Shown piece by piece: positions 1 through 64,000 of a stretch of 64,000 bases of DNA. Location of the stretch: contig CAVZZA010000001.1 of the NCBI GenBank assembly GCA_963779615.1, forward strand, positions 256,001 to 320,000, in the 5' to 3' direction. Made by a program: the position numbers and the translations under genes. This DNA comes from an uncultured Nitrososphaeraceae archaeon. GTDB taxonomy: Archaea > Thermoproteota > Nitrososphaeria > Nitrososphaerales > Nitrososphaeraceae. The notes beneath the pieces are model-generated. The model had not been told where the DNA came from and ran no database searches. It was given only the letters and a program-made list of their open reading frames with translations. Positions within the stretch are counted from its first letter, which is position 1. The number at the start of each line of letters is the position of its first letter.

Positions 1-1435
1 GAGTGAGATAGTGAATATCGCATCTTTGTAGTCTTTCCAAATCTTCGTTGTATTTATCTTGGAAATGCATCATTCCGAGGAATAATGACCTGACGTGCCA
101 TGAACCAACTGAATCGAAATTTTGTTTAAGCAAAATACTTGAAAACATCCTACCCAAATCTAAACCATGCGGCTGTTTGGATCTATCTACAAATTGGTTT
201 AATTTTCTTATCACCTCCAACATGGTCCAATATCTGTTAGATCCGGATTTTATTTCTTCAGTTTTTTCTTCAAAGTATTCTAACAATCCTTTGATGTCAA
301 CAAAAGAGGTAAGCGGTGTCAATTTTTTAGTCTGGGTGTCTTCAAATACATACGTTCCAGCGCCACATGCAAAATGGATGGACAATTCATATTTTGGTTT
401 TTTGCTAAATGCTTCTATAACATTAGTTAAAGGCATACATGAAGGAACAGGGAACCAGCCATCGCTTGATATCTCACCATTTGTTTGTTCTTCAATTCTT
501 TCAATGCAATCAGGAATAGTAATTCTGTACTTTTCTCGCTCTTTTTTGCTCATCCTACCAGTCAATGATACAGGTTGGAAGTTCACAGCATGAACAACAT
601 CCATGTTCTTTTGTGCAAAGCGTATGATTCCCCCTAATTCATGATCATTGATAGATTTAATAACTGTCGGGACAAAGACAACGGTCATTCCGCATTTTCT
701 TGCAGATTCTAGAGTGTATGGCACCTCCCAGTGATTTTTAGGATTTGTTCTTGGAGTCACTCCATCAAATGATAAATACAGGTTGCTTACTCCTGCCATC
801 CTAGTTTGTCTCATGGTTTCGGGGGAAAGGGCTAATTTTATGCCATTGGTATTAAGTTGAACATGATCTACACCTTCCTCTTTCATAATTTTAATCAGTG
901 CGGGCAAATCATCTCTTAGCATAGGCTCACCACCAGTGATTTGAATGGAATTACCAGCAATTGGTCTCTCTGCCTTTAGTGTTTTCATCATTGCGCGGAC
1001 TTGTTCATGAGAGGGCTCATACAAATAAGCTCCCTCCAAGCCTTTCTTCACATAAAAGAAACAGTACCAGCATGTGAGATCACATCGGTTAGTAACAATT
1101 ATGTTTGCCAATCCGGAGTGAGAAAGGTGATTAGTACATAAGCCACAATTAGTAGGACAAGCACATTTATCCACCATCACATTTGGAGCTTGTGCTCCTT
1201 TTCCATCCATCCAATAAGTGCTAAACTTTTTATACATTTCATAAGAACCAAAGTATAATTCTTCACACTCACCATGGCTAGGGCAGGTCTTTGTCATAAA
1301 GACCTTACCTTCTCTCTCAAACACCTCAGCATCCAGAATCATGTTACAATCTGGGCAAATACTTTGAGTATAGCGTATGGTACGTTTAGAACCAACAGTT
1401 TTACTAGTTAAATTAGAAATATGTATTAGATCCAT
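1..1435 (-). CDS. tes: Radical SAM tetraether (GDGT) lipid synthase, 3' end outside window
   Basis: Not in the ORF track (runs off the edge). Manual translation from ATG 1435: MDLIHIS...TQSICPDC...KTCPSHG...CPTNCGLC...VTNRCDLTCWYCF (CxxxCxxC)...ITGGEP...LSFDG...FQPVSLTGR...HFACG...GMMHFQDKYNEDLERLQRCDIHY, the MJ0619/Tes pattern. Confidence 0.88.
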   Translation of the reverse strand, partial: MDLIHISNLTSKTVGSKRTIRYTQSICPDCNMILDAEVFEREGKVFMTKTCPSHGECEELYFGSYEMYKKFSTYWMDGKGAQAPNVMVDKCACPTNCGLCTNHLSHSGLANIIVTNRCDLTCWYCFFYVKKGLEGAYLYEPSHEQVRAMMKTLKAERPIAGNSIQITGGEPMLRDDLPALIKIMKEEGVDHVQLNTNGIKLALSPETMRQTRMAGVSNLYLSFDGVTPRTNPKNHWEVPYTLESARKCGMTVVFVPTVIKSINDHELGGIIRFAQKNMDVVHAVNFQPVSLTGRMSKKEREKYRITIPDCIERIEEQTNGEISSDGWFPVPSCMPLTNVIEAFSKKPKYELSIHFACGAGTYVFEDTQTKKLTPLTSFVDIKGLLEYFEEKTEEIKSGSNRYWTMLEVIRKLNQFVDRSKQPHGLDLGRMFSSILLKQNFDSVGSWHVRSLFLGMMHFQDKYNEDLERLQRCDIHYLT

Positions 1436-1567
1436 AGTATTCGGTCTTTAGGTTTGTGGTTAATAGGCCTTATAAACTTGATCAGACAATTACTACGGTG
1501 TTTAGGTAGTAAGCAAAGAAAGAAGAGATAGATTTAATATATTTGAATAAATTACTCACATAAAGCA

Positions 1568-2350
1568 ATGGAAATTAGCGACAAGGCAAAAAAATCTATG
1601 GAAAGCCTTGGATTAACGAATTATGAGATCAGAGTGTATACAGCACTATTATTTTCCGGAGCTACTACCGCTGCCGAGATTAGCAAAAAATCCGGTGTCC
1701 CCTATTCAAAGATTTATGATGTATTGAATAATCTGTATGTAAGAGGGTGGACATATTCAGACAATTTAAGACCCCAGAATTTCTTTCCAAAGTCACCATC
1801 TACAGCAGTAGAGGCAGTGATGATAGAAATGGAAAACAGCATAAGAAGCAACAGGAATGTTATAATAAATGAATTAATGCCCATTTACGAAAAAACAGGG
1901 TTGAAAGAAAAACCAGATATATGGGTGGTGAGCGGACTTTACAATATCGCAGCTAAGGTAACAGAAATCATTCGATCTACTAAAGAGGAGCTTTTAATCG
2001 CAATTCCAAAAATCCCAGAAAATGTCATTAAATCCATTCAGCCCCTTCTGAGAGAACTTTTTGAAAAAGGGGTGAAAATTATTATTTTAGCATCAGAGGA
2101 AACTAGTGTGGAAATACTGAAAGCAATGTCAAGAGTTGCAGAAATAAGATTAAAAAACAGCATGTTCGGTGGAGGAGTAATAGGCGATTCAAAACAGGTG
2201 TTGATTTTACTCGGCGAAGGTAAAAATGATAATAATAGCAATTACGATATAATCGCGATATGGGCAGAGCACATAGGGTTAGCGAGTTTCGCAAAAGACT
2301 ATTTTAAGTACTTGTGGGAAGATGGAAAAAGGCTAAAAAGAGTAGATTAA
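1568..2350 (+). CDS. trmB: TrmB-family transcriptional regulator
   Basis: LGLTNYEIRVYTALL...EISKKSGVPYSKIYDVL N-terminal HTH plus C-terminal PLD-like domain. Confidence 0.9.
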   Translation: MEISDKAKKSMESLGLTNYEIRVYTALLFSGATTAAEISKKSGVPYSKIYDVLNNLYVRGWTYSDNLRPQNFFPKSPSTAVEAVMIEMENSIRSNRNVIINELMPIYEKTGLKEKPDIWVVSGLYNIAAKVTEIIRSTKEELLIAIPKIPENVIKSIQPLLRELFEKGVKIIILASEETSVEILKAMSRVAEIRLKNSMFGGGVIGDSKQVLILLGEGKNDNNSNYDIIAIWAEHIGLASFAKDYFKYLWEDGKRLKRVD

Positions 2351-2381
2351 AGTTTATTAATGGAACAGCTTAAAAATGGTC

Positions 2382-2447
2382 GGACAGACGATGAATTGAA
2401 ATGCCCTGCTGAATAGATGAAGTAGATCTTGAGTAAGGAGTTTGTCC
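2382..2447 (+). ncRNA. Candidate small RNA, C/D-box-like
   Basis: Terminal stem GGACAGAC/GTTTGTCC encloses GATGA-14nt-CTGA-ATA-GATGA; TATA-like TTTATTAA at 2353-2360; terminal D box is non-canonical. Confidence 0.4.
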
Positions 2448-2547
2448 TTCAACTTAATATTTGATGTATTAAATTATAACAAAGTAACAATCACAAAACT
2501 AAGATGTAACTATTTATTTAATAAAATACACATAAAATTATTCTATC

Positions 2548-2688
2548 ATGATCATAGGAAAAAAAATTGGGAAAGTTATAAGAAAAGATTCACCCAACAT
2601 ATTGAGTTTTTTAACAGAATTTGGAATTTTAACAAAGGAAATAGATGATAAATATTTAAAGATAGCAATTTCTAAAAGAATGGTTTGA
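2548..2688 (+). CDS. Possible 46-aa small protein upstream of pelota
   Basis: ATG...TGA, MIIGKKIGKVIRKDSPNILSFLTEFGILTKEIDDKYLKIAISKRMV; ends 15 nt before the pelota ATG. Confidence 0.3.
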   Translation: MIIGKKIGKVIRKDSPNILSFLTEFGILTKEIDDKYLKIAISKRMV

Positions 2689-2703
2689 AAGCTAGAACAA
2701 AAT

Positions 2704-3780
2704 ATGAAGACAAACAGGTTAAAAGATTCAGAAAATAGAATAGCAATTACGCCAGAGGAACCTGATGATCTTTTTAGTTTAAGAAGAATAACAGAAGTCG
2801 GGGATAACATAATTGCAGATACCACCAGAGTCATAAAACAAGATAAAGAATTTGCGAGACCCGATAAAGGAGAAAGAATCAAAGTCAAAATAAATTTAAG
2901 AGTGGAAAAAATAAGTTTTGATGGCACAATAGATAGGTTGAAAATATCTGGAATAATAATCACATCAAATAATGAAAGCATTCCAAGAGGGTTGTTTCAT
3001 TCCATCAGTGTAAAAATCAACGATACAATAATTTTAGAAAAATCACGTTGGAGTGAAGACTATTTAAAGATGATAACAAGTTCAGCATCAGAATTTAAAT
3101 ATATTCTGATTTCAATGGACTCCGGAGAAACATCCATAGCAATCCTAAATGGAACAAATTTAAAAATAACACCCAATATCTATTCTGGAAAAAGCGGAAA
3201 AAGATATAACGCAAACCAGAAGAACGAAACAAACATTAAAAGTTATTTTGACAATGTCAAAAAATCTCTAGATGTATATAAAGAAGAAGAAGGTATAAAA
3301 ATAATAATATTTGGCCCCGGAGAAACAAAGAGAAAATTTCTAAACTATTTAAAGGAAAAAAAAGAAGCTTATGAGAACAAAGATTTTGTATTAATCGAAG
3401 GCATAGAGACATCAGGGGAGGACGGGTTTTTCGTATTTTTGAGATCAGATGCCATGAAAGAGATGTTGACAAATAGCAAAATTGCCAAAGTCTCGACAAT
3501 ATTAGATAACATAATGTACCAAATAAACAAAGGAGAAAAGAAATTCGCTATGGGAATAAATGAGGTGAAAAATGCAAATTCATTAAATGCCATAGATATG
3601 TTAGTCTATTCTGATAAAGTTTTTTTTGAGGTCAATGAAGATGAATTTATAAAAATACTAAACGAAATTGAAAGTAAAAAAAATGTAAAAACTTTTGCAA
3701 CGGATTCATCTACAGATATTGGAATGAGAGTGTCATCGCTCGGTGGAATTATTGCCTTATTGCGCTACCCAATTCACTAA
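2704..3780 (+). CDS. pelA: Pelota (Dom34) ribosome rescue factor
   Basis: PEEPDDLFSLRRI, TTRVIK, SGKSGKRY, GPGETK, LGGIIALLRYPI (eRF1-like domains). Confidence 0.92.
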   Translation: MKTNRLKDSENRIAITPEEPDDLFSLRRITEVGDNIIADTTRVIKQDKEFARPDKGERIKVKINLRVEKISFDGTIDRLKISGIIITSNNESIPRGLFHSISVKINDTIILEKSRWSEDYLKMITSSASEFKYILISMDSGETSIAILNGTNLKITPNIYSGKSGKRYNANQKNETNIKSYFDNVKKSLDVYKEEEGIKIIIFGPGETKRKFLNYLKEKKEAYENKDFVLIEGIETSGEDGFFVFLRSDAMKEMLTNSKIAKVSTILDNIMYQINKGEKKFAMGINEVKNANSLNAIDMLVYSDKVFFEVNEDEFIKILNEIESKKNVKTFATDSSTDIGMRVSSLGGIIALLRYPIH

Positions 3781-4133
3781 ACATCACCAGTATCACCTTT
3801 ATGCGTGTTTTTATACATCCAATTAAAATACTCAGACGAAACATCACTCATTTTAATTACCACAATCTCTGGGACATCATAGGGATGATTATTCTTTATT
3901 TCAGTTTTTAATTTCTCGACATGATCGGAAGTAGTTTTGAAAAAAGCAAGATACTCTTTTTCCTGCTGTAAACCAGAGCCCCAAATATATATGGATTTTA
4001 CCATAGTATAATTCACACATGCACAGACCCTTTTTTCCATCACTAGAATGCGAGACAAATCAATTAGTGATTTCTCATCAGAAAACGTAGAAATTAAAAT
4101 TGCACCATTTTGGTCGGATCTTGTATCAACCAC
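3777..4133 (-). CDS. cutA: Divalent cation tolerance protein CutA
   Basis: ACVN...SIYIW...E...FKT...HPYDVPEIV. Confidence 0.92.
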   Translation of the reverse strand: MVDTRSDQNGAILISTFSDEKSLIDLSRILVMEKRVCACVNYTMVKSIYIWGSGLQQEKEYLAFFKTTSDHVEKLKTEIKNNHPYDVPEIVVIKMSDVSSEYFNWMYKNTHKGDTGDV

Positions 4134-4395
4134 AGCTTGCTATATTTTTGACTGCCTTTATAACAATATGGAAAATGCAGACAAAATCCACACAATAAAC
4201 ATCACATGATTATCCATATCAGAGTTACGATATTTTCAATTATCATTTATAAACATTATTTAAAATAGGCATTTCGATGACTACAACAATTTTCTCAGTT
4301 TAGTTTTTATGGTTGATCAAAATACTATCAAAAAAAAGATGGCCAAAAAGTCAAATGATTTTTGATTGTCGTGATGATTAAGATATCAAGACAAA

Positions 4396-5334
4396 TCAAA
4401 ATGGATTCTCATGAAGCAATGCAGATAAAAGAGCGGATCGCAACTCTTTGCCATAAGAAGCCTGTTTGAAGTATACAGCATTTTTAGTGTTATCGATAGA
4501 TGGGGATATTTCATCAACTCTTGGTAACGGATGTAAAATTGCAACATCAGGTTTAGACCTTTTTAATATATTTTCATCAATAGTATACAAGCCTTGAATT
4601 TTTTTATATTCTTGTAAATCAGGGAATCGCTCCTTCTGGATCCTAGTGACGTACATAACATCTAATTTTTTCAACAAATCATCAGTCAATTCAGTATGAT
4701 GAAACATCTTTATACTATTTGAAACATCATAAATTGATTCTTCCCTAATATTCAACATTGATGGAGAAACTAGGTGAATATGTACATTGTAATGAGATAA
4801 TGCGTATATTAAAGAATACACAGTTCGTCCGTATTTTAAATCACCAATGATTCCAATAGATAATCCATCAATCCTCTTTTTCTCTTTAAATATTGTGTAG
4901 ATATCCAACATAGCTTGTGTGGGGTGTTCTTCACTGCCACTGCCACCATTTATCACAGGTTTATCTGAAATCTCACTTGCGTACCTGCTAGAACCATCAG
5001 ATGGATGACGTATTAAAACAACATCAGAATACAAAGATATTGTTTTTATCGTATCAGCATAACTTTCACCTTTCATAATAGATGATGAGTCTATGTCTGC
5101 TATACCCAATGACCTGCCACCAATAGACGCCATAGCAGATTCAAAACTTAACCTCGTTCTTGTGCTGTATTCATAAAAAATGTATCCAAGTATTAGGCCT
5201 TTTGCAATCTCACCCCGCTCACTAGATGGCAAGGTTTGTATCTTGTCAGTAAGATCAAAAAGATACGTAAAATCATTGGTGGTAAAATCCCTAATAGAAA
5301 TAATACTTCGATTAAAAAACTTATTAACAGTCAT
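4396..5334 (-). CDS. pyrB: Aspartate carbamoyltransferase catalytic subunit
   Basis: FYEYSTRTRLSFE, HPTQ, GDLKYGRTV, TRIQKERF, HPLPR. Confidence 0.97.
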   Translation of the reverse strand: MTVNKFFNRSIISIRDFTTNDFTYLFDLTDKIQTLPSSERGEIAKGLILGYIFYEYSTRTRLSFESAMASIGGRSLGIADIDSSSIMKGESYADTIKTISLYSDVVLIRHPSDGSSRYASEISDKPVINGGSGSEEHPTQAMLDIYTIFKEKKRIDGLSIGIIGDLKYGRTVYSLIYALSHYNVHIHLVSPSMLNIREESIYDVSNSIKMFHHTELTDDLLKKLDVMYVTRIQKERFPDLQEYKKIQGLYTIDENILKRSKPDVAILHPLPRVDEISPSIDNTKNAVYFKQASYGKELRSALLSALLHENPF

Positions 5335-5392
5335 ATAACCAGATAATAAAAATATGCTAAAATTTATGCTTTTTTGAATTAATTAAAAAAAA

Positions 5393-8152
5393 TCATCCGG
5401 AAGCACAGCTACTAAATCCACATTCAATACACATGTTGCATCCCTCCGTAATTATGAGGAAATTTTTACATGTAGGACATATTTCCTTATTGCTTTCTGT
5501 TATAGAATGATCATATGGGTCAGAGGAAGTATTTCTGGAAAGTGGATCAAGCTCAAAACCAGATGCTTCTAAATCATTATTGAAGTTAGTGTTATCAATA
5601 TCAGTCACCGTATTATTACTGTCTAGATAGTTTTTAAAAATTGGAGTAACCTGGTCAATGACATATGGCTCTTTTATATTATTAAAGACATAATCGCATA
5701 AATATTTGCTAGGTTTGACTTGGAATTTTTTCTCACGCTCACTGCCAGTAATGTGTAAAACTTGCTCATTTCTTGAACCATCTCGATAAATAGTAACTCC
5801 TTTTAAGCCAAATTCATGAGCAAGCAGATAAGCGCATTTTACATCTTCAACCGTAACGTCTCCAGGCATATTTATTGTTTTTGCAATCGCATTACTAATC
5901 CATTTTTGCCATACTGCCTGAGCCATCAAATGTTCGGTCCAGTGAACATCAATAGCAGTAACAAAAATATTTTGAATCCACTCTGGAATTTCATCAATAC
6001 CTTGTGCAGAACCATAATTATTTGCAATTTTTAATAGGATTTCGTCATTGTATAGCCCATGTTCTTTTAGAACATTTTCAAAGATTTTACTGGTATAAAA
6101 GAATCTGCCTACTGTAACACGTTTTTCAAACACTAAAGCAAAAACTGGCTCTACACCATTTGATACATCTGCAATCATAGACAAGGTACCTGTAGGTGCA
6201 ATAGTAGTGGTCCAAGAGTTTCGAATACCATGACTTTTGATTTTCTCTATCAAAGAATCCCACTCAAAACAATGCAAATCTTTAGGGATTTCATAATATC
6301 CAGACAAAGGAATAACTCCATTTTTATAATCCGTCTCAGCAAATAATGGGAAAGAACCTCTAGATTTGGAAATTACTACGCTTTCGTCCATACTAAAGTA
6401 TGACAAAGTTTCTGCAAGTTTACTCATAAAATCATATCCTTCTTTGGAGTTATACGGAATTTGCAATAGGAAAAGCAGATCAGCAATACCCATTATGCCC
6501 AGTCCTATGCGTCTCGTTAATTTTGTATTAACATCAATTTCCTCAACTGGATACTTATTGACATCTATGATATTATCCAAAAATCTAGTGGCAACCCGTA
6601 TCGATTGTTCATACTTTTGCCAGTCAAACTCATACATTCCATCCGCCTTCCTTTTTACAAATTTTGAAAGATTGATAGATCCCAGGTTACATGATTCATA
6701 AGGATATAATGATTGTTCTCCACACGGATTTGTTGCTCGAAGAGGGCCACCTTTTGGCTTCATAACTGGATTGTATTTATTTATATTGTCAAAGAATATA
6801 ACACCAGGTTCGGCACTTTTCCATGCACTCAATGCAATCAGCTCCATCAATTGATGAGAATCAATGCTTTTTACATGTGCATTAGTTCGAGGGTTTCTTA
6901 AAGAATATTTATGATCACCTTTACTTACCAATGATTTCCAAAAATCAGCCCAAACTCCCACACTAACGTTAAAGTTTTCATATAAGCCGGGTTTTGTTTT
7001 CATTACAATAAATTTTTCAATGTCTGGATGCCAAGTTTCCAGGATACCCATGTTTGCGCCACGTCTTTTTCCACCTTGTTTAACTACGTCAGTCACTGAA
7101 TCAATAATTTGCATAAAGGATGCGGGTCCTGACGCAACACCACTAGTCGAAGCAACAATATCACCTTCAGGCCTTAGGTCAGAATAGTTGATTCCAACAC
7201 CACCACCTGATTTAAAAATCATTGCAGCATCGGTAGAAGATTTCATTATAGAGTACATGTCGTCAGGCATGTCAAGGACGAAACAGGCAGATAACTGCCC
7301 TAGCCTAGCACCAGAATTCATGAGGGTGGGAGTGTTTGGAAGGAATTCTCCTGAAACCATCAAATTATAATATTCAAATATCCTATTACCATAATTTGCC
7401 ATTTTCCCGCCAGCTATCATCCTCAGTAATTCTTTAAAGCTCGTTTTCATTTTACCAGTTTTTGCTTCTTCAATATAAGTTCTAATTAAAGATTCAAAAT
7501 GAAATTTATTAAGATAATAATTTCCAATTTTTAGTTTATTGTCAAAGTCGTTCAATTTTTCGTAATACTTTTCTGCATCTGTTAAAGTCTGTTTGTGATT
7601 ACCGTTTAAATCAAAAACAGCAGAATCATGAATTATATCAGGAATAGCAACCAAGATCGCGACACGTTCAAAAAGCTGTTTTGGACCTTCGTTAATTTCA
7701 TTATTGTTATTTCTAAGAAGATAGCGAGAAGACAAGACTCTGAGAGAATTGATGTCTAACGATTTGTCCACTTCATCAAGATCCTTTTTATTCAATATCT
7801 TCATCTTCATTTCCCTTATCTTTCGCCTCTCATGTCTGTATAATATGTAAGCTTTGGCAGTCTCGGCCAAACTCTCTTCTATTAGAATAGACTCGACCAT
7901 GTCCTGAACATCTTCAACGCTTAAAACGTGATCTTTGTTAGCAGATCCTAAATACCCGCTCTTATCAATCTTGTTAATTAATTTTGTTGCAAGCGATTCC
8001 GCTAACTTTCGGTCGGATTTGCCAGCCGCTACAAGTGCTTTATAGATTGCATTGGATATCTTTGATTGTTCGAAATTGACTATTGTTCCATTTCTTTTTT
8101 TAATATGTAATATAGATTTATTTTTTGAATTATGAAGATTAATTTCTGCCAT
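5393..8152 (-). CDS. nrdJ: Adenosylcobalamin-dependent (class II) ribonucleotide reductase with N-terminal ATP cone
   Basis: IKKRNG ATP cone; PNTPTLMN, LSACFV, GGKRRGANM, TNPCGEQ, ESCNLGS, TIAPTGT, YRDGSR, C-terminal CxxC...EGC..CxxCGFSSC. Confidence 0.95.
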   Translation of the reverse strand: MAEINLHNSKNKSILHIKKRNGTIVNFEQSKISNAIYKALVAAGKSDRKLAESLATKLINKIDKSGYLGSANKDHVLSVEDVQDMVESILIEESLAETAKAYILYRHERRKIREMKMKILNKKDLDEVDKSLDINSLRVLSSRYLLRNNNNEINEGPKQLFERVAILVAIPDIIHDSAVFDLNGNHKQTLTDAEKYYEKLNDFDNKLKIGNYYLNKFHFESLIRTYIEEAKTGKMKTSFKELLRMIAGGKMANYGNRIFEYYNLMVSGEFLPNTPTLMNSGARLGQLSACFVLDMPDDMYSIMKSSTDAAMIFKSGGGVGINYSDLRPEGDIVASTSGVASGPASFMQIIDSVTDVVKQGGKRRGANMGILETWHPDIEKFIVMKTKPGLYENFNVSVGVWADFWKSLVSKGDHKYSLRNPRTNAHVKSIDSHQLMELIALSAWKSAEPGVIFFDNINKYNPVMKPKGGPLRATNPCGEQSLYPYESCNLGSINLSKFVKRKADGMYEFDWQKYEQSIRVATRFLDNIIDVNKYPVEEIDVNTKLTRRIGLGIMGIADLLFLLQIPYNSKEGYDFMSKLAETLSYFSMDESVVISKSRGSFPLFAETDYKNGVIPLSGYYEIPKDLHCFEWDSLIEKIKSHGIRNSWTTTIAPTGTLSMIADVSNGVEPVFALVFEKRVTVGRFFYTSKIFENVLKEHGLYNDEILLKIANNYGSAQGIDEIPEWIQNIFVTAIDVHWTEHLMAQAVWQKWISNAIAKTINMPGDVTVEDVKCAYLLAHEFGLKGVTIYRDGSRNEQVLHITGSEREKKFQVKPSKYLCDYVFNNIKEPYVIDQVTPIFKNYLDSNNTVTDIDNTNFNNDLEASGFELDPLSRNTSSDPYDHSITESNKEICPTCKNFLIITEGCNMCIECGFSSCASG

Positions 8153-8327
8153 TCGGGTGACTATTTTAATGTATATGTATCATTATTTATTAAGATTAAT
8201 TGACTATGTTATTCGACAAAGTTAATAGAACTATTAGTATATACATTGATATAATATACGAGTATGTTCATTTTAATCAAATAAATTAATATGTACATAT
8301 ATTACTGACAATAATTCCATTACATAA

Positions 8328-10394
8328 TTAAGTCAAAGTTAACAGATTGTTAGATTTACATATGTAGCATACATTATTATTTGAAACCCGAGAGCCACAA
8401 ACATTACAAATAACCTGTTTATCGACTATTTCAAAACATGGAATTAATCCAGTAGATTTACCTAAAAATTCAACTGTGTTAGTCAAAGATATTGCGGTAG
8501 TGTCTATTTTGACGGAAAAACCACCCGTCAACAAATCATCCAACAATAGTAATTTTCGGGCCATAGAGTTTGCATCATCAAGATCCTTTTGGGTGATTAC
8601 CAGGCCTTGAGAATAGGAACCGAAAGTATGGAACAATTTGCCAAATCTTTCAGAATCCAGCTGGACAAACCGGCTGGAGCTATTATCATTGATTATCGAA
8701 ATTCCAAAACGATCATAACTTTTTTTATTAAAATTGGAAACAACATCATTAGCAGTTTTAATAACGTTCTTTATGATTTCAATGCCTTTCTCAGGGTCAT
8801 TAGAATAGCCCAGTATATCAAAAATCGATTCTTTTATGCCGGTTAAATTTATAATCATATCAGTAGAGCCTGATTGGGGAAACATAAGTGGATTGGATAA
8901 TGCAGGCAACAACCCTTTTCTAACATTATCAAAGATCATATCTTTTTTTGACACCAAGGCACCTAAGGAGGGTTTTAACAGTAAAGCCAATTTTGTTCTA
9001 AAATAAGTTTCATCCTTATTTGATTGATAAGCTAAATGCGGAAGGTTTAGAGAGATGGAGTGTAAAGAAACTACAGGTAATTTAGTGCCATCGTTTATTT
9101 TAAAAACTCCTTTACTACTTCGTATTGATTTTTGTGATAATGATATCTTTCCACCATATTTTGCAATTTTTGCTATCATATTAAGGAGATTGTTAGAAGG
9201 CGGATTTGAAAATACAATAAACAGTCCAAATTTTGGTATTGGAACTTTTTCCAGGTACGCCATATATCCATTTAATATTCCAGTTAAAACATTGTCTTTA
9301 TCCTTCAAAGAAATAGCAATTGTAACAAAAGGAGAACTAAGAGAATGGATAGAAAAAGAAGAATGCAGTAAGGAGTTTGCAAAAATTGAAGAAACGTCAT
9401 CAACATTTGATGATTCATCATCAAATAATATTTCAATATTTTCGATAACTATTTCTTTTGAAACTTCATTTTGAAAAAGAGAAACTAAAAGCGGTAAAAC
9501 AATACCAACATCATTTAAATGCGAAAAGTGGGGCAAATAAGGGAATTGCCCATTTAAATCCAGTCCTTTTTCCAGAAAATTTTCAGTATCAATAAAAATG
9601 GTATCGGGACAGATACCCCAATAGCCTAAATCATCTAGATGTATTTCACCATTAAAGTGCATATCCAATACATCTTTAGGAAAGTTATTTTTCAAATAAT
9701 CAGAAAAAACACTTTTGGAAATATCAATAATTACATTATTGATACCATTATTCAACAATCCAGTATTATTGTTTAGTTTTTTGTTTAAATCGTAAATAGG
9801 AATACCAAGTCTGATTAATTTGTTCATTTGTTCCTCTAAACCATGTTCTAATAGCACATTGTTAACATAGTCTCTAATAAGACTAGACGTCAAATAAGAA
9901 GATGGGGATTTATAGATTTTATTTTCCACTTCCTCTGTAACTTTTGTAGATTGCTCTAATGACATATTTGCCTCCCTTACCAAACACTGTATTATTTTAT
10001 GGGGGTTAAATTCTTCAATTGTTTGATTACTTGTCCTCACATACATCTTTCCACTTTCAATAATGGATTTTTCTTCTATTTGTCGAGCAAGATTTAAAAC
10101 CAATTTCCCCAAATTAGTAATAGCATACCGCCTTTCGGCCTTATTTAGGCCGACTAGAGATTGTCTTAACAGCTTTCGTAAATGATAAGCAAACTTTCCA
10201 GACTCTTTTTTGGATCTGAAGCCTGCTAAAGATTTTAATTCGGAATAAGTCAACGGTCCTTTAGAATTTAGGATACGCAAAATGTCAATTCTATTAGGGC
10301 TGGCCATCACAGAAAAAATCATTCTTACTCGTTTGGACGTTGATTCCAAAGCACCTCTTTTATTTTCCGATGCGGGCAAATACGTAATCCTCAA
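8328..10394 (-). CDS. ArsR-like wHTH + ATP-cone + NrdD-like (class III RNR fold, apparently inactive) fusion protein
   Basis: SPNRIDILRIL...FAYHLRKLL (wHTH); VRTSNQTIEEFNPHKI...LIRDYVNNVLLEHG (ATP cone); HFNGEIHLDDL, SLNLPHLA, terminal CNVCG...CYICKS with no glycyl-radical loop. Confidence 0.75.
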   Translation of the reverse strand: MRITYLPASENKRGALESTSKRVRMIFSVMASPNRIDILRILNSKGPLTYSELKSLAGFRSKKESGKFAYHLRKLLRQSLVGLNKAERRYAITNLGKLVLNLARQIEEKSIIESGKMYVRTSNQTIEEFNPHKIIQCLVREANMSLEQSTKVTEEVENKIYKSPSSYLTSSLIRDYVNNVLLEHGLEEQMNKLIRLGIPIYDLNKKLNNNTGLLNNGINNVIIDISKSVFSDYLKNNFPKDVLDMHFNGEIHLDDLGYWGICPDTIFIDTENFLEKGLDLNGQFPYLPHFSHLNDVGIVLPLLVSLFQNEVSKEIVIENIEILFDDESSNVDDVSSIFANSLLHSSFSIHSLSSPFVTIAISLKDKDNVLTGILNGYMAYLEKVPIPKFGLFIVFSNPPSNNLLNMIAKIAKYGGKISLSQKSIRSSKGVFKINDGTKLPVVSLHSISLNLPHLAYQSNKDETYFRTKLALLLKPSLGALVSKKDMIFDNVRKGLLPALSNPLMFPQSGSTDMIINLTGIKESIFDILGYSNDPEKGIEIIKNVIKTANDVVSNFNKKSYDRFGISIINDNSSSRFVQLDSERFGKLFHTFGSYSQGLVITQKDLDDANSMARKLLLLDDLLTGGFSVKIDTTAISLTNTVEFLGKSTGLIPCFEIVDKQVICNVCGSRVSNNNVCYICKSNNLLTLT

Positions 10395-10476
10395 CTATTA
10401 AAAGCAGTCCAGTTATTGAGGTATATAAATAAAACTAATAAGAAAAATATATGCAAAGATAGTAGAAAAATGTAGG

Positions 10477-11091
10477 TTAGTTTTCTAACAATACTTGACC
10501 ATTATTTAGTATATCATCTTTTAAATTAACATTGGATCTTTTAGAAATGATAGCTTGTGGGATCTCAGGTAGTTTTTCTTTTGCCTCATCCTCCAAATTA
10601 TTTTGCACATCATTCAGTATCAGTAATGCATCCTTATCAACTACAGAACCAATTTTTTCCCCATTCATGTTTATGTCAGAATTGATTAATACATCACTAG
10701 ACATAGAGTGAACTTGAGATAAGACATCAGTAGCGGATGGGACAACTTTTGAAAGATCTTTCTGGATATCCGTTAACATTTCTACGGTAGGATTAATTGT
10801 ATCCATCATCATTGAAAATTCAGTCATGGTTGAAAATCGTATTGCAACAACCTCCAAAGCTAAACTTGCATTTTGTGTGTTTTTTCTTAATCGCCTTATG
10901 GCAGACAACTCATTTGCCATGACATTTGCTAATGCATTATTTCCTAGTTTTATATTCTGAGCAATTTTTGAATTAAAACTGGCATCCATATTAGAGAATT
11001 TATTGTCTATGGACTTTAAATTAGAAATTTGCGCGTTTATTACTGAAACAGCATTATTAACGTCATAATAAAATTGACCGCTTTTTTCCAT
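10477..11091 (-). CDS. ESCRT-III/Snf7-like CdvB paralog
   Basis: Coiled-coil protein with ANVMANELSAIRR...LALEVVAIRFST...AKEKLPEIP, typical of thaumarchaeal CdvB paralogs. Confidence 0.7.
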   Translation of the reverse strand: MEKSGQFYYDVNNAVSVINAQISNLKSIDNKFSNMDASFNSKIAQNIKLGNNALANVMANELSAIRRLRKNTQNASLALEVVAIRFSTMTEFSMMMDTINPTVEMLTDIQKDLSKVVPSATDVLSQVHSMSSDVLINSDINMNGEKIGSVVDKDALLILNDVQNNLEDEAKEKLPEIPQAIISKRSNVNLKDDILNNGQVLLEN

Positions 11092-11188
11092 GTATGGTTG
11101 TATTATACAGACATTTGTTAAAAACGAATGTCAAACTCTATAAACAAAAAAGAAAAGTATTTTTAACTACTATCAGGCAGGCTAGATT

Positions 11189-11581
11189 TCAGGATTTTTC
11201 CAGTATCAAGCCATGCTTATCATGGAAATCAATTACTTTGACCTGAGTACCAAGAGGCAGATCAGATGGCGACGAAATTCCAGCTAGAAAACCTGAAACA
11301 TTAAGTTCACACTCATCTAGTTTAAAAACAACCCATGCATAGGAGCTAACATCTTCAAACCCTTCAGGAACTATAGATTGTATTGTATAGGTAATCACTT
11401 TGCCTGTGCCATTATAGGGTACTTGTTTAAATGAATTGGAAAAACATTTGTCACAATAATATACGGTCTCTAACAGAAGATTATTGCATTTTATACACTG
11501 ATTAACCAATATCTTACCAGTTTTGGCAGATTCTATAAAGCGTTCCCTTGAGCCTTGTTTTTTTGATTTAACATTAGTCAA
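11189..11581 (-). CDS. DUF35 Zn-ribbon/OB-fold protein (thiolase partner)
   Basis: CIKC...CDKC then GKVITYTI; directly downstream of thiolase. Confidence 0.88.
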   Translation of the reverse strand: MTNVKSKKQGSRERFIESAKTGKILVNQCIKCNNLLLETVYYCDKCFSNSFKQVPYNGTGKVITYTIQSIVPEGFEDVSSYAWVVFKLDECELNVSGFLAGISSPSDLPLGTQVKVIDFHDKHGLILEKS

Positions 11582-11622
11582 TATGCCACATACCTCTCAT
11601 TCTTCTTCCTTCTTCCTTATCC

Positions 11623-12783
11623 CTATTTCATCTTTTTAAAAATATGAACAGCCGCGCTTGCACCTGTCGCTCCAAAATTATGAGTCATCGCTATTTCGGC
11701 GTCTTTGACAGTCCTCTCTTTTGCTTTGTTGGTAAATTGTTCAAATACTTCTACAACTTGTCCCACACCTGTTGCACCGATTGGATGTCCTTTAGATTTT
11801 AGACCTCCCGATGGATTCACCGGAATGTCACCTTTTAAAGTAGTACGGCCCTCTCTAACGGCCTGAGCCCCAGAACCTTTTGGAAAGAATCCCAAATCTT
11901 CGATGTCGATAAGCTCGGCAATAGTAAAACAATCATGAACTTCGACAAAATCGATATCTTTAGGAGAAAGGTTAGCCATTTTATAGGCCTGATTGGCAGC
12001 ATCGACCGTGCTTGGAATAGTTGTAATATCTTTTCTTGATTGAACAGCTGCAGGTGATGCGCCTCTTCCAGATCCAATGACCTCAATATAGGGTTTCCCG
12101 CTTTTTTTTGCAAATGCCTCATCACATAAGATAACAGCAGATGCACCGTCAGAAAAAGGACAACAATCATAAAGCTTTAATGGAGATGCAACAACTGGAG
12201 AATTCAATACATCATCTATGGTTATTTTTTTCTGGATATGTGCTTTAGGATTGAAAAATCCATTTTCATGGTTTTTTACGGCTATCCTTGCTAAATCTTC
12301 TTCAGTGGCTTTATAGGTAGCAAGATATGCTCTAGCCATGGATCCAAAAAGACCAGGAAATGAGGCGCCATTCCCACCTTCATAAAAATAATCAGAACAA
12401 TATGAAAATAATGTGGTACTTTCAACAGTTCCGGTATGTGTAATTTTTTCAACTCCAAGAGCGAGAACACAATCATAAAATCCAGCAGCAATATTTGCAT
12501 AGGCTTCTCTAAACATAACCGAACCAGATCCACACGCTGATTCAATAGTCAATCCAGGTACGTCAGGTATCCCCAGATTACTCATGATTACTGGAGCCAT
12601 GTGCACTTGTTGGTCTGCAACACCAAAAACATTTGATATATACCCAGCCTTTATATCCCGTGGAGTGATTCCAGCTGAATCAATAGCGTCTTTTGAAGCG
12701 TTAAGAGCTATTTCAATGATACTTTCATTTAATTTACCATATTTTGTACTACCCACACCAGGTACAAAGACCTTTTCACGCAT
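11623..12783 (-). CDS. Acetyl-CoA C-acetyltransferase (thiolase); likely start ATG 12783
   Basis: IESACGSG, KNHENG, DCCPFSDGA, EVHDCF, NPSGGLKSKGHPIGATG. Confidence 0.93.
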   Translation of the reverse strand: MREKVFVPGVGSTKYGKLNESIIEIALNASKDAIDSAGITPRDIKAGYISNVFGVADQQVHMAPVIMSNLGIPDVPGLTIESACGSGSVMFREAYANIAAGFYDCVLALGVEKITHTGTVESTTLFSYCSDYFYEGGNGASFPGLFGSMARAYLATYKATEEDLARIAVKNHENGFFNPKAHIQKKITIDDVLNSPVVASPLKLYDCCPFSDGASAVILCDEAFAKKSGKPYIEVIGSGRGASPAAVQSRKDITTIPSTVDAANQAYKMANLSPKDIDFVEVHDCFTIAELIDIEDLGFFPKGSGAQAVREGRTTLKGDIPVNPSGGLKSKGHPIGATGVGQVVEVFEQFTNKAKERTVKDAEIAMTHNFGATGASAAVHIFKKMK

Positions 12784-13458
12784 ATTTAAGAGATGACCAT
12801 AACATAATAAAAACGTAAAGTGTAAATATGGAGTATACTCGACGGATTTGGACATAAGTCCTTCAAGTCCATATAAACTAAATAGTCCTTTTTTATTTCA
12901 ATAGACTCAAATCAAGACCTTTTTTCACAAACGTCTCATTACGAATTCTAATAATAGTGTAGGTAATGCATGCCAAGAATCAATGATATCAAACACTATT
13001 CTAAAATCAAATTAATGCATCCGGTTTCAGGCCTTTTCTTATCTGCTCACTGGATGCAGTAGAGGATCTCGTGAGGACATTCAGATATAAAAGGCAGCAA
13101 AATTATAAGAAAGCCTGAGTCGCTAAATGGACTAGCAAAAGCCAATACAATATTACGATGGCTACAAATCCAGTTATGTCCATGGTTTAACATAATTCTT
13201 TATTTTATAATTCAGCAGCATATCTATTTTTTTCATTATAATGCACCTGCCTTAGTAAAAACATAGCATTTCATTCATCATACCCATTTAAATCAGCAGC
13301 ATCTGTTATAGGCTGCATTCACTCAAACTACAACTTTAGATAAATATAACTCCAAAAACAATGGCCCAAGCCTATTGAAGTACATATTCTGAATATTCAT
13401 ATAATGAAACAGGTGCAAGTGGGCATATCGAAATTGTAATTGACTAGATTTCATTTTT

Positions 13459-13752
13459 TTATTGCGATTCTAATGTTAACTCTATATTTGGTGTTTGTGC
13501 CCTTATTTTTATATCGACGTTTGGAATATCACTGTATACAACATCGTCATCAGGAACAATAATTTCCTTAACAGTTACGACAACAGAGGACAGATTTATA
13601 ACATACTTCCTATTGCAATTGATAAAGTATACAGAAGAATACTCCAAATCCCCTGTTTTTTCAAAGGTTATCTCATGACCATGAACATCAAAATTATTTC
13701 CATTTAAAATTTCACATAACTTTAAATTTAATCCATCAATTAATGTTGTCAT
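13459..13752 (-). CDS. Hypothetical protein among decayed fragments
   Basis: 97-aa ATG ORF; no recognisable motif. Confidence 0.4.
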   Translation of the reverse strand: MTTLIDGLNLKLCEILNGNNFDVHGHEITFEKTGDLEYSSVYFINCNRKYVINLSSVVVTVKEIIVPDDDVVYSDIPNVDIKIRAQTPNIELTLESQ

Positions 13753-15142
13753 TTTTATTTGTGATCTCTAATAGGATCATTTGCAATCACCATTATTAAC
13801 CGATATCACTATAGTATCAATAGATGACAGTGATGTAGGTTTTATCATTTCAATATCCTTAATAACTTCTGGTTTAACATACACATCGAACACAGGCGTT
13901 CTTCTGCGGTAGGCAACTTCATTCGTAAATAAAGGATATCAAGCTTATGGCGAACATCACAATGATGATTTCCCAAAGTTAAAAGGTTTAACATTTACCT
14001 TAATGAAGGATGTTCAATGCAACATCCTGACTATAATCCACAGCCCTTTACATAGATGAAACAGAACAACGTCCAAATTCTTATTGATAAGGATTGAAAG
14101 CTGACAAATTTAATCATGCAGAAATCAATAGGTTTAATGATATTTTACGGTATTTGAAATAATAAAGTATACAAAAACACTATTTCCCATTTAATAAGAA
14201 ATAATTACAAGTTATGGGCGTATTATTTGTTTATTCACCTAGTCCTTTATTTCACAATGGAGTCAATTATTCATTAATTCTTTTCCTTTTTTTGTCTTTA
14301 AGTTTTATTTTTAATAATTTTTATTACAAGTGATCATTACCAAATGCATATTCTTTTGTAGACTTATGTAATTTTAGATAATTCTTTAATCCACTTACCC
14401 CTTCCATTGATATCACACATACCTTTTGCTGGCTCCCCATCCCAAAGTTTTCCAGGCAAAATTTTTGTTCTAGGTTTCCCACCATCATCTATTGCCATGG
14501 TTGACCACACTCCATCCACAATTTGGTACAGTGAATTGATCCAATACCAACTAAAACATTGCGACTAAACCTACATTCAGTAAGCATAACCAACTGACCA
14601 GGGGTCATCTAATTACCAGTAGGCGCATGATATTATTTGTAGTAACATGAGTAACACCATAACCCCGTATAGCAGCATTAAATCCAATTTTGATTCCAAA
14701 TCCAAATCTATAAAGTCATTCTAGCACTTATACGCAGGGATAAAGCATTGGGAAGTCCTTTCATTATGATGCCTGACAAATAGTTTACAATAGTTCAAGA
14801 AATTTTTTAGCCTTTAGACAAATTACTAAATTCCATAACATGCAAAGGTGAATGGATTTGAAATTCCATGCAAAGAAAAAAACTATAAGTTAAAATTCAT
14901 CTAGCAATATTGGGTGCTGTTCACTTAAGATTTTGTTTTGCTTATTTCTCAATATCGATTGAACTGGAGTATTGAAAACAGTTAATTTGGTCAAATTAAT
15001 ATTTCTCGAATCAGTACAAATTTACCATATATTTGCTTGAAAAAACTGATTCAGACATCCGACAAAAGAAACATCTTTTCTTTAAATGAACAACCATAAA
15101 ATCTTCAAGTTAGATTAATTACTGAATCATTAGTAAAACAGA

Positions 15143-15721
15143 TCAGAGTATTAGAATGGCAGCACTTATCACAGTTGTCCATAATCCATCTTTGTGACCT
15201 TCTGCTGATTGAGTAATATTTTGAGTTTTGTAAATCTTTCCTGATAGCATCCATTGTTCTTCTCTTTGATCCCATGTAAGTATTGGGTCATTAGGTAATC
15301 CTAGTGTTGTAGCAAGCATTTCCATAGCCATATCTTCAGCGTAGTCTCCAGCTTTTTGTGCTGTTTCTCCGGTAGAATGGTGTTCTGACAGATAGCCATG
15401 TAATGTATCATCAACGGGTCTTGCTAGACCAATAGATGTAGCAATTAGTCGGTTTGGCTCATTAGTAGCAGAACGAGCCATAACTGCAAAAACGATCTGT
15501 CCTGGCATTAAGTATTTTCTGCCTTCTTGTCTTGATACTGTTTTGCATAGTGGAGGTTTGATGCTAGATACAGATACTAGATTTAGATCAGCTATTTCTG
15601 CATCACGTAAAGCTAATTCAAAGCTTGTAAGTGAATCTTTGTGTACACCTTTACCTTTTGTTAAAAACATTATTTTTGGGACATATAACGAAGGATCTGA
15701 GGCTGCTGTTGGTGATTTCAT
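15143..15721 (-). CDS. pdaD: Pyruvoyl-dependent arginine decarboxylase
   Basis: SFELALRDAEI..LNLVSVSSI (Ser-Ser autocleavage site), GYLSEHH, WTTVISAA. Confidence 0.9.
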   Translation of the reverse strand: MKSPTAASDPSLYVPKIMFLTKGKGVHKDSLTSFELALRDAEIADLNLVSVSSIKPPLCKTVSRQEGRKYLMPGQIVFAVMARSATNEPNRLIATSIGLARPVDDTLHGYLSEHHSTGETAQKAGDYAEDMAMEMLATTLGLPNDPILTWDQREEQWMLSGKIYKTQNITQSAEGHKDGLWTTVISAAILIL

Positions 15722-15837
15722 AGATACTGGTATCTTCTTTTCTATTATTTAAAATGATAGAGGCCTTTTTGGAGCTTGTAAAGTTAAGATATTTTTTTCT
15801 TGTTGTAGCGGTATATAAATAGTTTAACCATCGTTAC

Positions 15838-16506
15838 GGCTCTGTTAACTTAAGAAAAAGCTATAGTCGCGATTATGCCATAAGCAATATTGACATACAG
15901 AAGGCAGAGAACCAAACCGAAAGATGTTGCCTATTCCCTATATCTTTTCTTCCTGGGTCTCTCTTGTAGAAGCACCGCAAAGGCGTTGAAACGATTTGTG
16001 AAAAGGAGCCATATGTATCAGTCTGGAAATGGATTCAAAAATACAGGCCAAAGAGACTATCAACCAGGAGAAAAAAGATTAATGGATACATTGTTGGTGA
16101 AACCCAGATTAAGGTTGGCTCCCAATGCATATGGCTTTGGGTTGCAATTGAGCCAAAACACAGGGAAATTCTTCAGATTGATGTGTCAGTTGAAAGAGCA
16201 ATGCTAGTTGCCGAGAGATTTATTGCGTCTCTGGTAGATAGGTATGGAAAGCATCCAGTTTCCACCGATGGGGGAACTTGGTATCCGCAAGCATGCAGGT
16301 TCCTGAAACTGAAACATCATTTGCATTCCCCTTTTGAGAAAAGATTGATAGAAAGGGCGATGCAGTACATCAAGGACAGGACAGAAGGATTTGATGACTA
16401 CTTTCCATGCCGAAAAAAGAAATGCAAACTAAAGCATGTAAAACAATGGTTGAACCTGTTTGCTTATTACCACAATAGCGGAATAATCTCTTAAGTTAAC
16501 AGAGCC
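15838..16506 (+). mobile_element. IS6-family element with frameshifted transposase
   Basis: Perfect 18-bp IRs GGCTCTGTTAACTTAAGA; 8-bp TSD ATCGTTAC (15830-37, 16507-14); STDGGTWYPQAC, KDRTEGFDDYFPC; ORF split into 15890-16207 and 16183-16494. Confidence 0.93.
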
Positions 16507-16791
16507 ATCGTTACATATGTAAAAAAAAGGAATATCTTTTTACTTTTGGCAAAGACAGCCCACTTTAGAAGGTGGCTGTACTAAACACTCTTTTTTTTCA
16601 CTTCATTAATAACTTTTACCCATACTTTTAAGATAAGTATATCTAGATATTTTTATAATTCAATGATAATATTAATAGTCATATTCGTATTTGTTATCAT
16701 ATTAACATTGATAATGCAAGGAGTTATTACAATAAATCAATTTAAGGATTATTATAAAGTAATAGATATGTAATAATGAGTATACACAAAG

Positions 16792-17556
16792 GTGTCAGAA
16801 ATTGAATCTACATTTGTAGTTCTATCAAGGGACTACAATAGGGTATATGATTTAATTAGTGAATGTATATTTAACAAAGGGTATGGAATTGAAAAAAATG
16901 AGATTCAAATATCTGATGCATATTTTGACTCAAAAGATGAAATTTTAAAAAATAAAGACATCGCATTGCGTATTCGAACTATCAATGGTAAAATAACTAA
17001 AATAACTTTAAAAATACCAAGAAATGTCACTGAGAATTATTCGGAAAGGATTGAATTAGAAGAGAATTGGTCAAAAGAATCATTAAATCAAATTCTGTCT
17101 AGATTAAATTCCTATTTATATATCGATATAAATAACACTTCATTCAAATATGATGAGGACCCTAAAATATCCTTATTAAACCAGGGGTTTAAAATAATTC
17201 AAAATAGAGAAACCACTAGAATAGTTATAAATGCTGTTGATAAAAAAACTAAAGGAACAGCATTTGAGTTTGCATTTGATACAACTACATATATTTTTGA
17301 TAGCGATGTAATAAGAATTATGGAATTAGAAATAGAATCAAAAAAACACGGAAATAACATAAAGTTAAACAATTTTGTAAACAACCTTAAAGTGAATCGG
17401 TCCTTACTTAAAATCTGGCCTTATAGTAAACTACTAACAGGAAAAGCTATAGAGATATTATTAAACAATAAAAAATTAAAAGAAATGCAAGATTATGATG
17501 AGAAAAATATTTTAACTTTACCCGGGTTGAAAAAGGTTGAATCAATTATAAAATAA
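16792..17556 (+). CDS. CYTH (triphosphate tunnel metalloenzyme) domain protein
   Basis: N-terminal EIES, DAYFD...ALRIR...ITLK...RIELE...ELEIESK, SKLLTG. Confidence 0.85.
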   Translation: MSEIESTFVVLSRDYNRVYDLISECIFNKGYGIEKNEIQISDAYFDSKDEILKNKDIALRIRTINGKITKITLKIPRNVTENYSERIELEENWSKESLNQILSRLNSYLYIDINNTSFKYDEDPKISLLNQGFKIIQNRETTRIVINAVDKKTKGTAFEFAFDTTTYIFDSDVIRIMELEIESKKHGNNIKLNNFVNNLKVNRSLLKIWPYSKLLTGKAIEILLNNKKLKEMQDYDEKNILTLPGLKKVESIIK

Positions 17557-17704
17557 AAATATTTAAAAAGGATTGATACCGATAACTGATATATTGCTTA
17601 ATCTTTAGGCTTCATGTTATTTGGTTTACTTAATAATTGTAATTAGTATTACCTAGTTATTATTAGATTTTTTAGGAGATTATTTAACGTTAGTTATTAA
17701 TTTT

Positions 17705-18380
17705 GGGTTCTTCACCTAAGAAAATGCTATAGCTTGAAGATGCCCTGTTTCTCGTATGAGTGGTACAAGAAAAAAACATATCCTCTTCAGAGCATATGGA
17801 TTATGAATTATATTTTTATTTTTCCCGCCCTGTTATTAAGAGGAGCCTCTGAAAGTTGCTTGTTTTGTCAAAAGAAACCATGCATCCATCTGGAACTGGA
17901 TAAAAAATACAGTCGGAAAAAACAACATCAAAGAAAAAGAAGTTGAGGGGCATGTCATTGATGAGAATGCTATCAAAAAAGTTGGCTCGGCAATCTGGCT
18001 CTGGGTTGCTACAATCGAGCCCAATAACAAGGAAATCCTTGCAATAAGCATATCAAAAGAGCAAAACATGTTTGTGGCAGAGCGGTTTGTATCCAGTTTA
18101 ATCAAAACTCATGGTGAGCATCCTGCTATATCAACAGATGATGGCGGTATCCGGTATCCCCAAGCATGCAGGTTCTTAAAGGTAGGCCGTCATCTTCATC
18201 CCCTTATTGGAAAAGCATCATTGAGAGGACAATGCAGTACATCAAGGATAGTAGAACTGATAGTTTGATGTTTACTTTCCCTGCAAAAAGAAGAAATGCA
18301 AACTAAAGCATGACATAAACTGGTTGCATCTTTTTGTAGATTATCATAACAAGGAATTAAAATTCTTAAGTGAACAGAGC
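17705..18380 (+). mobile_element. Degenerate IS6-family element
   Basis: Right IR TTCTTAAGTGAACAGAGC; fragments WLWVATIEP, MFVAERF, STDDGG.YPQAC with several frameshifts. Confidence 0.85.
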
Positions 18381-18735
18381 AGGATTTGCTATTTTGTAAA
18401 TATAATAATCATATAGTCCACTGTTAAATAGCAACTTAATTTAAATCCTGTTTAATTTGTGTTTTATTTTCAGTTTGTTAAATTAGTCATCCACCCTAAT
18501 TTTCTGAAATACCATATCATTACAATTGTTAATGCAATAGATAGGAAGATTGTTAAAAAAAGTGGAAAATAATTGTATATCGAATTACTACTATTCACAC
18601 TCCCTGGGATACTAATATTCATTCCATAAAATGTGCCTATTACTGTTATTGGAATGGATAATGTAAATAATATAGTTAAAAAACTTAATATTTGATTTGT
18701 ATATTTTTTTTTTTATTGTAATTGAATTTGTTGTG

Positions 18736-19525
18736 TTAAGAGTTGGTTCTCTCCACAACCCATCGTTTATTCTTCACAGAAGGATCGGTCTTTTCGCATG
18801 TCTTCGCATTTTGCTGCTGTCCCCTTTTTCTTTTGTGTGGCATATGAGGAACATATCCCCGGTTGGTTATTTGCGTCTCCATTGCTTTGGAAACATACGC
18901 CCTGTCAAGGCACAGGTGCTGGCATTGCTTTCTCATCCTCTTATTCTTTGTGAGATGTGACTCGGATGGCCGCTTGACAACCTCGTTGTCGACAACATCC
19001 GTTACCGCCTTTATGTCGTGGGTGCTTGCCGGGGTTATGGCAACGGACAGCGGTATTCCATTTTTGTCCGTTAAAACGTGCTTTTTTGTGCCCAGTTTGC
19101 TCCTGTCAACAGGATTATTGCCCAGTCATCGCCCCCCCAAGGGTGACTTTATGGATATGCTGTCAAGCGATTGCCATGTCCACCGGATTCCTTTTTTGTT
19201 GTCATAGTCTTCTAACACCCTGGCCCATATCTTTTTGAAAATGTTCCGGCCAACCCATTCCTGGAACCGCCTGTGTCATGTTGAACCGGAACCATATTCC
19301 TTGGGAAGCATCTTCCACTGGCATCCGGTCCTTAAAACATAGACAATGCCATCCATCACTTTTCTATAGAGAACGATTGGGCGACCAACAGTATTGCCAA
19401 GTTTTTCCACAGGCAAAACGGTAACAATTTCATCCCATAGTTTATCCGGAATCCTGGTGATGGTTTGTTTACGCTTTTCTGCTTCTGATGATGCTGATGG
19501 ATGTGGGACACGTGAAAGCGGAAAA
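18736..19525 (-). mobile_element. IS5-family (IS427-like, two-ORF) transposase fragment, both ends lost
   Basis: [60 protein letters not shown]; homologous to the element at 56281. Confidence 0.88.
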
Positions 19526-20296
19526 GAGTTTTTTCACTACTTAGCATAAAATCTGTATCCTTGAATATTTCAATAGTTTCCTTTGATTCATCCATAACTT
19601 CTAAAACTTTTGAGATATGATCATTTATATCATCAAAATAAGAAATCAAGTCCTCATCTTTATCCTCCTCCTCATCACTACTTGAGAATTTCTTTATATC
19701 TCTAGAGGTTAGTTCTAACATTATCCTTTTTAAAGGAATTACTATTCTTCTAAGCGTTGTTATTTCTCTTCTTTGAATTGCTATCTCTCTGACAATATCT
19801 ATCTTCTCATCAAATACTGCGTCTTCAATATCATCTAAATTTCCTATCACTTTTATTGATATGTGAAATAGATCATCTACCAAAACATCTACAATACTAT
19901 GTAATAGATATCCAGACGTTCTCCCCATAATATCGATTTTATTGTTAGGATCTCCAAATTTACACAATAGAAAAAGATCGGTTAAGGGTTTTAATCTCCT
20001 TGATGAATTGATATTATCCAATTTTTACCTATAAATAATGATAATTGGCCAAAGCTTGGAGAGTTTTTGTCTTTATGAATGGTTGGGAAATGAAGAATTA
20101 TAAAAACATGATCTTCGTATCTATCAATTTTTGGTAAATTGTTTTTTGATAGGCAATCCTCAATATTTAATTCATGAATGGGAAATATATTGGTGATGAT
20201 GTTCATCTTATCCCTTGTAGGTTTTTCAACATATACCCATAATAGATCTTCATTTTGGACTGTTTCAAGCCCTTTTATATGATTAGGTAAATGCAT
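19526..20296 (-). pseudogene. corA: CorA Mg2+ transporter pseudogene (frameshift near 20000, TM region lost at the IS junction)
   Basis: IHELNIEDCL...PKIDRY, LLHSIVDVLVD, YFDDINDH; no GMN motif because IS5 sequence replaces the 3' end. Confidence 0.85.
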
Positions 20297-20370
20297 TATC
20301 CGTGGCCTTGTTTTAACGCTATAGTAGTAAAATATTTGTTAATACTAGAACTTATGTTATCTAATTAATT

Positions 20371-21529
20371 GAGCCCGGGTCATAATTCATAACAAATAAA
20401 GCTAGTCCAGTGGGGTATCATATTTTGGTTGAAACAGATACTGCCCAAAAGACTAGCAACAGATTGTTCATCATCCATTCTAATTAGCATTTTGCATACC
20501 ATAGGGTTGATTGATTGGTCATGTGACAATATCAGTCCAAGCAGTAGTCATCGTAGGGGTAGGCCTTATGTCTATTCCACTACCATGATTTTGAGATGCT
20601 TTGTAGTGCGTATGTGGTTACGGCTTGATTCAAACAGGGCACTGCATCAATATCTTTCCATCGACCTGCCACATAACAGGAAGGTGATGAAAGCATGCGG
20701 TTTATCCAAGTCACCACTGCCAAGCAGACGCACCTTCGATAGACGTTTAAAGATTATCTCTATCGATATCAAGAAAAGGATTGCAACAATGGGGCGTCTG
20801 TTCGTTTCAGAGGGTTTGGTCAACCCGTTCATAACGGCAATAGACAGTACACTTATCAAAGCAAAAGGTCACGTCTGGCACAAATCCTCGATGGAAAAGG
20901 ATACATACCACGTTCGGGTATTGACACAGACGCAAGGTGGGGCTTCAGTCATACGAAAGGATGGATATTCGGGTACAAGTTGCATTTGATATCCAGTACC
21001 GGTTCCATGTCTGTACCCCTATCGGCTGACGTCACAACAGCAAATGTACATGACAATCAAGCCTATCCAGCAATAGCGTCCCGTTTACCCTCCATAACAA
21101 CAAAGAAAACACACTACATGACTGCAGACCCCGGATACGATGACCAAAACCTGTATGATTTGAGCATGGATATGGGATTTCAGCTGATATGTCCTGTAAA
21201 AAGGTATAGAAATACCCCACAAGAAAGGATAAATCTGATTGATTTCTATGAATCCGCTCTAGGACAGGTCATATACTCAAAGAGAGGCACATCCATAGAG
21301 CCGCTGATAGAGCACATTAAATCAGTCTTTAGAATAGACCCATTACCTGTGAGGGGACACGATAAGGTATGTGCAGTTGTTCTTCTTTGAGTATTGCTCT
21401 ATCAGATACTCGTATACTACAACTGCAAGATGCAAAAGGACAATCCAAGAGCAATCAAGCATATGATAGGAAGTTGAGAAAATCCCAGAACGTTGATTAA
21501 ACTATTAAAATGAATTATGACCCAGGCTC
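20371..21529 (+). mobile_element. IS with DDE_Tnp_1-type (IS4/IS5/IS982-like) transposase, frameshifted
   Basis: IRs GAGCCCGGGTCATAATTCAT / ATGAATTATGACCCAGGCTC; flanked by AATTAATT on both sides; IDST, WIFGYKLH, ADPGYDD, IEPL. Confidence 0.9.
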
Positions 21530-21946
21530 AATTAATTATTTAATTTATTATATATTATACCTAAATCCTTTTTCAGTATGGCAATTGGGATGAATTTCCA
21601 GTGAACTTGATTATATAAACAGCCTTGGTGCGATTACTATCGCAAAATATGGCCATGAAATGAGATTTAGGATTGGATTTTCGATATTAGGCATTATGGC
21701 TTGTTACTACTAAATATTAATTGATCCAATACCAAAATTACATCTAAACACCCATACTCCATGTATATCAATAGAAAATAATTGATGGTATTGAATAATA
21801 TAAAATCCAAAACGGTATCGATTGCAATCCCAATGGCAATTTCAATGGCAATAATTACAGAAAATATAATGGCATGATACAGTATTCATTACTGGCCCAC
21901 ATACAATTAAAACTTTACAGACAAATAAACATTAGAAAAAGTTTTA

Positions 21947-22783
21947 TCATAAATTATACAAATCTGTTCTTCTGTTTCTTAACAAAGGAAGATCATTTCG
22001 AACTATCTTAATCCTTTCAAGATCCAAGTCAATTACTTCCAAACCTTCTTTAGCACCCATATCCAGAATTACGATTCCAAATGGATCTATTACCAAGCTA
22101 CGTCCACAAAAAACATTGCCTACCTGATTTGGAGCTATCAAATAAACACCATTTTCTATAGATCTAGCCTTACACATAGTTAACCAATGATCTTCCTTCA
22201 TTGTTCCCTGAACCCATCCCGAGGGGGAAACCAACGTATTTGATCCTTCAATAGTCAATATCCTACTTAATTCTGGAAAACGCAAATCATAACATACCAT
22301 TATCCCCAATTTGCCCAATGGAGAATCAACAGGTGAAAAAAGTTTATCCCCTGCTAATAGCTTTTCTGACTCTTTAAAACCAAGAGCATCATAAAGATGT
22401 AATTTTCTATATCGTGTAACCAGTACCCCTTTATTATTTATAAATAGCGCAGTATCATAAACGCAGTATTGGTTGTCAATATCCTTTTTAGTTGGTTTAT
22501 CAGAATCCGTAGCTGATCGTTCATATATTGTTCCTATAATAGAGATGTCATTTGCTTTAGCGCTATTACATAATTCTTTAGTAAAATTGCCATTAACTGA
22601 TTCTGAAATTGAGAACAATTCTCTAGAGGTTTGAGAATTTGGGGAAAAAGCCATCTGAAATTCAGGAAAGCAAATTATTTGTGCTTTTTTCCTCTGGGCC
22701 TCTTTAATCATCTCCAAAGAAAAAGTTAAATTCTTATCTTTATTGACAGAAGATTTCATTTGAACAATGGCAACTTTTACCAT
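21947..22783 (-). CDS. Carbon-nitrogen hydrolase (Nit family)
   Basis: FPE, YRKLHLYD, VCYDLRFPE catalytic E-K-C triad. Confidence 0.93.
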   Translation of the reverse strand: MVKVAIVQMKSSVNKDKNLTFSLEMIKEAQRKKAQIICFPEFQMAFSPNSQTSRELFSISESVNGNFTKELCNSAKANDISIIGTIYERSATDSDKPTKKDIDNQYCVYDTALFINNKGVLVTRYRKLHLYDALGFKESEKLLAGDKLFSPVDSPLGKLGIMVCYDLRFPELSRILTIEGSNTLVSPSGWVQGTMKEDHWLTMCKARSIENGVYLIAPNQVGNVFCGRSLVIDPFGIVILDMGAKEGLEVIDLDLERIKIVRNDLPLLRNRRTDLYNL

Positions 22784-22926
22784 TTAATTTTATCAGATAT
22801 TAAATACAATAACAAATATTAAAATTTAAAAACAATTTCGAAAATCAGGCAAAAATGTTTAATAATATTTAAATTTGTATGATAATGATTTACAAAGAAG
22901 ATAAAAAAATGTAAATATAGTTGTGA

Positions 22927-23466
22927 TTGTTTAAAAAATTAATGAGTGTTGCAGAAAAACCTAATGAACTCCTTACACTTGACCCCAGAATAAAATTTGT
23001 CGGGGTTTTAAAAGAGGGCAACATGGAATTAAATTTTAAAGAGTCAAATGAAGATATTGAAAATAATAGTGCAAAATTAGGCTGTATCCAAACTCCCCAC
23101 ATTATAGAGATAGGTGAAAGATTTTCAAAAGAATTAGGAAAATTGGAATACATATCTTTTGAATACGACAAGGCAAAGATATTTGATTTAACAGCAAAGG
23201 AAAAAACTGTCACCTTTGCGACTACAAAAGACACAGACAATGATGAAATCGTAAACAAAGTTTCAAATCACATATTGAATCCAGAAAAAGATAGACCAGG
23301 CAAAATTGATGACGAAAAGAATTTGTCCATGAAGAGTAGTTACGACAATCCATGGCAAAGCCATATGCTAAATTGCATAAAACTCTTTAAAGAGTTCACG
23401 AGGGTATCCCTCTATGTTAACGAAAAAACCGTAAAAACAGCTTGGAAAAAATACAATAAACAATAA
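22927..23466 (+). CDS. Hypothetical protein (roadblock/GAF-like thaumarchaeal family)
   Basis: LLTLDPRIKFVGV...LGKLEYISFEYDK pattern. Confidence 0.55.
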   Translation: MFKKLMSVAEKPNELLTLDPRIKFVGVLKEGNMELNFKESNEDIENNSAKLGCIQTPHIIEIGERFSKELGKLEYISFEYDKAKIFDLTAKEKTVTFATTKDTDNDEIVNKVSNHILNPEKDRPGKIDDEKNLSMKSSYDNPWQSHMLNCIKLFKEFTRVSLYVNEKTVKTAWKKYNKQ

Positions 23467-23516
23467 CAACAGAAAGATTGGGTATTGCCGGTATTGGAAA
23501 CTCCATTGGTAATCCA

Positions 23517-23888
23517 TTACAACAAAGCAATGCTTTTCCAATCAGGCAATGAATAAAAATTTAACAAATAATCCCCACAGAAAAGTGAATTGTCATTTAC
23601 ATTGCAGGATAGGTTCGGAGTGACTAATGCTAGGACAGGAAAACTATTGATAACCTTATCTGACATTTTTATAAGATTGTGTATTTCATACCCTTGTATT
23701 TTAGGTATTTTGCTGCTTGACTTTATCTGTATCAGCCAAATCAAACCATTTTTCATGGCAACAATATCAGATGGGCCTTTACTTCCCTTAGAGAAAAATA
23801 CGTTCCAATCATTAGATTTAAGACACAAACCAACTAAAAATTCCGCATCACGCCCAAATTTACTAAAAGAATAATACAGAATAAACAT
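23517..23888 (-). CDS. Hjc-like PD-(D/E)xK nuclease
   Basis: GRDAEFLV...GSKGPSDIVAMK.G.IWLIQIKSS. Confidence 0.7.
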   Translation of the reverse strand: MFILYYSFSKFGRDAEFLVGLCLKSNDWNVFFSKGSKGPSDIVAMKNGLIWLIQIKSSSKIPKIQGYEIHNLIKMSDKVINSFPVLALVTPNLSCNVNDNSLFCGDYLLNFYSLPDWKSIALL

Positions 23889-23990
23889 TGGATATTAAAG
23901 CATATAAATTTTTTACTATATCTTTGATTAAAAATTTCAAACCATAGCTAATTTCAATAGACTTTTAATTTAAATCACCTAATAAGAAAA

Positions 23991-24539
23991 ATGGTAAAAA
24001 GGGGTCTTTTTGTCGGCAGGTTTCAACCGTTGCATCATGGACATTTAAATTCAATAAAAATTTGCCTTAACAGGGTAGACCTACTAATAATCGCTATCGG
24101 TAGTGCAGATAAAAGTTTCGAGGTCAAAAATCCTTTTACTGCAGGGGAGAGAATAGAATTCATAAGAGAAACAATTTGTAAAGAAATCAACAAGGAAGCA
24201 CTACAAAAAATAATTCTCATACCAGTTCCAGATATAGGAATACACAGATTATGGACACATAATGTTGATTCACTGGTACCAAGATATGATATGGTATTTA
24301 CCAATGATCAATTTACAACTATGCTGTTTAAAGAGAGAGGGATTGAAACAATCCATCCGGAAATAATCAACAGAGAAAAGCTTTCGGCAACAGAAGTCAG
24401 ACATAGAATTGCAAATGATAAAAATTGGATGGAGTTGGTGTCTAATGAAACAGCAAGGATCATTGAGGAAATAAAGGGGGTTGAAAGAATCAAGGCAATT
24501 AACAACACAAATCATCAAAATGAACACCATCAACAATAA
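23991..24539 (+). CDS. nadM: Nicotinamide-nucleotide adenylyltransferase
   Basis: GRFQPLHHGH, NPFTAGER, SATEVR. Confidence 0.93.
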   Translation: MVKRGLFVGRFQPLHHGHLNSIKICLNRVDLLIIAIGSADKSFEVKNPFTAGERIEFIRETICKEINKEALQKIILIPVPDIGIHRLWTHNVDSLVPRYDMVFTNDQFTTMLFKERGIETIHPEIINREKLSATEVRHRIANDKNWMELVSNETARIIEEIKGVERIKAINNTNHQNEHHQQ

Positions 24540-24573
24540 AAAATTAATTCAAAATCAAATCATAAACCCATAA

Positions 24574-25638
24574 TTGCTAATAATAGACGGATCAACCGGT
24601 GAAGGTGGGGGTCAAATACTCAGAAGCGCTTTAACGATTTCAACTATTGTCAAAAAGCCTTTAAAAATAATAAACATTCGGACAAAAAGAAATAATCCGG
24701 GGTTGAGGCACCAACACGTTACAGCAATAAACATTTTATCAAAAATTTTTAACATTGATGTCGAAAATGTAGAAGTAGGATCAGAATGGATAAATATAAT
24801 ATTTGACAAGCATAACAAAAAAAAAGATAGTGACCTAAACAAAGACATCCTAAATATCGATATCGGGACTGCAGGGAGTATTCCATTGCTACTACAAACC
24901 TTGGTTCCAACCATCGCGATTTCTAAAAAAGATATCACGTTACAATTGACAGGAGGGACGGATGTAAAATTCAGTCCTACAATAGACTATATGGCATATG
25001 TAATGAAGGAAGCGTTTAAAAAAATAGGAATATCTTTCAATATAAATGTAATAAATAGAGGATTTTATCCAAACGGCAAAGGAACCATTAATTTAGACAT
25101 TCAGAAGGCAAACACCCTTAATCCAATAGATTTTTGCAATTTTAAAGAAGTAAACCCAAACATAATAAGTATCGCAGGCAAGTTACCAAAACACGTCACG
25201 GACAGGCAAATAAGCAGCGCTTTGTCAAACTTGGAGAAGAATGGGATAAGATGCCACAAACATAGGTCATCAATGGAGAATTCAATTAGTCCGGGTTCAT
25301 CCATTTTGATATACGCAATATCGGAGTCTGGAATTTACCTGGGAGCAGATTCGATAGGTGAAAAAAATATAAAAGCTGAAACAATAGGGTTTAATGCATC
25401 TAAAAAATTTATAGAGGAGTACAAGTATCAAGCTTGTGTAGACTCACATTTGGCAGATATGCTGGTATTGCCACTGAGTTTTGTCAAAGAAAAATCAAGG
25501 TACAAGGTATCAAGAATTTCAAAACACCTGTTAACTAATCTGGAACTAATCAAAAAGGTAAATGGAATGGAATATCAAATAGATAAATTTTCAGAGAATG
25601 AATATATTGTAACAATAAAGGGCTCTCAAACTATTTAA
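24574..25638 (+). CDS. rtcA: RNA 3'-terminal phosphate cyclase
   Basis: DGSTGEGGGQILR, PGLRHQH, GGTDV, RGFYPNGKG, VDSHLADML. Confidence 0.93.
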   Translation: MLIIDGSTGEGGGQILRSALTISTIVKKPLKIINIRTKRNNPGLRHQHVTAINILSKIFNIDVENVEVGSEWINIIFDKHNKKKDSDLNKDILNIDIGTAGSIPLLLQTLVPTIAISKKDITLQLTGGTDVKFSPTIDYMAYVMKEAFKKIGISFNINVINRGFYPNGKGTINLDIQKANTLNPIDFCNFKEVNPNIISIAGKLPKHVTDRQISSALSNLEKNGIRCHKHRSSMENSISPGSSILIYAISESGIYLGADSIGEKNIKAETIGFNASKKFIEEYKYQACVDSHLADMLVLPLSFVKEKSRYKVSRISKHLLTNLELIKKVNGMEYQIDKFSENEYIVTIKGSQTI

Positions 25639-27088
25639 AGAACCTTTTTGTTTCACCCAGTGTTATCATGTTTACTGGGTCTATTTTTACAACCATTGGT
25701 AAATTAGAAACAACCTTCCCTATTGAAAGGCAACTGCGATGAGATAGGGTTTTAACCAAAGATTTTATTGTGGAGCTGTCAAGTAAAGATACCTTAGATA
25801 TTTTCTCTAGATCAGCATCATTAGTAAAGTTGAATAAAAAAATATTATCAACTTGCCTATAAATGGTATCGTTTAATGCATCAGGTTGGTTAGTGATAAA
25901 TGTAGTGTATATTCCAAAATGCCTCATTCGCGTTATCAAGTCTTCCCAATAGGTGTCACGGATATACAGATGGGCTTCTTCTGCAAAAATAAAGATTGGC
26001 GGGATTAATGATTTTTCAAGCAAGTCTATTAGTTTGTTCATTACAAGCTCAACAATCATTCGCCTGACGACAGGGGAAATGCGGCTCATGTTTATTACCA
26101 TACCTGCTCCTTTTTTTTTCGTTTTTACAAGGTCCTCAAATTGAAATCCTTTCTCATTAGGTCGATTAGATGAAAAAAGAAGTGATGAATTGATTGTGTG
26201 GTATCTAGATAATAATGCATCTCTCACTAATTCATTGATGGTCCATGTACTAAACGCGTGTCCAAGTTCATCGAGTCCCAGCATTTTTTTATTTTCAAGT
26301 GAATCCCATATTCTAAAAAACTCCCTTAATGAGGCGGCGGGCATGTCAAGGGCGTTTTTTAACATGTTTGAAATGGATGATTTACCACAATACCGTAAAT
26401 CAAACTTTAGTCCATTACCTGGCTCCAATAAAAGTATCTTGTCATTGATAGAAGATGGCTTCCCATCGTTATTGGACAACAGTCCACTATATTCATTATT
26501 TAAATCAAAAACAATGACATATGCCCCATATTGAACTAAGTGTTTTATCAGTATCTTTGAAAGGTGGGATTTGCCGGTCTCTTTTTTTCCCGTAATAATA
26601 TTTAGTTTACCATCGAGATCTTCGGCATAAATCTCAAAAAACTGGTTGTCTGATCCTGACTTGCCGATTTGGATTGGATACTGCATATTTTTTTTTATCA
26701 AAGACTTTATTTCGCTATAGCTTATTTTGAGAATTTTTGAATTTACTCGTGATGGAACCCAGTCCACGTCAGCAGATAGATTGTCATAATTGTCAATAGA
26801 TGCTCTAATTTTTGTTCTAAATAACCTTACGTCTCTTATTATTTGGGACAAGTTGTTAATTTCTAAAGGATCAAAGATATTTTCTGTGCTATAGTTTCCT
26901 ATGACTTCATCTTTAATTATTTCATCGGCAAGTGACTGAGAGGAGAGATATTCCTCGTCGTAAATTTGAACTAACAGTTTTTTATTCATGTTAAAGTCTT
27001 CAATTATGAAATAATCGCCTTTGTTTGCAAAATCATTGGTTACGGCAAGTAATATAATCTCATCACCGCTTTTTGACAGGATCTTCAT
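25631..27088 (-). CDS. herA: HerA-like ATPase; likely start ATG 27088 overlapping the nurA stop (ATGA)
   Basis: Walker A GKKETGKS, VFDLNNEY, Walker B FAEEAH, RMRHFG, ITNQP. Confidence 0.82.
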   Translation of the reverse strand: MKILSKSGDEIILLAVTNDFANKGDYFIIEDFNMNKKLLVQIYDEEYLSSQSLADEIIKDEVIGNYSTENIFDPLEINNLSQIIRDVRLFRTKIRASIDNYDNLSADVDWVPSRVNSKILKISYSEIKSLIKKNMQYPIQIGKSGSDNQFFEIYAEDLDGKLNIITGKKETGKSHLSKILIKHLVQYGAYVIVFDLNNEYSGLLSNNDGKPSSINDKILLLEPGNGLKFDLRYCGKSSISNMLKNALDMPAASLREFFRIWDSLENKKMLGLDELGHAFSTWTINELVRDALLSRYHTINSSLLFSSNRPNEKGFQFEDLVKTKKKGAGMVINMSRISPVVRRMIVELVMNKLIDLLEKSLIPPIFIFAEEAHLYIRDTYWEDLITRMRHFGIYTTFITNQPDALNDTIYRQVDNIFLFNFTNDADLEKISKVSLLDSSTIKSLVKTLSHRSCLSIGKVVSNLPMVVKIDPVNMITLGETKRFFK

Positions 27089-28143
27089 TTCCAAACAGAT
27101 CCCAATATGGAATTTCTAACGTTTTCGTGAAATATCTCTTTGATAAAGTAGTTTGATTTTATAAAACTCTGTATACTGGATACATCAGTGTTTGAAAAAG
27201 TTGAAACGTGGTGAGACAGCTGTAGTGTACTCGGATACCCATTAGTGATAAATTCATTATAAAGCAACATCCCTAAAGAGCCACTAACATCATTATCAAA
27301 TGCCACTATATCGGCTCTCAATATATTAGAATATTTATTGTTGTCAAATTTCACCAAAATATGATCTCCATATGTTCGCCTGACTAAACTTGTGATAACC
27401 AAGTCAATATTGATAAAAGAAGCGTTTTTCGATTTCAGCAAAGGATAGGTAAAATATTTTAGCACCTTTATCTTGGTGTTTTTACTGACCCCAATTATCG
27501 AGTTTTTATTGATAACCGAGTTTTCAATTATCTTTGAAATGGAGTAAAACTGATTTTCAAATAGGGAGTATTTAAGGGAACCATCAATAAGTATAATTGA
27601 ATTAGTTACTAATTTAGATAACCAAAATTGAATGTACCTTTCGAAATTGATTCTCAAAAATTTTTTGGCATAATCGTCATTGAATAACGTTAATTTCAAT
27701 ATATTGTGATCTAAACGAAAGTTTTTTAACACTTCCTCATTTAAATAAAACAAAAAAGGCCCAATTTTGATGTGGGCTATAGGCCTTCCCTTAAAAGAGA
27801 TGCAAGTTGAGCCTTTTATTGCAAACAAACCCCCATCTTCTACCTCTGCAACCTTAATACAGCTTGAATCAATACCAAAGACGAACTTCTCTTTTTCAAT
27901 TAATTTAATATCATTAACTTTAACTTTATCATATTTTTCAGAACGCATTCCCCAATTTTGGATTGGTATGCCATCATCATCATTTACAAAAACCAGTTTT
28001 TTATTATGTAACAATTTCTTATAATCTTTACAAAAAAATGAATTAGTAAAATTGCTGATTAACGAGGTCTTCACATCATCAATGTTTGACTCTAGATCAT
28101 GCAAATTTAATTGATTATTCATCATGTTCAACAACACATCCAT
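27085..28143 (-). CDS. nurA: NurA-like nuclease
   Basis: GIDSS, ILIDGSL, GVSKNT, GYPSTLQLSHH; coupled to herA. Confidence 0.8.
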   Translation of the reverse strand: MDVLLNMMNNQLNLHDLESNIDDVKTSLISNFTNSFFCKDYKKLLHNKKLVFVNDDDGIPIQNWGMRSEKYDKVKVNDIKLIEKEKFVFGIDSSCIKVAEVEDGGLFAIKGSTCISFKGRPIAHIKIGPFLFYLNEEVLKNFRLDHNILKLTLFNDDYAKKFLRINFERYIQFWLSKLVTNSIILIDGSLKYSLFENQFYSISKIIENSVINKNSIIGVSKNTKIKVLKYFTYPLLKSKNASFINIDLVITSLVRRTYGDHILVKFDNNKYSNILRADIVAFDNDVSGSLGMLLYNEFITNGYPSTLQLSHHVSTFSNTDVSSIQSFIKSNYFIKEIFHENVRNSILGSVWK

Positions 28144-28218
28144 ACTAATAAATGTTGTTCAACATGCACAACATGGACATCAATAACTTTATCAACTGGA
28201 AAATACAATATTATAGAG

Positions 28219-28734
28219 ATGAATGAGGCAATATCGAAGCTTTCCATCGAAGCCAAAATTAAACTAAAATATAAAGAATGGGAAGTTGAAATTACCTGCA
28301 CCGAAGATAAAGTAAAGCAGGTGGTAGAGAATGTACTCTCTGGAATAGATATTGCCTCACTGTCAAACACAAATGTAAACGATGAAATTGAAAAGTTAAG
28401 AAATGATTTGAATGATTTAAAATCCAAATCTGAAGCAAATAACGGCATAAACAACTACAATCAAAGAAGGAACAGCAGTATTTCATTAAAGGAATTAACC
28501 AAAAATGGTAACACCTGTAGAAGCCTTATAGAAAAACTTTTTTACGAAAAATATTTTGAGGGTGAAAGGCTATTGGGCGAGGTTCATGAAAAGATATCAG
28601 CAATGGGATACAACTACGACAGGACAGCAGTTTCCCATTCTTTGACAGACATGGTCAGAGAAGGAATATTAACCCGAGTTGGGACGCTAAGAAATTATAG
28701 ATACATTCAGAAAAAACCATTATTTGAGAAATAG
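28219..28734 (+). CDS. Hypothetical protein with C-terminal winged HTH (likely start ATG 28219)
   Basis: YFEGERLLGEVHEKI...YDRTAVSHSLTDMVREGILTRVG. Confidence 0.7.
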   Translation: MNEAISKLSIEAKIKLKYKEWEVEITCTEDKVKQVVENVLSGIDIASLSNTNVNDEIEKLRNDLNDLKSKSEANNGINNYNQRRNSSISLKELTKNGNTCRSLIEKLFYEKYFEGERLLGEVHEKISAMGYNYDRTAVSHSLTDMVREGILTRVGTLRNYRYIQKKPLFEK

Positions 28735-28737
28735 CAA

Positions 28738-29289
28738 TTATTTTGCATTGATTTTTTTGGTCATAATACTATTTAGCCAACTAATACCAACAGTAGTAAT
28801 TCCATAAACTACCAATTCTGATTGGTTCTCCTTATTAACACCCCTAAAAACATAGCCAGCCTTAACTAATTCAGACAACCTAGAGCTTATAGATTTTGGA
28901 TTTAGATTTGTTGAGGACTGGATATCAGAAATTGGGGAAGACTTGTCAGAACTTTTACCCAATTCAAAAGCAATTTTCAATCCCAATAAAAATAACATAA
29001 CTATCTCCTTATCAGAAAATTTTTTATTGTGTATCTCTCCGTTATTTGGCAAAATTTTTGGCCCTTCTGGCGTAATTTTGATTATAGGAGAATAGAGATC
29101 TATCAACTCAGATATAGAATAGTTTAAGGATATCTTTCTAGCCAAGCCTATTTCAGGTATGTTTTTTGAAAGAAAATTCATTACAGATGATGCAACATTC
29201 TCAGGTTCACCACTAAATTGCACCTTTATGTCACCTAATTGGACAGACACATTTATTGTTTCATGTTTTTCAAAATCTTTCGAAGTCAT
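28738..29289 (-). CDS. Hypothetical protein with C-terminal winged HTH
   Basis: LNPKSISSRLSELVKAGYV...YGITTVG. Confidence 0.72.
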   Translation of the reverse strand: MTSKDFEKHETINVSVQLGDIKVQFSGEPENVASSVMNFLSKNIPEIGLARKISLNYSISELIDLYSPIIKITPEGPKILPNNGEIHNKKFSDKEIVMLFLLGLKIAFELGKSSDKSSPISDIQSSTNLNPKSISSRLSELVKAGYVFRGVNKENQSELVVYGITTVGISWLNSIMTKKINAK

Positions 29290-29442
29290 CTAAATATATT
29301 CAACAAACCCCTAAATACCAATAAACTTATGAATGTATATTTATTAATTCGTTTCTAACATTAAACATATAATCAAAATTAAAAGATTCAAGATGAAAGG
29401 TACATTAATGGCTGGAATATCAAACAAAATTGAAGGGATAAA

Positions 29443-30072
29443 TTGCAAGAAATGTATAATAATATAGACAATAAAAACAACATAAACATTTTCATAAAGA
29501 CAGGATTTACAACATTATTAAAACCATTTGAGGAATCCCTTCAGGATATTGAAAAAATTACAAAATCATTTGGTTTAGCCATTAAAGTTCATAATGAAAT
29601 AACAAGAAAATATCAATTTGATAATATGGAACCCCAGATAAACCATTCATTAAGAGTGGCATTAATTTTGTCTGAAGAAATAAAAATGAATGATTCAGAC
29701 TTGGTCTGTTCAGCCTTGCTTCACGATATATCTGATAAAAACGAACCAACCCAAGAGATAAAAGATTACATTAAAACAGAAATCGGCAAGAAAATCTATG
29801 ATACAGTTTCGTTTTTTGTGAAAAAGACAAAAAAAAACGATGAAACTTTAATTGAAAAACAAATTTCGAAAATAAAGCAAGCGAACAATTACATAAAGTG
29901 CATAGTTTTGGCAGAGAGGCTTGACGATCTCCGATCACTAAAAAATTCAAGAAGAAAAGACAAAATCTCCAGATTTAAAGATGAAACTCAAAAATACTTT
30001 GTGCCATTGGCCGAGAAAACTAATGAGAAAATCTTGTTAAAACTAATAATAGCGCTTTATGAACTGAAATAA
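29443..30072 (+). CDS. HD-domain protein of RelA/SpoT hydrolase (HD_4, Mesh1-like) type
   Basis: KVH...INHSLRVA...SALLHDI...LAERLDDLRSL...ETQKYFVPLA. Confidence 0.72.
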   Translation: MQEMYNNIDNKNNINIFIKTGFTTLLKPFEESLQDIEKITKSFGLAIKVHNEITRKYQFDNMEPQINHSLRVALILSEEIKMNDSDLVCSALLHDISDKNEPTQEIKDYIKTEIGKKIYDTVSFFVKKTKKNDETLIEKQISKIKQANNYIKCIVLAERLDDLRSLKNSRRKDKISRFKDETQKYFVPLAEKTNEKILLKLIIALYELK

Positions 30073-30254
30073 CAAAATTATTTATTCATTACATTTTCCA
30101 TTGCCTTTTTTATGTCCAGTCCAATGATAAATGCACCCAAAAATAAAGTGTCCAGTGCATCCGCAAATAATGCATCTTTTTTTCATTTTCATTTTCATTT
30201 TTCTCGCCTTTCATTCCAAAATAAGATGCCGAAAAAATTTACCTTCAACCAAAA

Positions 30255-30908
30255 CTATCTTCTTGGGCTCGTTATGCCAGTTACAATATAATTCACTGAA
30301 TCTGCGATATAGCATGCATGATCTGAAATGCGTTCCAAATATTTGAATATTAAAGCAGATGAAATATTGCACCTGTTGTCTGAAAAAACATTGTCCGGTT
30401 TTATGATTTTGGCGGATTCACGCAAGTTTTTTTTGAACATGATATCTACAAAATCCTCCATCTCATAGATCTTGTTTGACATTGAATTGTCCAGTAAGCG
30501 TAAGGCAGATACACTTGTATTCATCATCTCTAAAACGTTTTCCGACATGTGAATAACTGAAGACTTGTCGCATAATTTTAGCGGTCCAAAAATCTCCAGT
30601 GCAGTGATAATATCATAAGCATAGCGTCCAAATCTAGAAAAGCCATAAGATATCTCCATCGAGGATTTTATGTAACGCAGATCAGTGGCGACAGGCTGAA
30701 ATCTAGCAATCAACTCTATTGCTAGTTCTGAAACTTCATCCTGAAGAAAACGCAGTTTGGTGGATGATTCAAATATTTCTTTTGTTGTTTCCAAGTTATC
30801 ATCCTTGTATGACCCAATAGCTTTAATTACGGTGTCTTGGGCAATGCTAGCCATATCAAGGATAATGGTGCTTAACTTGTTTAATCCCAAATCAATTAAT
30901 CGAGTCAA
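30255..30908 (-). CDS. phoU: Phosphate uptake regulator PhoU
   Basis: IARFQPVATDLR, YLERISDHACYIA. Confidence 0.93.
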   Translation of the reverse strand: MTRLIDLGLNKLSTIILDMASIAQDTVIKAIGSYKDDNLETTKEIFESSTKLRFLQDEVSELAIELIARFQPVATDLRYIKSSMEISYGFSRFGRYAYDIITALEIFGPLKLCDKSSVIHMSENVLEMMNTSVSALRLLDNSMSNKIYEMEDFVDIMFKKNLRESAKIIKPDNVFSDNRCNISSALIFKYLERISDHACYIADSVNYIVTGITSPRR

Positions 30909-30946
30909 GGCATATCCAACTATATAAAATGAACAAAGAGGGACAA

Positions 30947-31822
30947 TTATCCAAATTTACCCGAAATGTATCTTTCTGTTAATTCTTTAGCAGGGTTTTT
31001 GAAAATCTGGGTAGTCTTACCAAACTCCACCAATTCTCCAAGGTACATAAAAGCAGTATAGTCTGAGACTCTTGCGGCTTGCTGCATGTTATGAGTCACA
31101 ATTATTACGGTTAGATTTTTTTTAAGGTCACTTATCAATTCCTCTATTTTAGAGGATGCAATGGGATCTAATGCAGAGGTAGGCTCATCCATTAAAAGAA
31201 TCTCAGGCTGCATGGCTAGCGCTCTAGCTATACAAAGCCTTTGTTGCTGACCTCCTGACAAACCCAAGCCGGGTTTGTCAAGGTCATTTTTTACCTCATT
31301 CCACAGCCCAGCATCCTCAAGGCTCTCCTGAACTATATTTTTTAGTAAAGGTTTATCCTTTATACCATTAAGCTTCAAGCCAGAGGCAACATTATCAAAA
31401 ATACTCATGGTGGGAAAAGGGTTTGGTTTCTGAAAAACCATACCCATGCGGCGCTTAATGATAACAGGATCAGAACTTTTGTCATAGATATCAAGGTCAT
31501 CCAGAATTATATTGCCCTTAGCAGAAGCATTAGGAGTCATTTCATGCATTCTGTTTATGCATCTCAACAAGGTTGTCTTTCCGCATCCAGAGGGACCTAT
31601 TAAAGCAGTTACACAGTTTTGCTTAAAATCAATGTTAATGTTTTTTAATGCAAGTTTACTGCCAAACCAAGCGTTTAATGAAGTAATAGATAGCTTTGGT
31701 TTTTCATTGCCAAGCAAATTAGAGGTTTTATCTGTAAATGGAGAAGAAAGACAGGGAGAAGACACATCATCATGTTTTTTTCCATTTGCAGAAGATTTTA
31801 AAAGATTATCCAATAATTTCAT
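30947..31822 (-). CDS. pstB: Phosphate ABC transporter ATPase (likely start ATG 31822)
   Basis: [38 protein letters not shown]. Confidence 0.96.
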
Positions 31823-31901
31823 CTGTAATATAACATGAGTAGGCTTTATATGTAATATATATTGTCTAAATGAAATATATAGTAACATATAGAGGTATAT
31901 A

Positions 31902-32810
31902 TCATGTAGTAGATTTCAATTGGAAACCCCTTTTTTGAGATATCATTCTCAAAATTATACTCATCGACAATACAAGCAATATAAGAAGCAGGGCTGCGCC
32001 CCAGCCCTGTTCGTGTGCCGATGAATATGGTTGGGACGCAAGCCTCCATATTCTCAAGGGCAACGCATCAACTGGCGAATTAAAACTGCTAAAGAACAAA
32101 CTGGTTCCTAAAATAGTCATGATTAATGGGGCAGTTTCACCAGCAATTCTAGATATTCCTAAAACAATACCAGTAATTATACCACTTTTAGAGCCTTTTA
32201 CAACTATATGCCAAACAACCTTCCATTTGGAAATACCAAGGGCATAGGCAGCCTCCCTTAAAGAATTTGGAATTAGCTTCAATGTCTCCTCAGAAACCCT
32301 AGCAACTATCGGTATCATTATTATAGATAAAACAAAGGCTCCCGCACTGACTGAAAATGAGCCTAATGTTAAAACTATGGTGATGTACCCAACTATTCCT
32401 ATAACAACAGAAGGAATGCCTGTCATTACATCATTGAATAGCCTAAGAAAATATGCAAATCGTTTGCTATGGGAAGAGTATTCTGAGAGATAAATACCTA
32501 CAAGAACTCCAATAGGCGCTCCAATTAGTGTGGCAAACCCGACAATCATAAGAGTTCCCTGAATTGCAGGTCCAATTCCTCCGCCAGCTGAACCCATTGC
32601 ACCAGGAGGGAGAATCAGAAAATCTAGATTAAATGCACCAATTCCATTTCTAAATACATCTATTAAAATACTAACAAGTGGTATTATTGCAATGACTACA
32701 AAAATAAACAATACAGCGGTAATCAAATTATTAATGATTTTTCTCTTTCTTGCATTTTTAACAACATATCCTTGAACTATAGATTTATAATCGATATTTT
32801 CTTTATCCAT
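31902..32810 (-). CDS. pstA: Phosphate ABC transporter permease
   Basis: [25 protein letters not shown]. Confidence 0.95.
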
Positions 32811-32811
32811 G

Positions 32812-33808
32812 TTATTCCCTCATATTAGAGTTAGACTTTGTTACCTTTGAAACTATATAAATTGCAATTACATTGATTAAAAGAGTCAGTATAAATAATA
32901 CTAGTCCAAGGCCTATTAAGGCTGACAGCTGATAATTACCCGAGGCTTCATTGAATTCATTTGCAATAATACTTGACAAGGTTTGACCTGGGGAAAATAA
33001 GGAAGTTGGAATTGCAGATAAACCTACTGCATTACCAATAATCATAGTCACTAGAATTGTTTCGCCAATGGCTCTGCCCAATCCCAAAAATGATGCGCCC
33101 AGTAAACCAGATTTCCCATAAGGAAGAATAGCCGTTTTAACCATCTCCCAGCGAGTTGCGCCAAGCGCATATGCAGCTTCTTTTTGCGAATGAGGGACCG
33201 CTTTGATAACTTCTCGCGAAACAGCAGATATAATGGGAATAATCATTATTGCAAGAACTATGCCTGCAGTGAATACATCAAGTCCGAACGGAGTTCTGGC
33301 GAAAATTGATAAATTATCGCCAAATGTGTTATGGAGAGGCATTTCAATATAGTCTCTCAGATAAAATCGAAATACAAATAATGCCCATAGTCCATATACA
33401 ATACTTGGAACTGCGGCAAGTAATTCAACGACAAAAGATAGAACAGTGACCAATTTTCCTTGTTACCATTTCATTAACAAAAATTGCGATTCCTATACTG
33501 ATTGGAACTGCAATAGCCATCGCAATGACAGAGCTAACCAGTGTTCCCACAATATAAGGCAGTGCACCAAATGATTCTCGACCCTCTACAGCATTCCAAT
33601 CAGTTCCAATAATAAAATTTATGCCTTCTTTAAATAAAATTGGGAGGGAACCTTCAGTTAATGCGTAAAAAACAAGAAAAACCATAAACAAAGCATAAAT
33701 TGAAGCTCCAATTACTAGTGCTTTAAAAAATTTATCTCCAGATTTGGATCCGTTTGATTTTGACCGGATTGTCTGAACAACCTTTACCTTATGATCCTTT
33801 AAACTCAA
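32812..33808 (-). pseudogene. pstC: PstC permease split by a +1 frameshift (real or sequencing error)
   Basis: N-part 33425-33808 (FGALPYIVGTL) and C-part 32812-33453 (ELLAAVPSIVYG, GRAIGET); deleting one base of the T4 run at 33454-57 gives ...RKLVTVLSFVVE. Confidence 0.88.
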
Positions 33809-33890
33809 TGTTAACTTTACATAAATACATATTATTAATATAAATTGCCTATATGATGTATATAGAATAACTGAACTATTTAGAAAAAAA

Positions 33891-34989
33891 TTATTTGGTG
33901 GAAATTGGATTTCCTTTAAAGGTTAAAGAATTCAATGTTTGGTTATTTAGTTCAACTACAGAACTAGGTAGCGGAACATATCCCAGTGGTGCTGAAAACT
34001 TTTGACCATCGGTTATAGCCCATGATATGAAATCAACAATAGCTGTTGCCTTTTGCTGATTTATAGTCGGATTTGCGCTTAATTCTTTATACAAGATGAG
34101 GTATGTGAGACTTGAGATAGGGTAAGAATCATGGCCTGGCGCGTTTGTGATTGTTACATTAGTCCACGAATCAGAGCCTTTTGGGAAAGTAGTGGCAGTT
34201 GCATCAACTGCAGCTATAGTGGAATTTATAGTCGGTAGAACAAAATTGCCATCTTTATTTTGAATAGTAGCATAGTTCATTTTTGAAGTTAAAGCATATG
34301 CAAGTTCTACATAACCAATAGAAAATTCTGAGCCTTTAATTGAAGCCGATACTCCCTCGTTACCTGGGGCACCTATGCCGTTTGGCCATGGTACTGATTT
34401 TGAAGTTCCCATCTTTTCAGACCATTCGGGGCTTACTTTAGATAGATAATCTGTAAACACAAATGTTGTACCAGAACCGTCAGAGCGATGAACTGTGTTT
34501 ATAGATTGTGAAGGCAAAGTAAGAGTTGGGTTTAACGCTTTAATTTTAGGATCATCCCATTTAGCGATTTTTCCTAAAAATATATCTGCAATTACAGGGC
34601 CTGATAATTTAAGGGAATTATCAGGAACTCCAGGCAAATTATATGATAGCACAACAGATCCAATGGTTTCTGGAATATGGACAGGGTTCACTGCTTTAGC
34701 AAATTCTGATTTGCTCAGAGGAGCATCTGTTGCCCCAAAATCAACAGTTTTTTCTAAAAATTGTTTAATTCCGCCTCCACTGCCAATAGATGCATAATTA
34801 ATATTTACATCAGGATTAACTTTTTTTGTACTCTACTCTCCATGTGTCTATTAAAGGAAATGGAAAAGTAGCTCCTGCACCATTAAGTGTTACTTGTTGT
34901 GCATTGACTGAATTAATCACAAGGGGCATTAACAACGCCGCCGTTAACAATGCCACACCGATCTTTTTAAAATTAGATATATTTGTCAT
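33891..34989 (-). pseudogene. pstS: PstS phosphate-binding protein split by a +1 frameshift in an A7 run
   Basis: ATG 34989: signal peptide + LNGAGATFPFP...EYKK; run at 34821-27; with A6 it continues VNPDVNINYASIGSGGGIKQF...RSDGSGTT. Confidence 0.9.
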
Positions 34990-35601
34990 TAAAAGTATTA
35001 TATTATTTACTTATAAATCAATTATCTATATGATTACCATAAACTATATGCATCTAGTTAATTAAACACCAACACTTAAAGAATAATAGATTAAATGCAT
35101 ATTGTTTATCTACCTTAAATCTTAATTTTTGTCGATACAAAATTTACGTCTACGGTAGGGCATAATTTGGATAAATAACAAATGACATTAAAATTTAAAT
35201 ACCATTATAAAAAAATCACAAATCAATGTCATAACTATAACGTTATTTTAAAGGCCTATCATATACAAATCATTATCTAATGCACCCATGAATGCCTTGT
35301 CATAACACACTTCAACATTTTCTATTTAAACTGTCTCATTATTATTTGCTATCCTGGTAACACAATTGATCTCTTGTTAATACATAAGATGTATCAATAA
35401 GGGCAAGTTGAATTGGACTGCCTTGGATTTTAAAAAAGCAAATATGGTTATTGAGGTCTTTTTATTTATATACATATATTTATTCCCCTCCTCATTGTTA
35501 TGTTCATGGAAAATCCACCATCTAGCAGTGAATTTAGTAAGGCTCCTGCTAATATAATGAAAAACTGATGAGGGTTAATTGGTTTTATGGTCTATTTCAT
35601 T

Positions 35602-37041
35602 TTATGTGTTTGGTATTTTCATCAATAGTAACTGACCCCCTTCGTTTAAAGTGTGTGCCTGAACATCTAACATCCAGGTCCCTTCACCAAAAAACTCTGA
35701 AGCATCGAAAATACCGCTTGACTCCCATTCACCATGGTCTGCATTTTGATCTTCGTATTGATTAACATAGCCTATAGTTTTAAATTCATTGGTTTTTAAA
35801 TCCAGATTAATTATTTTCGCATTATTTATAACGTTGTAAGGACTTGTGGGTTTGTAACGATTATAATCATTATGATCTTCTTGAATCATTATGCTGTTTA
35901 AACTTGTATCAACATTATCCGGGTTTATCATCATGTCATGGCCAGGGGCTCGGGGGTCATCCCCATCTGCGAAAACTTTAATCGTCGCCTTGGTTGGGTC
36001 AATAGGGTCATTAAATGTAAATTGATATATTCTGCCATTTGTGAAGTTTTGTCCATTGACTGACGAAGGCGAAATTTTTTGATCATCTTCGTCCACATCA
36101 CTACCAGTTTCTACCATGTAAACGATATTGTTAAACCCATTTCGTTTGTCTGTTGCTCCATCTTCAGGTCGAATAAATTGAAATCCACCCTTATCTATTG
36201 CTTCATTATCCAATTCAGTTTCATTTTGAGTCATGTAATTCCATTCAAGAGGAATAAATTTTCCATTGACTGTTCCGTTACCGTAGTACAGGTTATTCCA
36301 TGATGATTGAGTATTGGATGTAGAGTTGTTTTCTATACCAAATACGTATAGGTTTCCTTTACCATTTAATAAATCATTAGGTGAATTTGCCATATACATA
36401 TAAAGTTCAGATTCCGTGGGATCACCATCTTCGAATGCAAGCATTACTGTTTTGTTTGCAGTGGAGAAATATGGGATATGGATAGTGTTTTCATGAGAAA
36501 ACTTTCCTAACCAGGGTAATTCTTTTACGGTGTTGTTTGTTGCATCTATTGATACAACAAGACCATCATTTGTTTCCTCGTTGGTAAAATACATTGGGTG
36601 AATAAAACCATAACCCTTTGCTAAATAACTAGAACAAAGAGCTTCATATCTTTCTGAGCCATTAATAACCAATCCTGCATCAATTATTGACGGGTTAGAT
36701 TGGTTTAGTGTGAGTTTTGAAACCTTTGCAAACCCATCTTGTCCTGTTTCGTTTTCAAGCTCATGATTAACAAATAAATCCATTTTTCCTTTTTCAGTTT
36801 GGAATGCACCTATACCATCTGGATTTTGAGGAAAATTGAACCCAGTAGTGAGATTATCGTTTGTGGTAATTAATGCATTTATTGTACTATTATATGGAAC
36901 ACTTGATGCCAATGTTACATAGTTTTTTTTTGAAGTTTTAAAAGAGTCGCTATATGCATTTTCGTAAGCAAATAAATTGCATGGAATTAACAACAACGAA
37001 ACTGTTGTTACCACCATCATAATACCGTTAATTAGGTTCAT
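35602..37041 (-). CDS. Secreted PhoX/DUF839-like alkaline phosphatase
   Basis: Signal peptide; PDG, VNHE, LGKFSHEN, RPED, NPDN, IQED, ESSG, DVQAH. Confidence 0.8.
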   Translation of the reverse strand: MNLINGIMMVVTTVSLLLIPCNLFAYENAYSDSFKTSKKNYVTLASSVPYNSTINALITTNDNLTTGFNFPQNPDGIGAFQTEKGKMDLFVNHELENETGQDGFAKVSKLTLNQSNPSIIDAGLVINGSERYEALCSSYLAKGYGFIHPMYFTNEETNDGLVVSIDATNNTVKELPWLGKFSHENTIHIPYFSTANKTVMLAFEDGDPTESELYMYMANSPNDLLNGKGNLYVFGIENNSTSNTQSSWNNLYYGNGTVNGKFIPLEWNYMTQNETELDNEAIDKGGFQFIRPEDGATDKRNGFNNIVYMVETGSDVDEDDQKISPSSVNGQNFTNGRIYQFTFNDPIDPTKATIKVFADGDDPRAPGHDMMINPDNVDTSLNSIMIQEDHNDYNRYKPTSPYNVINNAKIINLDLKTNEFKTIGYVNQYEDQNADHGEWESSGIFDASEFFGEGTWMLDVQAHTLNEGGQLLLMKIPNT

Positions 37042-37143
37042 CTAATTATAATAAATTTGATCAGATTTTATTCTTTATCATCATATATTTAGTGCATCTA
37101 TAATCTACTATGTTATCTATATGCACATCTTTTTTATCCATGT

Positions 37144-37290
37144 GAGCCCGGGTCATAATTCATAACTAATAAAGCTAGCCTAGAGGAGTATCATATTTTG
37201 GTGAAACAAACTACAATACAAAAGAATAGCAACAAATTGTTCATCATCCATTCTAATTGGCATTTTGCATACCATAGGGTTGATTGACTG
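37144..37290 (+). mobile_element. Left-end fragment of the IS type at 20371
   Basis: GAGCCCGGGTCATAATTCATAAC...CATACCATAGGGTTGATTGA near-identical to 20371-20515. Confidence 0.88.
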
Positions 37291-37309
37291 CCAAGCAGGG
37301 ATAATCAGG

Positions 37310-37720
37310 CTAAAAGTCATTGTCGCCGCCGCCGTCCTGAAACAGCGGAAGCGCCTTTTGCACGGTGAAAAGAAGCCCTTTGGCGTTGATGCCGAATGCC
37401 TTGTCGAAGTGGTCTTCAGAGGTTTCCCCCAGGGGGGTCCAATTCCCCAATGCCGGCGTTGGCGAACAGAATGTCTATGTGGCCCTTCTGTCCCTCCTTC
37501 ACAGTGGCATACAGCATGTCAAGGTCCGCATGGTTTGAGACGTCCCCCTGTACACCGGCGATGCTTTTGCCTATTCGCCTGACTGCCGAATCGAGTTCGC
37601 TTTGGCGGCGACCGGTGATGAACACATATGCGCATCTTCTACAAACCGCTTGGCCGTGGCAAGGCCAATGCCGCTGGTTCCGCCCGTTATGACCTCAACT
37701 TTTCCTTCCGGCCTTTTCAG
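37310..37720 (-). pseudogene. SDR oxidoreductase pseudogene (GC-rich)
   Basis: [46 protein letters not shown] across frameshifts; 3' end cut at the IS fragment. Confidence 0.8.
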
Positions 37721-37916
37721 GGTATTCTAATCGTAACGGTAGACTTTAAGTTTGCAAAGGCGGAGAAAGAGACGTTTGGTCCCTACGTTTACTAGATTTG
37801 CGGTTATATGAGACGCCGGCTAATTTCCTTTCCAACGGCAATGGCTGATTGGTTTGCTGCATTTGGATAATGGCCAAAACGAGAACCCATATCTGACATA
37901 TGGGGCATATAGTGTC

Positions 37917-38270
37917 ATGTCAAGGACAGATTTCTACCAGAAACTGGATCAGGCAAACGAGATAACACTCAGCGTTAAAGGCAGAAAATCGGGTGGAGAC
38001 ATTCCCAGGCTGGTGTGGTTTGTGCATGAGAGTGACACTCTGTATTTGCTTCCGGTTCAGGGCTCTGACACCAACTGGTACAAGAACATGCTGGCTGACC
38101 CAACGTTGAAGGTTTCCGTGTATGGTGTTGAAATAGCTGCTGAGGGCAAACCAATGACAGGCCGCAATGGTGTTGACGAGGTCGTGAGAAGATTCAGGTC
38201 CAAATACGGCGAAGAAGACGTCAAAAAGTATTATGCTAAACTTGATGTAGCAGTACAGGTTCCGCTATGA
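37917..38270 (+). CDS. Split-barrel flavin/deazaflavin-binding protein (DUF385/DUF2255-like)
   Basis: GRKSG...VWFV...TNWYKNMLADP...FRSKYG. Confidence 0.72.
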   Translation: MSRTDFYQKLDQANEITLSVKGRKSGGDIPRLVWFVHESDTLYLLPVQGSDTNWYKNMLADPTLKVSVYGVEIAAEGKPMTGRNGVDEVVRRFRSKYGEEDVKKYYAKLDVAVQVPL

Positions 38271-38833
38271 CCGCTACTGCCAAAAAAAGAAGCAGAGGAG
38301 CGTTGACCGGTCTAGTAGTGAGTATGAGTAGAGACACTTGAAGTGGTGCCAAGTAGAAAAGCGGTGAACCCGGTTCTTGGAGTCTGCTGTCAACGGAAAA
38401 CCAGTAACTATAGGGTCTTCTGATAAGCCCGCTCATAGTACCCAAACCCTTTATCATCAAGTATATCGATTGTGGGCTGGCCAGGGGTTTATCCATGGAA
38501 TCGAAATAAGATCGCCCTTCATGTGCTTTCTGTGTGTTACACATGAATTGGGTCTGCTAGAGATTGCAGCAGAGCCTATGACTTAATGGAGGGTGGCAAG
38601 GTATTATTCCAGGTTGTTGACAACAGAGCATAGTTAGGAATAATGCAAAAATATTTTTCGATAGTGACTTGCCATGCAAAAACTGGCAATATTCAATTAC
38701 ATCGACGGCGCCGCGTAAGGCGGCGCCAAGGTCTTTAGCCAGATATAGGCTAGGCACAAGGTCCTCCCAATGCAGAGTATTTATCTTCTACTGTTGAGTA
38801 ATCAGTGCTCCAATACTACCACACACCTTCCTA

Positions 38834-39679
38834 TTAGGTCACCGTTTGCTTTCCTTTGGTTGCATTGAGGATGAAATCGGCAATCTCATTTGGATGAGAT
38901 ACATATGATGAGTGGCTAGCATTGAGCGACAGAGTGGTGGCATTCATTTTTTCTGCGAAGGTGTGCTGGACGTCTGGAGGAATCATTTTATCAGATTCGG
39001 AAATTTGATACCATGTTGGTAATTGTTTCCATGCTGGAGGGCCGGAATTTGCAGCAAAGTTCGATTGATTGAAGGGTTTTTGTACAGTTGCCATAATGTC
39101 AGCCTCAGCAGGATCAACATCTTGGGCAAAATTTTCTCTGAATATTTCAGGGTTTAGGTAAATAAAGCCCCCACTGTCAGGCATGAAGAGTTCTTTCGGG
39201 AAGTTTGCCGGGTTGACGAAGGTAGACAGTGATTGTCCCTCATCTGGGGCAAAAGCAGCAATATAGACAAGCCCCGTAACGTTGGGATTATTGTAGCCAG
39301 CATTCGTGATTACTGCCCCACCATATGAATGACCTACAAGGGTTGCTGGTCCGCCAATGTGTTGAACTGCACGCTTAACTGTTTCAACGTCGTCTGACAA
39401 AGAGTGGAGAGGAAGTTGTACAGCGACTACCTTATGTCCTTCATCCTTTAGCATAGGAATTAGTTTGCTCCATCCAGACCCATCAGCCCACGCTCCATGG
39501 ACGAGAACAATATTTGTCGAGTTTGTTGTCATATTTTGTACTCCTTGGGGTTGCATTAAGGCATTGTTGTCTGTACTTGCGAATCCAGAATTAGTAGAAG
39601 TTGATTCAAAACTTACAAAAAATACTAAAGATATCGATAAAATTAATAATATTTTTATATTATTTATGTAATGTATCAT
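38834..39679 (-). CDS. Secreted alpha/beta hydrolase
   Basis: Signal peptide; VLVHGAWADGS, GHSYGG, ASH. Confidence 0.9.
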   Translation of the reverse strand: MIHYINNIKILLILSISLVFFVSFESTSTNSGFASTDNNALMQPQGVQNMTTNSTNIVLVHGAWADGSGWSKLIPMLKDEGHKVVAVQLPLHSLSDDVETVKRAVQHIGGPATLVGHSYGGAVITNAGYNNPNVTGLVYIAAFAPDEGQSLSTFVNPANFPKELFMPDSGGFIYLNPEIFRENFAQDVDPAEADIMATVQKPFNQSNFAANSGPPAWKQLPTWYQISESDKMIPPDVQHTFAEKMNATTLSLNASHSSYVSHPNEIADFILNATKGKQTVT

Positions 39680-40130
39680 GCAAGTAACGTCAAATTATCC
39701 AGTATATAAGAATGATGAAAAGGATAACACACTAGTAGCGTGTGGTAACATTATGGAGTGAAATAGTGAAAGCATTAGCAGAATTGATTCACAAGACACT
39801 ATGAGACATCAAATAGGACAATACTCAGCAGCCCATCTACAACACACTAAAGTGTCAACATTCTCTTTCTCTTTTCCTCCATCTCTTCTTCAAGTTTTAG
39901 CTTCTGCGAATGCATACACCATATGTGATTATTGTTTAAAGGTCTTATAGTCTCTAATACTAATGTTATAATAAAGTGTAATATGGACAAACCCCGCATT
40001 AGAGCAAACCCGTGCATCAACAAAAATCAGGATGATGTTTTTGTCTCACTGGCAGTCACCTACCACTATCATATACCTTGCGGATAAAAGAGTTATTGAA
40101 GGCACCAAACTAGCACTCCTATTTAGATAC

Positions 40131-40173
40131 CATTCATTTTTGAATCACATCCCACCGGGCCCGCTTCAATAAT
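40131..40173 (+). repeat. 43-bp direct repeat copy 1, tRNA-3'-end-like att site
   Basis: CATTCATTTTTGAATCACATCCCACCGGGCCCGCTTCAATAAT; 39/43 identical to 42909-42951. Confidence 0.85.
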
Positions 40174-40213
40174 TAACGCTTTTTTCGGCCCAAGTTTAGT
40201 GTATTTATCCTAA

Positions 40214-40450
40214 ATGACAGTAGAGCTAAAAAACCACCGAGAACAAGTTTTCAATGTACCGTATAATCGGTTTTTGTAGGCATTAAAGTACATGAATCCC
40301 AAAGGCAATATCCAAAGCGACTAGAGGTTTTTCTTAACTTTGTAAAGATAGAAGGCTCAACCTTAGAGGAAAAACTCTTAGCCTGTATAATAAATCCAAA
40401 TCAAATACAGAATGGCTGCAGGATTCTTTAACCAACTTTATTGCTTTCAA
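40214..40450 (+). pseudogene. N-terminal remnant of a tyrosine integrase
   Basis: YNRFL*ALK..ESQRQYPKRLEVFLNFVKIEG...EWLQDSLTNFIAFQ resembles thaumarchaeal integrase N-termini; 40 bp from the att-like repeat. Confidence 0.6.
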
Positions 40451-40476
40451 TGTTTTCCAGTTTTTCAACAACGCCT

Positions 40477-42240
40477 TTACCCTGGACTCTTAAATGCAGC
40501 CTTGGGAAAGCCAATCTTTATTGGATGCCTAAAAGATGAGTGAATCATGACCAATTCCCCCCTGTTTAACCTGACGATGTTGTTTTTTGTGCTTTCATCC
40601 AGGTTTGAATATGGCTCTGTGGATAACTCAGATATTCCTAATTTCCCTGTTATGTGTAATCCAGTATTTTCCTGTAACTTGTAGTCGGTAGCGCTTTTGA
40701 ACTGCTGCGCAGAAAACAGAATTGTCCCTCTGGATCTTCCCGCAATTATGGTTCTCATGATCTGATCTGAAACTGCACTTTTTCCAAAAGGGGATTTGGG
40801 TATGTATCTGTTAATCTCGTCAATAAACACAAAAATATATGGAGGCTTTTCTTTGTTTTTGATCCTGTCGCCTGTATCGCCATTTGCGCTGTCATTAGGG
40901 GAATCAAACGGGCTTGAAGAGTACAATTCATCGATGCTTTTCATCACATCCCCGACAACAAACGCTTGTTCCTCCACAGAAGATATTGTCGCCACATCTA
41001 TCACAAAGACCTGGCCTGATTTGATTTTCCTTATTTCCCCGCCAAGGTAAGTGCTTGTCACTTTTTTGTCAATGAACATTGGGGACCTCCTCATTCTTTG
41101 TAGTTGACCTAAAAAGTGCAACAGGGAGGATTTGTGTGAGACTATCGATTCGGGATATCCACTAAATTCATACAAGTCAGTCCATGTTCTTATCTCCTTT
41201 CCAGTGTTTTCCCTTAGTGGCCAGGATTCATAGATGTAATCTATGATTGATGAGAGGTTAAAACGGGTGTCATATGCCTCATAGAATAGCAATTCAAGCC
41301 TATCGTAAACATCCTGCAACTCATAGGAGTATGTTTTGAAATTTTTTGGTATGTGCATAGAATTGGGCCTGCCATCTTTGCCTCTTGGCAAAAAATAAAC
41401 TACATTCTCAAAAGGCTCCAACTCCAAATCAAGGATGTTAAATAAATCTTCTGTTCTCTCCTTGATGTCTGTTGGTTTTTGGTCTATGTGTAGCAGATCC
41501 TGTTCCTTGGTGTTGAAAATGACCAGTGCTATGTTCTCCTTCTTCTTTTCAAAAAGTGTTTGATAAGCCGATTGCAATAGAAACAAAATGTAATTGCTTT
41601 TCCTATTTCCTGAAATCCCTGAAGCATTTACGTGTGCTGTATCGGGACCAGCCAAATAAGTCAATGCTAATGAAATGGGAACCTGCAAGCCATTTGTTGT
41701 TTCTATAACCCCTGCAGGAATCGGGTCTACCATTTCTGGAATTCCTAGAGCGAAAATAATCTCATCTTCTGTGGCAAATCTAACGGGTTTGCCTATGCCT
41801 ACTGGAAAGTTTATAGAAATAGCCTCCTTACGGCCTTCCACTTTTGCCCCAGTGTTTGCCATTATCCCCACTTTTGCCAATACCGACCCTTTTGGGGAAT
41901 CGCTGCATAATATTTGTTCTTGTTTTTCTGGGTCCTTTTGGCAATCCGTAACATAATCAGCATAAACATTTTCTGCAACTGCCTGCAACTCCTTTACAAT
42001 CCCGATTGTTTTGCTGTTGTGCAAATTGTCAACTGTAACAAAATCAAAAGAGTTTACCATTGTGTTGGGCTTAACGGCAAACCAGAAGCCATCCATGTTG
42101 TTGAGGAATCTTTTTGATGCTATGGTTTTTCCAACATCCTCAGGTGAGCTTGAATCCGTCGAAATCTTTTCGTCATTCAGATTTGCTGGTGTTGACCTGA
42201 TTAAATGAGCAACCTCATCTTTCTGGTACTTTAAACTCAT
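40477..42240 (-). CDS. HerA-family ATPase with atypical P-loop
   Basis: HAS-barrel-like N-terminus; HVNASGISGNRKS, VIFNTK, FIDEINRY, GRSRG..LFSAQQF. Confidence 0.78.
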   Translation of the reverse strand: MSLKYQKDEVAHLIRSTPANLNDEKISTDSSSPEDVGKTIASKRFLNNMDGFWFAVKPNTMVNSFDFVTVDNLHNSKTIGIVKELQAVAENVYADYVTDCQKDPEKQEQILCSDSPKGSVLAKVGIMANTGAKVEGRKEAISINFPVGIGKPVRFATEDEIIFALGIPEMVDPIPAGVIETTNGLQVPISLALTYLAGPDTAHVNASGISGNRKSNYILFLLQSAYQTLFEKKKENIALVIFNTKEQDLLHIDQKPTDIKERTEDLFNILDLELEPFENVVYFLPRGKDGRPNSMHIPKNFKTYSYELQDVYDRLELLFYEAYDTRFNLSSIIDYIYESWPLRENTGKEIRTWTDLYEFSGYPESIVSHKSSLLHFLGQLQRMRRSPMFIDKKVTSTYLGGEIRKIKSGQVFVIDVATISSVEEQAFVVGDVMKSIDELYSSSPFDSPNDSANGDTGDRIKNKEKPPYIFVFIDEINRYIPKSPFGKSAVSDQIMRTIIAGRSRGTILFSAQQFKSATDYKLQENTGLHITGKLGISELSTEPYSNLDESTKNNIVRLNRGELVMIHSSFRHPIKIGFPKAAFKSPG

Positions 42241-42269
42241 TGTTTATACTTAATGAGAGAAATTTATTA

Positions 42270-42309
42270 ATATAGATTACATATAGAAAGAATATAGAAT
42301 AAACATAAA
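42270..42309 (-). promoter_or_regulatory. 11-bp-periodic ATATAGA array (candidate Pho box) upstream of the HerA-like gene
   Basis: ATATAGA at 42270, 42281, 42292 and degenerate ACATAAA at 42303, abutting TATA-like 42263-70. Confidence 0.6.
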
Positions 42310-42318
42310 GTAAGTTAA

Positions 42319-42480
42319 CTATATAGGAGAAAAATATTGTGTGGAAACTGGTTTTCCGCTAAGGGCCAGGGAATTCAATGTATGTTTGTCTAGGTCTACC
42401 ACGGAGGAGGGTAATGGAACATATCCCAATGGTTTTGAATACTTTTGTCCATCGGTGATAGCCCAAGTTATAAAATCAAC
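42319..42480 (-). pseudogene. pstS: 3' remnant of a second pstS
   Basis: VDFITWAITDGQKYSKPLGYVPLPSSVVDLDKHTLNSL versus VDFISWAITDGQKFSAPLGYVPLPSSVVELNNQTLNSL in pstS at 33891. Confidence 0.88.
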
Positions 42481-42908
42481 ATCATTATCCACCGACATTT
42501 ACACTGCAATAATTATAATGGTGGCGTTAATCAAGATAATAACCTATTTGGCTTCAGAATATGTATCAAAAAGAACCACCTGTAACCAATTAGATGATTA
42601 AATGCCATATTCTTGTCGGCCAAAGTTGTCATGTCCATCATTACGAACTTCTCCTAACTTCTGTTGAAATGGCAATAATTATTCAGTTGGCAGTTAGCTT
42701 GACCGGCAAATGCAAGAAATACCGTAATGTGGATTGCAAACTTCGTGTTAACGTGGATGTTGACTTTGTAAAATATTGCCGGTAAGTGATTTTATGGTAA
42801 TGTAGTTGCGATGAGCTTCAACAATAACCTAGTCAAGTTCTTTTTTAGATGTTAAATAGAAGATGTCTTATAACATTTATTTAAATACAGTAAACCTAGT
42901 TTAGGTTT

Positions 42909-42951
42909 CATTCACTTTTGAGACACATCCCACCGGGCCCGCTTAAATAAT
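42909..42951 (+). repeat. 43-bp direct repeat copy 2, tRNA-3'-end-like att site
   Basis: CATTCACTTTTGAGACACATCCCACCGGGCCCGCTTAAATAAT; 21-bp core identical to copy 1. Confidence 0.85.
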
Positions 42952-42978
42952 GAAAAATGATTAGTTAAATACAATTAT

Positions 42979-43683
42979 TTATAGACTATATTTTTTCCTA
43001 AATGTTGAGGCGATGATGGACGTTCCCATAAAGGTGGCGGTCCAATACAGCCATAGGTTTTCCACCATTCCCCCCGACAACAAAGCAGGGGCCAAGGACC
43101 TGGCAGGGTTCATTGATGCTCCGGATATAAATGCCAAAAAGAATATGTCCAAGCCAACGATTCCAGCAATAACAATACCGCCAAAACCTCTCAAGCCCTT
43201 TGTATATACCACCACCAAGATTACAGCCATCAATAAAGCAGAAGCCAATACCTCCACCCCAAATATCAAAGGCAAAGGATACGCATAGTTCGGTGAGTTG
43301 GCCCCCAGAAAAGCCTCATTCCCTATGGCATACTTTACAAACAAGCTTGCCAATAGCGCCCCTATTATCTCTGCAGATATGTAAAGCAGCAACTGCCTTT
43401 TTGTTATGTGCTTTGTAATCAGGAAACCCAAGGTCACGGCAGGGTTAAAATGCGCCATGGAGATTTTGCCAAACAGGTATACGCCTATCGCTACTCCAAC
43501 AAATGGCGCAAATGCAATAAAGGGAATTCCCAATACCCCGTTCATTTTGGCGTCAATAACTACAGAGCCAGTGGCCAATACCACGACAATAAAAGTTCCA
43601 ATTACCTCAGCAATAAACTTCTTTTGGCTTGAGGACAGGTTATCCCTCAATGTTGTGACCAGGCTATTTGTTGCGTTTTTCAC
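42979..43683 (-). CDS. MIP/aquaporin family channel (probable arsenite channel)
   Basis: HFNPAVT and SMNPARS NPA motifs; downstream of arsC. Confidence 0.9.
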   Translation of the reverse strand: MKNATNSLVTTLRDNLSSSQKKFIAEVIGTFIVVVLATGSVVIDAKMNGVLGIPFIAFAPFVGVAIGVYLFGKISMAHFNPAVTLGFLITKHITKRQLLLYISAEIIGALLASLFVKYAIGNEAFLGANSPNYAYPLPLIFGVEVLASALLMAVILVVVYTKGLRGFGGIVIAGIVGLDIFFLAFISGASMNPARSLAPALLSGGMVENLWLYWTATFMGTSIIASTFRKKYSL

Positions 43684-43753
43684 CGTCTTCTCTTCTCTTC
43701 TGTTAGTTTACAACCTGATTTTCCATGACAACATATAAAATATTGTGTAAGCT

Positions 43754-44209
43754 TTAGTTTTCCTTCTCATCTTTGCCAATTTGTTCTACTGCTTCCTTTA
43801 TTCTCCTCTTGATTTCATCCCTTATCTCCCTTACCTTTTCTATGGGCTTGTCCTTAGGGTCCTCAATTCCCCAGTCCACAACTTTAGGGACAAATAAAGT
43901 AGGGCAGAAATCTTTATCCATGCATCCCATGTTGATTATTTTTGTTGCGTTTCTTATCATGTCTTCGGTAAGCTCCTTTGGTTTTTGGCTGCGGATATCT
44001 ATACCAATTTCTTTCATCACGTCTACAGCAACGGGATTGATTTGGGATTTATGGCGTGTCCCGGCGCTTATTGGTTCATAATCGTCGGTACCATACTTTC
44101 TAAAAAAGCCCTCTGCCATTTGGCTGCGCCCTGCATTCTCTACACACACAAAGAGTATCATCTTTTTTGTTTTGTTTTCAGCATATTTACTTTTGAATGA
44201 GAGCTTCAT
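43754..44209 (-). CDS. arsC: Arsenate reductase (LMW-PTP type)
   Basis: FVCVENAGRSQMAE, MGC..D.CP, WGIEDP. Confidence 0.9.
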   Translation of the reverse strand: MKLSFKSKYAENKTKKMILFVCVENAGRSQMAEGFFRKYGTDDYEPISAGTRHKSQINPVAVDVMKEIGIDIRSQKPKELTEDMIRNATKIINMGCMDKDFCPTLFVPKVVDWGIEDPKDKPIEKVREIRDEIKRRIKEAVEQIGKDEKEN

Positions 44210-44237
44210 TTTTCAATGCCATCTTGTTTTTTTATTG

Positions 44238-45026
44238 TTATTTAATCGCCTTCACAGCAAGGCTGGTAATTTTTCTTCCCCCCCCACCATTCCCTTCCAT
44301 CTCGGTGTATGGTTTTTCATCCAGCGCCTCAACATTGGTAAACCCTGCTTCCCTTATGGCATTGACATAGTTTTCTTTTGTTAATGCGCCATCAATGCAA
44401 CTGCACCAATTATCCGCATTTACAGAGTACTCGTTCATTTCTTTAGATGTGACCAAATCCGATATCACCATTTTTCCAATCCCATTTGGCTCTAGAATCC
44501 TGTGTATCTCGAATGCATCTACCTTATTGGATGCAAGGTGGATAACGCAATTGCTTATGACTACATCTGCACTGTTATCCTCAACAAGTATTCTTTTCTC
44601 AATGTCCCCTTGCCGGAACTCTACGTTTTTGTAATTGTATTTTTTAGCGCTATTTCTTGCTTTTTCTAAAATCTTATCCGTCATGTCTATTCCAACGACC
44701 TTTCCGTTATCCTTGACAATATTGGCAGCCAAGAACACATCAATGCCGGCCCCCGAACCCAAGTCAACTACCGTATCTCCCTCTTTTATATGGGCAAATT
44801 TTGTGGGGTTACTGCATCCTACCCCCAGAATAGCGGGTTGGGGTATGGCCGCCAATTCCTCTGAATCATAACCGATTGCTTTTGAAGAATTAATTTGGGA
44901 ATCGACATTATTTTCAGGACTGCAACATTCTGAAGGCATGCAACAAGAATCTGAATTACCAAATACGGCGATTGTGCCACATCTTTCTTCGATTTTATTC
45001 TTTATGTTTTTGTCACTAGTGGTCAT
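44238..45026 (-). CDS. arsM: Arsenite S-adenosylmethyltransferase
   Basis: SCC...CC, LGVGCSNP, DLGSGAGID, ISNCVI, WCSCIDGAL. Confidence 0.88.
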   Translation of the reverse strand: MTTSDKNIKNKIEERCGTIAVFGNSDSCCMPSECCSPENNVDSQINSSKAIGYDSEELAAIPQPAILGVGCSNPTKFAHIKEGDTVVDLGSGAGIDVFLAANIVKDNGKVVGIDMTDKILEKARNSAKKYNYKNVEFRQGDIEKRILVEDNSADVVISNCVIHLASNKVDAFEIHRILEPNGIGKMVISDLVTSKEMNEYSVNADNWCSCIDGALTKENYVNAIREAGFTNVEALDEKPYTEMEGNGGGGRKITSLAVKAIK

Positions 45027-45030
45027 ACCT

Positions 45031-45049
45031 TAGTTTACATTAGAAACTA
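45031..45049. promoter_or_regulatory. Inverted repeat TAGTTT-N7-AAACTA, candidate operator
   Basis: Lies in the 55-bp divergent promoter between arsM and the HxlR regulator. Confidence 0.5.
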
Positions 45050-45081
45050 TTTAAGTTGGTAAGAGTAAAATAGTAAAGCAA

Positions 45082-45519
45082 GTGAAATCAGGTAAACAAA
45101 AGGGTTCTAAAGCAGTCAATAGAAATGATTTATCCAAGGATAGCGCATCCAAGTTACCAACTGTTCACAATGATAATAATTCTTGCGATTTCAAAGGATA
45201 CGATGTTGATGTATTGATGAAAGAAACATCATCGCTAAGAAAATTAGTAACAAAGAGAGGAACACTAGAAATTTTGTTACCATTGTGTTGTACTACCGAT
45301 TCTGTAAGATACCTAAAATTCAAAAAAACAATGAAGGGTTTCAGCAGCAAAACCCTTGCAACAAGGTTAAAAGAGCTAGAAAGAAGTGGAATTTTAAACC
45401 GACAAGCATACAACGAAATCCCACCCAGGGTAGAATATCGATTGACAGCAAAGGGACAAGAATTAACAGAATCCATAGTGGGTTTATTGCAATGGATGAT
45501 TAAATGGTCAACAAAATAA
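45082..45519 (+). CDS. HxlR-family winged-helix regulator with vicinal Cys-Cys
   Basis: SSKTLATRLKELE...EIPPRVEYRLT; LLPLCCT. Confidence 0.88.
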   Translation: MKSGKQKGSKAVNRNDLSKDSASKLPTVHNDNNSCDFKGYDVDVLMKETSSLRKLVTKRGTLEILLPLCCTTDSVRYLKFKKTMKGFSSKTLATRLKELERSGILNRQAYNEIPPRVEYRLTAKGQELTESIVGLLQWMIKWSTK

Positions 45520-46289
45520 CTATTATGTATCCTAGTTTTATTAACTTTTAATATTTGGCAGCACAATATAAAGAGATTCTATACTGTATGATTGTGGCTA
45601 AGAGAAGACTATATTTGGCTATTTAGTGCATTTGATGGCCTTGTGCTCTTTCTATGAAATAATCCCAACATTTCAGAAAGCTCATTTTCATAGGACTTAT
45701 TATTTGGACAGACTTTAAAACCTTGGAACTTAAATATTTTATTTAAGCTTTGATAGATTTACTACTGTTATTATGCTCTTTAGACTAAAATTTATTCAAC
45801 TTTTTTAACATGTTAATTTAATCTAATAAATATACATTTACAATACCTTATGATATTATTTTTGAGTAACATACTAAAGTTTGATTATAGGGTAATGATA
45901 AATCGCAGAATTAACATATCCGTTGGATAAACATAGTTGATATATTGATTTATTTCCGATTTAACAAAATTCAATGTAAACATCCTGTTTCACACAGAGA
46001 CATATGATATACAAAGCCACAGTAATTTTCTTAAAGATAGAGCATCCTTTTGTTTTTGCGTATAGGAATGAGAAAATGATTATAAAAAGGGCTGTTCAAT
46101 ATCCAAGGCAGACAGAATATTTCGGCAGCTATTTTTCAGGCATAAATAGGAACCTGGAACCAAATCATGTGTAGAATTGGTTTAATTCTTTTGTAATACA
46201 CTATAATTTTGAGCAAATTCATTAATTGAAGATTCATCTGTCAGGAAATTCTATTTAAGAGCAAAAAGACCTTCACATCAAATCACACA

Positions 46290-46751
46290 TCAATCATTTT
46301 TGAGATCATTTATTTTGCTAACAGTTTTTTCTATAGACCTTCTTACATCATCCAATAACTCTTCAAGGACTTTTTCATCAAAATCGCCTTTTTTGCGCGA
46401 GTTCAGCTCACTATTGTAATACTTCATCCAAGAATATGTACGTTGGATGCTTTGAAAAAGCTCAAATTGAAGAAGCGATTGTTTTCCTGAAAGTATTACT
46501 GCATCCCACATGTCAGTTAGAAATGGCTTGTAATCTTTGTATTGTAATGATTCATCAATAAAACAAAGTCTATGTTCTAAATCGTCCTTGATAAATCTAA
46601 TTATGTTTTTTATGGTTTTTTTGTCTTCCTTCACTTGAGACCAACGATAGGCCCAGTGTTCTATATATACAGTAAACCAAATTATTCCCGCTAATAGAAC
46701 CATTTCAACAATAAGGTAATCCCAATCAATAGCCATAGTAACATAATACAA
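46290..46751 (-). CDS. Hypothetical membrane-anchored protein
   Basis: N-terminal hydrophobic helix, 153 aa. Confidence 0.65.
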   Translation of the reverse strand: MYYVTMAIDWDYLIVEMVLLAGIIWFTVYIEHWAYRWSQVKEDKKTIKNIIRFIKDDLEHRLCFIDESLQYKDYKPFLTDMWDAVILSGKQSLLQFELFQSIQRTYSWMKYYNSELNSRKKGDFDEKVLEELLDDVRRSIEKTVSKINDLKND

Positions 46752-46841
46752 TTACAAATATTTTTCCTTTATCAAAAATAGAAAAAATAATTTAGACTAA
46801 ATATAAATCCCCATAATTAGATGATAATTTTTTAGATTCAT

Positions 46842-47059
46842 CTATATTCGAAAGGTTTTTTCCAGTAATCTAGATTTAGAACGGGTGTTATGAGGTTTTA
46901 TTCTAAGAATATGATCACAGCATGGACACCTCACACCATCCCATTCTAAGAATATATTGCATTCTATACACCTTTTGTAACCCTCAGAATAATATCCCCG
47001 GAATATTCATTTTTATAAGCCTTGTAGGATCCACAAGCATCTTTGCAGAACTTCCTCAA
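46842..47059 (-). pseudogene. Small Cys-rich Zn-binding protein with a 1-nt frameshift
   Basis: LRKFCKDACGSYK...YYSEGYKRCIECNIFLEWDGVRCPCCDHILRIKP; frame restored by adding one base at the C4 run 46996-99. Confidence 0.65.
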
Positions 47060-47114
47060 CTCTTATTATATTTCCAATATCGTCTGATACACAGCATTTA
47101 AAGGCGATTCATCA

Positions 47115-48017
47115 TTAAACAAGTTTTTTAACCTCTGGAAGATCTCTACACATATTCACAAATTGCTTTTGCTTATTCTCCAAATCTTTGTTCAATTTAT
47201 TGGCAAGTTCTACTATATATTGTTCAGAGCCAGCTTTTTTCAGCAATTTCAAGGCATTGTTAGTATTATTTATATCCTGCAAGACTTGCTGAACTTTTTC
47301 CAAATCCTTTGCAACAGTTATGGCTTTATTACTTTGCTGATTAGGAACTTTGTTATCGCTTTGTTCCTTACTATTTGATAGAATATCTAAAGTAAGCTGT
47401 AATTTTTCCAACATCTTTAGGAATCTGTTAGTTTTTCTGAGGGCATTATTATCCAATGTGTTGTCTGAAACAATTATTCTAATTTTGTTTTCTAATTTTT
47501 TTGTTAAACGATCCAACCTCAGAATGAATTTCTTTGTTCTCTTTTGTATGGAGAAGCTACTGAATTTACTATCAAATGATGTTAATTGAAGAGAATTAAA
47601 ATCGAAAATAATTTTATTTGCTTTTGATAATAAACCTTGTTTTTCAACTTTAAGATAGTTTTCAAAATTTCTTTTATGAGTTTGTTCACTATCTGTAGTT
47701 TTATTCTTCATTATTTCTTTATCGATTATATCAAATGCTTTCAATTTTCGCTCTAGTTTATAGAGAGATATAGATATTTCTTCAATCTCTTTCAAGGTCT
47801 TTTGTTTTCTGATTTTCTTTGGAAAAACTATTTGGTTGGTTCCCAAATCTTTTAGTGTAGAGCTTATATCGGAAAAATCTTTATCGTTATTATTCTTCAA
47901 ATAGTTACTGGCCTTATTCTTTAATTCTATCACATTTTTTTCATAATTGTTTACATACCTTTTAATCACATTTTCTTCCAAGGCAACTATATTGCTGGTC
48001 ATAAATTTCTCTAACAA
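47115..48017 (-). CDS. Divergent CHAD-like helical protein
   Basis: Aligns by eye to the CHAD at 58777 (NYLKNNNDKDFSDI/EYIKDPNEENIHDI; PKKIRKQ/PKQIRKK; LEKVQQVLQDI/LEKIQDMLGNV). Confidence 0.65.
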   Translation of the reverse strand: MLEKFMTSNIVALEENVIKRYVNNYEKNVIELKNKASNYLKNNNDKDFSDISSTLKDLGTNQIVFPKKIRKQKTLKEIEEISISLYKLERKLKAFDIIDKEIMKNKTTDSEQTHKRNFENYLKVEKQGLLSKANKIIFDFNSLQLTSFDSKFSSFSIQKRTKKFILRLDRLTKKLENKIRIIVSDNTLDNNALRKTNRFLKMLEKLQLTLDILSNSKEQSDNKVPNQQSNKAITVAKDLEKVQQVLQDINNTNNALKLLKKAGSEQYIVELANKLNKDLENKQKQFVNMCRDLPEVKKLV

Positions 48018-48020
48018 CGG

Positions 48021-48065
48021 TTATATTTAGGTATATAGTCTATATTCATCTATATAGTCTATATC
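48021..48065. promoter_or_regulatory. About 10-bp periodic TATAT array (candidate Pho box) in the divergent CHAD/kinase promoter
   Basis: TATAT at 48022, 48032, 48041, 48051, 48060. Confidence 0.5.
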
Positions 48066-48180
48066 GTCACACATTATATATGATGATATTAAATCAGTCT
48101 TAAGTGGAGTAGACATAATTACGACAAATATGTTACATTTTGTGTTTGTCAATTTAAAAATAGATCAATGAGGGAACATA

Positions 48181-48939
48181 ATGCAAAATAATAAAACAAA
48201 ATCTAGTAAAGACATTGGAACTCTCATAGTGGTTGAGGGGATAGATGGGTCTGGAAAGTCAACTCAAATACACCTGCTGGATAAGTGGTTGAGATCAAAA
48301 GGGTATAACGTTTTTTTTACCGAGTGGAACTCTTCCGCATCTGTTAAGGAAATTACCTCCAAGGGCAAGAAAAAGGCCATGTTGACCCCAACAACTTTTT
48401 CTCTCCTTCATGCAACGGATTTTGCTGACAGGTATGAAAGGAATATTTATCCGCTGTTGAGGGCGGGGTACATCGTGCTTGCGGACAGGTACGTCTATAC
48501 CGCGTTGGCAAGGGACATTGTTAGGGGATGCGACAAGGGATGGGTGGAAAACATCTACAAGTACGCAATTAAACCGGACATAATTTTTTATTTTCAGGTG
48601 CCTGTAGAAACTGCAGTCAACAGAATCATAACAAGCAGGCCAAAACTAAAATATTATGAGGCTGGAATGGACTTAAAGTTAAGCAAGGATGAACATGAAA
48701 GCTACAGGATATTCCAAGGGAGAATCGTTGATGAATATGAATCAATGGTAAACCCGGAGGGGTTCACAGTAATTGACGGCACCATGGACATTGAAAAACA
48801 ACAAAACTTGGTAAGAAAACGCGTATTAAAGTCCCTAGGCAACAAAAAAACACTCCTGGGTGACACACTTCAAGAAGGCAACGATATAAAAGTGGTGACA
48901 AGAAACGAAACCAAAAAAGCCAATCAGCAAAAACAATAA
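48181..48939 (+). CDS. Thymidylate-kinase-like protein A (putative PPK3 polyphosphate kinase subunit)
   Basis: VEGIDGSGKST, TEWNSS, LLHATDFADR, ADRYVYT, YYEAGMD; CHAD/pst context. Confidence 0.8.
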   Translation: MQNNKTKSSKDIGTLIVVEGIDGSGKSTQIHLLDKWLRSKGYNVFFTEWNSSASVKEITSKGKKKAMLTPTTFSLLHATDFADRYERNIYPLLRAGYIVLADRYVYTALARDIVRGCDKGWVENIYKYAIKPDIIFYFQVPVETAVNRIITSRPKLKYYEAGMDLKLSKDEHESYRIFQGRIVDEYESMVNPEGFTVIDGTMDIEKQQNLVRKRVLKSLGNKKTLLGDTLQEGNDIKVVTRNETKKANQQKQ

Positions 48940-49003
48940 AATAAAGTTCATAGATACAGGAATAAAGTATCTTCAGGACATAGAGATAAAGGGGTCTTTT
49001 GTA

Positions 49004-49645
49004 GTGATAGAGGGTCCCGATGCATCAGGAAGAAGCACACAGATTGAAAAAATAACAACAAAACTTGAGGCTGACGGGCATGCTGTTGTAAATGCAGGGT
49101 TGCGGAGATCGGATCTTGTTTCCAAAGGGATTATGGAGGCAAAAAGAAATTATTTGATAGGGAATAGGACAATGACCCTTTATTACGCGGCAGATTTTGC
49201 AGACCAGCTGGAAAAAAAAATCATTCCGGCGCTAAAGGCAGGTTTCATTGTGATTTCTGACAGATACATATACACACTGATAGCGAGAAGCTCTGTCAGG
49301 GGAATAGACAAAAACTGGCTGCACAGCTTATTTAGTTTTGCCATCAAACCGGATTTGGTTTTCCATTTGGATGTAGATCCGCATAACTTGATACACAGGG
49401 TGTTTCAGAAAAACTACTCCCTGGACTATTATGAGTCGGGGGTTGATCTTGGGATTTCCAGCGACATTTTTGACTCATTCATAAAATACCAGTATGCACT
49501 GAAAAGGGAGTTTGAAAGGATGAGGGCAAGGTATAACCTGATTAACATAGACGGCAATGAAAGCATTGAGAAGGTGTACCAGCAAATCCAATCACAGATA
49601 GACGACTTTTTAATATCGGAAAACAAGGAAACGGTAATAAGGTGA
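49004..49645 (+). CDS. Thymidylate-kinase-like protein B with altered P-loop (putative PPK3 partner); frame open from 48899
   Basis: IEGPDASGRST, YAADFADQLE, SDRYIYT, YYESGVD. Confidence 0.78.
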   Translation: MIEGPDASGRSTQIEKITTKLEADGHAVVNAGLRRSDLVSKGIMEAKRNYLIGNRTMTLYYAADFADQLEKKIIPALKAGFIVISDRYIYTLIARSSVRGIDKNWLHSLFSFAIKPDLVFHLDVDPHNLIHRVFQKNYSLDYYESGVDLGISSDIFDSFIKYQYALKREFERMRARYNLINIDGNESIEKVYQQIQSQIDDFLISENKETVIR

Positions 49646-49735
49646 AATTATAACATTCTATTTGCATTCCAAAGATCATATAATGATACAGATATTAAGG
49701 CAATTATTGAAATATCATGATAGCATTGACAATTA

Positions 49736-49894
49736 TTACTTTTGATTTCTTAGTTCCACCAAGATTTCATCGATAATTGATTTAATCTCGTTTTCATCAC
49801 CTAGTAAGCCTTTACTTTCAAAATCATTAATATTGGCATGTTTCTCAACAACCTTCAGAAACATCTTTTCAACATCATTATTCTTATGATCCAT
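49736..49894 (-). CDS. 52-aa small hypothetical protein
   Basis: MDHKNNDVEKMFLKVVEKH...EIKSIIDEILVELRNQK; clean ATG...TAA. Confidence 0.45.
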   Translation of the reverse strand: MDHKNNDVEKMFLKVVEKHANINDFESKGLLGDENEIKSIIDEILVELRNQK

Positions 49895-50555
49895 TTGATA
49901 TTATTTAGTGGTGGGGGCGTACCTATAGTTGATCTAAGTGAAGTATGTAAATGCACATAGAAGAGGTGCATCTATAATGAATCACTTGAATTATACTTGT
50001 ATATCTTGTAATAAACTATTGTTGCTTAAATATAGTAACTACAATATTAAATAACCACGTCAATTATCTCATCTTTTACTAAATCGCCAAATATCGACAT
50101 ATACAAATACCCATCACGAAATATCTCCTTTCTAAAGATAGTAAAAATAGCAATTTATTTTTAAAATTAGTTAAGTAGGCTAAAGTAAATACTGTTTCCC
50201 GATGGAAGCTTTAGTATTTGCTACAGTTTTTTCAATATTTTTATAGCTATTTCCCACTTCAATACTTTTTTCTATTATTTACTTTATTTTTTAAATAAAT
50301 ACCTAATCTTCGAAAAGATTTCCAATCTTTTATTTTTATTTTTATCTAATACTCTTTTATCTTTGCATGACAATTTTGTTCATCCAAATTATGGAAAATT
50401 AATTACAGGTTAAGATGGCTGTTCTTAACCTGTAAAGTAGAAAGTATTTTTGGTTGCGTGTTTTACGGGTGTTCCCCATCTAATGATATTAAAATTAAAC
50501 ATTTATCCTTATCATAAATGAAATATATGAAAAATATTCATCATATAGACAACAT

Positions 50556-51590
50556 TAGATCTCGCATAATTAGCATAAACAGATTTATGACCATCAGATC
50601 ATTAATTCATGTCCTTTCCTTGCTCTCATATGACAGGTTGTCCAAAAACCCATTGCTTTTCAAGTCATCCACCGGCTGACGGTAAAGGAGTTTGATGACA
50701 TTATGATATGAAGATGTTAAAAAGACAAGGCAAGCATGAGATCAGGCGATTATCCAAAAGAAATGATAGTAGAAAACGATCCATGGGTGCTGGGCGACAT
50801 TTCAAGATGGATGTTAAAAACAGGCTCCTGGTGCTTTTGGGCTACTATTGCCGCCTTTACACAACCTACCCGTTGGCCGGCTTTTTGTTTGACTTGGACC
50901 AGAGTAACGTCTGCAGGGATATTCAAAAGATTGAGTCGCGGGTAAGAAAATGCCTGCCAATTCCGCAAAAGACGCACAGATTGTCAAAAAGGATGCTCAC
51001 ACCAGAAGGGGTTGAAAAAATGTTTCCAGGCTTTCTGTCCTTCATAGACCGCACAGAACAGCAGATACCAATGCCTCACAAAAAAAGAAGAAAGGCGTAT
51101 TATTCAGGCAAGAAGAAAAGGCATACCGTAAATACACAGCTCATGGTTAACAATCAGGGTATCATCATTCACAAAACAGGCCACAAGAAAGGAAAAAGGT
51201 ATGACTACAACATATATAAAAATAATCACCCTGTGATTCTAATGCAAGTTGTCAGCGTGTTTGACCGTGGTTATCGAGGTTGAGAGAGACTTTCCTGACC
51301 AAAAGTCATCCTTGCCAAACAGAAAGATGAGAAACCAAGAGTTGACTCAAGAGGAAAATAAGTACAACCAGAACCACTCTAAAAAAAAGATGGTGATAAA
51401 GTATACCATTTGCAAGATGAAAAAGGACAGGATAATGGGCTACATCTTTAGAAACAGTCTCAAAAAGTATGACAAGATATCAGACATAGTTTCAGGACTG
51501 GTAAACTACAGAGCATTGTCATCTTTTTAGATAGGCATCAGTCTTGCCGTACTGATGGGACATACTGTTTCTGATTATGCAAAAGATCTA
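50556..51590 (+). mobile_element. IS5-family (ISL2/DDE_Tnp_4-like) element with decayed transposase
   Basis: Imperfect IRs TAGATCTCGCATAATTAG / CTGATTATGCAAAAGATCTA; GAGRHFK, FDLDQSNVCR, YSGKKKRHT, DRGY. Confidence 0.85.
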
Positions 51591-51785
51591 TGGAATCACG
51601 GGACGGCCTATCGTGTTGCTTGGTTTTTCGTCGGGCAATATGGCGATTATCCTGTCCCATAACTTGTCTCGAATTTTGGCGATGGCATGTTTATCTTTAA
51701 TCTTGTGGCAATTGCAGCAGCAAGGCGCACTTTTATCAAGGTTAACAACAAGACTATATGTCTACCTATTTTTGGGACAGTCTCT
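51591..51785 (-). mobile_element. Left end of an IS5/IS427-like element cut by the adjacent IS
   Basis: IR AGAGACTGTCCCAAAA (cf. 56281); IRDKLWDRIIAILPDEKPSNTIGRPVIP. Confidence 0.8.
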
Positions 51786-52054
51786 CAGTAGAGTAGATTA
51801 AGTAAACACATTACACACTTTATTTACGATAGAAAAAGATATCGAGTTGTTGAACGTATATTTACCATTTAGAGACATGTAGTCTATATAGATAACACTT
51901 TTTATTTGATATTTACTCTTACTATGTATGTATTGTAAAATATATGATAAAAATCAAGAATTGACTTATAATCAACATAACAATCATCGTATTAAACACA
52001 AGGCAGTAAAAAGAGAAATTAACCAAAAAAAAGTGGAGGCGCTATAATACAGTA

Positions 52055-52306
52055 ATGAATATTGTTAAAACAGAAATATCATACATACTGGAGGCAAGGA
52101 TAAGCGGATTCAATGAGAAAAAAAATATCTCATATCACTTTATCGAATCTGCACACAGTCTACGTGTAGATAAAATACAAATAACATCAGAGCAAATACA
52201 TGCGTGTGAAAGACTATTAAAGCATACAAAAGATCAGACTGATCAGGCAATTATTAAAAAGGAGATATCAGAATTAAAATTTGCCCTAGATCTATTTCAG
52301 GTTTAA
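52055..52306 (+). CDS. Hypothetical 83-aa protein
   Basis: EQIHACERLL...IIKKEISELKFALDL; CTATATAG about 170 bp upstream. Confidence 0.6.
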   Translation: MNIVKTEISYILEARISGFNEKKNISYHFIESAHSLRVDKIQITSEQIHACERLLKHTKDQTDQAIIKKEISELKFALDLFQV

Positions 52307-52654
52307 CATAGGCATTTTAATATGGAGGCAGGAGTTTTGAAGATCGTATGAATATTTTGTCAGATTTTTGGAATTGTTGGATTGTTACTAAAAAAAAATT
52401 AACGTCGGTAAAAGGATGTAATAACTCACATTAGTAAAAAAAATATAATTCATTAAAAATCTGCAAAACAATACAAGTGATAGGATTTTCACAATAATGA
52501 ATACCGGCTAAATTTTTATGCACCATAAAATCATTTTCTAGAATATGGATCACACTCCCTATAAAATTAAAAAATTATTGGTTTATTCCAAAATACAGTG
52601 ATTTCTATTCTTATCAAAAAATATTAACAAAATAAAATTCCTTGTATTATAAAT

Positions 52655-53314
52655 GGCTCTTCGTTTAAGCATCTGCAACTCTGCTACAAATATCTATGAA
52701 AAGATTTAACCAATTAATCACGTGCTTTGGTTTGCATTTCTTCTTTTTACATGGAAAGTCACCAAAGCATTCAGTTCTGTTTCTGACGAACTGCATAGTT
52801 TTTCCAATGAAACTTCTTTCATATAAAGAATGGATATGATATTCTATTTTTGGAAACTTACAGGCTTGAGGATACCATGTCCACCATCTGTTGTTGAGAG
52901 TGGATGTTTGTCATATATTTTGAATAAACTTGGGATAAGTTTTGATGTAACAAACGTGTTTCTCTCCTTTGATAATTTAAATCCTAGAATTCTTTAATTC
53001 AATGGCTCGGTAATAACCCAAAGCTAAATTAATTTAGAACCAACTTTAATAACAGTTTCATCTATTACAATTCCGAAATTAACTTTCTGTATGATGAAAT
53101 TTTCTTTGAATTGTATATTTGAATCTAATTCCATATTGAAACATGATAACATTTAATAAAATGAGATAACCTTCGGATGTTTTTTCAACGCTAATCCAGA
53201 AAAATACAAATCCAAACCACAACTGACATACTCTAAAGGCACTCTATTTTTCTTACGACTCACAAACGAGACGGAACATCTTCAGATATAGCATCTTATT
53301 AAATGACCAGAGCC
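52655..53314 (-). mobile_element. Highly decayed IS6-family element
   Basis: Ends GGCTCT / CAGAGCC; STTDGGHG.PQAC, DRTECFGDFPC remnants. Confidence 0.78.
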
Positions 53315-53400
53315 TCATATTTTTATTAAATGTATATGAACTATATAAAAACAATGGACTTTCCTTATAAGAATGATATCCTGTAAAAAAGTAGGGGATT

Positions 53401-53787
53401 ATGATCCATAATAACAGTATAAAAGTTATTATTATTGAAGATGAACCAGACCTTTTGATTCTTTATAGAGAGTTTTTACTAATGAAAGGATATTTTATAA
53501 TTTTTACTGATATCAAAGCTACAAATATTTTAAATGAATATAAAAAACATAAACCAGATATCATCATTCTTGACCATAATTTACATGGAGAAAGGAATGG
53601 TATTGAGGCATCTAAAGATGTTTTAAAAAAGTTCCCCGATGCATCAATATTGATGATTAGTGCATCGAGTTCTATCACACAAACTTTTCATAGTGAAGAG
53701 GTATTCAAAGATAAAAGAATAAAGCTATTGATTAAGCCAATAAAACTACAGATAATAGAAAATTATATAAAACTACTTTTAAAATGA
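53401..53787 (+). CDS. Stand-alone response regulator receiver protein
   Basis: IEDEP, PDIIILDHNL (phosphoacceptor D), ISA, KP. Confidence 0.9.
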   Translation: MIHNNSIKVIIIEDEPDLLILYREFLLMKGYFIIFTDIKATNILNEYKKHKPDIIILDHNLHGERNGIEASKDVLKKFPDASILMISASSSITQTFHSEEVFKDKRIKLLIKPIKLQIIENYIKLLLK

Positions 53788-53899
53788 TTATTAGCAAATT
53801 AAGTATTTAAAATACTATCCTTGTTATAAATAGATACAGCAAAAATAGCTGTTTCAAGAGGTCTCTTTTAGGTATATGTTTGTTTTCAAAAAATTAATT

Positions 53900-54142
53900 T
53901 TATATTCTCATTTTTTTTAATGTTTTCAAAATATTCTTAGATATTTTTCTTATACTTTTTAATTCTTCCAATACTTCATTTTCATAACTAGAAGGTTCAG
54001 GATATTCGCTAACTTTGTTGGATGGTATGACTTCACAATCATCAGAATCCAATTTGGAATTATTATTTCCTTTTTTAGAATTGTTTTTGTTCTCAATGGG
54101 ATTTTTTTTATTATTAGTTTTATTAGTAGACGTACTTAACAT
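53900..54142 (-). CDS. Hypothetical protein
   Basis: 80-aa ATG ORF with low-complexity N-terminus. Confidence 0.45.
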   Translation of the reverse strand: MLSTSTNKTNNKKNPIENKNNSKKGNNNSKLDSDDCEVIPSNKVSEYPEPSSYENEVLEELKSIRKISKNILKTLKKMRI

Positions 54143-54212
54143 ATTAGCAATCTTTTTTAAAAATGTTTTATTATATATTAAAAATTAACCATTTTACTAT
54201 ATTACGAATATT

Positions 54213-54753
54213 ACTTTGTTGCATAACTCAAACTATTTACTGGGAATAGAATTATCCCTTATTTGCCACTGACCGGTTTTCTTATAATCGGTCCTCGGTA
54301 ATAAGGTGAGAGATTCTCTGCTTATGATCTTCTGGATTTATGACAGGATATCAAGATTGAAGATATAAAAAGAAGGAAGGCAGAAAGTTCAGGTATCCTG
54401 ATTCCTTTATTCATGCTATTGGTTACATCATAGTTTATTTTCATTTACCATACATATAAACAGAGGGAGCCATAAAAGCAACAACTGCAAAGAACCCGTC
54501 AAGCCATACTCTAGTTATTCACAGATTAATAGAAGGACAAACAAACTCGACATTGATGGTAGTAGGGGCAGCAATGAATTAGATGATGATGATGATCTCG
54601 TCATGGCAGTTAACAGTACCGATACCATGGTAACTAATATGGGTTAGTGGATGTTTAGCGGATGTCTGAAAAATGAGGTACACAAAACAACAAAAAGAGA
54701 AATTCAAAATGTTTTACTGTTTATTAGTAAACTATCAGTACTTATGCAAAACT
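54213..54753 (+). mobile_element. Internally deleted IS5-family (IS903-like) remnant
   Basis: ACTTTGTTGCATAAC end; KEGRKFRYPDSFI...FHLPY..TEG remnants; TTATGCAAAAC at right. Confidence 0.65.
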
Positions 54754-55186
54754 TTAATAAATTTAGTGAACATAACCTATTTTCCAATTTATAAAAAAAT
54801 GAACAATATAAAATAGAAAATCTAATTCGGATATCGGTAATGACAATACCCAATCCTTCTCAGGATTTTCTTTTGTTTACAGACAATCTTTTTTCCAAAC
54901 ATAATAAAAATAAAACACATCAAGCAATCAAATAATAATCACTATTATTCAGTTAAATTCATATGGGTATTTTGGGTGCAACACTGCAGTTTTCATGCTA
55001 TAACTTTAATTCTCAAAATCAACAAATCATGAAACAGTGTTCTAAATTACAATAACTTTATTTATTTTACATAATCAATTTTATTAATTTTAATAATTAC
55101 TATTTCTACAAGTTGGTTTATCATATAGAATGAATTGCGGACAATTTCAATAGTGGATCAAATTAAAAAAATCTTTTATATCAAAT

Positions 55187-55378
55187 TTACCAATAAATAC
55201 CTTTTTCTGAATCTGTTAGTTCTGAGCCACATTTAAAACATTTAAGATGGCAAACAGTATATTCCCCCATAATAAAACCACATTTAATACATTCAATTTT
55301 TTGTTTTGAATTACCTTCTTTGGACTCATCCAACTTAATATAATGAATCAATAAATTGGGCACAATCACTATTTTCAT
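55187..55378 (-). CDS. Small Zn-ribbon protein
   Basis: CIKCG...CHLKCFKCGSELTDSEKGIYW. Confidence 0.6.
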   Translation of the reverse strand: MKIVIVPNLLIHYIKLDESKEGNSKQKIECIKCGFIMGEYTVCHLKCFKCGSELTDSEKGIYW

Positions 55379-55816
55379 TACCTTATAAACAGCAAAGTAA
55401 ACTTTAAACGTTATCTATATACAATACTAATTCTATATAGATAACTATGGCAACACTTAAAACAGATAATTCACATTATTCATTCCTAAATCAAGAACTT
55501 TATACAGTAGTCACAGTTGTAAATATGGCAAATGATTGTAATAATATCGAATTGATAAAATCAACAAATTTATAAATATTTACTATTAAGGATAACATTT
55601 ATAAATCGATGTATAAATTAGTAAACAACTAAATAAAATTGTCAAGTAAATTGTTAGATAACAAAAAACAGAACATTGTTAAAATTTTGAAGATATATTT
55701 AACTGTATAACAATACAACAATCTTTTTAATTTTATTTATAGTATATTATACTATATAAACATAATAGTCATATTTTGTATAGACTATATGGATAATTTT
55801 TATATTTTAATATAGT

Positions 55817-56280
55817 ATGATTTATAATAGAGTGCGTGCCATAAGTATCGCAATCGATGTAGATGGTTCTCCATCAGGTTACATTTCTTGGCATAATCAT
55901 TTTTTTAATAAAAGTAAAATTAGAGTATTAAAACCATCAAAAAAAAATGAAAAGTTTGGGGTTCAGAGAATGGAAATGCTTGCAGTTTATTTTGCTATTT
56001 TAGACAATTTGAAAGGATTTAGAAAAATTAAAAGAACAAAAAAAAAGAATCATTATTGTTAGAAGTGACTCAAAGTCTACAATAGAACAATTAAATAAAA
56101 AAATAGGGATAAAAGACAGCATCATGAGGAGGATTTATAATTCCATAATACGGGTATTAGAAAAAGTTTCCTGCAATCTTATTTTTAATTATTTAAATAG
56201 AACAAAAAATTCGGCAGGAAAGTTATTAGAGCATCTTCGAAGGGAAAGTATATACATTCAAAAGAAAGGTCAACAGACTA
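55817..56280 (+). pseudogene. RNase H-like protein, +1 frameshift in an A9 run, 3' end abutting the IS
   Basis: DVDGS, MEMLAV; after removing one A at 56038-46: IIVRSDSKSTIEQL...RTKNSAG. Confidence 0.65.
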
Positions 56281-57215
56281 AGAGCCTATCCCAAAAACCG
56301 ATATAATTATGCTTGTTATCGTTTTCATTTACGAGTGGCATCGGTCTATCATAAGAACAAGAATAAACAGACATTAACAAATATTCCAGATGAACATGGG
56401 ATGAAATTGTTTCAGTTTTACCAAGGAAAAACCCGATAATGCGATTGGTCGTCCAATTGTTCCCTACAGAAAAGTAGTGGACGGTATTCTATACATCCTA
56501 AGAACAGGGTGCCAGTGGAAGATGCTGCCTGCAGAGTATGGTTCAGGTTCAACATGTCATCGACGATTTCAGGGGTGGGCGGGGTTAGACATTTTCAAAA
56601 AGGCATGGATCAGGTTGTTGCAATCATATGATAACAAACAAGGTATCAAGTGGACATGGCAATCGCTTGACAGCATATCCATAAAGTCTCCTTTAGGTGG
56701 GCAATGACCGAAGGAAGCAATCCCACTGACAGAGGCAAACTGGGCACAAAAAGGCATGTTTTAACGGATACAAAAGGAATCCCACTCTCAGTTGTCATAT
56801 CATCCGCAAGCACTCATGATACAAAACTAGTAACAGATGTAATGGATAATACAATTATCAAACGATCATCATCATCAAAGAAACGTAAATTATCCAGAAA
56901 AAGAAAACTGCAACACCTGTGTCTTGATAAGGCGTACAGTTCCAAGACAGTAAAACAGGAAATCATCAACCGAGGATATGTGCCGCATTTACCGTACAAG
57001 AGAAAAAGAGGAGAGGGCAAGACAGAAACACAAAAGATGTCAAATCGAAAAAAACATCCTGCCAGAAGATGGGTTGTGGAAAGAACCAACTCATGGCACA
57101 ACCGATTTAGAAAACTGCACACAAGATATGAGAGGAAAGCAGAGAACTATCTTGGGTTGGTACAGTTCTCATGTTGCATCATCATCTACAGAAAGATAGT
57201 TTTGGGATAGGCTCT
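56281..57215 (+). mobile_element. IS5-family (IS427-like) element, two-ORF transposase
   Basis: 16-bp IRs AGAGCCTATCCCAAAA, TA duplication; ORFs 56477-56707 and 56704-57210 (TGCQWKMLP; DKAY; RWVVERTNSW); 5' frameshifts. Confidence 0.93.
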
Positions 57216-57319
57216 TAATAATAAACTTCAATAAATAATTTACTTATTATTTCCTAATGGAATCAAATAATATATTATTAATTAGATTTCCATCGGTATA
57301 AATGGAAATTTATTCTATT

Positions 57320-57748
57320 TCATTCAACTTGCTCAAATATAGTATTTAGTTTTACTATTGTATTACTTACAGACATATTTACTTCAAAATATATACATAA
57401 ATATTTATCGTGTATCTCAGTCAGCGATGCGAAGGCTATATACTTGTTCTTAGTAACATTAATTAATTGAAAATCAGATCTATTTCCCATATTAAAATGA
57501 ACAACGATGTTTTTCATATTCTTAATAGAATATAAGCCATCGTCATCATTAGAGAAAATATAGTATAATGAATTCTGAGATGATTTAAAGAAACTATCAC
57601 CCATAATTTCATTCTTTTGAATACCAAATAGTCTGGGTAGGCCTACAATCAATTTTCCATAATCATTTACTACTCCTGCAAATAATATAGAATTATCCAC
57701 GCCTAATGCCTTAGAACATAATCTATAGAGAAATTTTCTTTCTTCCAC
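57320..57748 (-). CDS. Hypothetical protein (roadblock/GAF-like)
   Basis: DNSILFAGVVNDYGKLIVG...YLCIYFE. Confidence 0.6.
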   Translation of the reverse strand: MEERKFLYRLCSKALGVDNSILFAGVVNDYGKLIVGLPRLFGIQKNEIMGDSFFKSSQNSLYYIFSNDDDGLYSIKNMKNIVVHFNMGNRSDFQLINVTKNKYIAFASLTEIHDKYLCIYFEVNMSVSNTIVKLNTIFEQVE

Positions 57749-58051
57749 GAGATAATTAAAGAATAAAATTATTAATTCTTTTACTAAATATTTACATTAG
57801 TTGTATATATATGACAATAGATCTATAATAATTCATAGAAAAACTAGATCACCTTAACTCAATTATAGTTAAAAAGTACAAAATAAACCTAAACAGTATC
57901 TGCAAATACAACTTTCCTTCACCGGAATCTGCCCCAACAGCAAGATTTGACATATTGAGTAAAAGATTTCTTTACATTTGGTTTATGACAGCGATAAAAA
58001 GGTATTGTACATTAAACATTGCAAAAGATATAACAAGATAAGGTTTTCCGA

Positions 58052-58669
58052 GGCTCTGCTCACTTAATGATATCTAATTCCCTGTTATGAAAATATGCAA
58101 AAAGTTGTAGCCAATTATGAACATGTTTCAATTTACAACTCTTTCCTTGGCATGGAAAGTAATCATCGAACCTTCGGTTCTGTCCTTGATGCACTGCATT
58201 GTTCTCTGAGAATTTTTTTACGAGGCGAATGGATGTGATGCTGTAGTTTCAGGAATTTGCAAGCCTGCCGGTACCATATGTACCCCCATTTGTTGAAACA
58301 GGATGTTTTCCATAATTAGGGACCAGGTTTGAAATATGTCGTTCTGCTACAAACATGTTTCGCTCTTTGATATGCTTATTGCAAGAATTTTTTTGTTATT
58401 AGGCTCGATAGTAACCCATAACCATATGTACTTCGAACCAACCTTAATCAATGTCTCGTCTATAATAAATTCCAAAACTTTCTTTTTATTAGACGATATT
58501 CTTTGAGGACTATATTTTTGAATCCAGTTCCAAATAGAAACGTGAATCCTTTTAACCAAACTGGAAAGTCTTTCTGATGTCCTTCTTAGAGAGAGACCTA
58601 AAAAATACAAATACAAACCATGACATATGTACCTCTGAAGATGTAGGTTTATCGTAGGTGAACAGAGCC
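58052..58669 (-). mobile_element. IS6-family element with decayed transposase
   Basis: IRs GGCTCTGCTCAC / GTGAACAGAGCC; 8-bp TSD TTTTCCGA (58044-51, 58670-77); IDET...WLWVTIEP. Confidence 0.9.
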
Positions 58670-58776
58670 TTTTCCGAATAGAGAAAAAATAAAGATCACT
58701 AACTTATTATCATTTGTATACAATCAGCTTTTACTAGCCTCACAACAATAGACCATATTAAATAATCCTCATATCC

Positions 58777-59688
58777 TTATAAAAAATTGTTGTCGGCATC
58801 TAAAAGATCAGATTTACAATATTGGACGAACTCGTCATATTTGTTTTTTCTTATCATGGCAATATTATTTTCAGCGATAACGCTGTTATGTGTATTATGT
58901 CGTTTTAAACAGGCAGTTGTTATATCATAATCATGAACGTTTCCAAGCATATCCTGAATTTTTTCTAATTTATCTATCAGGCTAGAAACATTATGATTAT
59001 CTTCATGATCGTTCTTATCAACTACCTCATTTTCGTCAATACTTTCTTTATTCTTATCCTTATTGCTTAAAACAAGCTCCAGTAAATAACGCAATTTCTT
59101 GGCATCCTTTCTTATCTCATGTAACTCCTCAATTTTTTCGCTATTGTTGATTACAATGGGAAAGTTTTTCTCCATTCTGCAGACAAATTTACCAACAATT
59201 TTATTATATCTTTTAATTAATTTCTTTTGCACCGTACCACGTTCATATAGCTTATTATCGTTATTTATATGGGTAACATTTAACTTTCTTAGGCCAATGG
59301 CAACGGATAACGCCTTATCAAGTTTCCTATTTTTTTGTCTTTTAATTGATTTACTTAGTATTTCAAGCTGTTGTTCATCCATCTGCCCTTCCTTGTTTAA
59401 CTTTTCTAGAACAATATCAAAATCCCTGATTTCACTATTTAGTTTAAAAAGGCGTTTGCTATTAAATACATATTTTTTTATTCTTTTTTTCCGGATTTGC
59501 TTTGGGCTGGCGCTATACGATGCTTCTAGCCTTCTAAATGCTGTTCGTATATCGTGAATGTTTTCTTCATTAGGATCTTTAATGTACTCATTCAATCTCT
59601 TGCCTACCTTTTGGATATTATGGACATAGTTATCAAAAAAAGTATCTAAATTAATAGAATGCGGTATATCAAAAATTAACCTTGACAC
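58777..59688 (-). CDS. CHAD-domain polyphosphate-binding protein
   Basis: IHDIRTAFRRL, IRDFD, LHEIRKDAKKLRY, QDMLGNVHD. Confidence 0.92.
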   Translation of the reverse strand: MSRLIFDIPHSINLDTFFDNYVHNIQKVGKRLNEYIKDPNEENIHDIRTAFRRLEASYSASPKQIRKKRIKKYVFNSKRLFKLNSEIRDFDIVLEKLNKEGQMDEQQLEILSKSIKRQKNRKLDKALSVAIGLRKLNVTHINNDNKLYERGTVQKKLIKRYNKIVGKFVCRMEKNFPIVINNSEKIEELHEIRKDAKKLRYLLELVLSNKDKNKESIDENEVVDKNDHEDNHNVSSLIDKLEKIQDMLGNVHDYDITTACLKRHNTHNSVIAENNIAMIRKNKYDEFVQYCKSDLLDADNNFL

Positions 59689-59862
59689 AGATAAAACAAT
59701 ACACTTGAAATTATTTTAATATTTTACTACAAATAAAATAAAAAAACTCCCGGCATGTATTCAGTAGTACATATAAAAACATCGATTTGACACCAATTAG
59801 TTTGAATGGCATTATAATCCTATCAAAATATGACATTATTCAACATATACGACTATATTCTA

Positions 59863-60459
59863 TTACCCCTCCTTTGTCTTTATTTTCCTTAAAATGGAGT
59901 TTCTTACAAAGTCACTTGTCACAGATTTTGGTATGTTACAATATGATGAAATACATTCTGTTATTTTATTTGAGCATGTTATATTTTTACACAAAGATAG
60001 ATTTTCTTTAAAGGATTTGACTGGATCTTGGGATGAAAAAGCCCATGTCAGCATCATTCCTAGAACTTTTTCTTTTACATGTGGAGGCTTTTCTGATAGC
60101 AAAGCATTTAATTCATCCATTGAAGGAGCCAATTCTCCAATACCGTCATAATAAATGTCGTCATCACTTTTAGAATCAATGTCAGTGTTTTTCCTACATT
60201 TGGACTGAGAATTAAACATACCATTGTTGTTTAATTCCTTATCCCCGCTCTGAAGATCATTACTACCCTCTGTTTTCAGGTCACTGGAAGACGGCACAAG
60301 AGGTCCATGGGAATATACCAAATTGTTTGACTTATTGTATATCTCTCCTTGGTTATCATGTACATCTTTATTGTGGCGAAAAGCATTCCATTTCCTATCG
60401 AAAGTATTTCCACAACCAGAACAATAATATGGCGAGTTTTTCAAATATACCCTTTTCAC
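59863..60459 (-). CDS. Hypothetical protein with N-terminal C2H2 zinc finger
   Basis: YYCSGCGNTFDRKWNAFRHNKDVH. Confidence 0.72.
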   Translation of the reverse strand: MKRVYLKNSPYYCSGCGNTFDRKWNAFRHNKDVHDNQGEIYNKSNNLVYSHGPLVPSSSDLKTEGSNDLQSGDKELNNNGMFNSQSKCRKNTDIDSKSDDDIYYDGIGELAPSMDELNALLSEKPPHVKEKVLGMMLTWAFSSQDPVKSFKENLSLCKNITCSNKITECISSYCNIPKSVTSDFVRNSILRKIKTKEG

Positions 60460-61016
60460 ATATTTATGTAATCTTTAAATAGTCTCACTATATAATCTAT
60501 ATAATTGCATATAAACTATATAGATTGGACCTTAAGCATACATATATTGAGGTGTGTGAAGGCGTCTGGTCACAACTCGGGCCGTTGAATTATTGATTGA
60601 TGAGTGACTCGGAGTGACTCAACAGGGCAGTGAATTAATCATGGTTAACCATTCAACCATATAAACCGTATTAAAGGAGTGTGAAGGAGAAAAGCGGAAA
60701 AACAGCATGAGGCGTTTCAGCATAGCTATTCCTACCGTTTTATCCACAGTATCCGGCGTATGCAATAAAAACATGACAATAGGTAAATAGTATTACCAAC
60801 CTTTTGACGAACTGCCCAAACAAGAAGCGACGGCAAGAAAAATCGCTCTAATGGCTACCGATCATACAACCACCAGACAGTAGATAAATGAAGATTATCT
60901 ACATTATAATTTAAAATGTCAAGTATAGTTCACTTGAATAGGTGATGCTCTTACAATAGGAAGTTGAGGATACTTTCAACTTAGGTTATGTACAATTAAT
61001 CCAAGTTTCCACAACG

Positions 61017-62510
61017 TCACGCAATCTTTTTGCCAGGGTTCAAGAGGAATTTGGGATCGAATAACTTTTTTACCTGTAGAAAAATAGAAAATACCTCGTC
61101 ACCATACACAGATGGAATGTATTTTACTCTAGCCAACCCATCTCCATGCTCTCCTGTTATTGTTCCGCCATTTCTTATTACCCTGTCGAAAACTTGCGAA
61201 GCGATGCGTTCTATTAATTCCACTTCAGATTTTGAATCCATATCGATTAAAGGCCTTGTATGCAAATTCCCATCTCCCACATGACCATAAACAACGTAGT
61301 CGAGCTTACTATCCAAATACGTTTGCAGAAGGTATTGCGTGTGAGCATGTAATAGAGTTGGTTTAACCACTGTGTCTTCTATCAAGCCGATCGGTTTTCT
61401 TGTCCCATACGTCAATTTCATAATACGATTTAACGCGCCTTTACGCGCTTCCCATATACGGGTCGCACTATTTTCATCACTTGCACTTTCTATGATAGTA
61501 CACTTTCCAGACAATTTTTCTTTACATTGACCAAGTTTTCTCTCGACATCTCCAATCCTGTCTCCTGCAAATTCTACAAATAATAGACAACCAGGATTAG
61601 TGGCTACTTGCTGCTGCTGAAGGGTATTCTTCTCCCCATGGGAGACAACTGTGTGATCAAGCATTTCAAGGGCAACAGGATAAAATTGTAAAATAAGTGG
61701 AACTTCAGACACAGCGGACAGCAAATCCTCAAAACCTAACACTAGCAAATGACGATAAAGCGGAATATCCAGGATTTTTAGCCTTGCGGAAGTTAGTATT
61801 CCTAATGTGCCTTCAGAAGCAGCAAATATTTTTTGAGGTGAAAATCCTTGTTCGTTTATTACTGCATCAAGCCTGTAACCACATGAATTTTTGTTCACTT
61901 TTGGATATCGGCTTTGGATGATATTTATGTAGGGCGACAGCAGTCTTAACAAATTTGTGATCATGCAATCTTCAGATTTATTATTACCATTAACATAACC
62001 AGCAGATCCATCGGAATAAATAATATGGATTTCTTGAAGAAAGTCTATTGTACTGCCGTAACCCAGACAATGAACACCACTTGAATTATTTGCAATCATC
62101 CCCCCAATTGTGCAGTAATTGCTACTTGCAGGATCGACAGGAAGGAACTTTCCTCTCTTTTTCAGTTCCCTATCCAAAATACCTTTAACTACACCTGGCT
62201 GGACCTCAACATAATCAGTTCCGATTTCCACAACCTTGTTCATGTATTTTGCAAAATCAATAACGATGCTATTTGAAAGAGACTGCCCAAGAAGGCCAGT
62301 TCCTGCTCCCCTTGCGGTTATAGGAACATTCTTAGAAAAACAGTATTTACAAATTTTCTCTATATCATATCTGTCTACTGGGCGTACCACCACTGAGGGC
62401 TTTATAGCATAATGACTTGCATCAACAGAGTATATTTCTTTACTCCAGTCATCAGAAAGAATTTCACCCTTCGCGATACACCTTAACTCATCGGCAATTG
62501 GCATCACCAT
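61017..62510 (-). CDS. FAD-binding oxidoreductase (GlcD/D-lactate dehydrogenase-like)
   Basis: RGAGTGL, TIGGMIANNSSG, SEGTLG, GHVGDGNLH, GEHGDG, LNPGK. Confidence 0.92.
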   Translation of the reverse strand: MVMPIADELRCIAKGEILSDDWSKEIYSVDASHYAIKPSVVVRPVDRYDIEKICKYCFSKNVPITARGAGTGLLGQSLSNSIVIDFAKYMNKVVEIGTDYVEVQPGVVKGILDRELKKRGKFLPVDPASSNYCTIGGMIANNSSGVHCLGYGSTIDFLQEIHIIYSDGSAGYVNGNNKSEDCMITNLLRLLSPYINIIQSRYPKVNKNSCGYRLDAVINEQGFSPQKIFAASEGTLGILTSARLKILDIPLYRHLLVLGFEDLLSAVSEVPLILQFYPVALEMLDHTVVSHGEKNTLQQQQVATNPGCLLFVEFAGDRIGDVERKLGQCKEKLSGKCTIIESASDENSATRIWEARKGALNRIMKLTYGTRKPIGLIEDTVVKPTLLHAHTQYLLQTYLDSKLDYVVYGHVGDGNLHTRPLIDMDSKSEVELIERIASQVFDRVIRNGGTITGEHGDGLARVKYIPSVYGDEVFSIFLQVKKLFDPKFLLNPGKKIA

Positions 62511-62856
62511 TGTTTTACAGAGATCATATTAACCTTCAATCGAGTATAAAGGCTCTGCTGACAAAAATCTTATAGTATCTTTTGGTATTGTATGGTGGCG
62601 CGGTTCAGTGTACATGTTCATTATAAGCGAGGCGCTATATCGCATAATAAAACTACCGATAAAAGTTTACAAATTATTATAAAAATTTTGTAAAGTTAGG
62701 TTCGTTTCATTCCGTCGGTGTTATTTTTGGGTGTTCGAAAATGGGTGGTAAATGGATATTTAATTAGAGAATAGTTACATTATGCATTATTGTAATAGAA
62801 ATAGATTCTTGTTGTAGTAATTCTTCTAATTGTGTTTTAAATTGTGTGAAAAAATC

Positions 62857-63290
62857 AATGTGACCGGCCTCGTTTACATTGCTGCAATCATTCCAAACGA
62901 TGGTCAACTCACCTCGATCTTATTTGACATAAAAGTTGCCAAAAGACTTTTTGGTTTTATATAAATGAGGATATGATTACGTAAATCCAGCAATCTTCCA
63001 GGCCTCCTTTGCTCAAGGTGTTAATACTCAGAAGATAAAATCATGGCCGTAACACAAAAGCCACCTAATCAGGCAATTCTCGCTGAAAAATCAGATCCTC
63101 CAGCTTGGCAACAATTACATTCATGGTATCAGATTTCTGAGTGACCATAGATTCCACCTGCTGCGCACACCAATTCGCAAAACAAATTAATGCTACCACC
63201 GTGTTAATTCCAGTCATGCTGCTCCTGTATCACATCAAGATCAGACTACCCGAATCAATACTACAAGCAGCGGCAAAAGGAAATACTCGA
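62857..63290 (+). pseudogene. Decayed paralog of the alpha/beta hydrolase at 38834
   Basis: NVTGLVYIAA, IMAVTQKP, PPAWQQLHSWYQISE, FAKQINATT, NSSHAA with stops and frameshifts. Confidence 0.8.
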
Positions 63291-63526
63291 CAGCACAACA
63301 GGATTAGTAAAAATAAGGCGTAATAGATACATTAGAGCACCCTTTTTGTAAATCCATACATGCATAGCAGGAAAATTTCACAGATTGGAGCATTCTAATA
63401 TTCTAAATTGTTATGCTACAAACAAAGCTTAATGATGTTAATATCTATATTGCTGCAGATCCCCTCTAGCAATAATTATAAGATGACATACATCATTAAA
63501 TACAGGATTTCTACAATCATTTTTCA

Positions 63527-64000
63527 ATGAGTAATAAAACATACTCAATCCATTCATTACGCTTTACAGGAATCATCGTCGTTTTCATGATTATTGCAAC
63601 TAGCATTTCCGTATTTGAACTTGGTTCAAATCATCCTAAGGTTGCAGTGGCTCAGCAGCTGCAACAATCACAAGTCAACCAAACATCTTCTGTTCTGAAA
63701 GGCCAATCTGATTTGCAAGGCAATTCCTTTGATATCGACAACATTACTTTTTTCCATCACATGGCTTCTGTTAACGGTATTCAATTGCACTACGTGATAG
63801 GAGGCAAAGGAGATCCCGTAGTGTTATTGCATGGATTTCCACAGTCTTGGTATGAATGGAGGCACATTATGCCAGCATTGGCTAAGAATTACACCGTGAT
63901 TGCACCTGATCTTCGAGGATTTGGCGATTCTTCAAAACCTAGTACAGGTTACGACGGCAAAACTACTGCAGAGGATATATATCAATTGACATTACAACTA
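63527..64000 (+). CDS. Alpha/beta hydrolase (epoxide-hydrolase-like) with signal peptide, runs off the window
   Basis: VNGIQLHYVIGG.GDPVVLLHGFPQSWYEWR, APDLRGFGDS. Confidence 0.88.
   Translation, partial: MSNKTYSIHSLRFTGIIVVFMIIATSISVFELGSNHPKVAVAQQLQQSQVNQTSSVLKGQSDLQGNSFDIDNITFFHHMASVNGIQLHYVIGGKGDPVVLLHGFPQSWYEWRHIMPALAKNYTVIAPDLRGFGDSSKPSTGYDGKTTAEDIYQLTLQL

Follow-up and report, generated by a model that had tools for sequence, protein, structure and literature searches.

Genes and features at the locus

The window, by which we mean the whole 64,000-nt stretch of DNA from an uncultured Nitrososphaeraceae archaeon that was analyzed, carries on its minus strand a gene, here called REG, that lies upstream of the class II ribonucleotide reductase (RNR) gene nrdJ. 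The features of this locus, all on the minus strand, are as follows.

8328..10394, minus strand: REG gene, with winged helix-turn-helix (wHTH), ATP-cone, dead NrdD barrel and Zn ribbon (688 aa, TTG start)
10080..10322, minus strand: REG wHTH, residues 25-105, ArsR/SmtB topology (Pfam HTH_20 and DUF7347, domain model, Foldseek)
9798..10046, minus strand: REG ATP-cone, residues 117-199, diverged (Pfam 44.8 bits; genome search 48.5 bits)
8430..9797, minus strand: REG NrdD-like 10-stranded barrel without catalytic residues, residues 200-655 (Pfam, alignments, model)
8331..8429, minus strand: REG C-terminal Zn ribbon, C663, C666, C676 and C679 (translation, alignment)
10395..10476, minus strand: putative REG promoter region, as read from the sequence
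8153..8327, minus strand: gap between REG and nrdJ, presumed nrdJ promoter and candidate target site (175 nt)
5393..8152, minus strand: nrdJ, B12-dependent class II RNR with its own canonical ATP-cone (TIGR02504, 730 bits against a cut-off of 399.95)
4396..5334, minus strand: pyrB-like aspartate carbamoyltransferase

The preliminary description of this DNA had placed REG 175 bp upstream of the class II RNR in the same orientation, and had read its protein as a wHTH followed by an ATP-cone and an NrdD-like body with recognizable landmarks; the coordinates bear out the former, and Pfam together with the translation the latter. Pfam places DUF7347 at residues 26-100 (40.3 bits, cut-off 27.6), HTH_20 at residues 30-81 (31.4 bits, cut-off 27), the ATP-cone at residues 117-190 (cut-off 25.8) and NRDD in two stretches, the best of which spans residues 410-683 (66.3 bits, cut-off 26.2), while the translation contains MHFNGEIHLDDLG, SLNLPHLAY and CNVCGSRVSNNNVCYIC, with exactly 9 residues after CNVCGSRVSNNNVCYIC. 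The 24-residue N-terminal tail of the protein is probably translated, because the stretch from the TTG (10394) to the first ATG (10322) shows mostly changes of the synonymous type among Nitrosocosmicus relatives. Upstream of the gene, 27 nt separate the TTG from the end of TTTATATA (10422-10429), a block conserved in Nitrosocosmicus, and this spacing suggests a REG mRNA that is leaderless or nearly so.

An NrdD-like body without the residues of radical chemistry

Structure prediction and subsequent comparison with NrdD, as had been proposed for this protein, assigned the body of REG to the class III RNRs. In the AlphaFold2 model (pLDDT 90.1, pTM 0.84) the body is predicted to have the NrdD fold, a 10-stranded alpha/beta barrel of the RNR/glycyl-radical-enzyme type, and a Foldseek search of the PDB with this model returned only class III RNRs at ranks 1-36 (E 1e-18 to 1e-11, TM up to 0.64, identity 11-18%). 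The catalytic residues were examined in alignments. PcNrdD requires Cys171, the finger-loop thiyl-radical Cys416 and Gly711, according to PMC11226230, and these positions were transferred by way of the 8p23 chain, numbered 4 higher than in the paper, onto genuine archaeal NrdDs, which show the PYC, SMCC and RVVGY motifs, and from there onto 101 full-length representatives of the REG family.

In REG itself, T265 occupies the beta-1 Cys column (second Cys, first barrel strand; PcNrdD Cys171), residues 405-450, the stretch aligning with the finger loop, contain no Cys, and in a profile alignment with T4 NrdD the Cys of MGCRS faces Ser or Ile. The protein stops short of the radical Gly column, 9 residues past the last Zn Cys, and the glycyl-radical loop is missing. 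Among the 101 family representatives, the thiyl-radical column holds a Cys in none (some Cys lies within 3 columns in 13), the beta-1 column likewise in none (one lies within 2 columns in 2), and the radical Gly column is a gap in 52, Gly in 12 and another residue in 37. The REG barrel retains D244, H246 and G249 as well as N450 of the NLP motif, the first three being nearly invariant in the family and N450 kept in 98 of the 101; the relic effector hairpin of the barrel, by the 8p23 mapping, is not kept in this genus. The fold and the missing residues agree with the initial view of a protein that derives from NrdD, has lost both the Gly loop and the catalytic Cys, and is incapable of glycyl-radical chemistry.

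The names given to REG relatives by JGI and NCBI, "anaerobic ribonucleoside-triphosphate reductase" or "ribonucleoside-triphosphate reductase (formate)", are the misannotation that had been anticipated, and they amount to the claim that REG is a working anaerobic class III RNR, a reading that can also point to the NrdD fold and to a Pfam NRDD match above the gathering score. We regard it as hardly credible. All three elements of the radical chemistry are missing, the score of REG against the NCBIfam equivalog NrdD (TIGR02487) is 48.2 bits where the cut-off is 326.35, and the named relatives belong to ammonia oxidizers, which are aerobes. The preliminary description had seen no NrdG activase gene nearby; the sole radical-SAM gene near REG is the lipid synthase Tes, and a search of the whole genome, which is 92.5% complete, likewise found no NrdG, with best scores of 38.7 bits against 126.1 for TIGR02491 and 42.3 against 131.15 for TIGR02495. 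Judged from the sequence, REG cannot be an enzyme of the NrdD type, because no family representative has a Cys in either column, the equivalog score is low and the genome has no NrdG. Apart from nrdJ, no working RNR was found in the genome.

A conserved winged helix and a diverged ATP-cone

The N-terminal domain is a winged helix, as first described, and its fold is predicted to be that of ArsR/SmtB repressors, with HTH_20 over its cut-off and the domain model and Foldseek in agreement. The model of this domain (pLDDT 95.6) has the topology a1-a2-a3-aR-b1-b2-a5, including the dimerizing a5 helix, and Foldseek paired it with CadC, CzrA, SmtB, Rv0081 and AspA at TM 0.6-0.78 and E 1.5e-3 to 1e-2; with the wHTH alone no row reached E <= 0.001, and the assignment leans on the TM-scores and the Pfam match. 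REG shares with the ArsR/SmtB repressors (CadC 1u2w, CzrA 1r1u, SmtB 1r23, Rv0081 6jmi) a topology of five helices and two strands as well as a recognition helix of the HL..L...LV type, the likeness extending over about 90 residues with Foldseek E of 1.5e-3 or weaker, but in REG the domain is merely the head of a 688-aa protein. A complex prediction for two copies of residues 18-200 scored 0.26 (mark 0.42) and carries no weight either way.

As read from the residue conservation, selection acts on the head (wHTH and cone) rather than on the barrel. Among 28 short-form members the fraction of the majority residue is 0.72 in the wHTH, 0.68 in the cone and 0.40 in the barrel, so that conservation is highest in the wHTH and lowest in the barrel. 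The recognition helix carries a nearly invariant GKFAYHLRKL, and a single peptide pattern from this helix led to 595 confirmed loci in species-representative genomes.

The ATP-cone has diverged at a position that matters for its ligand. Where canonical cones read VRKR, that of REG reads VRTS, with Lys replaced by Thr121 and Arg by Ser122; in PMC11226230 the canonical Lys-Arg pair that holds triphosphates corresponds to PcNrdD Lys7 and Arg8. Of the 101 family members, 74 have T in the Lys column, 16 have R, 6 have S and 2 have K; in the Arg column 91 have S and 8 have T, and none has R. Because the cone is without the canonical pair, binding of ATP/dATP by REG is less safe to assume than the preliminary description had taken it to be, and the ligand is uncertain.

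A large archaeal family linked to RNR genes

Comparison with other genomes places REG in a large archaeal family. In a FastTree phylogeny all 45 sampled members fall into one clade with an SH-like support of 100, sister to NrdDs of the adjacent type, and the family is thereby shown, at the level of this tree, to have a single origin; within the same 45 members the long forms are basal and the short forms nested. Thermoproteota outside Nitrososphaerales have longer and less decayed family members, whose genes lie immediately upstream of a genuine nrdD or nrdJ or next to pyrB/pyrI.

The conservation of the linkage with nrdJ, a check suggested at the outset, was followed across these lineages, and the RNR linkage is kept well beyond the genus and across RNR classes. 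In Nitrososphaerales, a REG family gene is present in 59 of 61 sampled genomes (14 families), and 51 of the 59 have an RNR gene downstream on the same strand within 4 kb, including families whose RNR shares only 33-36% identity with this nrdJ. Within Nitrososphaeraceae, nrdJ lies directly downstream in 64 of 80 loci, with 9 more too short to tell, and the 1.5-6 kb downstream of 7 of the 71 informative loci contain no RNR gene. Outside Nitrososphaerales, the long form lies directly upstream of a genuine nrdD in at least 12 genomes from 5 families among the matches listed, the neighboring nrdD carrying all catalytic motifs in the three long-form loci that were fetched, and two genomes that have no true NrdD at all carry the long form upstream of an nrdJ-like gene. 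No RNR gene occurs within 5 kb in 15 of 20 regions fetched outside Nitrososphaerales, a non-random sample in which 17 were chosen for the absence of visible adjacency. The REG family gene and RNR are convergent in one genus (3 genomes) and divergent in one genome.

This adjacency belongs to a wider conserved block of thiolase, OB-fold, Snf7, REG family gene, RNR and pyrB, which recurs in distant lineages, and because of this part of the linkage may reflect inherited gene order and not function. On these grounds REG might be a transcription factor whose regulon is pyrimidine synthesis (pyrB/pyrI) or the Snf7/CdvB-type division gene, with the nrdJ adjacency as inherited order. The Snf7-like gene lies directly upstream of the REG family gene in 78 of 80 Nitrososphaeraceae loci, and pyrB or pyrI adjoins family members that have no adjacent RNR, as confirmed by Pfam in all five loci tested (L158, L159, L161, L169 and L172). 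However, pyrB is mostly convergent to the REG family gene, not co-oriented with it, and inheritance alone is insufficient for the RNR linkage because two RNR classes, nrdD and nrdJ, of very different sequences, directly adjoin the gene downstream in many separate lineages. We therefore consider a regulon other than RNR unlikely.

Upstream regions and RNA contigs

The gap between REG and nrdJ (8153-8327) is AT-rich, and its short palindromes ATATGTACATAT and GTATATAC are not conserved in relatives. Scans by k-mer, dyad and footprint found no operator motif common to nrdJ upstream regions across clades, nor one common to the upstream regions of nrdJ and of the REG family gene itself, with only T-tracts and TATA-like words recurring; inverted and direct repeats in 8140-8340 and scans of TACA/TGTA spacing likewise gave no motif common across clades. 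Several candidates were set aside. When the k-mers of 66 non-redundant nrdJ upstream regions were compared with shuffled sequence, the most enriched words reflected relatedness and start-codon context, and the word GTRYACT of some Nitrososphaera occurred in 17 of the 66 regions and was not common across clades. The 8-mers found upstream both of the REG family gene and of nrdJ were, apart from TAAACGAT in two loci, nothing but AT-rich promoter words, and the words recurring in 15 clades were only T-tracts. A sigma-70 and terminator scan is meaningless for an archaeon. Clade-specific conserved upstream blocks do exist, in which operators are not distinguishable from promoters.

That these scans found no operator would fit a role at the protein level, in which REG is a pseudoenzyme that binds nucleotides or NrdJ, as allosteric partner, buffer or chromosome tether, and the winged helix serves for unspecific contact with DNA or protein. 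The barrel is still somewhat constrained, as seen in N450 and in D244, H246 and G249, and short gaps to nrdJ, 53 nt in some relatives, are compatible with co-expression. Against this, conservation peaks in the recognition helix and wing, which is typical of sequence-specific binders, and the barrel is the least conserved. RNA-library contigs cover parts of the REG gene in 3 of 4 studies, and those on nrdJ (4 studies) end at 8117-8150, and in the 4 runs none bridges the gap to REG, a weak hint only; these contigs give neither starts nor expression levels, and the uncovered parts of REG and the gap itself prove nothing. A protein-level role is in our judgment improbable.

A candidate regulator of dNTP supply

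The explanation toward which we lean, with modest confidence, is that REG is an RNR-derived pseudoenzyme acting as a DNA-binding transcription regulator of dNTP supply. An ancestral class III RNR (NrdD) would have been duplicated, probably beside the parent gene, and the copy would have acquired a winged helix of the ArsR type at its N-terminus and ceased to carry out radical chemistry; the whole glycyl-radical tail would have been lost later, in the lineage leading to the ammonia oxidizers. The target would be nrdJ, possibly also the REG gene itself and pyrB, and the ATP-cone, perhaps with the relic barrel, would be the ligand-sensing or oligomerizing module that switches DNA binding. That REG binds DNA, which genes it targets, which ligand it senses and whether it represses or activates are all points that we infer.

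By analogy, we propose that such a regulator is a functional counterpart of bacterial NrdR (TIGR00244), not a relative. The proposed role, nucleotide-responsive control of RNR transcription, is that of NrdR as given in PMC9110341, which also describes NrdR as rare in archaea. A six-frame search of this genome gave no match to NrdR at E <= 1. The two proteins differ in build: the head of NrdR is a Zn ribbon, whereas that of REG is a winged helix, and NrdR is about 150 aa long, has no RNR barrel and keeps the Lys-Arg pair of the cone, whereas the cone of REG has Thr-Ser. The boxes that go with NrdR are paired palindromes upstream of RNR genes; in REG-family loci, simple k-mer, dyad and footprint scans found no common box. 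With NrdD (PF13597, TIGR02487; 8p23, 4coi, 1h78, 9d3x) REG shares the barrel fold, the preceding ATP-cone, the NLP motif, the Zn ribbon and common descent, but it lacks both catalytic Cys (thiyl-radical and beta-1) as well as the glycyl-radical domain, has an extra N-terminal wHTH and is accompanied by no activase in the genome. WhiA, related to homing endonucleases, resembles REG, as described in its abstract, in keeping a catalytic scaffold as the body of a DNA-binding regulator, but it descends from another enzyme and has another fold.

Our literature search, with most subscription journals outside its coverage, found no paper on a wHTH/ATP-cone/NrdD fusion and no RNR-derived example of an enzyme-derived transcription factor. 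By term look-up in the article text, the fusion is absent from PMC3019208, bioRxiv 10.1101/2022.04.23.489257 and PMC6593220.

A broader reading, to which we give slightly less than even credence, is that TACK archaea control dNTP supply via a regulator derived from an inactive copy of the enzyme under its control. A tandem nrdD duplicate armed with a winged helix would have been retained when ammonia oxidizers swapped the anaerobic enzyme for the B12-dependent nrdJ, and it would sense its ligand by a re-tooled ATP-cone. On this reading archaea would have in it the NrdR counterpart that they have been missing, and the ATP-cone would have a third home. The regulation of RNR genes in archaea is largely unknown, and a third kind of ATP-cone protein would, if true, alter this picture. 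REG is a directly testable candidate regulator whose family gene is found in nearly every sampled ammonia oxidizer and in many other Thermoproteota. Its recognition would correct a widespread misannotation that implies anaerobic dNTP synthesis in ammonia oxidizers, and would trace a path from enzyme to regulator stepwise, from long forms with a vestigial Gly loop to short forms and on to forms without the Zn ribbon.

Domain architecture and fold of REG

The translation of REG contains every motif that the preliminary description had named, and Pfam matches recover its order of winged helix, ATP-cone and body resembling class III ribonucleotide reductase (RNR; NrdD).

8328..10394, minus strand: REG, 688 residues from a TTG start
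REG residues 26-100: ArsR-like winged helix, DUF7347 (Pfam, 40.3 bits)
REG residues 30-81: ArsR-like winged helix, HTH_20 (Pfam, 31.4 bits)
REG residues 117-190: ATP-cone (Pfam, 44.8 bits)
REG, two stretches, the best at residues 410-683: class III RNR family NRDD (Pfam, 66.3 bits)

The score of REG against the NCBIfam NrdD equivalog is 48.2 bits, with a cut-off of 326.35, and its C-terminus in translation lies exactly nine residues past the last Cys of CNVCGSRVSNNNVCYIC, as had been stated. In most database relatives (654-664 aa) the ATG at residue 25 is taken as the start, and residues 1-24 are weakly conserved (0.25 in the protein alignment). The TTG start was nevertheless kept because changes in the TTG-to-ATG DNA among Nitrosocosmicus relatives fall mostly at synonymous positions (e.g., AGA to CGC and several third-base changes) and because a conserved TTTATATA upstream of the gene ends 27 nt before the TTG. 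This arrangement suggests a leaderless or nearly leaderless REG mRNA.

An AlphaFold2 model built on a 111-row alignment (pLDDT 90.1, pTM 0.84) bears out the expected NrdD resemblance, since the first 36 Foldseek ranks against the PDB are class III RNRs only (E 1e-18 to 1e-11; 11-18% identity, TM up to 0.64), with class I RNRs and other glycyl-radical enzymes ranking below them. Modeled by itself, the head (residues 18-116, pLDDT 95.6) shows the a1-a2-a3-aR-b1-b2-a5 order of ArsR/SmtB repressors and matches CadC, CzrA, SmtB, Rv0081 and AspA at TM 0.6-0.78 (best Foldseek E-value 1.5e-3); AspA, which superposes on the winged helix, is an archaeal centromere binder.

Loss of the catalytic residues

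According to passages of PMC11226230, the chemistry of Prevotella copri NrdD (PcNrdD) needs the radical glycine Gly711, Cys416 at the finger-loop tip and Cys171 on the first barrel strand. These three columns were fixed by aligning one genuine NrdD to the 8p23 chain (numbering is the paper's plus 4), and in the reference set, genuine NrdDs of other Thermoproteota scoring 640-680 bits to PF13597, they carry the motifs PYC, SMCC and RVVGY. A MAFFT alignment then joined 8 genuine NrdDs with 101 full-length relatives of REG (at least 560 aa, from the best 150 of 933 cluster representatives). None of the 101 has Cys in the thiyl-radical column (13 have one within three columns) or in the beta-1 column (2 have one within two columns). 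At the radical glycine column, 52 of the sequences are gapped, 12 have Gly and 37 some other residue. Most of the set retains the NLP-motif Asn (98 of 101) and the zinc-ribbon cysteines (about 75 of 101). REG itself has T265 at the beta-1 position, and its translation contains no Cys in residues 405-450 and no Gly loop, in agreement with the loss first noticed by eye; a profile of 28 short-form members, those ending after the zinc ribbon as REG does, shows the same loss against the T4 and T. maritima NrdD chains.

The source genome (3.17 Mb in 5 contigs, 92.5% complete) has a single NRDD match, REG, a single class I/II RNR barrel, nrdJ, and two ATP-cones, in REG and nrdJ. No NrdG activase scores over the cut-off anywhere in this 92.5% complete assembly, extending the earlier remark that none lies nearby, and no NrdR, the bacterial RNR-specific repressor, was found in it. 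The sole radical-SAM gene near REG, Tes (2..1435, minus strand; full ORF at 400..2103 of locus L011), was ruled out as an RNR activase, being a 567-aa radical-SAM tetraether lipid synthase (NF045702, 696.8 bits vs 450). REG is not an enzyme and not a functional NrdD.

The conservation along the protein, as read from the alignment, is opposite to that of an enzyme. Across the 28 short forms the mean majority-residue share is 0.72 in the winged helix and 0.68 in the cone, with 0.40 in both barrel and zinc ribbon, and the invariant columns concentrate in the recognition helix, wing and cone.

Extent and descent of the family

A word-indexed search, scoring the 8000 candidates that shared most words, returned at least 3914 relatives, an exhaustive search gave 933 cluster representatives at E <= 1e-3, and one recognition-helix pattern led to 595 confirmed loci in species-representative genomes. 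Relatives are named either as enzymes ("ribonucleoside-triphosphate reductase (formate)," "anaerobic ribonucleoside-triphosphate reductase"), the misannotation that had been anticipated, or as regulators ("helix-turn-helix domain-containing protein," "ArsR family regulator"). Long forms, one of them from a Bathyarchaeota MAG, have about 740-800 aa, a full-length NRDD match at 140-307 bits and a vestigial tail after the zinc ribbon, most often with A, T, K, N or I in place of the radical Gly; short forms terminate after the ribbon, and further forms, one from an Aigarchaeota MAG, are also without it. A 56-row FastTree, with one NrdD type as root, unites all 45 family rows in one clade (SH-like 100), sister to the NrdD type that adjoins long forms, with long forms basal and short forms nested; the order of events is tentative because the tree is quick and its root chosen. 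A Nitrosopumilaceae genome (G011:C1:1091136-1091393) carries a second copy of the winged helix, a fragment 86% identical to residues 16-101 with 3 stop codons, about 6 kb from the intact family gene.

Conserved gene neighborhood

The genes flanking REG are as follows.

5393..8152, minus strand: nrdJ, B12-dependent class II RNR (TIGR02504, 730 bits vs 399.95), with its own canonical ATP-cone
beyond nrdJ, downstream of REG: pyrB-like gene
10477..11091, minus strand: Snf7/CdvB-like gene directly upstream of REG (Pfam Snf7, 27.1 bits, slightly below the cut-off of 27.3)
upstream of REG: OB-fold gene and thiolase gene

An ordinary pyruvoyl-dependent arginine decarboxylase gene (PF01862, 195.5 bits) occupies 15143..15721 on the minus strand.

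As described at the outset, nrdJ follows REG on the same strand after a gap of 175 nt. Among 80 Nitrososphaeraceae loci, 64 have nrdJ as the next gene downstream in the same orientation, 9 stop no more than 600 nt from the family gene and 7 lack an RNR gene in 1.5-6 kb of downstream sequence. Across 61 Nitrososphaerales genomes from 14 families, the family gene occurs in 59 and an NrdJ-like gene in 60; 51 of the 59 have the RNR gene downstream in the same orientation, no more than 4 kb away, and in the others the two genes are convergent (3, one genus), divergent (1) or on separate contigs (4). The linkage, whose conservation had been proposed as a check, extends to families in which the RNR shares only 33-36% identity with the window's nrdJ and also beyond the order. 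There, among the matches listed, a long form immediately precedes a genuine nrdD in at least 12 genomes (5 families), and the two are separated in at least about 30 genomes of other families. We inspected 20 such regions, of which 3 were already known to be adjacent. The nrdD products of these 3 have all catalytic motifs and are nearer to the long forms than to the other NrdD type. Of the remaining 17, 2 have an nrdJ-like gene downstream, in genomes without true NrdD, and for 15 no RNR gene lies closer than 5 kb. In all 5 of these 15 (L158-L172, from other Thermoproteota) that were Pfam-scanned, the adjoining gene is pyrB or pyrI, mostly convergent to the long form. By these counts, the family gene is accompanied by whatever RNR gene serves its genome, or else by genes of pyrimidine synthesis.

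The adjacency argument is weakened by the membership of the family gene in an old conserved block. The Snf7/CdvB-like gene lies directly upstream in 78 of the 80 Nitrososphaeraceae loci (tblastn), which may connect cell division with dNTP supply, and the OB-fold and thiolase genes recur upstream of the long form in L162.

Transcript contigs and upstream sequence

Soil metatranscriptome contigs from four studies were mapped onto 5300-11200; they indicate presence only, and DNA carry-over is possible. Contigs covering nrdJ end at 8117-8150 in all four runs, just inside the start codon at 8152, and none of the four has a contig bridging the gap to REG. REG is partly covered in three runs, and one contig spans its 5' end and the Snf7 gene. 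Repeats, k-mers, word spacing and conserved blocks in the upstream regions of nrdJ and REG-type genes revealed no operator. Three Nitrososphaera loci (L095, L092, L072) share an element some 55-80 nt before nrdJ, in which directly repeated GTGCACTT-like words, 22 nt apart, surround the perfect palindrome CTGATTAATCAG; conserved within the Nitrososphaera clade only, this element is a candidate clade-specific operator. In L049 and L052, loci of Nitrosocosmicus relatives, the short nrdJ promoter segment (a TATA-like word plus about 40 nt) is tandemly duplicated.

Proposed regulatory role

Passages of PMC11226230 identify Lys7 and Arg8 of PcNrdD as the canonical-cone pair holding triphosphates. 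In REG, the ATP-cone of the preliminary description has Thr121-Ser122 in place of this pair; in the 101 representatives, the position of the Arg is occupied by Ser in 91 and Thr in 8, and by Arg in none. Basic residues of the last cone helix (e.g., R195) are retained, and the barrel effector hairpin, mapped to the 8p23 chain, is not kept in this genus. The ligand is uncertain because of the Thr-Ser pair and the lost hairpin; the high conservation of the cone argues that it still has a specific role.

A literature search covering mostly open-access journals, in their main texts, found no description of a wHTH-cone-NrdD fusion. We propose that REG would control dNTP supply as a DNA-binding regulator. 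Its ArsR-type head, which would probably dimerize through a5 and through the NrdD-like dimer of the body, would bind the nrdJ promoter. The cone, possibly together with the barrel, would adjust the DNA affinity or oligomer state of REG in response to a nucleotide, as happens in bacterial NrdR. REG is not a member of NrdR; we rate it as a candidate enzyme-derived regulator that may follow NrdR-like logic built from different parts.

Follow-up and report, generated by a model that had tools for sequence, protein, structure and literature searches.

Phased palindromic boxes as a candidate switch for phosphate genes in ammonia-oxidising archaea

The pst operon and its promoters

The window, i.e., the whole stretch of 64,000 nucleotides that was analysed (GCA_963779615.1 CAVZZA010000001.1:256001-320000, from an uncultured Nitrososphaeraceae archaeon), carries a pst operon with short CTATAT/ATATAG "boxes" at its promoters. 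Positions are counted from the first letter of the window, and the operon comprises the following features:

30255-30908, minus strand: phoU, with two PhoU domains and no DNA-binding domain (Pfam PhoU, E 4e-28)
30947-31822, minus strand: pstB (ABC ATPase), likely start M23 of a long ORF (Pfam ABC_tran)
31877-31892, minus strand: pstB promoter boxes, two CTATAT (gene strand) 10 bp apart
31902-32810, minus strand: pstA (Pfam BPD_transp_1)
32812-33808, minus strand: pstC, two ORFs split near 33448 (Pfam BPD_transp_1 plus ORFs)
33849-33865, minus strand: pstC internal promoter boxes between pstS and pstC, CTATAT and CATATAG (gene strand)
33891-34989, minus strand: pstS, phosphate-binding protein (Pfam PBP_like_2)
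35026-35050, minus strand: pstS promoter boxes, two CATATAG (gene strand), centres 18 bp apart

All three pst promoters (pstS, pstC and pstB) have boxes upstream of the TATA box. TATA-like words peak at −35 to −26 from start codons (2015 genes), which fixes the geometry of box and promoter; because genes and start codons were called with our own crude ORF caller and rules, start-codon distances are approximate throughout. The pstS boxes lie at about −61 to −55 and −43 to −37 from the ATG (34989), and both are followed by a TATA-like TTTATAA at about −28, which the proximal box adjoins. The pstB boxes lie at about −70 to −55 from the likely start (31822), with AATATATATTA, a TATA-like word, in between; in several relatives, tblastn alignments of pstB start at residue 59-65. 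An A-run near 34821-34834 contains one A too many, which interrupts the pstS reading frame. Since one base at 34821 is missing from soil RNA-library contigs of close relatives, the break is either an indel of the assembly or a difference between strains. At the pstC split, an RNA-library contig has one base "left out" at 33448. These contigs reveal neither transcription starts nor any regulation.

Other box-bearing genes

Boxes also stand before a set of genes upstream of the pst operon, and one array lies beside the remnant of a second pstS:

35602-37041, minus strand: secreted PhoX-like protein, 479 aa (a lead, without family assignment)
37098-37122, minus strand: boxes of the PhoX-like gene, ATATAGA and a degenerate ATTATAGA 19 bp downstream (gene strand)
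40477-42240, minus strand: HerA-like ATPase, a recent duplicate behind the array of the next line (PDB 7f6d_B HerA, E 1e-17)
42270-42326, minus strand: array read as a relic pstC promoter, CCTATATAG, then three TCTATAT at exactly 11 bp
42340-42483, minus strand: second pstS remnant, last 48 codons, 73% identical to PstS residues 265-312
47115-48017, minus strand: distant CHAD paralogue, 300 aa (BLASTP against the CHAD protein at 58777-59688, E 5e-8)
48033-48064, no strand: densest array of the window, four box centres (five hexamer matches), between the divergent CHAD-like gene and kinase 1
48181-48939 and 49004-49645, plus strand: two thymidylate-kinase-family genes (Pfam Thymidylate_kin; PDB 2plr_A, E 1e-60)

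The 479-aa PhoX-like protein has no sequence match in Pfam, NCBIfam or PDB, and hmmscan returns none to PF05787 even at E 10. A language-model protein-atlas feature search places 30 of 30 matches in PhoX (PF05787) clusters with a score of 0.96, which counts as no more than a lead. At least one ATATAG-type box precedes the gene in all four orthologues (4/4), and G022 has two perfect ATATAGA 19 bp apart; by this comparison of sequences, the PhoX-like gene is a conserved member of the box-bearing set.

The HerA-like ATPase had been proposed as a regulon member in the preliminary description; comparison with its family shows that it is not a conserved one. The box pair is present in 0 of the 18 other HerA-family loci examined (17 in relatives plus a second copy in the same genome), one of which has a lone distal hexamer. 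That second copy (G000:C3:151959-153665) is 90% identical and has no boxes. The proximal copy of the 42270 array lies at about −36 to −30 from the HerA start. Apart from a triplicated box 2, the array is laid out like the promoter conserved between pstS and pstC in the genus. Judged from this layout, a second pst operon has decayed and left its pstC promoter here as a relic.

In G020, the homologue of the CHAD-like gene is divergent from a PhoX-like gene, with CTATATAG and CTATAT in between. Kinase 1 has one hexamer 79-159 nt before the tblastn alignment in 4/4 relatives examined, which lends its membership weak support. The upstream 150 nt of the CHAD gene at 58777-59688 and of the arsenic-type genes contain no boxes.

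Several small or zinc-binding proteins follow:

51884-51891, no strand: isolated perfect CTATATAG, 164 nt before an 83-aa ORF
53286-53787, plus strand: stand-alone receiver gene (53401-53787; 128 aa, Pfam Response_reg only) with boxes at 53286 and 53341
55187-55440, minus strand: Zn-ribbon ORF, 63 aa (55187-55378), with CTATAT and CTATATAG 18 bp apart at about −62 to −37
55752-56062, plus strand: 81-aa ORF (55817-56062) with three hexamers upstream
59863-60523, minus strand: C2H2 zinc-finger protein, 198 aa (59863-60459), with boxes at 60488, 60497 and 60516, about −64 to −29
60602-60620, no strand: GAGTGACTCGGAGTGACTC, hallmark element of the C2H2 family, 143 nt before the C2H2 gene and distinct from CTATATAG

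The 81-aa ORF is a divergent neighbour of pstS in relatives (80-86% identical). A single "aaCTATAT" lies 34-44 nt before the tblastn alignment in the three relatives with the ORF in this locus, and at −32 to −27 from the start in the present genome, G000. For the receiver, "gatCTATATaaaaacaatgg" at about −60 is kept in the five closest orthologues, where the flanking DNA is also conserved. The G005 receiver gene has a C2H2 gene on one side and pstS on the other. The C2H2 protein scores 17.1 against Pfam zf-C2H2, below the cut-off of 25.2, and C13, C16, H29 and H34 are invariant in three paralogues (C-x2-C-x12-H-x4-H compared). Its G000 paralogues at C2:23495-24112 and C3:984045-984689 likewise bear top-ranked box clusters, as do its orthologues in G005, G016 and G023, in which CTATATAG lies ~6 nt before the TATA box. 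From these comparisons, the receiver and the C2H2 subfamily are members in closer relatives only.

The box and its distribution in the genome

The unit of the arrays is a palindrome of 8-10 bp, (T)CTATATAG(A), of which many copies are half-degenerate. Copies are 9-11 or 17-20 bp apart and lie directly upstream of the TATA box or overlap it; some single copies coincide with the TATA position. The preliminary description had located the repeats accurately: 16/16 of the strings it placed are exact, and its TATAT run at 48022-48060 is present. Of five "weaker copies", 51884 is a perfect CTATATAG and 53341 and 55752 are CTATAT hexamers, whereas 49922 and 57805 contain no instances.

CTATAT/ATATAG occurs 2255 times in the 3.17-Mb genome (0.71 per kb). 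The 28.6 kb for which the arrays were described contain 57 copies, compared with a mean of 20.4 (sd 6.7, maximum 55) across 1515 sliding windows. The region is the genome-wide maximum, and the top-density windows all overlap it. An unbiased k-mer test of 12.2 kb of intergenic DNA from this island against the remaining 1.02 Mb of intergenic DNA returns ATATAG/CTATAT as the top hexamer (37 vs 10.6 expected, p 2e-10); among 7-mers, CTATATA ranks first. Eight tight clusters (at least three hexamer matches with gaps of at most 25) occur genome-wide, 4/8 of them inside the region. The motif is not equally frequent elsewhere: at least two boxes lie in the upstream 150 nt of 8/31 island genes vs 32/2955 others (Fisher 3e-9), and helically spaced pairs in that of 6/31 vs 9/2955. 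A general archaeal TATA/BRE element, i.e., one copy at about −26 to −30 before most genes, was considered and rejected; pairs precede 1.1% of non-island genes. Single hexamers lie upstream of 415/2986 genes (13.9%), so that lone copies carry little meaning, and the original caution that TATAT is common was well placed.

The helical phasing first proposed is borne out by the spacing of box centres. In intergenic DNA, 13/63 spacings fall at 9-11 and 10/63 at 17-20, compared with 2/42 at 9-11 and 3/42 at 18-20 in coding DNA. For boxes matching 7 or 8 of 8 positions, 14/22 intergenic pairs are at 9, 10 or 17-19. Outside the pst locus, three complete genomes of the genus contain 25, 25 and 28 direct pairs vs 20, 14 and 23 for a reversed-pattern control, a bare excess.

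Conservation in relatives

Within the genus, the pst promoters keep their boxes, in counts that overstate the support because relatives are non-independent samples. Among 17 aligned pstS promoters, box 1 (TATATAG) and the core of box 2 are invariant and AATT.ATT.ATA is kept, and the DNA further upstream is unalignable. The arrangement "taa-T run-CTATATAG-(10)-CTATAT-taaTTATATAT" lies between pstS and pstC in 17/17 same-genus relatives examined, and the pair at the pstA-pstB junction is kept in 4/4 relatives' loci examined, plus G080.

Beyond the genus, 11 of 16 other genera of the same family have one or more hexamers upstream of pstS, and 7 have two or more; variants with one mismatch keep the spacing. 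Of six other families examined, the 8-mer precedes pstS in G030, G035 (in tandem) and G036 (twice); G037 has paired half-sites, G028 one half-site, and G033 no box upstream of pstS. G036 (1.62 Mb) contains only six CTATATAG genome-wide, 4/6 at phosphate-gene promoters: two at 82 and 145 nt upstream of pstS, one 21 nt before a paralogue of the AbrB-PhoU gene described below, and one in the divergent promoter of DUF47/PhoU_div. The DUF47 gene of G000 has no box upstream. In G035, 3/20 CTATATAG are at the pstS/AbrB-PhoU promoter or a second AbrB-PhoU gene, and in G039, 1/5 lies 80 nt before AbrB-PhoU. When the regions upstream of AbrB-PhoU and pstS are searched for unbiased k-mers, the best 8-mers are TATATAGA (11/16 families) and CTATATAG (9/16); in a shuffle control, the best 8-mer averages 4.85 families with a maximum of 7. 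The preliminary description had tied the motif to phosphate genes and to positions just upstream of the TATA box, and both points hold up: boxes precede pstS, pstC and pstB in the genus, pstS elsewhere, and the PhoX-like gene. Since phased CTATATAG pairs lie before phosphate-uptake genes both here and in distant relatives, CTATATAG is very probably a switch for phosphate genes in these archaea.

Which factor reads the box?

The preliminary description named no regulator; the candidate put forward here is encoded outside the window:

G000:C1:474742-475797: SpoVT/AbrB-PhoU fusion protein with MazE/AbrB and PhoU domains

The protein matches PF04014 (MazE_antitoxin, N-terminal; E 3.5e-10) and PF01895 (PhoU; E 8.5e-21). 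Its gene is found in 41/41 genomes searched, representing 17/17 families, and adjoins pstS in G028, G033, G035 and G036. Of 15 other families with data, 7 have the full 8-mer within 200 nt upstream of it and 3 others have half-sites; no box precedes the best match in 5/15, including G033, where the gene adjoins pstS. In the genus, CTATAT(AT) is at the TATA position in 22/22 loci examined, and this box may be the TATA box itself. From the boxes before its own gene in many families, together with its adjacency to pstS, AbrB-PhoU is the likeliest candidate for the binder of CTATATAG boxes.

A different factor could read a genuine phosphate-linked operator, with AbrB-PhoU a mere target; a variant invokes a general stress signal. 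A box before AbrB-PhoU would then reflect regulon membership and say nothing about binding, and two weak winged-helix proteins (28111-28734 and 28738-29289) do adjoin phoU genus-wide. However, the winged-helix genes have no match at E 1e-5 or below in the pst loci examined from other families, in which the box is conserved, and AbrB-PhoU is the sole DNA-binding candidate seen to be both universal (41/41) and repeatedly next to pstS. The targets are overwhelmingly phosphate genes. We consider this explanation unlikely.

The local C2H2 subfamily (59863-60459 and paralogues) might instead bind CTATATAG and regulate itself: 3/8 of the strongest G000 clusters are directly before the three paralogues, the G005, G016 and G023 orthologues keep the box next to the TATA box, and 3 kb separate pstS from a family member in G005. 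The distribution of the family makes this quite improbable. A 3-sequence profile found it only in the genus (22/24 genus genomes, 0/16 other families), and its box-bearing subfamily is present in few members, whereas the pst boxes are genus-wide and extend to other families. The family also has a different hallmark, a GAGTNACTC pair, in 30/35 loci; both elements occur in 7/8 box-bearing loci, and 5/6 exact GAGTNACTC pairs in G000 are at C2H2-family genes. GAGTNACTC is therefore the likelier self-operator, with CTATATAG as an added input.

Still less probable is a promoter class with its own TBP or TFB paralogue, for which the boxes would serve as variant TATA/BRE elements and not as operator sites. 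CTATATAG does include TATATA, and one copy is at the TATA position (−36 to −21) for AbrB-PhoU, HerA and C2H2 genes, but downstream of the pstS boxes at −61 to −37 there is a conserved TATA-like word distinct from them, boxes occur as phased pairs, and in G036 they lie 82 and 145 nt before pstS. Functionless chance matches in AT-rich DNA or local-duplication copies are scarcely credible: single hexamers are common, the 42270 array arose by promoter duplication and an internal triplication of 11 bp, and the island contains transposase fragments, but the region is the genome-wide maximum for a motif that tops an unbiased test, the footprints have unalignable flanks, phasing is confined to intergenic DNA, and the boxes recur in other families, a result that already contradicts this reading.

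A model for the phosphate regulon

We favour, with a probability of roughly 0.6, the reading that the arrays are a palindromic operator marking the phosphate-homeostasis regulon of ammonia-oxidising archaea, and hence a thaumarchaeal Pho box, with AbrB-PhoU as its likeliest binder. The binder is an inference here, and so are the phosphate signal and the direction of control. A dimer or higher oligomer would contact the boxes through its AbrB domains along a single helix face, and the PhoU domains would link binding to phosphate status. At the pst promoters, activation through recruitment of basal factors would fit, because the boxes lie upstream of the TATA box and the proximal one adjoins it at pstS; repression by blocking the BRE is the alternative. 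Autorepression of AbrB-PhoU is predicted, because a box is at the TATA position of its own gene. The island may derive from a compact ancestor (pstSCAB-phoU, a small ORF, two Tmk-like kinases and CHAD) that was stretched by insertions in G000. The boxes now additionally front the PhoX-like, CHAD-like and C2H2 zinc-finger genes and the receiver, with the HerA duplicate caught up by an accident of rearrangement.

Comparison with known systems

The bacterial Pho box consists of 11-bp direct repeats bound by PhoB/PhoP, an OmpR-family response regulator under PhoR control. The arrays described here share its phosphate-regulon logic, with phased repeats before pst, phosphatase and related genes. In contrast to the bacterial box, and to the bacterial-type repeat first suggested for this locus, the unit is palindromic and its intergenic spacing peaks at 9-10 and 17-19; a spacing of 11 bp is found at the 42270 array alone. 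The only receiver of the island (53401-53787) lacks a DNA-binding domain, and the promoters are of the archaeal TATA type. A PhoB/PhoP-type Pho box was rejected, with neither a general 11-bp periodicity nor an OmpR-type binder found (the island receiver was checked).

SpoVT/AbrB-fold domains (AbrB, MazE and archaeal Sso7c4) bind DNA as swapped dimers, according to PMC5222340. The N-terminal domain of the candidate regulator resembles these binders in its MazE_antitoxin match; it differs in being fused to PhoU domains and in being predicted to read a defined palindrome. As that source presents CCTATATAGG as a generic crystallisation oligonucleotide that failed to co-crystallise, it is no evidence for the motif.

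Among known systems, Halobacterium comes closest, with its pho boxes and PhoU-type regulators. In Halobacterium salinarum, short boxes in the promoters of the phosphate ABC-transporter operons pst1 and pst2 are needed for induction (Furtwangler et al. 2010, as excerpted in PMC6560208). Here too, boxes are present in pst promoters, and a PhoU-domain protein, here with a predicted DNA-binding domain, is encoded in every genome searched. The two systems differ in phylum, and the one described here is known from sequence alone; it has three box-bearing promoters within one pst operon, and its box recurs before the gene of the putative regulator.

The pst locus and the island around it

The genome under study (3.17 Mb in five contigs, C1-C5; about 36% G+C), of which the window covers C1:256001-320000, carries archaeal amoA, and its host is therefore an ammonia-oxidising archaeon. 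Gene calls and start codons come from our own ORF caller. The gene labels of the preliminary description proved broadly right when set against Pfam profiles, a PDB match, protein-atlas neighbours and CHAD paralogy:

30255-30908, minus strand: phoU (Pfam)
minus strand: pstB, pstA, pstC and pstS (Pfam)
within the window: alpha/beta hydrolase (Pfam)
within the window: MIP channel, LMW phosphatase, methyltransferase and an adjoining HxlR-type regulator (Pfam)
within the window: two thymidylate-kinase-family genes (Pfam)
within the window: stand-alone receiver, CHAD protein and weak-C2H2-finger protein (Pfam)
within the window: transposase fragments (Pfam)
587-aa HerA-like protein (PDB match 7f6d_B, E 1e-17)
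479-aa PhoX-like protein, without a profile match (PhoX clusters make up 30 of 30 protein-atlas neighbours; a lead only)
300-aa protein, a distant CHAD paralogue

In the assembly, one-base insertions break both pstS (in an A-run, 34821-34834) and pstC (at about 33448). Soil RNA-library contigs of 95-99% identity are exactly one base shorter at 34821 (two runs) and 33448 (one run), so the lesions are assembly indels or strain-specific, not ancient pseudogenes. Further errors of this kind may be partly responsible for the low apparent coding density (65-71% by our own calls). Logan contigs of soil metatranscriptomes from close relatives cover parts of pstSCAB-phoU; these contigs carry coverage only, without transcript starts, strand or regulation, and uncovered stretches are uninformative.

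The region for which a Pho box had been claimed (31870-60525, 28.6 kb, hereafter the island) contains transposase fragments at 50708-51283, 56704-57210 and 58347-58616 and a stretch of 27% G+C at 52-56 kb, which is consistent with expansion of the island by insertions. By synteny, the ancestral island was compact, and insertions have stretched it in this genome.

A palindromic box enriched in the island

The preliminary description had proposed that CTATAT/ATATAG repeats across the island mark a phosphate regulon, and every string that it gave with an exact coordinate is found in place. The hexamer occurs 2255 times in the genome, with 57 copies in the island versus a mean of 20.4 (sd 6.7) over 1515 sliding windows, and the top-scoring windows all overlap the island. 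A k-mer comparison with no prior motif returned ATATAG/CTATAT as the most enriched hexamer in island intergenic DNA (37 versus 10.6 expected, p 2e-10). Runs of at least three matches number eight genome-wide; four are in the island (48033, 60488, 42270 and 55415), and the remaining four comprise three intergenic runs and one coding run. At least two boxes precede 8 of 31 called genes in the island versus 32 of 2955 elsewhere. Single hexamers precede 13.9% of genes, so lone copies are uninformative, and the original caveat that TATAT is common in AT-rich DNA stands for them. The 8-mer CTATATAG shows no depletion relative to Markov expectation in this genome (43 observed, 35.6 expected).

The flanks and the strongest sites point to the palindrome (T)CTATATAG(A) as the likely unit. 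Intergenic box centres are 9-11 bp apart in 13 of 63 pairs and 17-20 bp apart in 10 of 63, peaks that were looked for in coding DNA and not found there; when boxes are defined more strictly, 14 of 22 intergenic spacings are 9, 10 or 17-19 bp. The 11-bp direct repeat first suggested describes the 42270 array only, the pattern elsewhere being a palindrome spaced at 9-11 or 17-20 bp. TATA-like words peak 26-35 nt before start codons (2015 genes), and most transcripts therefore have little or no leader. On this scale, the placement of boxes just upstream of TATA-like boxes is correct, as three promoters show (positions relative to the start codon):

pstS: boxes at -61..-55 and -43..-37, then TTTATAA at about -28
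pstB: box pair at -70..-55 from the likely start, 31822
C2H2 gene: boxes at -64..-29

Conservation of the pst promoters

PstS was found in 20 of the 24 other genomes of the genus. Across 17 aligned pstS promoters of the genus, TATATAG is invariant and is followed after 18-20 bp by a second core, ATAT(AG); the sequence AATT.ATT.ATA is also shared, and DNA upstream of the boxes is unalignable. The pstS-pstC spacer consists of a T-run, CTATATAG, 10 nt, CTATAT and TTATATAT in 17 of the 17 same-genus relatives examined, and all four 20-kb loci examined retain the pair where pstA meets pstB, as does G080, another member of the genus. Because boxes are conserved before pstS, pstC and pstB, the operon has three box-bearing promoters. 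The genomes of the genus are kin and such counts are not independent; judged from the alignments, the real evidence is the contrast between conserved boxes and diverged flanks.

Beyond the genus, at least one hexamer lies within 200 nt before pstS in 11 of 16 other genera of the family, and at least two in 7 (the 52/61 tally from this same-family comparison counts an unpublished genome, G072, which contributed nothing to the results given here). Several of these genera have one-mismatch variants at equal spacing, e.g., GTATAG twice, 19 bp apart. Among six other families in which the DNA upstream of pstS was readable, the 8-mer is found there twice in G036, in tandem in G035 and once in G030; half-sites occur as a pair in G037 and singly in G028, and G033 has nothing. 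Conservation before pst orthologues, the check proposed at the outset, thus holds within the genus, and boxes are present before pstS in other families.

Two further features of pst loci were observed. All five genomes of a sister genus, g18 (G041, G058, G070, G081 and G091), have one in-frame TGA inside the pstS match, as does G057 (genus g34); recoding, a conserved break and an alignment bridge are possible explanations. Separately, in three other families (G030, G035 and G037; loci L111, L112 and L113), pst has an LMW phosphatase (arsenate-reductase-like) gene as its neighbour, and the G030 neighbourhood has a MIP channel as well.

AbrB-PhoU as the candidate regulator

G036 has, between pstC and pstS, a gene for a 345-aa protein in which a MazE/AbrB domain and PhoU are fused. 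Homologues of this protein, AbrB-PhoU, occur in 41 of 41 genomes and 17 of 17 families; that of the genome under study lies outside the window, at C1:474742-475797. The gene adjoins pstS in G028, G033, G035 and G036. Data from 15 other families show the 8-mer within 200 nt upstream of it in seven (G026, G027, G032, G035, G036, G038 and G039), half-sites in three more and nothing in five. CTATAT(AT) occupies the TATA position at 22 of the 22 genus loci examined. When 8-mers are counted upstream of AbrB-PhoU and pstS across 16 families, those found in most families are TATATAGA (11) and CTATATAG (9); in shuffles of those regions, the top 8-mer scored 4.85 on average and 7 at most.

Whole-genome counts of CTATATAG in other families are the cleanest test. 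Of the six in the 1.62-Mb genome of G036, two precede pstS, a third lies 21 nt upstream of an AbrB-PhoU paralogue, and a fourth falls within the divergent promoter of a gene identified as DUF47/PhoU_div (Pfam E 4e-18); the remaining two are an intergenic site 2 kb away from pstS and a site in coding DNA. G035 has 20 sites, with two between pstS and AbrB-PhoU and one 27 nt before a second AbrB-PhoU gene. Of the 5 sites in G039, one is 80 nt upstream of AbrB-PhoU, and the pst locus accounts for two of the 13 in G030.

Boxes before a regulator's own gene are a classic mark of autoregulation. Since boxes front its own gene and it carries a PhoU domain, AbrB-PhoU is the best candidate binder. From these sequence patterns we infer that it binds the boxes, and likewise the phosphate signal and the sign of regulation.

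Membership of the regulon

The conserved members of the putative regulon are AbrB-PhoU, the pst operon with its three promoters, and the PhoX-like gene, whose orthologues have ATATAG-type boxes in 4 of 4 cases (G022 has two ATATAGA 19 bp apart). The preliminary description had also drawn in a HerA ATPase, a receiver and small zinc proteins. On upstream sequence, the receiver and a box-bearing subfamily of C2H2 proteins (three in this genome, others in G005, G016 and G023) are probable members in closer relatives only. The five closest orthologues of the receiver keep its box, their flanks being conserved too, and G005 has the gene order C2H2, receiver, pstS. Grouped with them is an 81-aa ORF (55817-56062), the divergent neighbour of pstS in relatives. 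Three of the relatives' loci include this ORF, each with one box 34-44 nt upstream; in the genome under study the box is at -32..-27. The ORF is 80-86% identical across the genus, above PstS (about 70%), and has no family match. Kinase 1, with one hexamer upstream in 4 of 4 relatives, is a weak candidate.

HerA fails as a conserved member: a box pair is found at none of the other 18 HerA-family loci examined (17 in relatives and the C3 copy), one of which has a lone distal hexamer. The gene is duplicated in this genome (40477-42240 region and C3:151959-153665, 90% identical). Directly upstream of the 42270 array are the last 48 codons of a second pstS, and the array has the pstS-pstC promoter layout of the genus with box 2 triplicated; HerA now sits behind a relic pst promoter. 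Because it has a different N-terminus and abuts the pstS remnant (40477-42483), the window copy marks a rearrangement junction within a former second pst operon.

Two sets of genes were rejected. The CHAD gene at 58777-59688 has no boxes here and no consistent site in relatives; the arsenic-type genes (MIP, LMWP, methyltransferase and HxlR regulator; 42979-45519) and the alpha/beta hydrolase have no boxes in this genome. A search with CTATAT-N3-14-CTATAT in three complete genomes of the genus did not extend the regulon (25, 25 and 28 matches versus 20, 14 and 23 in a reversed control), and matches outside the pst locus looked like background or other conserved elements. Six annotated non-island genes with helical pairs in the genome under study have no phosphate-related Pfam match; the other three are two C2H2 paralogues and a weak YbdK/GshA-like ligase gene on C4. 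No box precedes the DUF47 gene of this genome.

Similar repeats occur in other settings. In G012 and G015, a CTATAT pair 20 bp apart lies in a spacer between convergent genes (L206, about 1536-1561; L207, about 1561-1586), embedded in a highly conserved non-coding stretch, perhaps part of an RNA gene, with no apparent link to phosphate. In G080, a 600-bp spacer contains four ATATAGAAAT units in exact 10-bp tandem (L208, about 1571-1606; G080:C1:870371-870406), about 500 nt upstream of a thioredoxin-like gene.

A zinc-finger family with a distinct upstream element

The C2H2 proteins, of about 200 aa, have an N-terminal C-x2-C-x12-H-x4-H finger and a C-terminal four-cysteine domain. The family occurs in 22 of 24 genus genomes and in 0 of 16 other families, with about nine loci in the genome under study. 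A pair of palindromic GAGTNACTC units, 9-12 bp apart, lies upstream of 30 of 35 family loci; at least two CTATAT/ATATAG are found at 8 of the 35, and both elements at seven. Five of the six exact GAGTNACTC pairs in this genome are at family genes, including 60602-60620 in the window; further sites of the element are:

C2:23292
C3:900264
C5:491647
C5:749883

Most simply read, GAGTNACTC serves the family as its own operator, with CTATATAG as an added phosphate input. From its distribution and upstream DNA, the family looks like a set of autoregulated zinc-finger transcription factors, and is probably a target of the boxes, not their binder. A literature search found nothing on C2H2 zinc-finger transcription factors of ammonia-oxidizing archaea. 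A C2H2 paralogue on a small contig (29.8 kb) is preceded by the genome's cleanest array, with three tandem copies of CTATATAGT (C2:23427-23450).

Possible mechanism and relation to known systems

We propose, tentatively and with a probability of roughly 0.4 for the whole, that AbrB-PhoU is a one-component sensor-regulator of phosphate acquisition in ammonia-oxidising archaea. It would read (T)CTATATAG(A) boxes across the whole order, activating three promoters inside the pst operon and repressing its own gene. In the soil genus, a second tier would be added, consisting of genus-specific autoregulated C2H2 factors with their own GAGTNACTC-pair operator, plus the stand-alone receiver.

Phosphate is often scarce in soils and oceans, the settings in which ammonia-oxidising archaea drive nitrification. 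A passage of PMC9239043 reports that pst and PhoU gene content differs between ocean populations. Our literature search found no description of phosphate-uptake regulation in ammonia-oxidising archaea, and full-text searches found nothing on a thaumarchaeal Pho box or on CTATATAG as an archaeal operator. With a defined box, and a named candidate regulator in all 41 genomes searched, the question of phosphate control becomes directly testable, and the box can serve as a marker for predicting phosphate-responsive genes in uncultured lineages. The capture of a HerA duplicate by a relic pst promoter and the wiring in of a lineage-specific zinc-finger family show how regulon membership drifts. If true, the proposed system would give these globally important archaea their first nutrient regulon defined in both cis element and factor.

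The boxes do not belong with the PhoB boxes of bacteria: neither their repeat type nor the type of regulator fits that family. The closest precedent is the haloarchaeal one of pho boxes and PhoU-type factors (Furtwangler et al. 2010, as described in a passage of PMC6560208). The likeness is that of an archaeal Pho regulon with a PhoU-type factor; the system proposed here is in a new phylum and has a defined palindromic box.

Follow-up and report, generated by a model that had tools for sequence, protein, structure and literature searches.

A tandem pair of thymidylate kinase-like genes probably encoding the catalytic and regulatory subunits of a PPK3-type polyphosphate kinase in a Nitrosocosmicus-type ammonia-oxidising archaeon

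The closest described system to the gene pair studied here is SaPPK3 of Sulfolobus acidocaldarius, a heteromeric polyphosphate (polyP) kinase that consists of catalytic cPPK3 (Saci_2019) and regulatory rPPK3 (Saci_2020) and for which activity was reported (Hofmann et al., J Biol Chem 2026, PMC12995831; all that is cited here from this article comes from part of its text). SaPPK3 is described as strongly favouring ATP formation from polyP, the inactivity of rPPK3 was put down to loss of the DRX arginine and most PPK3 carriers are stated to lack PPK1 and PPK2 (PMC12995831). The preliminary description of our locus had referred to a pair annotated as thymidylate kinases (Tmk) in S. acidocaldarius and characterised as a heteromeric PPK3; the article bears this out.

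Among solved structures, those of STK_15430 of Sulfurisphaera tokodaii (PDB 2plr, 4nzy, 4rzx, 5h70) match both subunits described below best. This protein was deposited as 'probable thymidylate kinase', solved without a partner subunit and, according to parts of PMC12995831 and of its preprint, has been reassigned to cPPK3. PPK2s are likewise P-loop kinases, with polyP and nucleotides as the partners of phosphate exchange. In class II PPK2s with two domains, an inactive domain is combined with an active one, and the ADP and polyP sites of PPK3 are described as swapped relative to PPK2 (PMC12995831). Unlike PPK2, the proteins studied here have no significant match to PF03976.

The window, which is the whole stretch of 64,000 nucleotides that was analysed, contains two adjacent Tmk-fold genes on its plus strand, as had been noticed from the open reading frames. 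The first, subunit A (48181..48939, 252 aa, ATG start), was assigned to the catalytic cPPK3 type by means of PF02223, PDB structure 2plr_A and phylogeny; the second, subunit B (49645 at its 3' end, start uncertain, see below), was assigned to the regulatory rPPK3 type by homology, its place in a clade of B subunits only and motif counts. We consider it probable (roughly 0.85) that together they encode the catalytic and regulatory subunits of PPK3 in a Nitrosocosmicus-type ammonia-oxidising archaeon. The function of the pair is deduced from its homology to a single characterised enzyme; by this analogy it would have the enzymatic activity and the a2b2 stoichiometry of that enzyme, and the direction in which flux runs in the cell is inferred in the same way. 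A is ~46-50% and B ~28-35% identical to the Sulfolobaceae counterparts. As in SaPPK3 the catalytic gene comes first, and this order is widespread: an A-first adjacent pair of Tmk-like ORFs was found in 75 of 80 related loci from genome contigs and in 20 of 20 related loci that were taken individually.

The motif states were read directly from the translations. A has Walker A motif GIDGSGKST, DRY, TEWNSS and KGKKK, and its C-terminal tail is ~25 codons longer than that of genus relatives. B has Walker A motif GPDASGRST, with Lys replaced by Arg, and keeps DRY (SDRYIYT). Both P-loops are as the preliminary description quoted them, and the DFAD and YYExGxD motifs that it reported as shared are found as ATDFADRYE and KYYEAGMD in A and as AADFADQLE and DYYESGVD in B. 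A and B were aligned over the whole fold with 2plr_A (E 1.1e-60 and 1.2e-37, respectively), and the PDB entries matched were those of the S. tokodaii cPPK3 homologue (2plr/5h70); the best canonical Tmk matches had E-values of 8e-15 for A and 1.4e-13 for B. Against PF02223 (Thymidylate_kin, cut-off 27) A scored 81.7 and B 81.5 bits, against the 'dTMP kinase' equivalog TIGR00041 (cut-off 83.25) they scored 95.8 and 90.2 bits, and both models are unable to tell PPK3 from Tmk. A canonical tmk is located elsewhere in the genome (contig C4, 83318-83866; 110.2 bits with PF02223 and 110.6 bits with TIGR00041), which answers a check that had been proposed and agrees with the separate canonical dTMPK of the SaPPK3 host.

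A careful IQ-TREE phylogeny was built from 85 rows, 64 of which are A and B subunits and 21 single Tmks. The proposed comparison with true Tmks and with the Sulfolobus subunits thereby became available: the 64 A and B rows are separated from the 21 single Tmks with support of 100/100, and all 32 B subunits, including window B and eight of Sulfolobaceae, form one clade (100/99), as expected for a counterpart of the SaPPK3 regulatory subunit. Window A lies within a Nitrososphaeria A clade (100/98), and the A subunits of Nitrososphaeria and bacteria form a clade at 99/92. The tree family f21 was identified as Sulfolobaceae since its member L091_A is 100% identical to 2plr_A. Family and subunit assignment are among the points shown here.

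Like its counterpart in SaPPK3, A has an intact Walker A motif, DRX motif and conserved basic residues. The Walker A lysine and the DRX arginine are present in 97/97 A subunits, and 14 columns are K or R in at least 90% of these; window A has K or R at 13 of the 14, the exception being Glu123 in a column that is R or K in 90/97. With the canonical Tmk on C4 the pair shares the P-loop kinase fold, the P-loop, DRX and the lid arginine, but it differs by its separate clade, by a 12-residue lid insertion, RPKLKYYEAGMD, which none of the 21 single Tmks has, and by replacements at four columns where single Tmks hardly vary (F in 19/21, R in 20/21, Y in 21/21 and Q in 19/21). At these columns, which we take to be dTMP contacts, subunit A has H, F, R and D, and subunit B has Y, F, R and N or A. 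Hence neither protein clusters with bona fide Tmks or carries the Tmk substrate-site residues.

The state of B differs from that described for Sulfolobus. The change of Walker A Lys to Arg is found in 90/94 B subunits, including 8/12 of Sulfolobaceae. The DRX arginine (R103) is kept in 82/94, all 12 exceptions being Sulfolobaceae with Gly (DGY, 12/12), so that window B with its SDRYIYT retains the very residue whose loss was held responsible for rPPK3 inactivity. Since the tree places window B inside the PPK3 family, this does not put it outside; we read loss of the DRX arginine as a lineage-specific feature, as far as the alignment tells.

Phosphate transfer can be pictured by analogy with SaPPK3. 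A would catalyse reversible transfer between the end of a polyP chain and ADP/ATP, using its intact Walker A lysine, the DRX arginine and a cleft in which basic residues are conserved, and flux may run mainly from polyP to ATP at low energy charge, as reported for SaPPK3. B would be a non-catalytic paralogue that docks A by the face known from classical Tmk dimers, and A would be activated through oligomerisation. A model of the A+B complex supports binding of the two: ipSAE is 0.62 versus 0.14 for the best control, a mark being used that was attained by 58/80 solved complexes and 2/110 mismatched pairs. The interface is predicted at the face through which Tmks classically dimerise, so that the score may owe something to resemblance to solved Tmk homodimers. 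Partner pLDDT is at least 86 and contacts agree for at least 93% between runs, and the N-terminal extension of B is located at the in silico interface with A.

The alternative that survives best leaves the complex intact and concerns B only, which in this branch might be not an inert scaffold but a subunit that binds nucleotide or even catalyses; we regard this as possible, at clearly less than even odds. The DRX and lid arginines are both kept in B, whose main difference is the Walker A replacement, the rest of its nucleotide site being retained (R103 in 82/94, R148 and R115 in 94/94, as well as the P-loop glycines, Ser/Thr and Asp). The Walker A arginine is strictly conserved rather than drifting, which suggests that the nucleotide site is kept, and Walker A K->R mutants often still bind nucleotide. 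Against this, most basic residues specific to A are gone from B (K157 is D in 91/94 and R84 is Q in 68/94; the columns of K65 and R87 are K or R in 10% and 5%), and the one rPPK3 that was tested is reported to be inactive alone (PMC12995831). Should the alternative hold, B of Nitrososphaeria and bacteria would not be inactivated in the Sulfolobus manner and could, tentatively, act as a nucleotide-binding sensor, for instance of the ATP/ADP ratio, that sets direction or rate of polyP-ATP exchange, or have residual catalysis. The Walker A arginine might then be the ancestral mark of rPPK3 and DRX loss a secondary event in Sulfolobaceae, a polarity to which we give a similarly low weight.

The reading of B as a regulatory PPK3 subunit includes a longer protein than the ORF as listed (49004..49645, plus strand, 213 aa, GTG start). 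GTG 49004 is the first ATG, GTG or TTG of B and sits within strand beta-1, and the B frame has no such start that would take in beta-1. From 48899 onwards the frame is free of stops, and the similarity to relatives and to PDB 2plr sets in upstream of the GTG. ACG 48905 aligns with the ATG of a relative and ATC 48923 is the first start codon of translation table 11; B is therefore given as 48905 (or 48923)..49645, adjacent to A on the same strand and overlapping or abutting it. The region thus gained includes a conserved N-terminal extension, KIKFIDTGIKYLQD, of ~30 residues that is absent in Sulfolobaceae B. Two fusions of A and B were considered as well. One, suggested by open frames of ~500 aa near A in three genus genomes, was rejected because the stop-to-stop ORFs of two of the three, L127 and L129, give separate A and B; the other, in which a +1 shift of frame at the A6 run (48912-48917) would join A to B, was dropped because the run is not kept in the second copy of the pair.

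This second A+B pair, on contig C3, is 95.5% identical, and duplication is a further difference from SaPPK3. The duplicated block is 48205-49650, which leaves the C3 copy with a foreign 5' end. By comparison of the two loci the window locus is taken as the ancestral copy. Comparison of the copies gave dN/dS values of 0.158 (A) and 0.14 (B), at dS of ~0.14-0.16, and by these estimates both copies are under purifying selection since duplication. One might argue instead that the window copy is a decaying duplicate, its B start lost and its surroundings invaded by insertion sequences (IS), and that the C3 copy is the working PPK3, as B indeed has no canonical start, its distance to the CHAD gene is interrupted by two IS copies and a second pair is available. 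This we hold to be quite unlikely. At C3, too, the B gene has this ACG and lacks a canonical start, the dN/dS values of 0.14-0.16 point to constraint on both genes in both copies, and the only 2 nucleotide differences in the N-terminal extension of B are both synonymous. Moreover, the flanking genes of relatives are kept at the window locus and not at C3, where the copy is limited to the block with its foreign 5' end.

That A and B are bona fide Tmks, extra paralogues of nucleotide metabolism as annotation pipelines label them, is very improbable, since the passing of both the PF02223 and TIGR00041 cut-offs and the dTMP kinase labels of named homologues in protein collections are set against the 100/100 split from single Tmks, the replaced columns, a third and higher-scoring tmk on C4, the reassignment of the nearest solved relative to cPPK3 and the finding that the S. 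acidocaldarius pair, formerly thymidylate kinases by annotation, together encodes a polyP kinase (PMC12995831, in part, for both). Similarity, phylogeny, the separate tmk, substrate site, synteny and complex model all agree with a heteromeric PPK3-type enzyme rather than housekeeping Tmk, as had been proposed.

The proposal went further and called the pair the polyP-synthesising enzyme of this ammonia oxidiser. Its PPK3 identity stands, but the implied sole enzyme is an overstatement: the genome also encodes PPK2 (PF03976, C4:123619-124293, 232.8 bits) and SaPPK3 favours ATP formation. As PPK2 is present, the pair may well not be alone in acting on polyP, and neither synthesis nor use of polyP can be assigned to it alone. 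PPK2 is also found in 15 of the 18 other genomes of the genus that were searched. No PPK1 match was obtained in the genome, which is 92.5% complete, so that this carrier has PPK2 alongside PPK3, unlike SaPPK3 and most carriers. Within the window neither PPK1 nor PPK2 is found, in line with the preliminary description. No ppx is present in the window or adjoins either copy of the pair, again unlike SaPPK3; the only Ppx-GppA match in the genome is at C3:1013002, ~95 kb from the C3 copy. Another difference is the host, here a mesophilic soil archaeon as judged from related records.

The neighbourhood includes genes related to polyP or phosphate, as is typical of PPK3, represented by a CHAD gene, a degenerate CHAD-like gene and a pst operon. 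Most of the island had been correctly recognised. The phosphate uptake operon phoU-pstB-pstA-pstC-pstS is at 30255..34691 on the minus strand, 13.5 kb upstream of the pair (PstS: TIGR00975, 296 bits). The CHAD-domain protein, encoded at 58777..59688 on the minus strand, 9 kb downstream of the pair, is the sole CHAD match in the genome (PF05235, E 1.1e-16), and CHAD proteins are the usual partners of polyP granules. A CYTH gene is present at 16792..17556 on the plus strand, 31 kb away from the pair; 59863-60459, also considered as the CYTH gene, has a weak C2H2 zinc-finger match only.

CHAD is directly 3' of B in the related loci L014, L102 and L103, and the ArsC, methyltransferase and HxlR neighbours of L014 correspond to window 43754-45519, which shows CHAD synteny and places a CHAD gene in the ancestral neighbourhood, as for SaPPK3. 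In the window the true CHAD partner is parted from the pair by IS insertions. The first, at 50553..51591, consists of DDE_Tnp_4-type transposase fragments according to Pfam and has dozens of copies, 73-84% identical, on contigs C1, C2, C3 and C5; the second, at 56280..57230, matches a DDE_Tnp_1 transposase and has many other copies in the genome, up to 94% identical.

Two gene names of the preliminary description held in part. The 'CHAD-like' gene divergent from A (47115..48017, minus strand, 300 aa) aligns end to end with the window CHAD protein by BLASTP (23% identity over 282 residues, E 5e-8, residues 20-290) and is matched by the CHAD homologue of related locus L009 at E 8e-11; it has no Pfam or NCBIfam match and has lost the histidine-bearing CHAD motifs of the window's true CHAD protein, hence it is a degenerate relative only. 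As for the 'PhoX-like' gene, no PF05787 match was found anywhere in the genome, and ORF 35602..37041, adjoining pstS, resembles PhoX clusters in the ESM Atlas (0.97, 231/256 features), which we treat as a lead only. Screening with Pfam (to E 5) and NCBIfam gave no family assignment for 47115-48017, 59863-60459, 35602-37041, 40477-42240 and 46290-46751.

Among the genomes searched, the PPK3 pair is present in 27 of the 33 others of the genus, in both others of the family and in 12 of the 56 sampled from the neighbouring family, from which polyP as a phosphate and energy reserve is probably common among soil nitrifiers. In two soil metatranscriptome runs there are contigs, from relatives ~92-94% alike, that span the junction of A and B. 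They are ascribed to relatives since the share of the sampled words was at most 0.31 in any run; as DNA can occur in RNA libraries the bridging is weak evidence, and stretches without contig cover carry no meaning. Part of the text of Hofmann et al. states that the PPK3 family occurs in Nitrososphaeraceae (PMC12995831). Since these carriers are already named there, the PPK3 reading of the pair is not new, and with family and occurrence in print our analysis adds detail rather than a new system, namely the state of the B subunit, the co-occurrence with PPK2, the lineage-specific duplication and the non-canonical start. Its practical point is the annotation of PPK3 in ammonia-oxidising archaea (AOA): because Pfam and the NCBIfam equivalog both call the pair dTMP kinase, genome surveys of AOA miss a polyP kinase. 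A passage from a comparative study on marine AOA refers to no polyP genes other than those for utilisation, ppA and ppX (PMC7490402).

Finally, the divergent intergenic region upstream of A was inspected. A scan of 47900-49900 for sigma-70 promoters and intrinsic terminators was set aside as not applicable to archaea. Palindrome ATATAGNCTATAT was rejected both as a genome-wide signal, since its 24 sites (at most 1 mismatch) compare with ~32 in block shuffles and are not enriched, and as a conserved element upstream of A, since of ten related loci with any site under a slightly wider pattern only L007 has one near A. The region has two 19-bp tandem units at 48022..48065, each with near-palindrome ATATAGTCTATAT, possibly a shared operator or TATA-like element. 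Such double sites occur only twice in the 3.17-Mb genome, the second being at 60490/60509.

Two adjacent ORFs on the forward strand, A (48181..48939, 252 aa, ATG start) and a second one corresponding to B as listed (49004..49645, 213 aa, GTG start), match the Pfam family Thymidylate_kin (PF02223) with scores of 81.7 and 81.5 bits at a cut-off of 27. They lie in a window with a G+C content of about 27-43% (2-kb bins) and are 36% identical to each other. This agrees with the two adjacent Tmk-fold genes of the preliminary description, and the motifs quoted there are present. A carries GIDGSGKST, ATDFADRYE, ADRYVYT and KYYEAGMD; B carries GPDASGRST, AADFADQLE, SDRYIYT and DYYESGVD. Both proteins also pass the NCBIfam equivalog TIGR00041 'dTMP kinase' (A 95.8, B 90.2 bits; cut-off 83.25), and their named near homologues in the protein collection, from Candidatus Nitrosocosmicus, are all annotated as dTMP kinase.

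The best solved structure for A is 2plr/4nzy/4rzx/5h70, deposited as 'probable thymidylate kinase' (E 1.1e-60; runner-up 8e-15), and the same entry is the best for B (E 1.2e-37; runner-up 1.4e-13). This protein is STK_15430, the S. tokodaii homologue of cPPK3, the catalytic subunit of polyphosphate kinase PPK3. Hofmann et al. (PMC12995831) describe Saci_2019 (cPPK3) and Saci_2020 (rPPK3, the regulatory subunit) as an a2b2 polyphosphate kinase whose reaction is reversible, with ATP formation from polyP favoured. A phylogeny of the kind proposed earlier was built by a careful IQ-TREE run on 85 rows, comprising 32 pairs and 21 single Tmks of the phylum, hand-picked from 216 sequences. A and B split off together from the single Tmks (100/100). 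One clade holds every B subunit (100/99) and another the Nitrososphaeria A subunits (100/98), while the A subunits as a whole group at 95/54. The split and the STK_15430 match support the earlier interpretation that the window pair is a PPK3 gene pair rather than nucleotide housekeeping. The pair is a further member of PPK3, an enzyme family published in 2026 and already known from this family of archaea. Both subunits are wrongly labelled dTMP kinase by Pfam and NCBIfam; no PPK3-specific model is among the NCBIfam matches of A and B, so automatic annotation will go on mislabelling PPK3 subunits.

In a species-genome scan 567 of 599 matched stretches were confirmed as relatives, and by title the best 80 comprise 50 archaeal and 29 bacterial records and one that names no organism. 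The paired form, two neighbouring Tmk-like ORFs with the A type first, was found at 75 of 80 loci in one set and at 20/20 in another. Strong matches in a phylum sample of 401 genomes came from three families: both other genomes of the window genome's own family, 12 of 56 in a neighbouring family, and a third family in which all 15 genomes matched, 14 of them at E<=1e-57. The latter is identified as Sulfolobaceae because the A protein of one of its loci (L091) is identical to 2plr_A.

Residue columns were compared across 97 A, 94 B and 21 single Tmks. No A subunit lacks the Walker-A lysine or the DRX arginine. In 14 columns, at least 90% of A have K/R; window A does so in 13 of these, the exception being E at position 123. 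Most A-specific basic residues are lost in B: the K157 column holds Asp in 91/94 and the R84 column Gln in 68/94, and the basic share drops to 10%, 5% and 24% in the K65, R87 and R212 columns. Four columns that hardly vary among the single Tmks (F in 19/21, R in 20/21, Y in 21/21, Q in 19/21) are replaced in A and B alike, in agreement with the statement in PMC12995831 that dTMP-binding residues are not conserved in PPK3. A 12-residue lid insertion is present in both A and B but absent from the single Tmks.

The same paper and its preprint give replacement or absence of the DRX arginine as the cause of rPPK3 inactivity. In our set this loss is limited to Sulfolobaceae B (DGY in 12/12), whereas DRY is kept in the remaining 82 of 94, window B among them. 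What is conserved in B is the Walker-A change of Lys to Arg (90/94, including 8 of the 12 Sulfolobaceae sequences) and, outside Sulfolobaceae, an N-terminal extension of about 30 residues with the motif (F/Y)YGxGIxYLxD. Window B, with its DRX arginine retained, departs from rPPK3 as published, though the supplementary alignment of PMC12995831 may already display these features.

The start of B deserves attention. Its frame opens at 48899, after TGA 48896-98, and holds no ATG, GTG or TTG from there to GTG 49004, which lies two codons ahead of EG in the P-loop; initiation at that GTG would cost the protein its conserved extension as well as strand beta-1. A canonical start at least five codons before EG is missing in four of 94 B ORFs, two of which are the copies of this genome. 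The ATG start of B in a close genus relative (L129) aligns gap-free to ACG 48905-48907, and the second copy of the pair, on contig C3, is like the window in this respect. The C-terminal tail of A exceeds that of relatives by about 25 codons and crosses the old B start; the A stop is at 48937-39. Between window and second copy the extension differs by two nucleotides, both synonymous in the B frame, a sign that it is translated. We infer a probable non-canonical start for B, at ACG 48905, ATC 48923 or ATA 48941, perhaps with initiation coupled to termination of A.

When A (residues 8-222) and B were modelled as a complex, with a 46-row alignment for each, the ipSAE was 0.62, against 0.14 for the best of three controls; this mark is met by 58/80 solved complexes and 2/110 mismatched pairs. 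The partner's pLDDT did not fall below 86, and at least 93% of the contacts agreed between runs. The predicted interface comprises the classical Tmk dimer face, so that the pass may owe something to solved Tmk homodimers, plus TGIKY of the B extension. The share of the sampled words found in any one public sequencing run does not exceed 0.31. Contigs from three RNA libraries of two studies cover parts of A and B with a likeness of 88-99%. One contig of X12 and one of X16, both soil metatranscriptome libraries, span the A/B junction without indels, which hints weakly that relatives transcribe the pair.

A second A-B copy with unrelated flanks lies on another contig of the genome (C3:916635-918080; locus L002 1441-2914), aligning gap-free with window 48205-49650 at 95.5% identity over 1446 nt. 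The duplicated block consists of the two genes alone; it starts 24 nt into A and runs to 5 nt past B. With dN/dS of 0.158 (A) and 0.14 (B) at a dS of about 0.14-0.16, constraint has acted on both copies. Among 34 genus genomes searched only this one has two pairs; 27 of the other 33 match, 26 with one pair and one (G409) with three matches. A CHAD gene immediately follows B in relatives L014, L102 and L103, and the next genes of L014 match those of window 43754-45519 (ArsC-type phosphatase, methyltransferase, HxlR); this synteny marks the window locus as the ancestral copy. Here two IS copies (50553-51591 and 56280-57230) and other DNA separate B from the CHAD gene (58777-59688). The genome is rich in IS, and both families have dozens of copies each, 71-94% identical, on C1, C2, C3 and C5. 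The divergent neighbour of A (ORF 47115-48017), described earlier as CHAD-like, matches neither Pfam nor NCBIfam. Its full-length alignment to the window's CHAD protein (23% identity, E 5e-8) shows that the histidine-containing motifs of the latter are not retained, and it is called here a degenerate CHAD-like protein.

PF02223 matches five places in the genome: the window pair, the second pair (C3:916662-918018) and a single gene on the reverse strand (C4:83318-83866; locus L001 1474-2124; 216 aa) with the top score, 110.2 bits. The latter is a candidate for the separate housekeeping tmk that had been sought, and falls within the single-Tmk side of the tree on a very long branch (4.61). It has NRY in place of the usual DRY. 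PPK1 had no match in the genome (92.5% complete), and the sole Ppx-GppA match is at C3:1013002. A PPK2 gene is encoded at C4:123619-124293 (reverse strand; PF03976, 232.8 bits), so the earlier inference that polyP synthesis falls to this pair alone is not secure. PPK2 was found in 15/18 other genus genomes and in 0/12 genomes searched from other families of the order; its co-occurrence with PPK3 across the genus is a detail worth keeping.

Pairs of the near-palindrome ATATA[AG]NCTATAT 19 bp apart occur in the 3.17-Mb genome only at 48022-48065, 5' of A, and at 60488-60526, 5' of a zinc-finger ORF preceding the CHAD gene; relatives do not keep the pattern at their loci. The reverse-strand ORF adjoining pstS (35602-37041, 478 aa) matches neither Pfam nor NCBIfam. 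In the ESM Atlas it is similar (0.97) to clusters of PhoX alkaline phosphatases, all 30 hits being clusters flagged as PhoX. The MIP channel, LMW phosphatase (ArsC-type), SAM methyltransferase and HxlR regulator at 42979-45519 form what looks like a set for arsenic handling; all but the MIP channel are syntenic with the L014 PPK3 locus. An RNA 3'-phosphate cyclase (RtcA) lies beside a HerA-like ATPase and NurA-like nuclease pair (24574-28143). ORF 40446-42194 (586 aa) has no family match, and a second copy, 90.8% identical, is found at C3:151957-153704.
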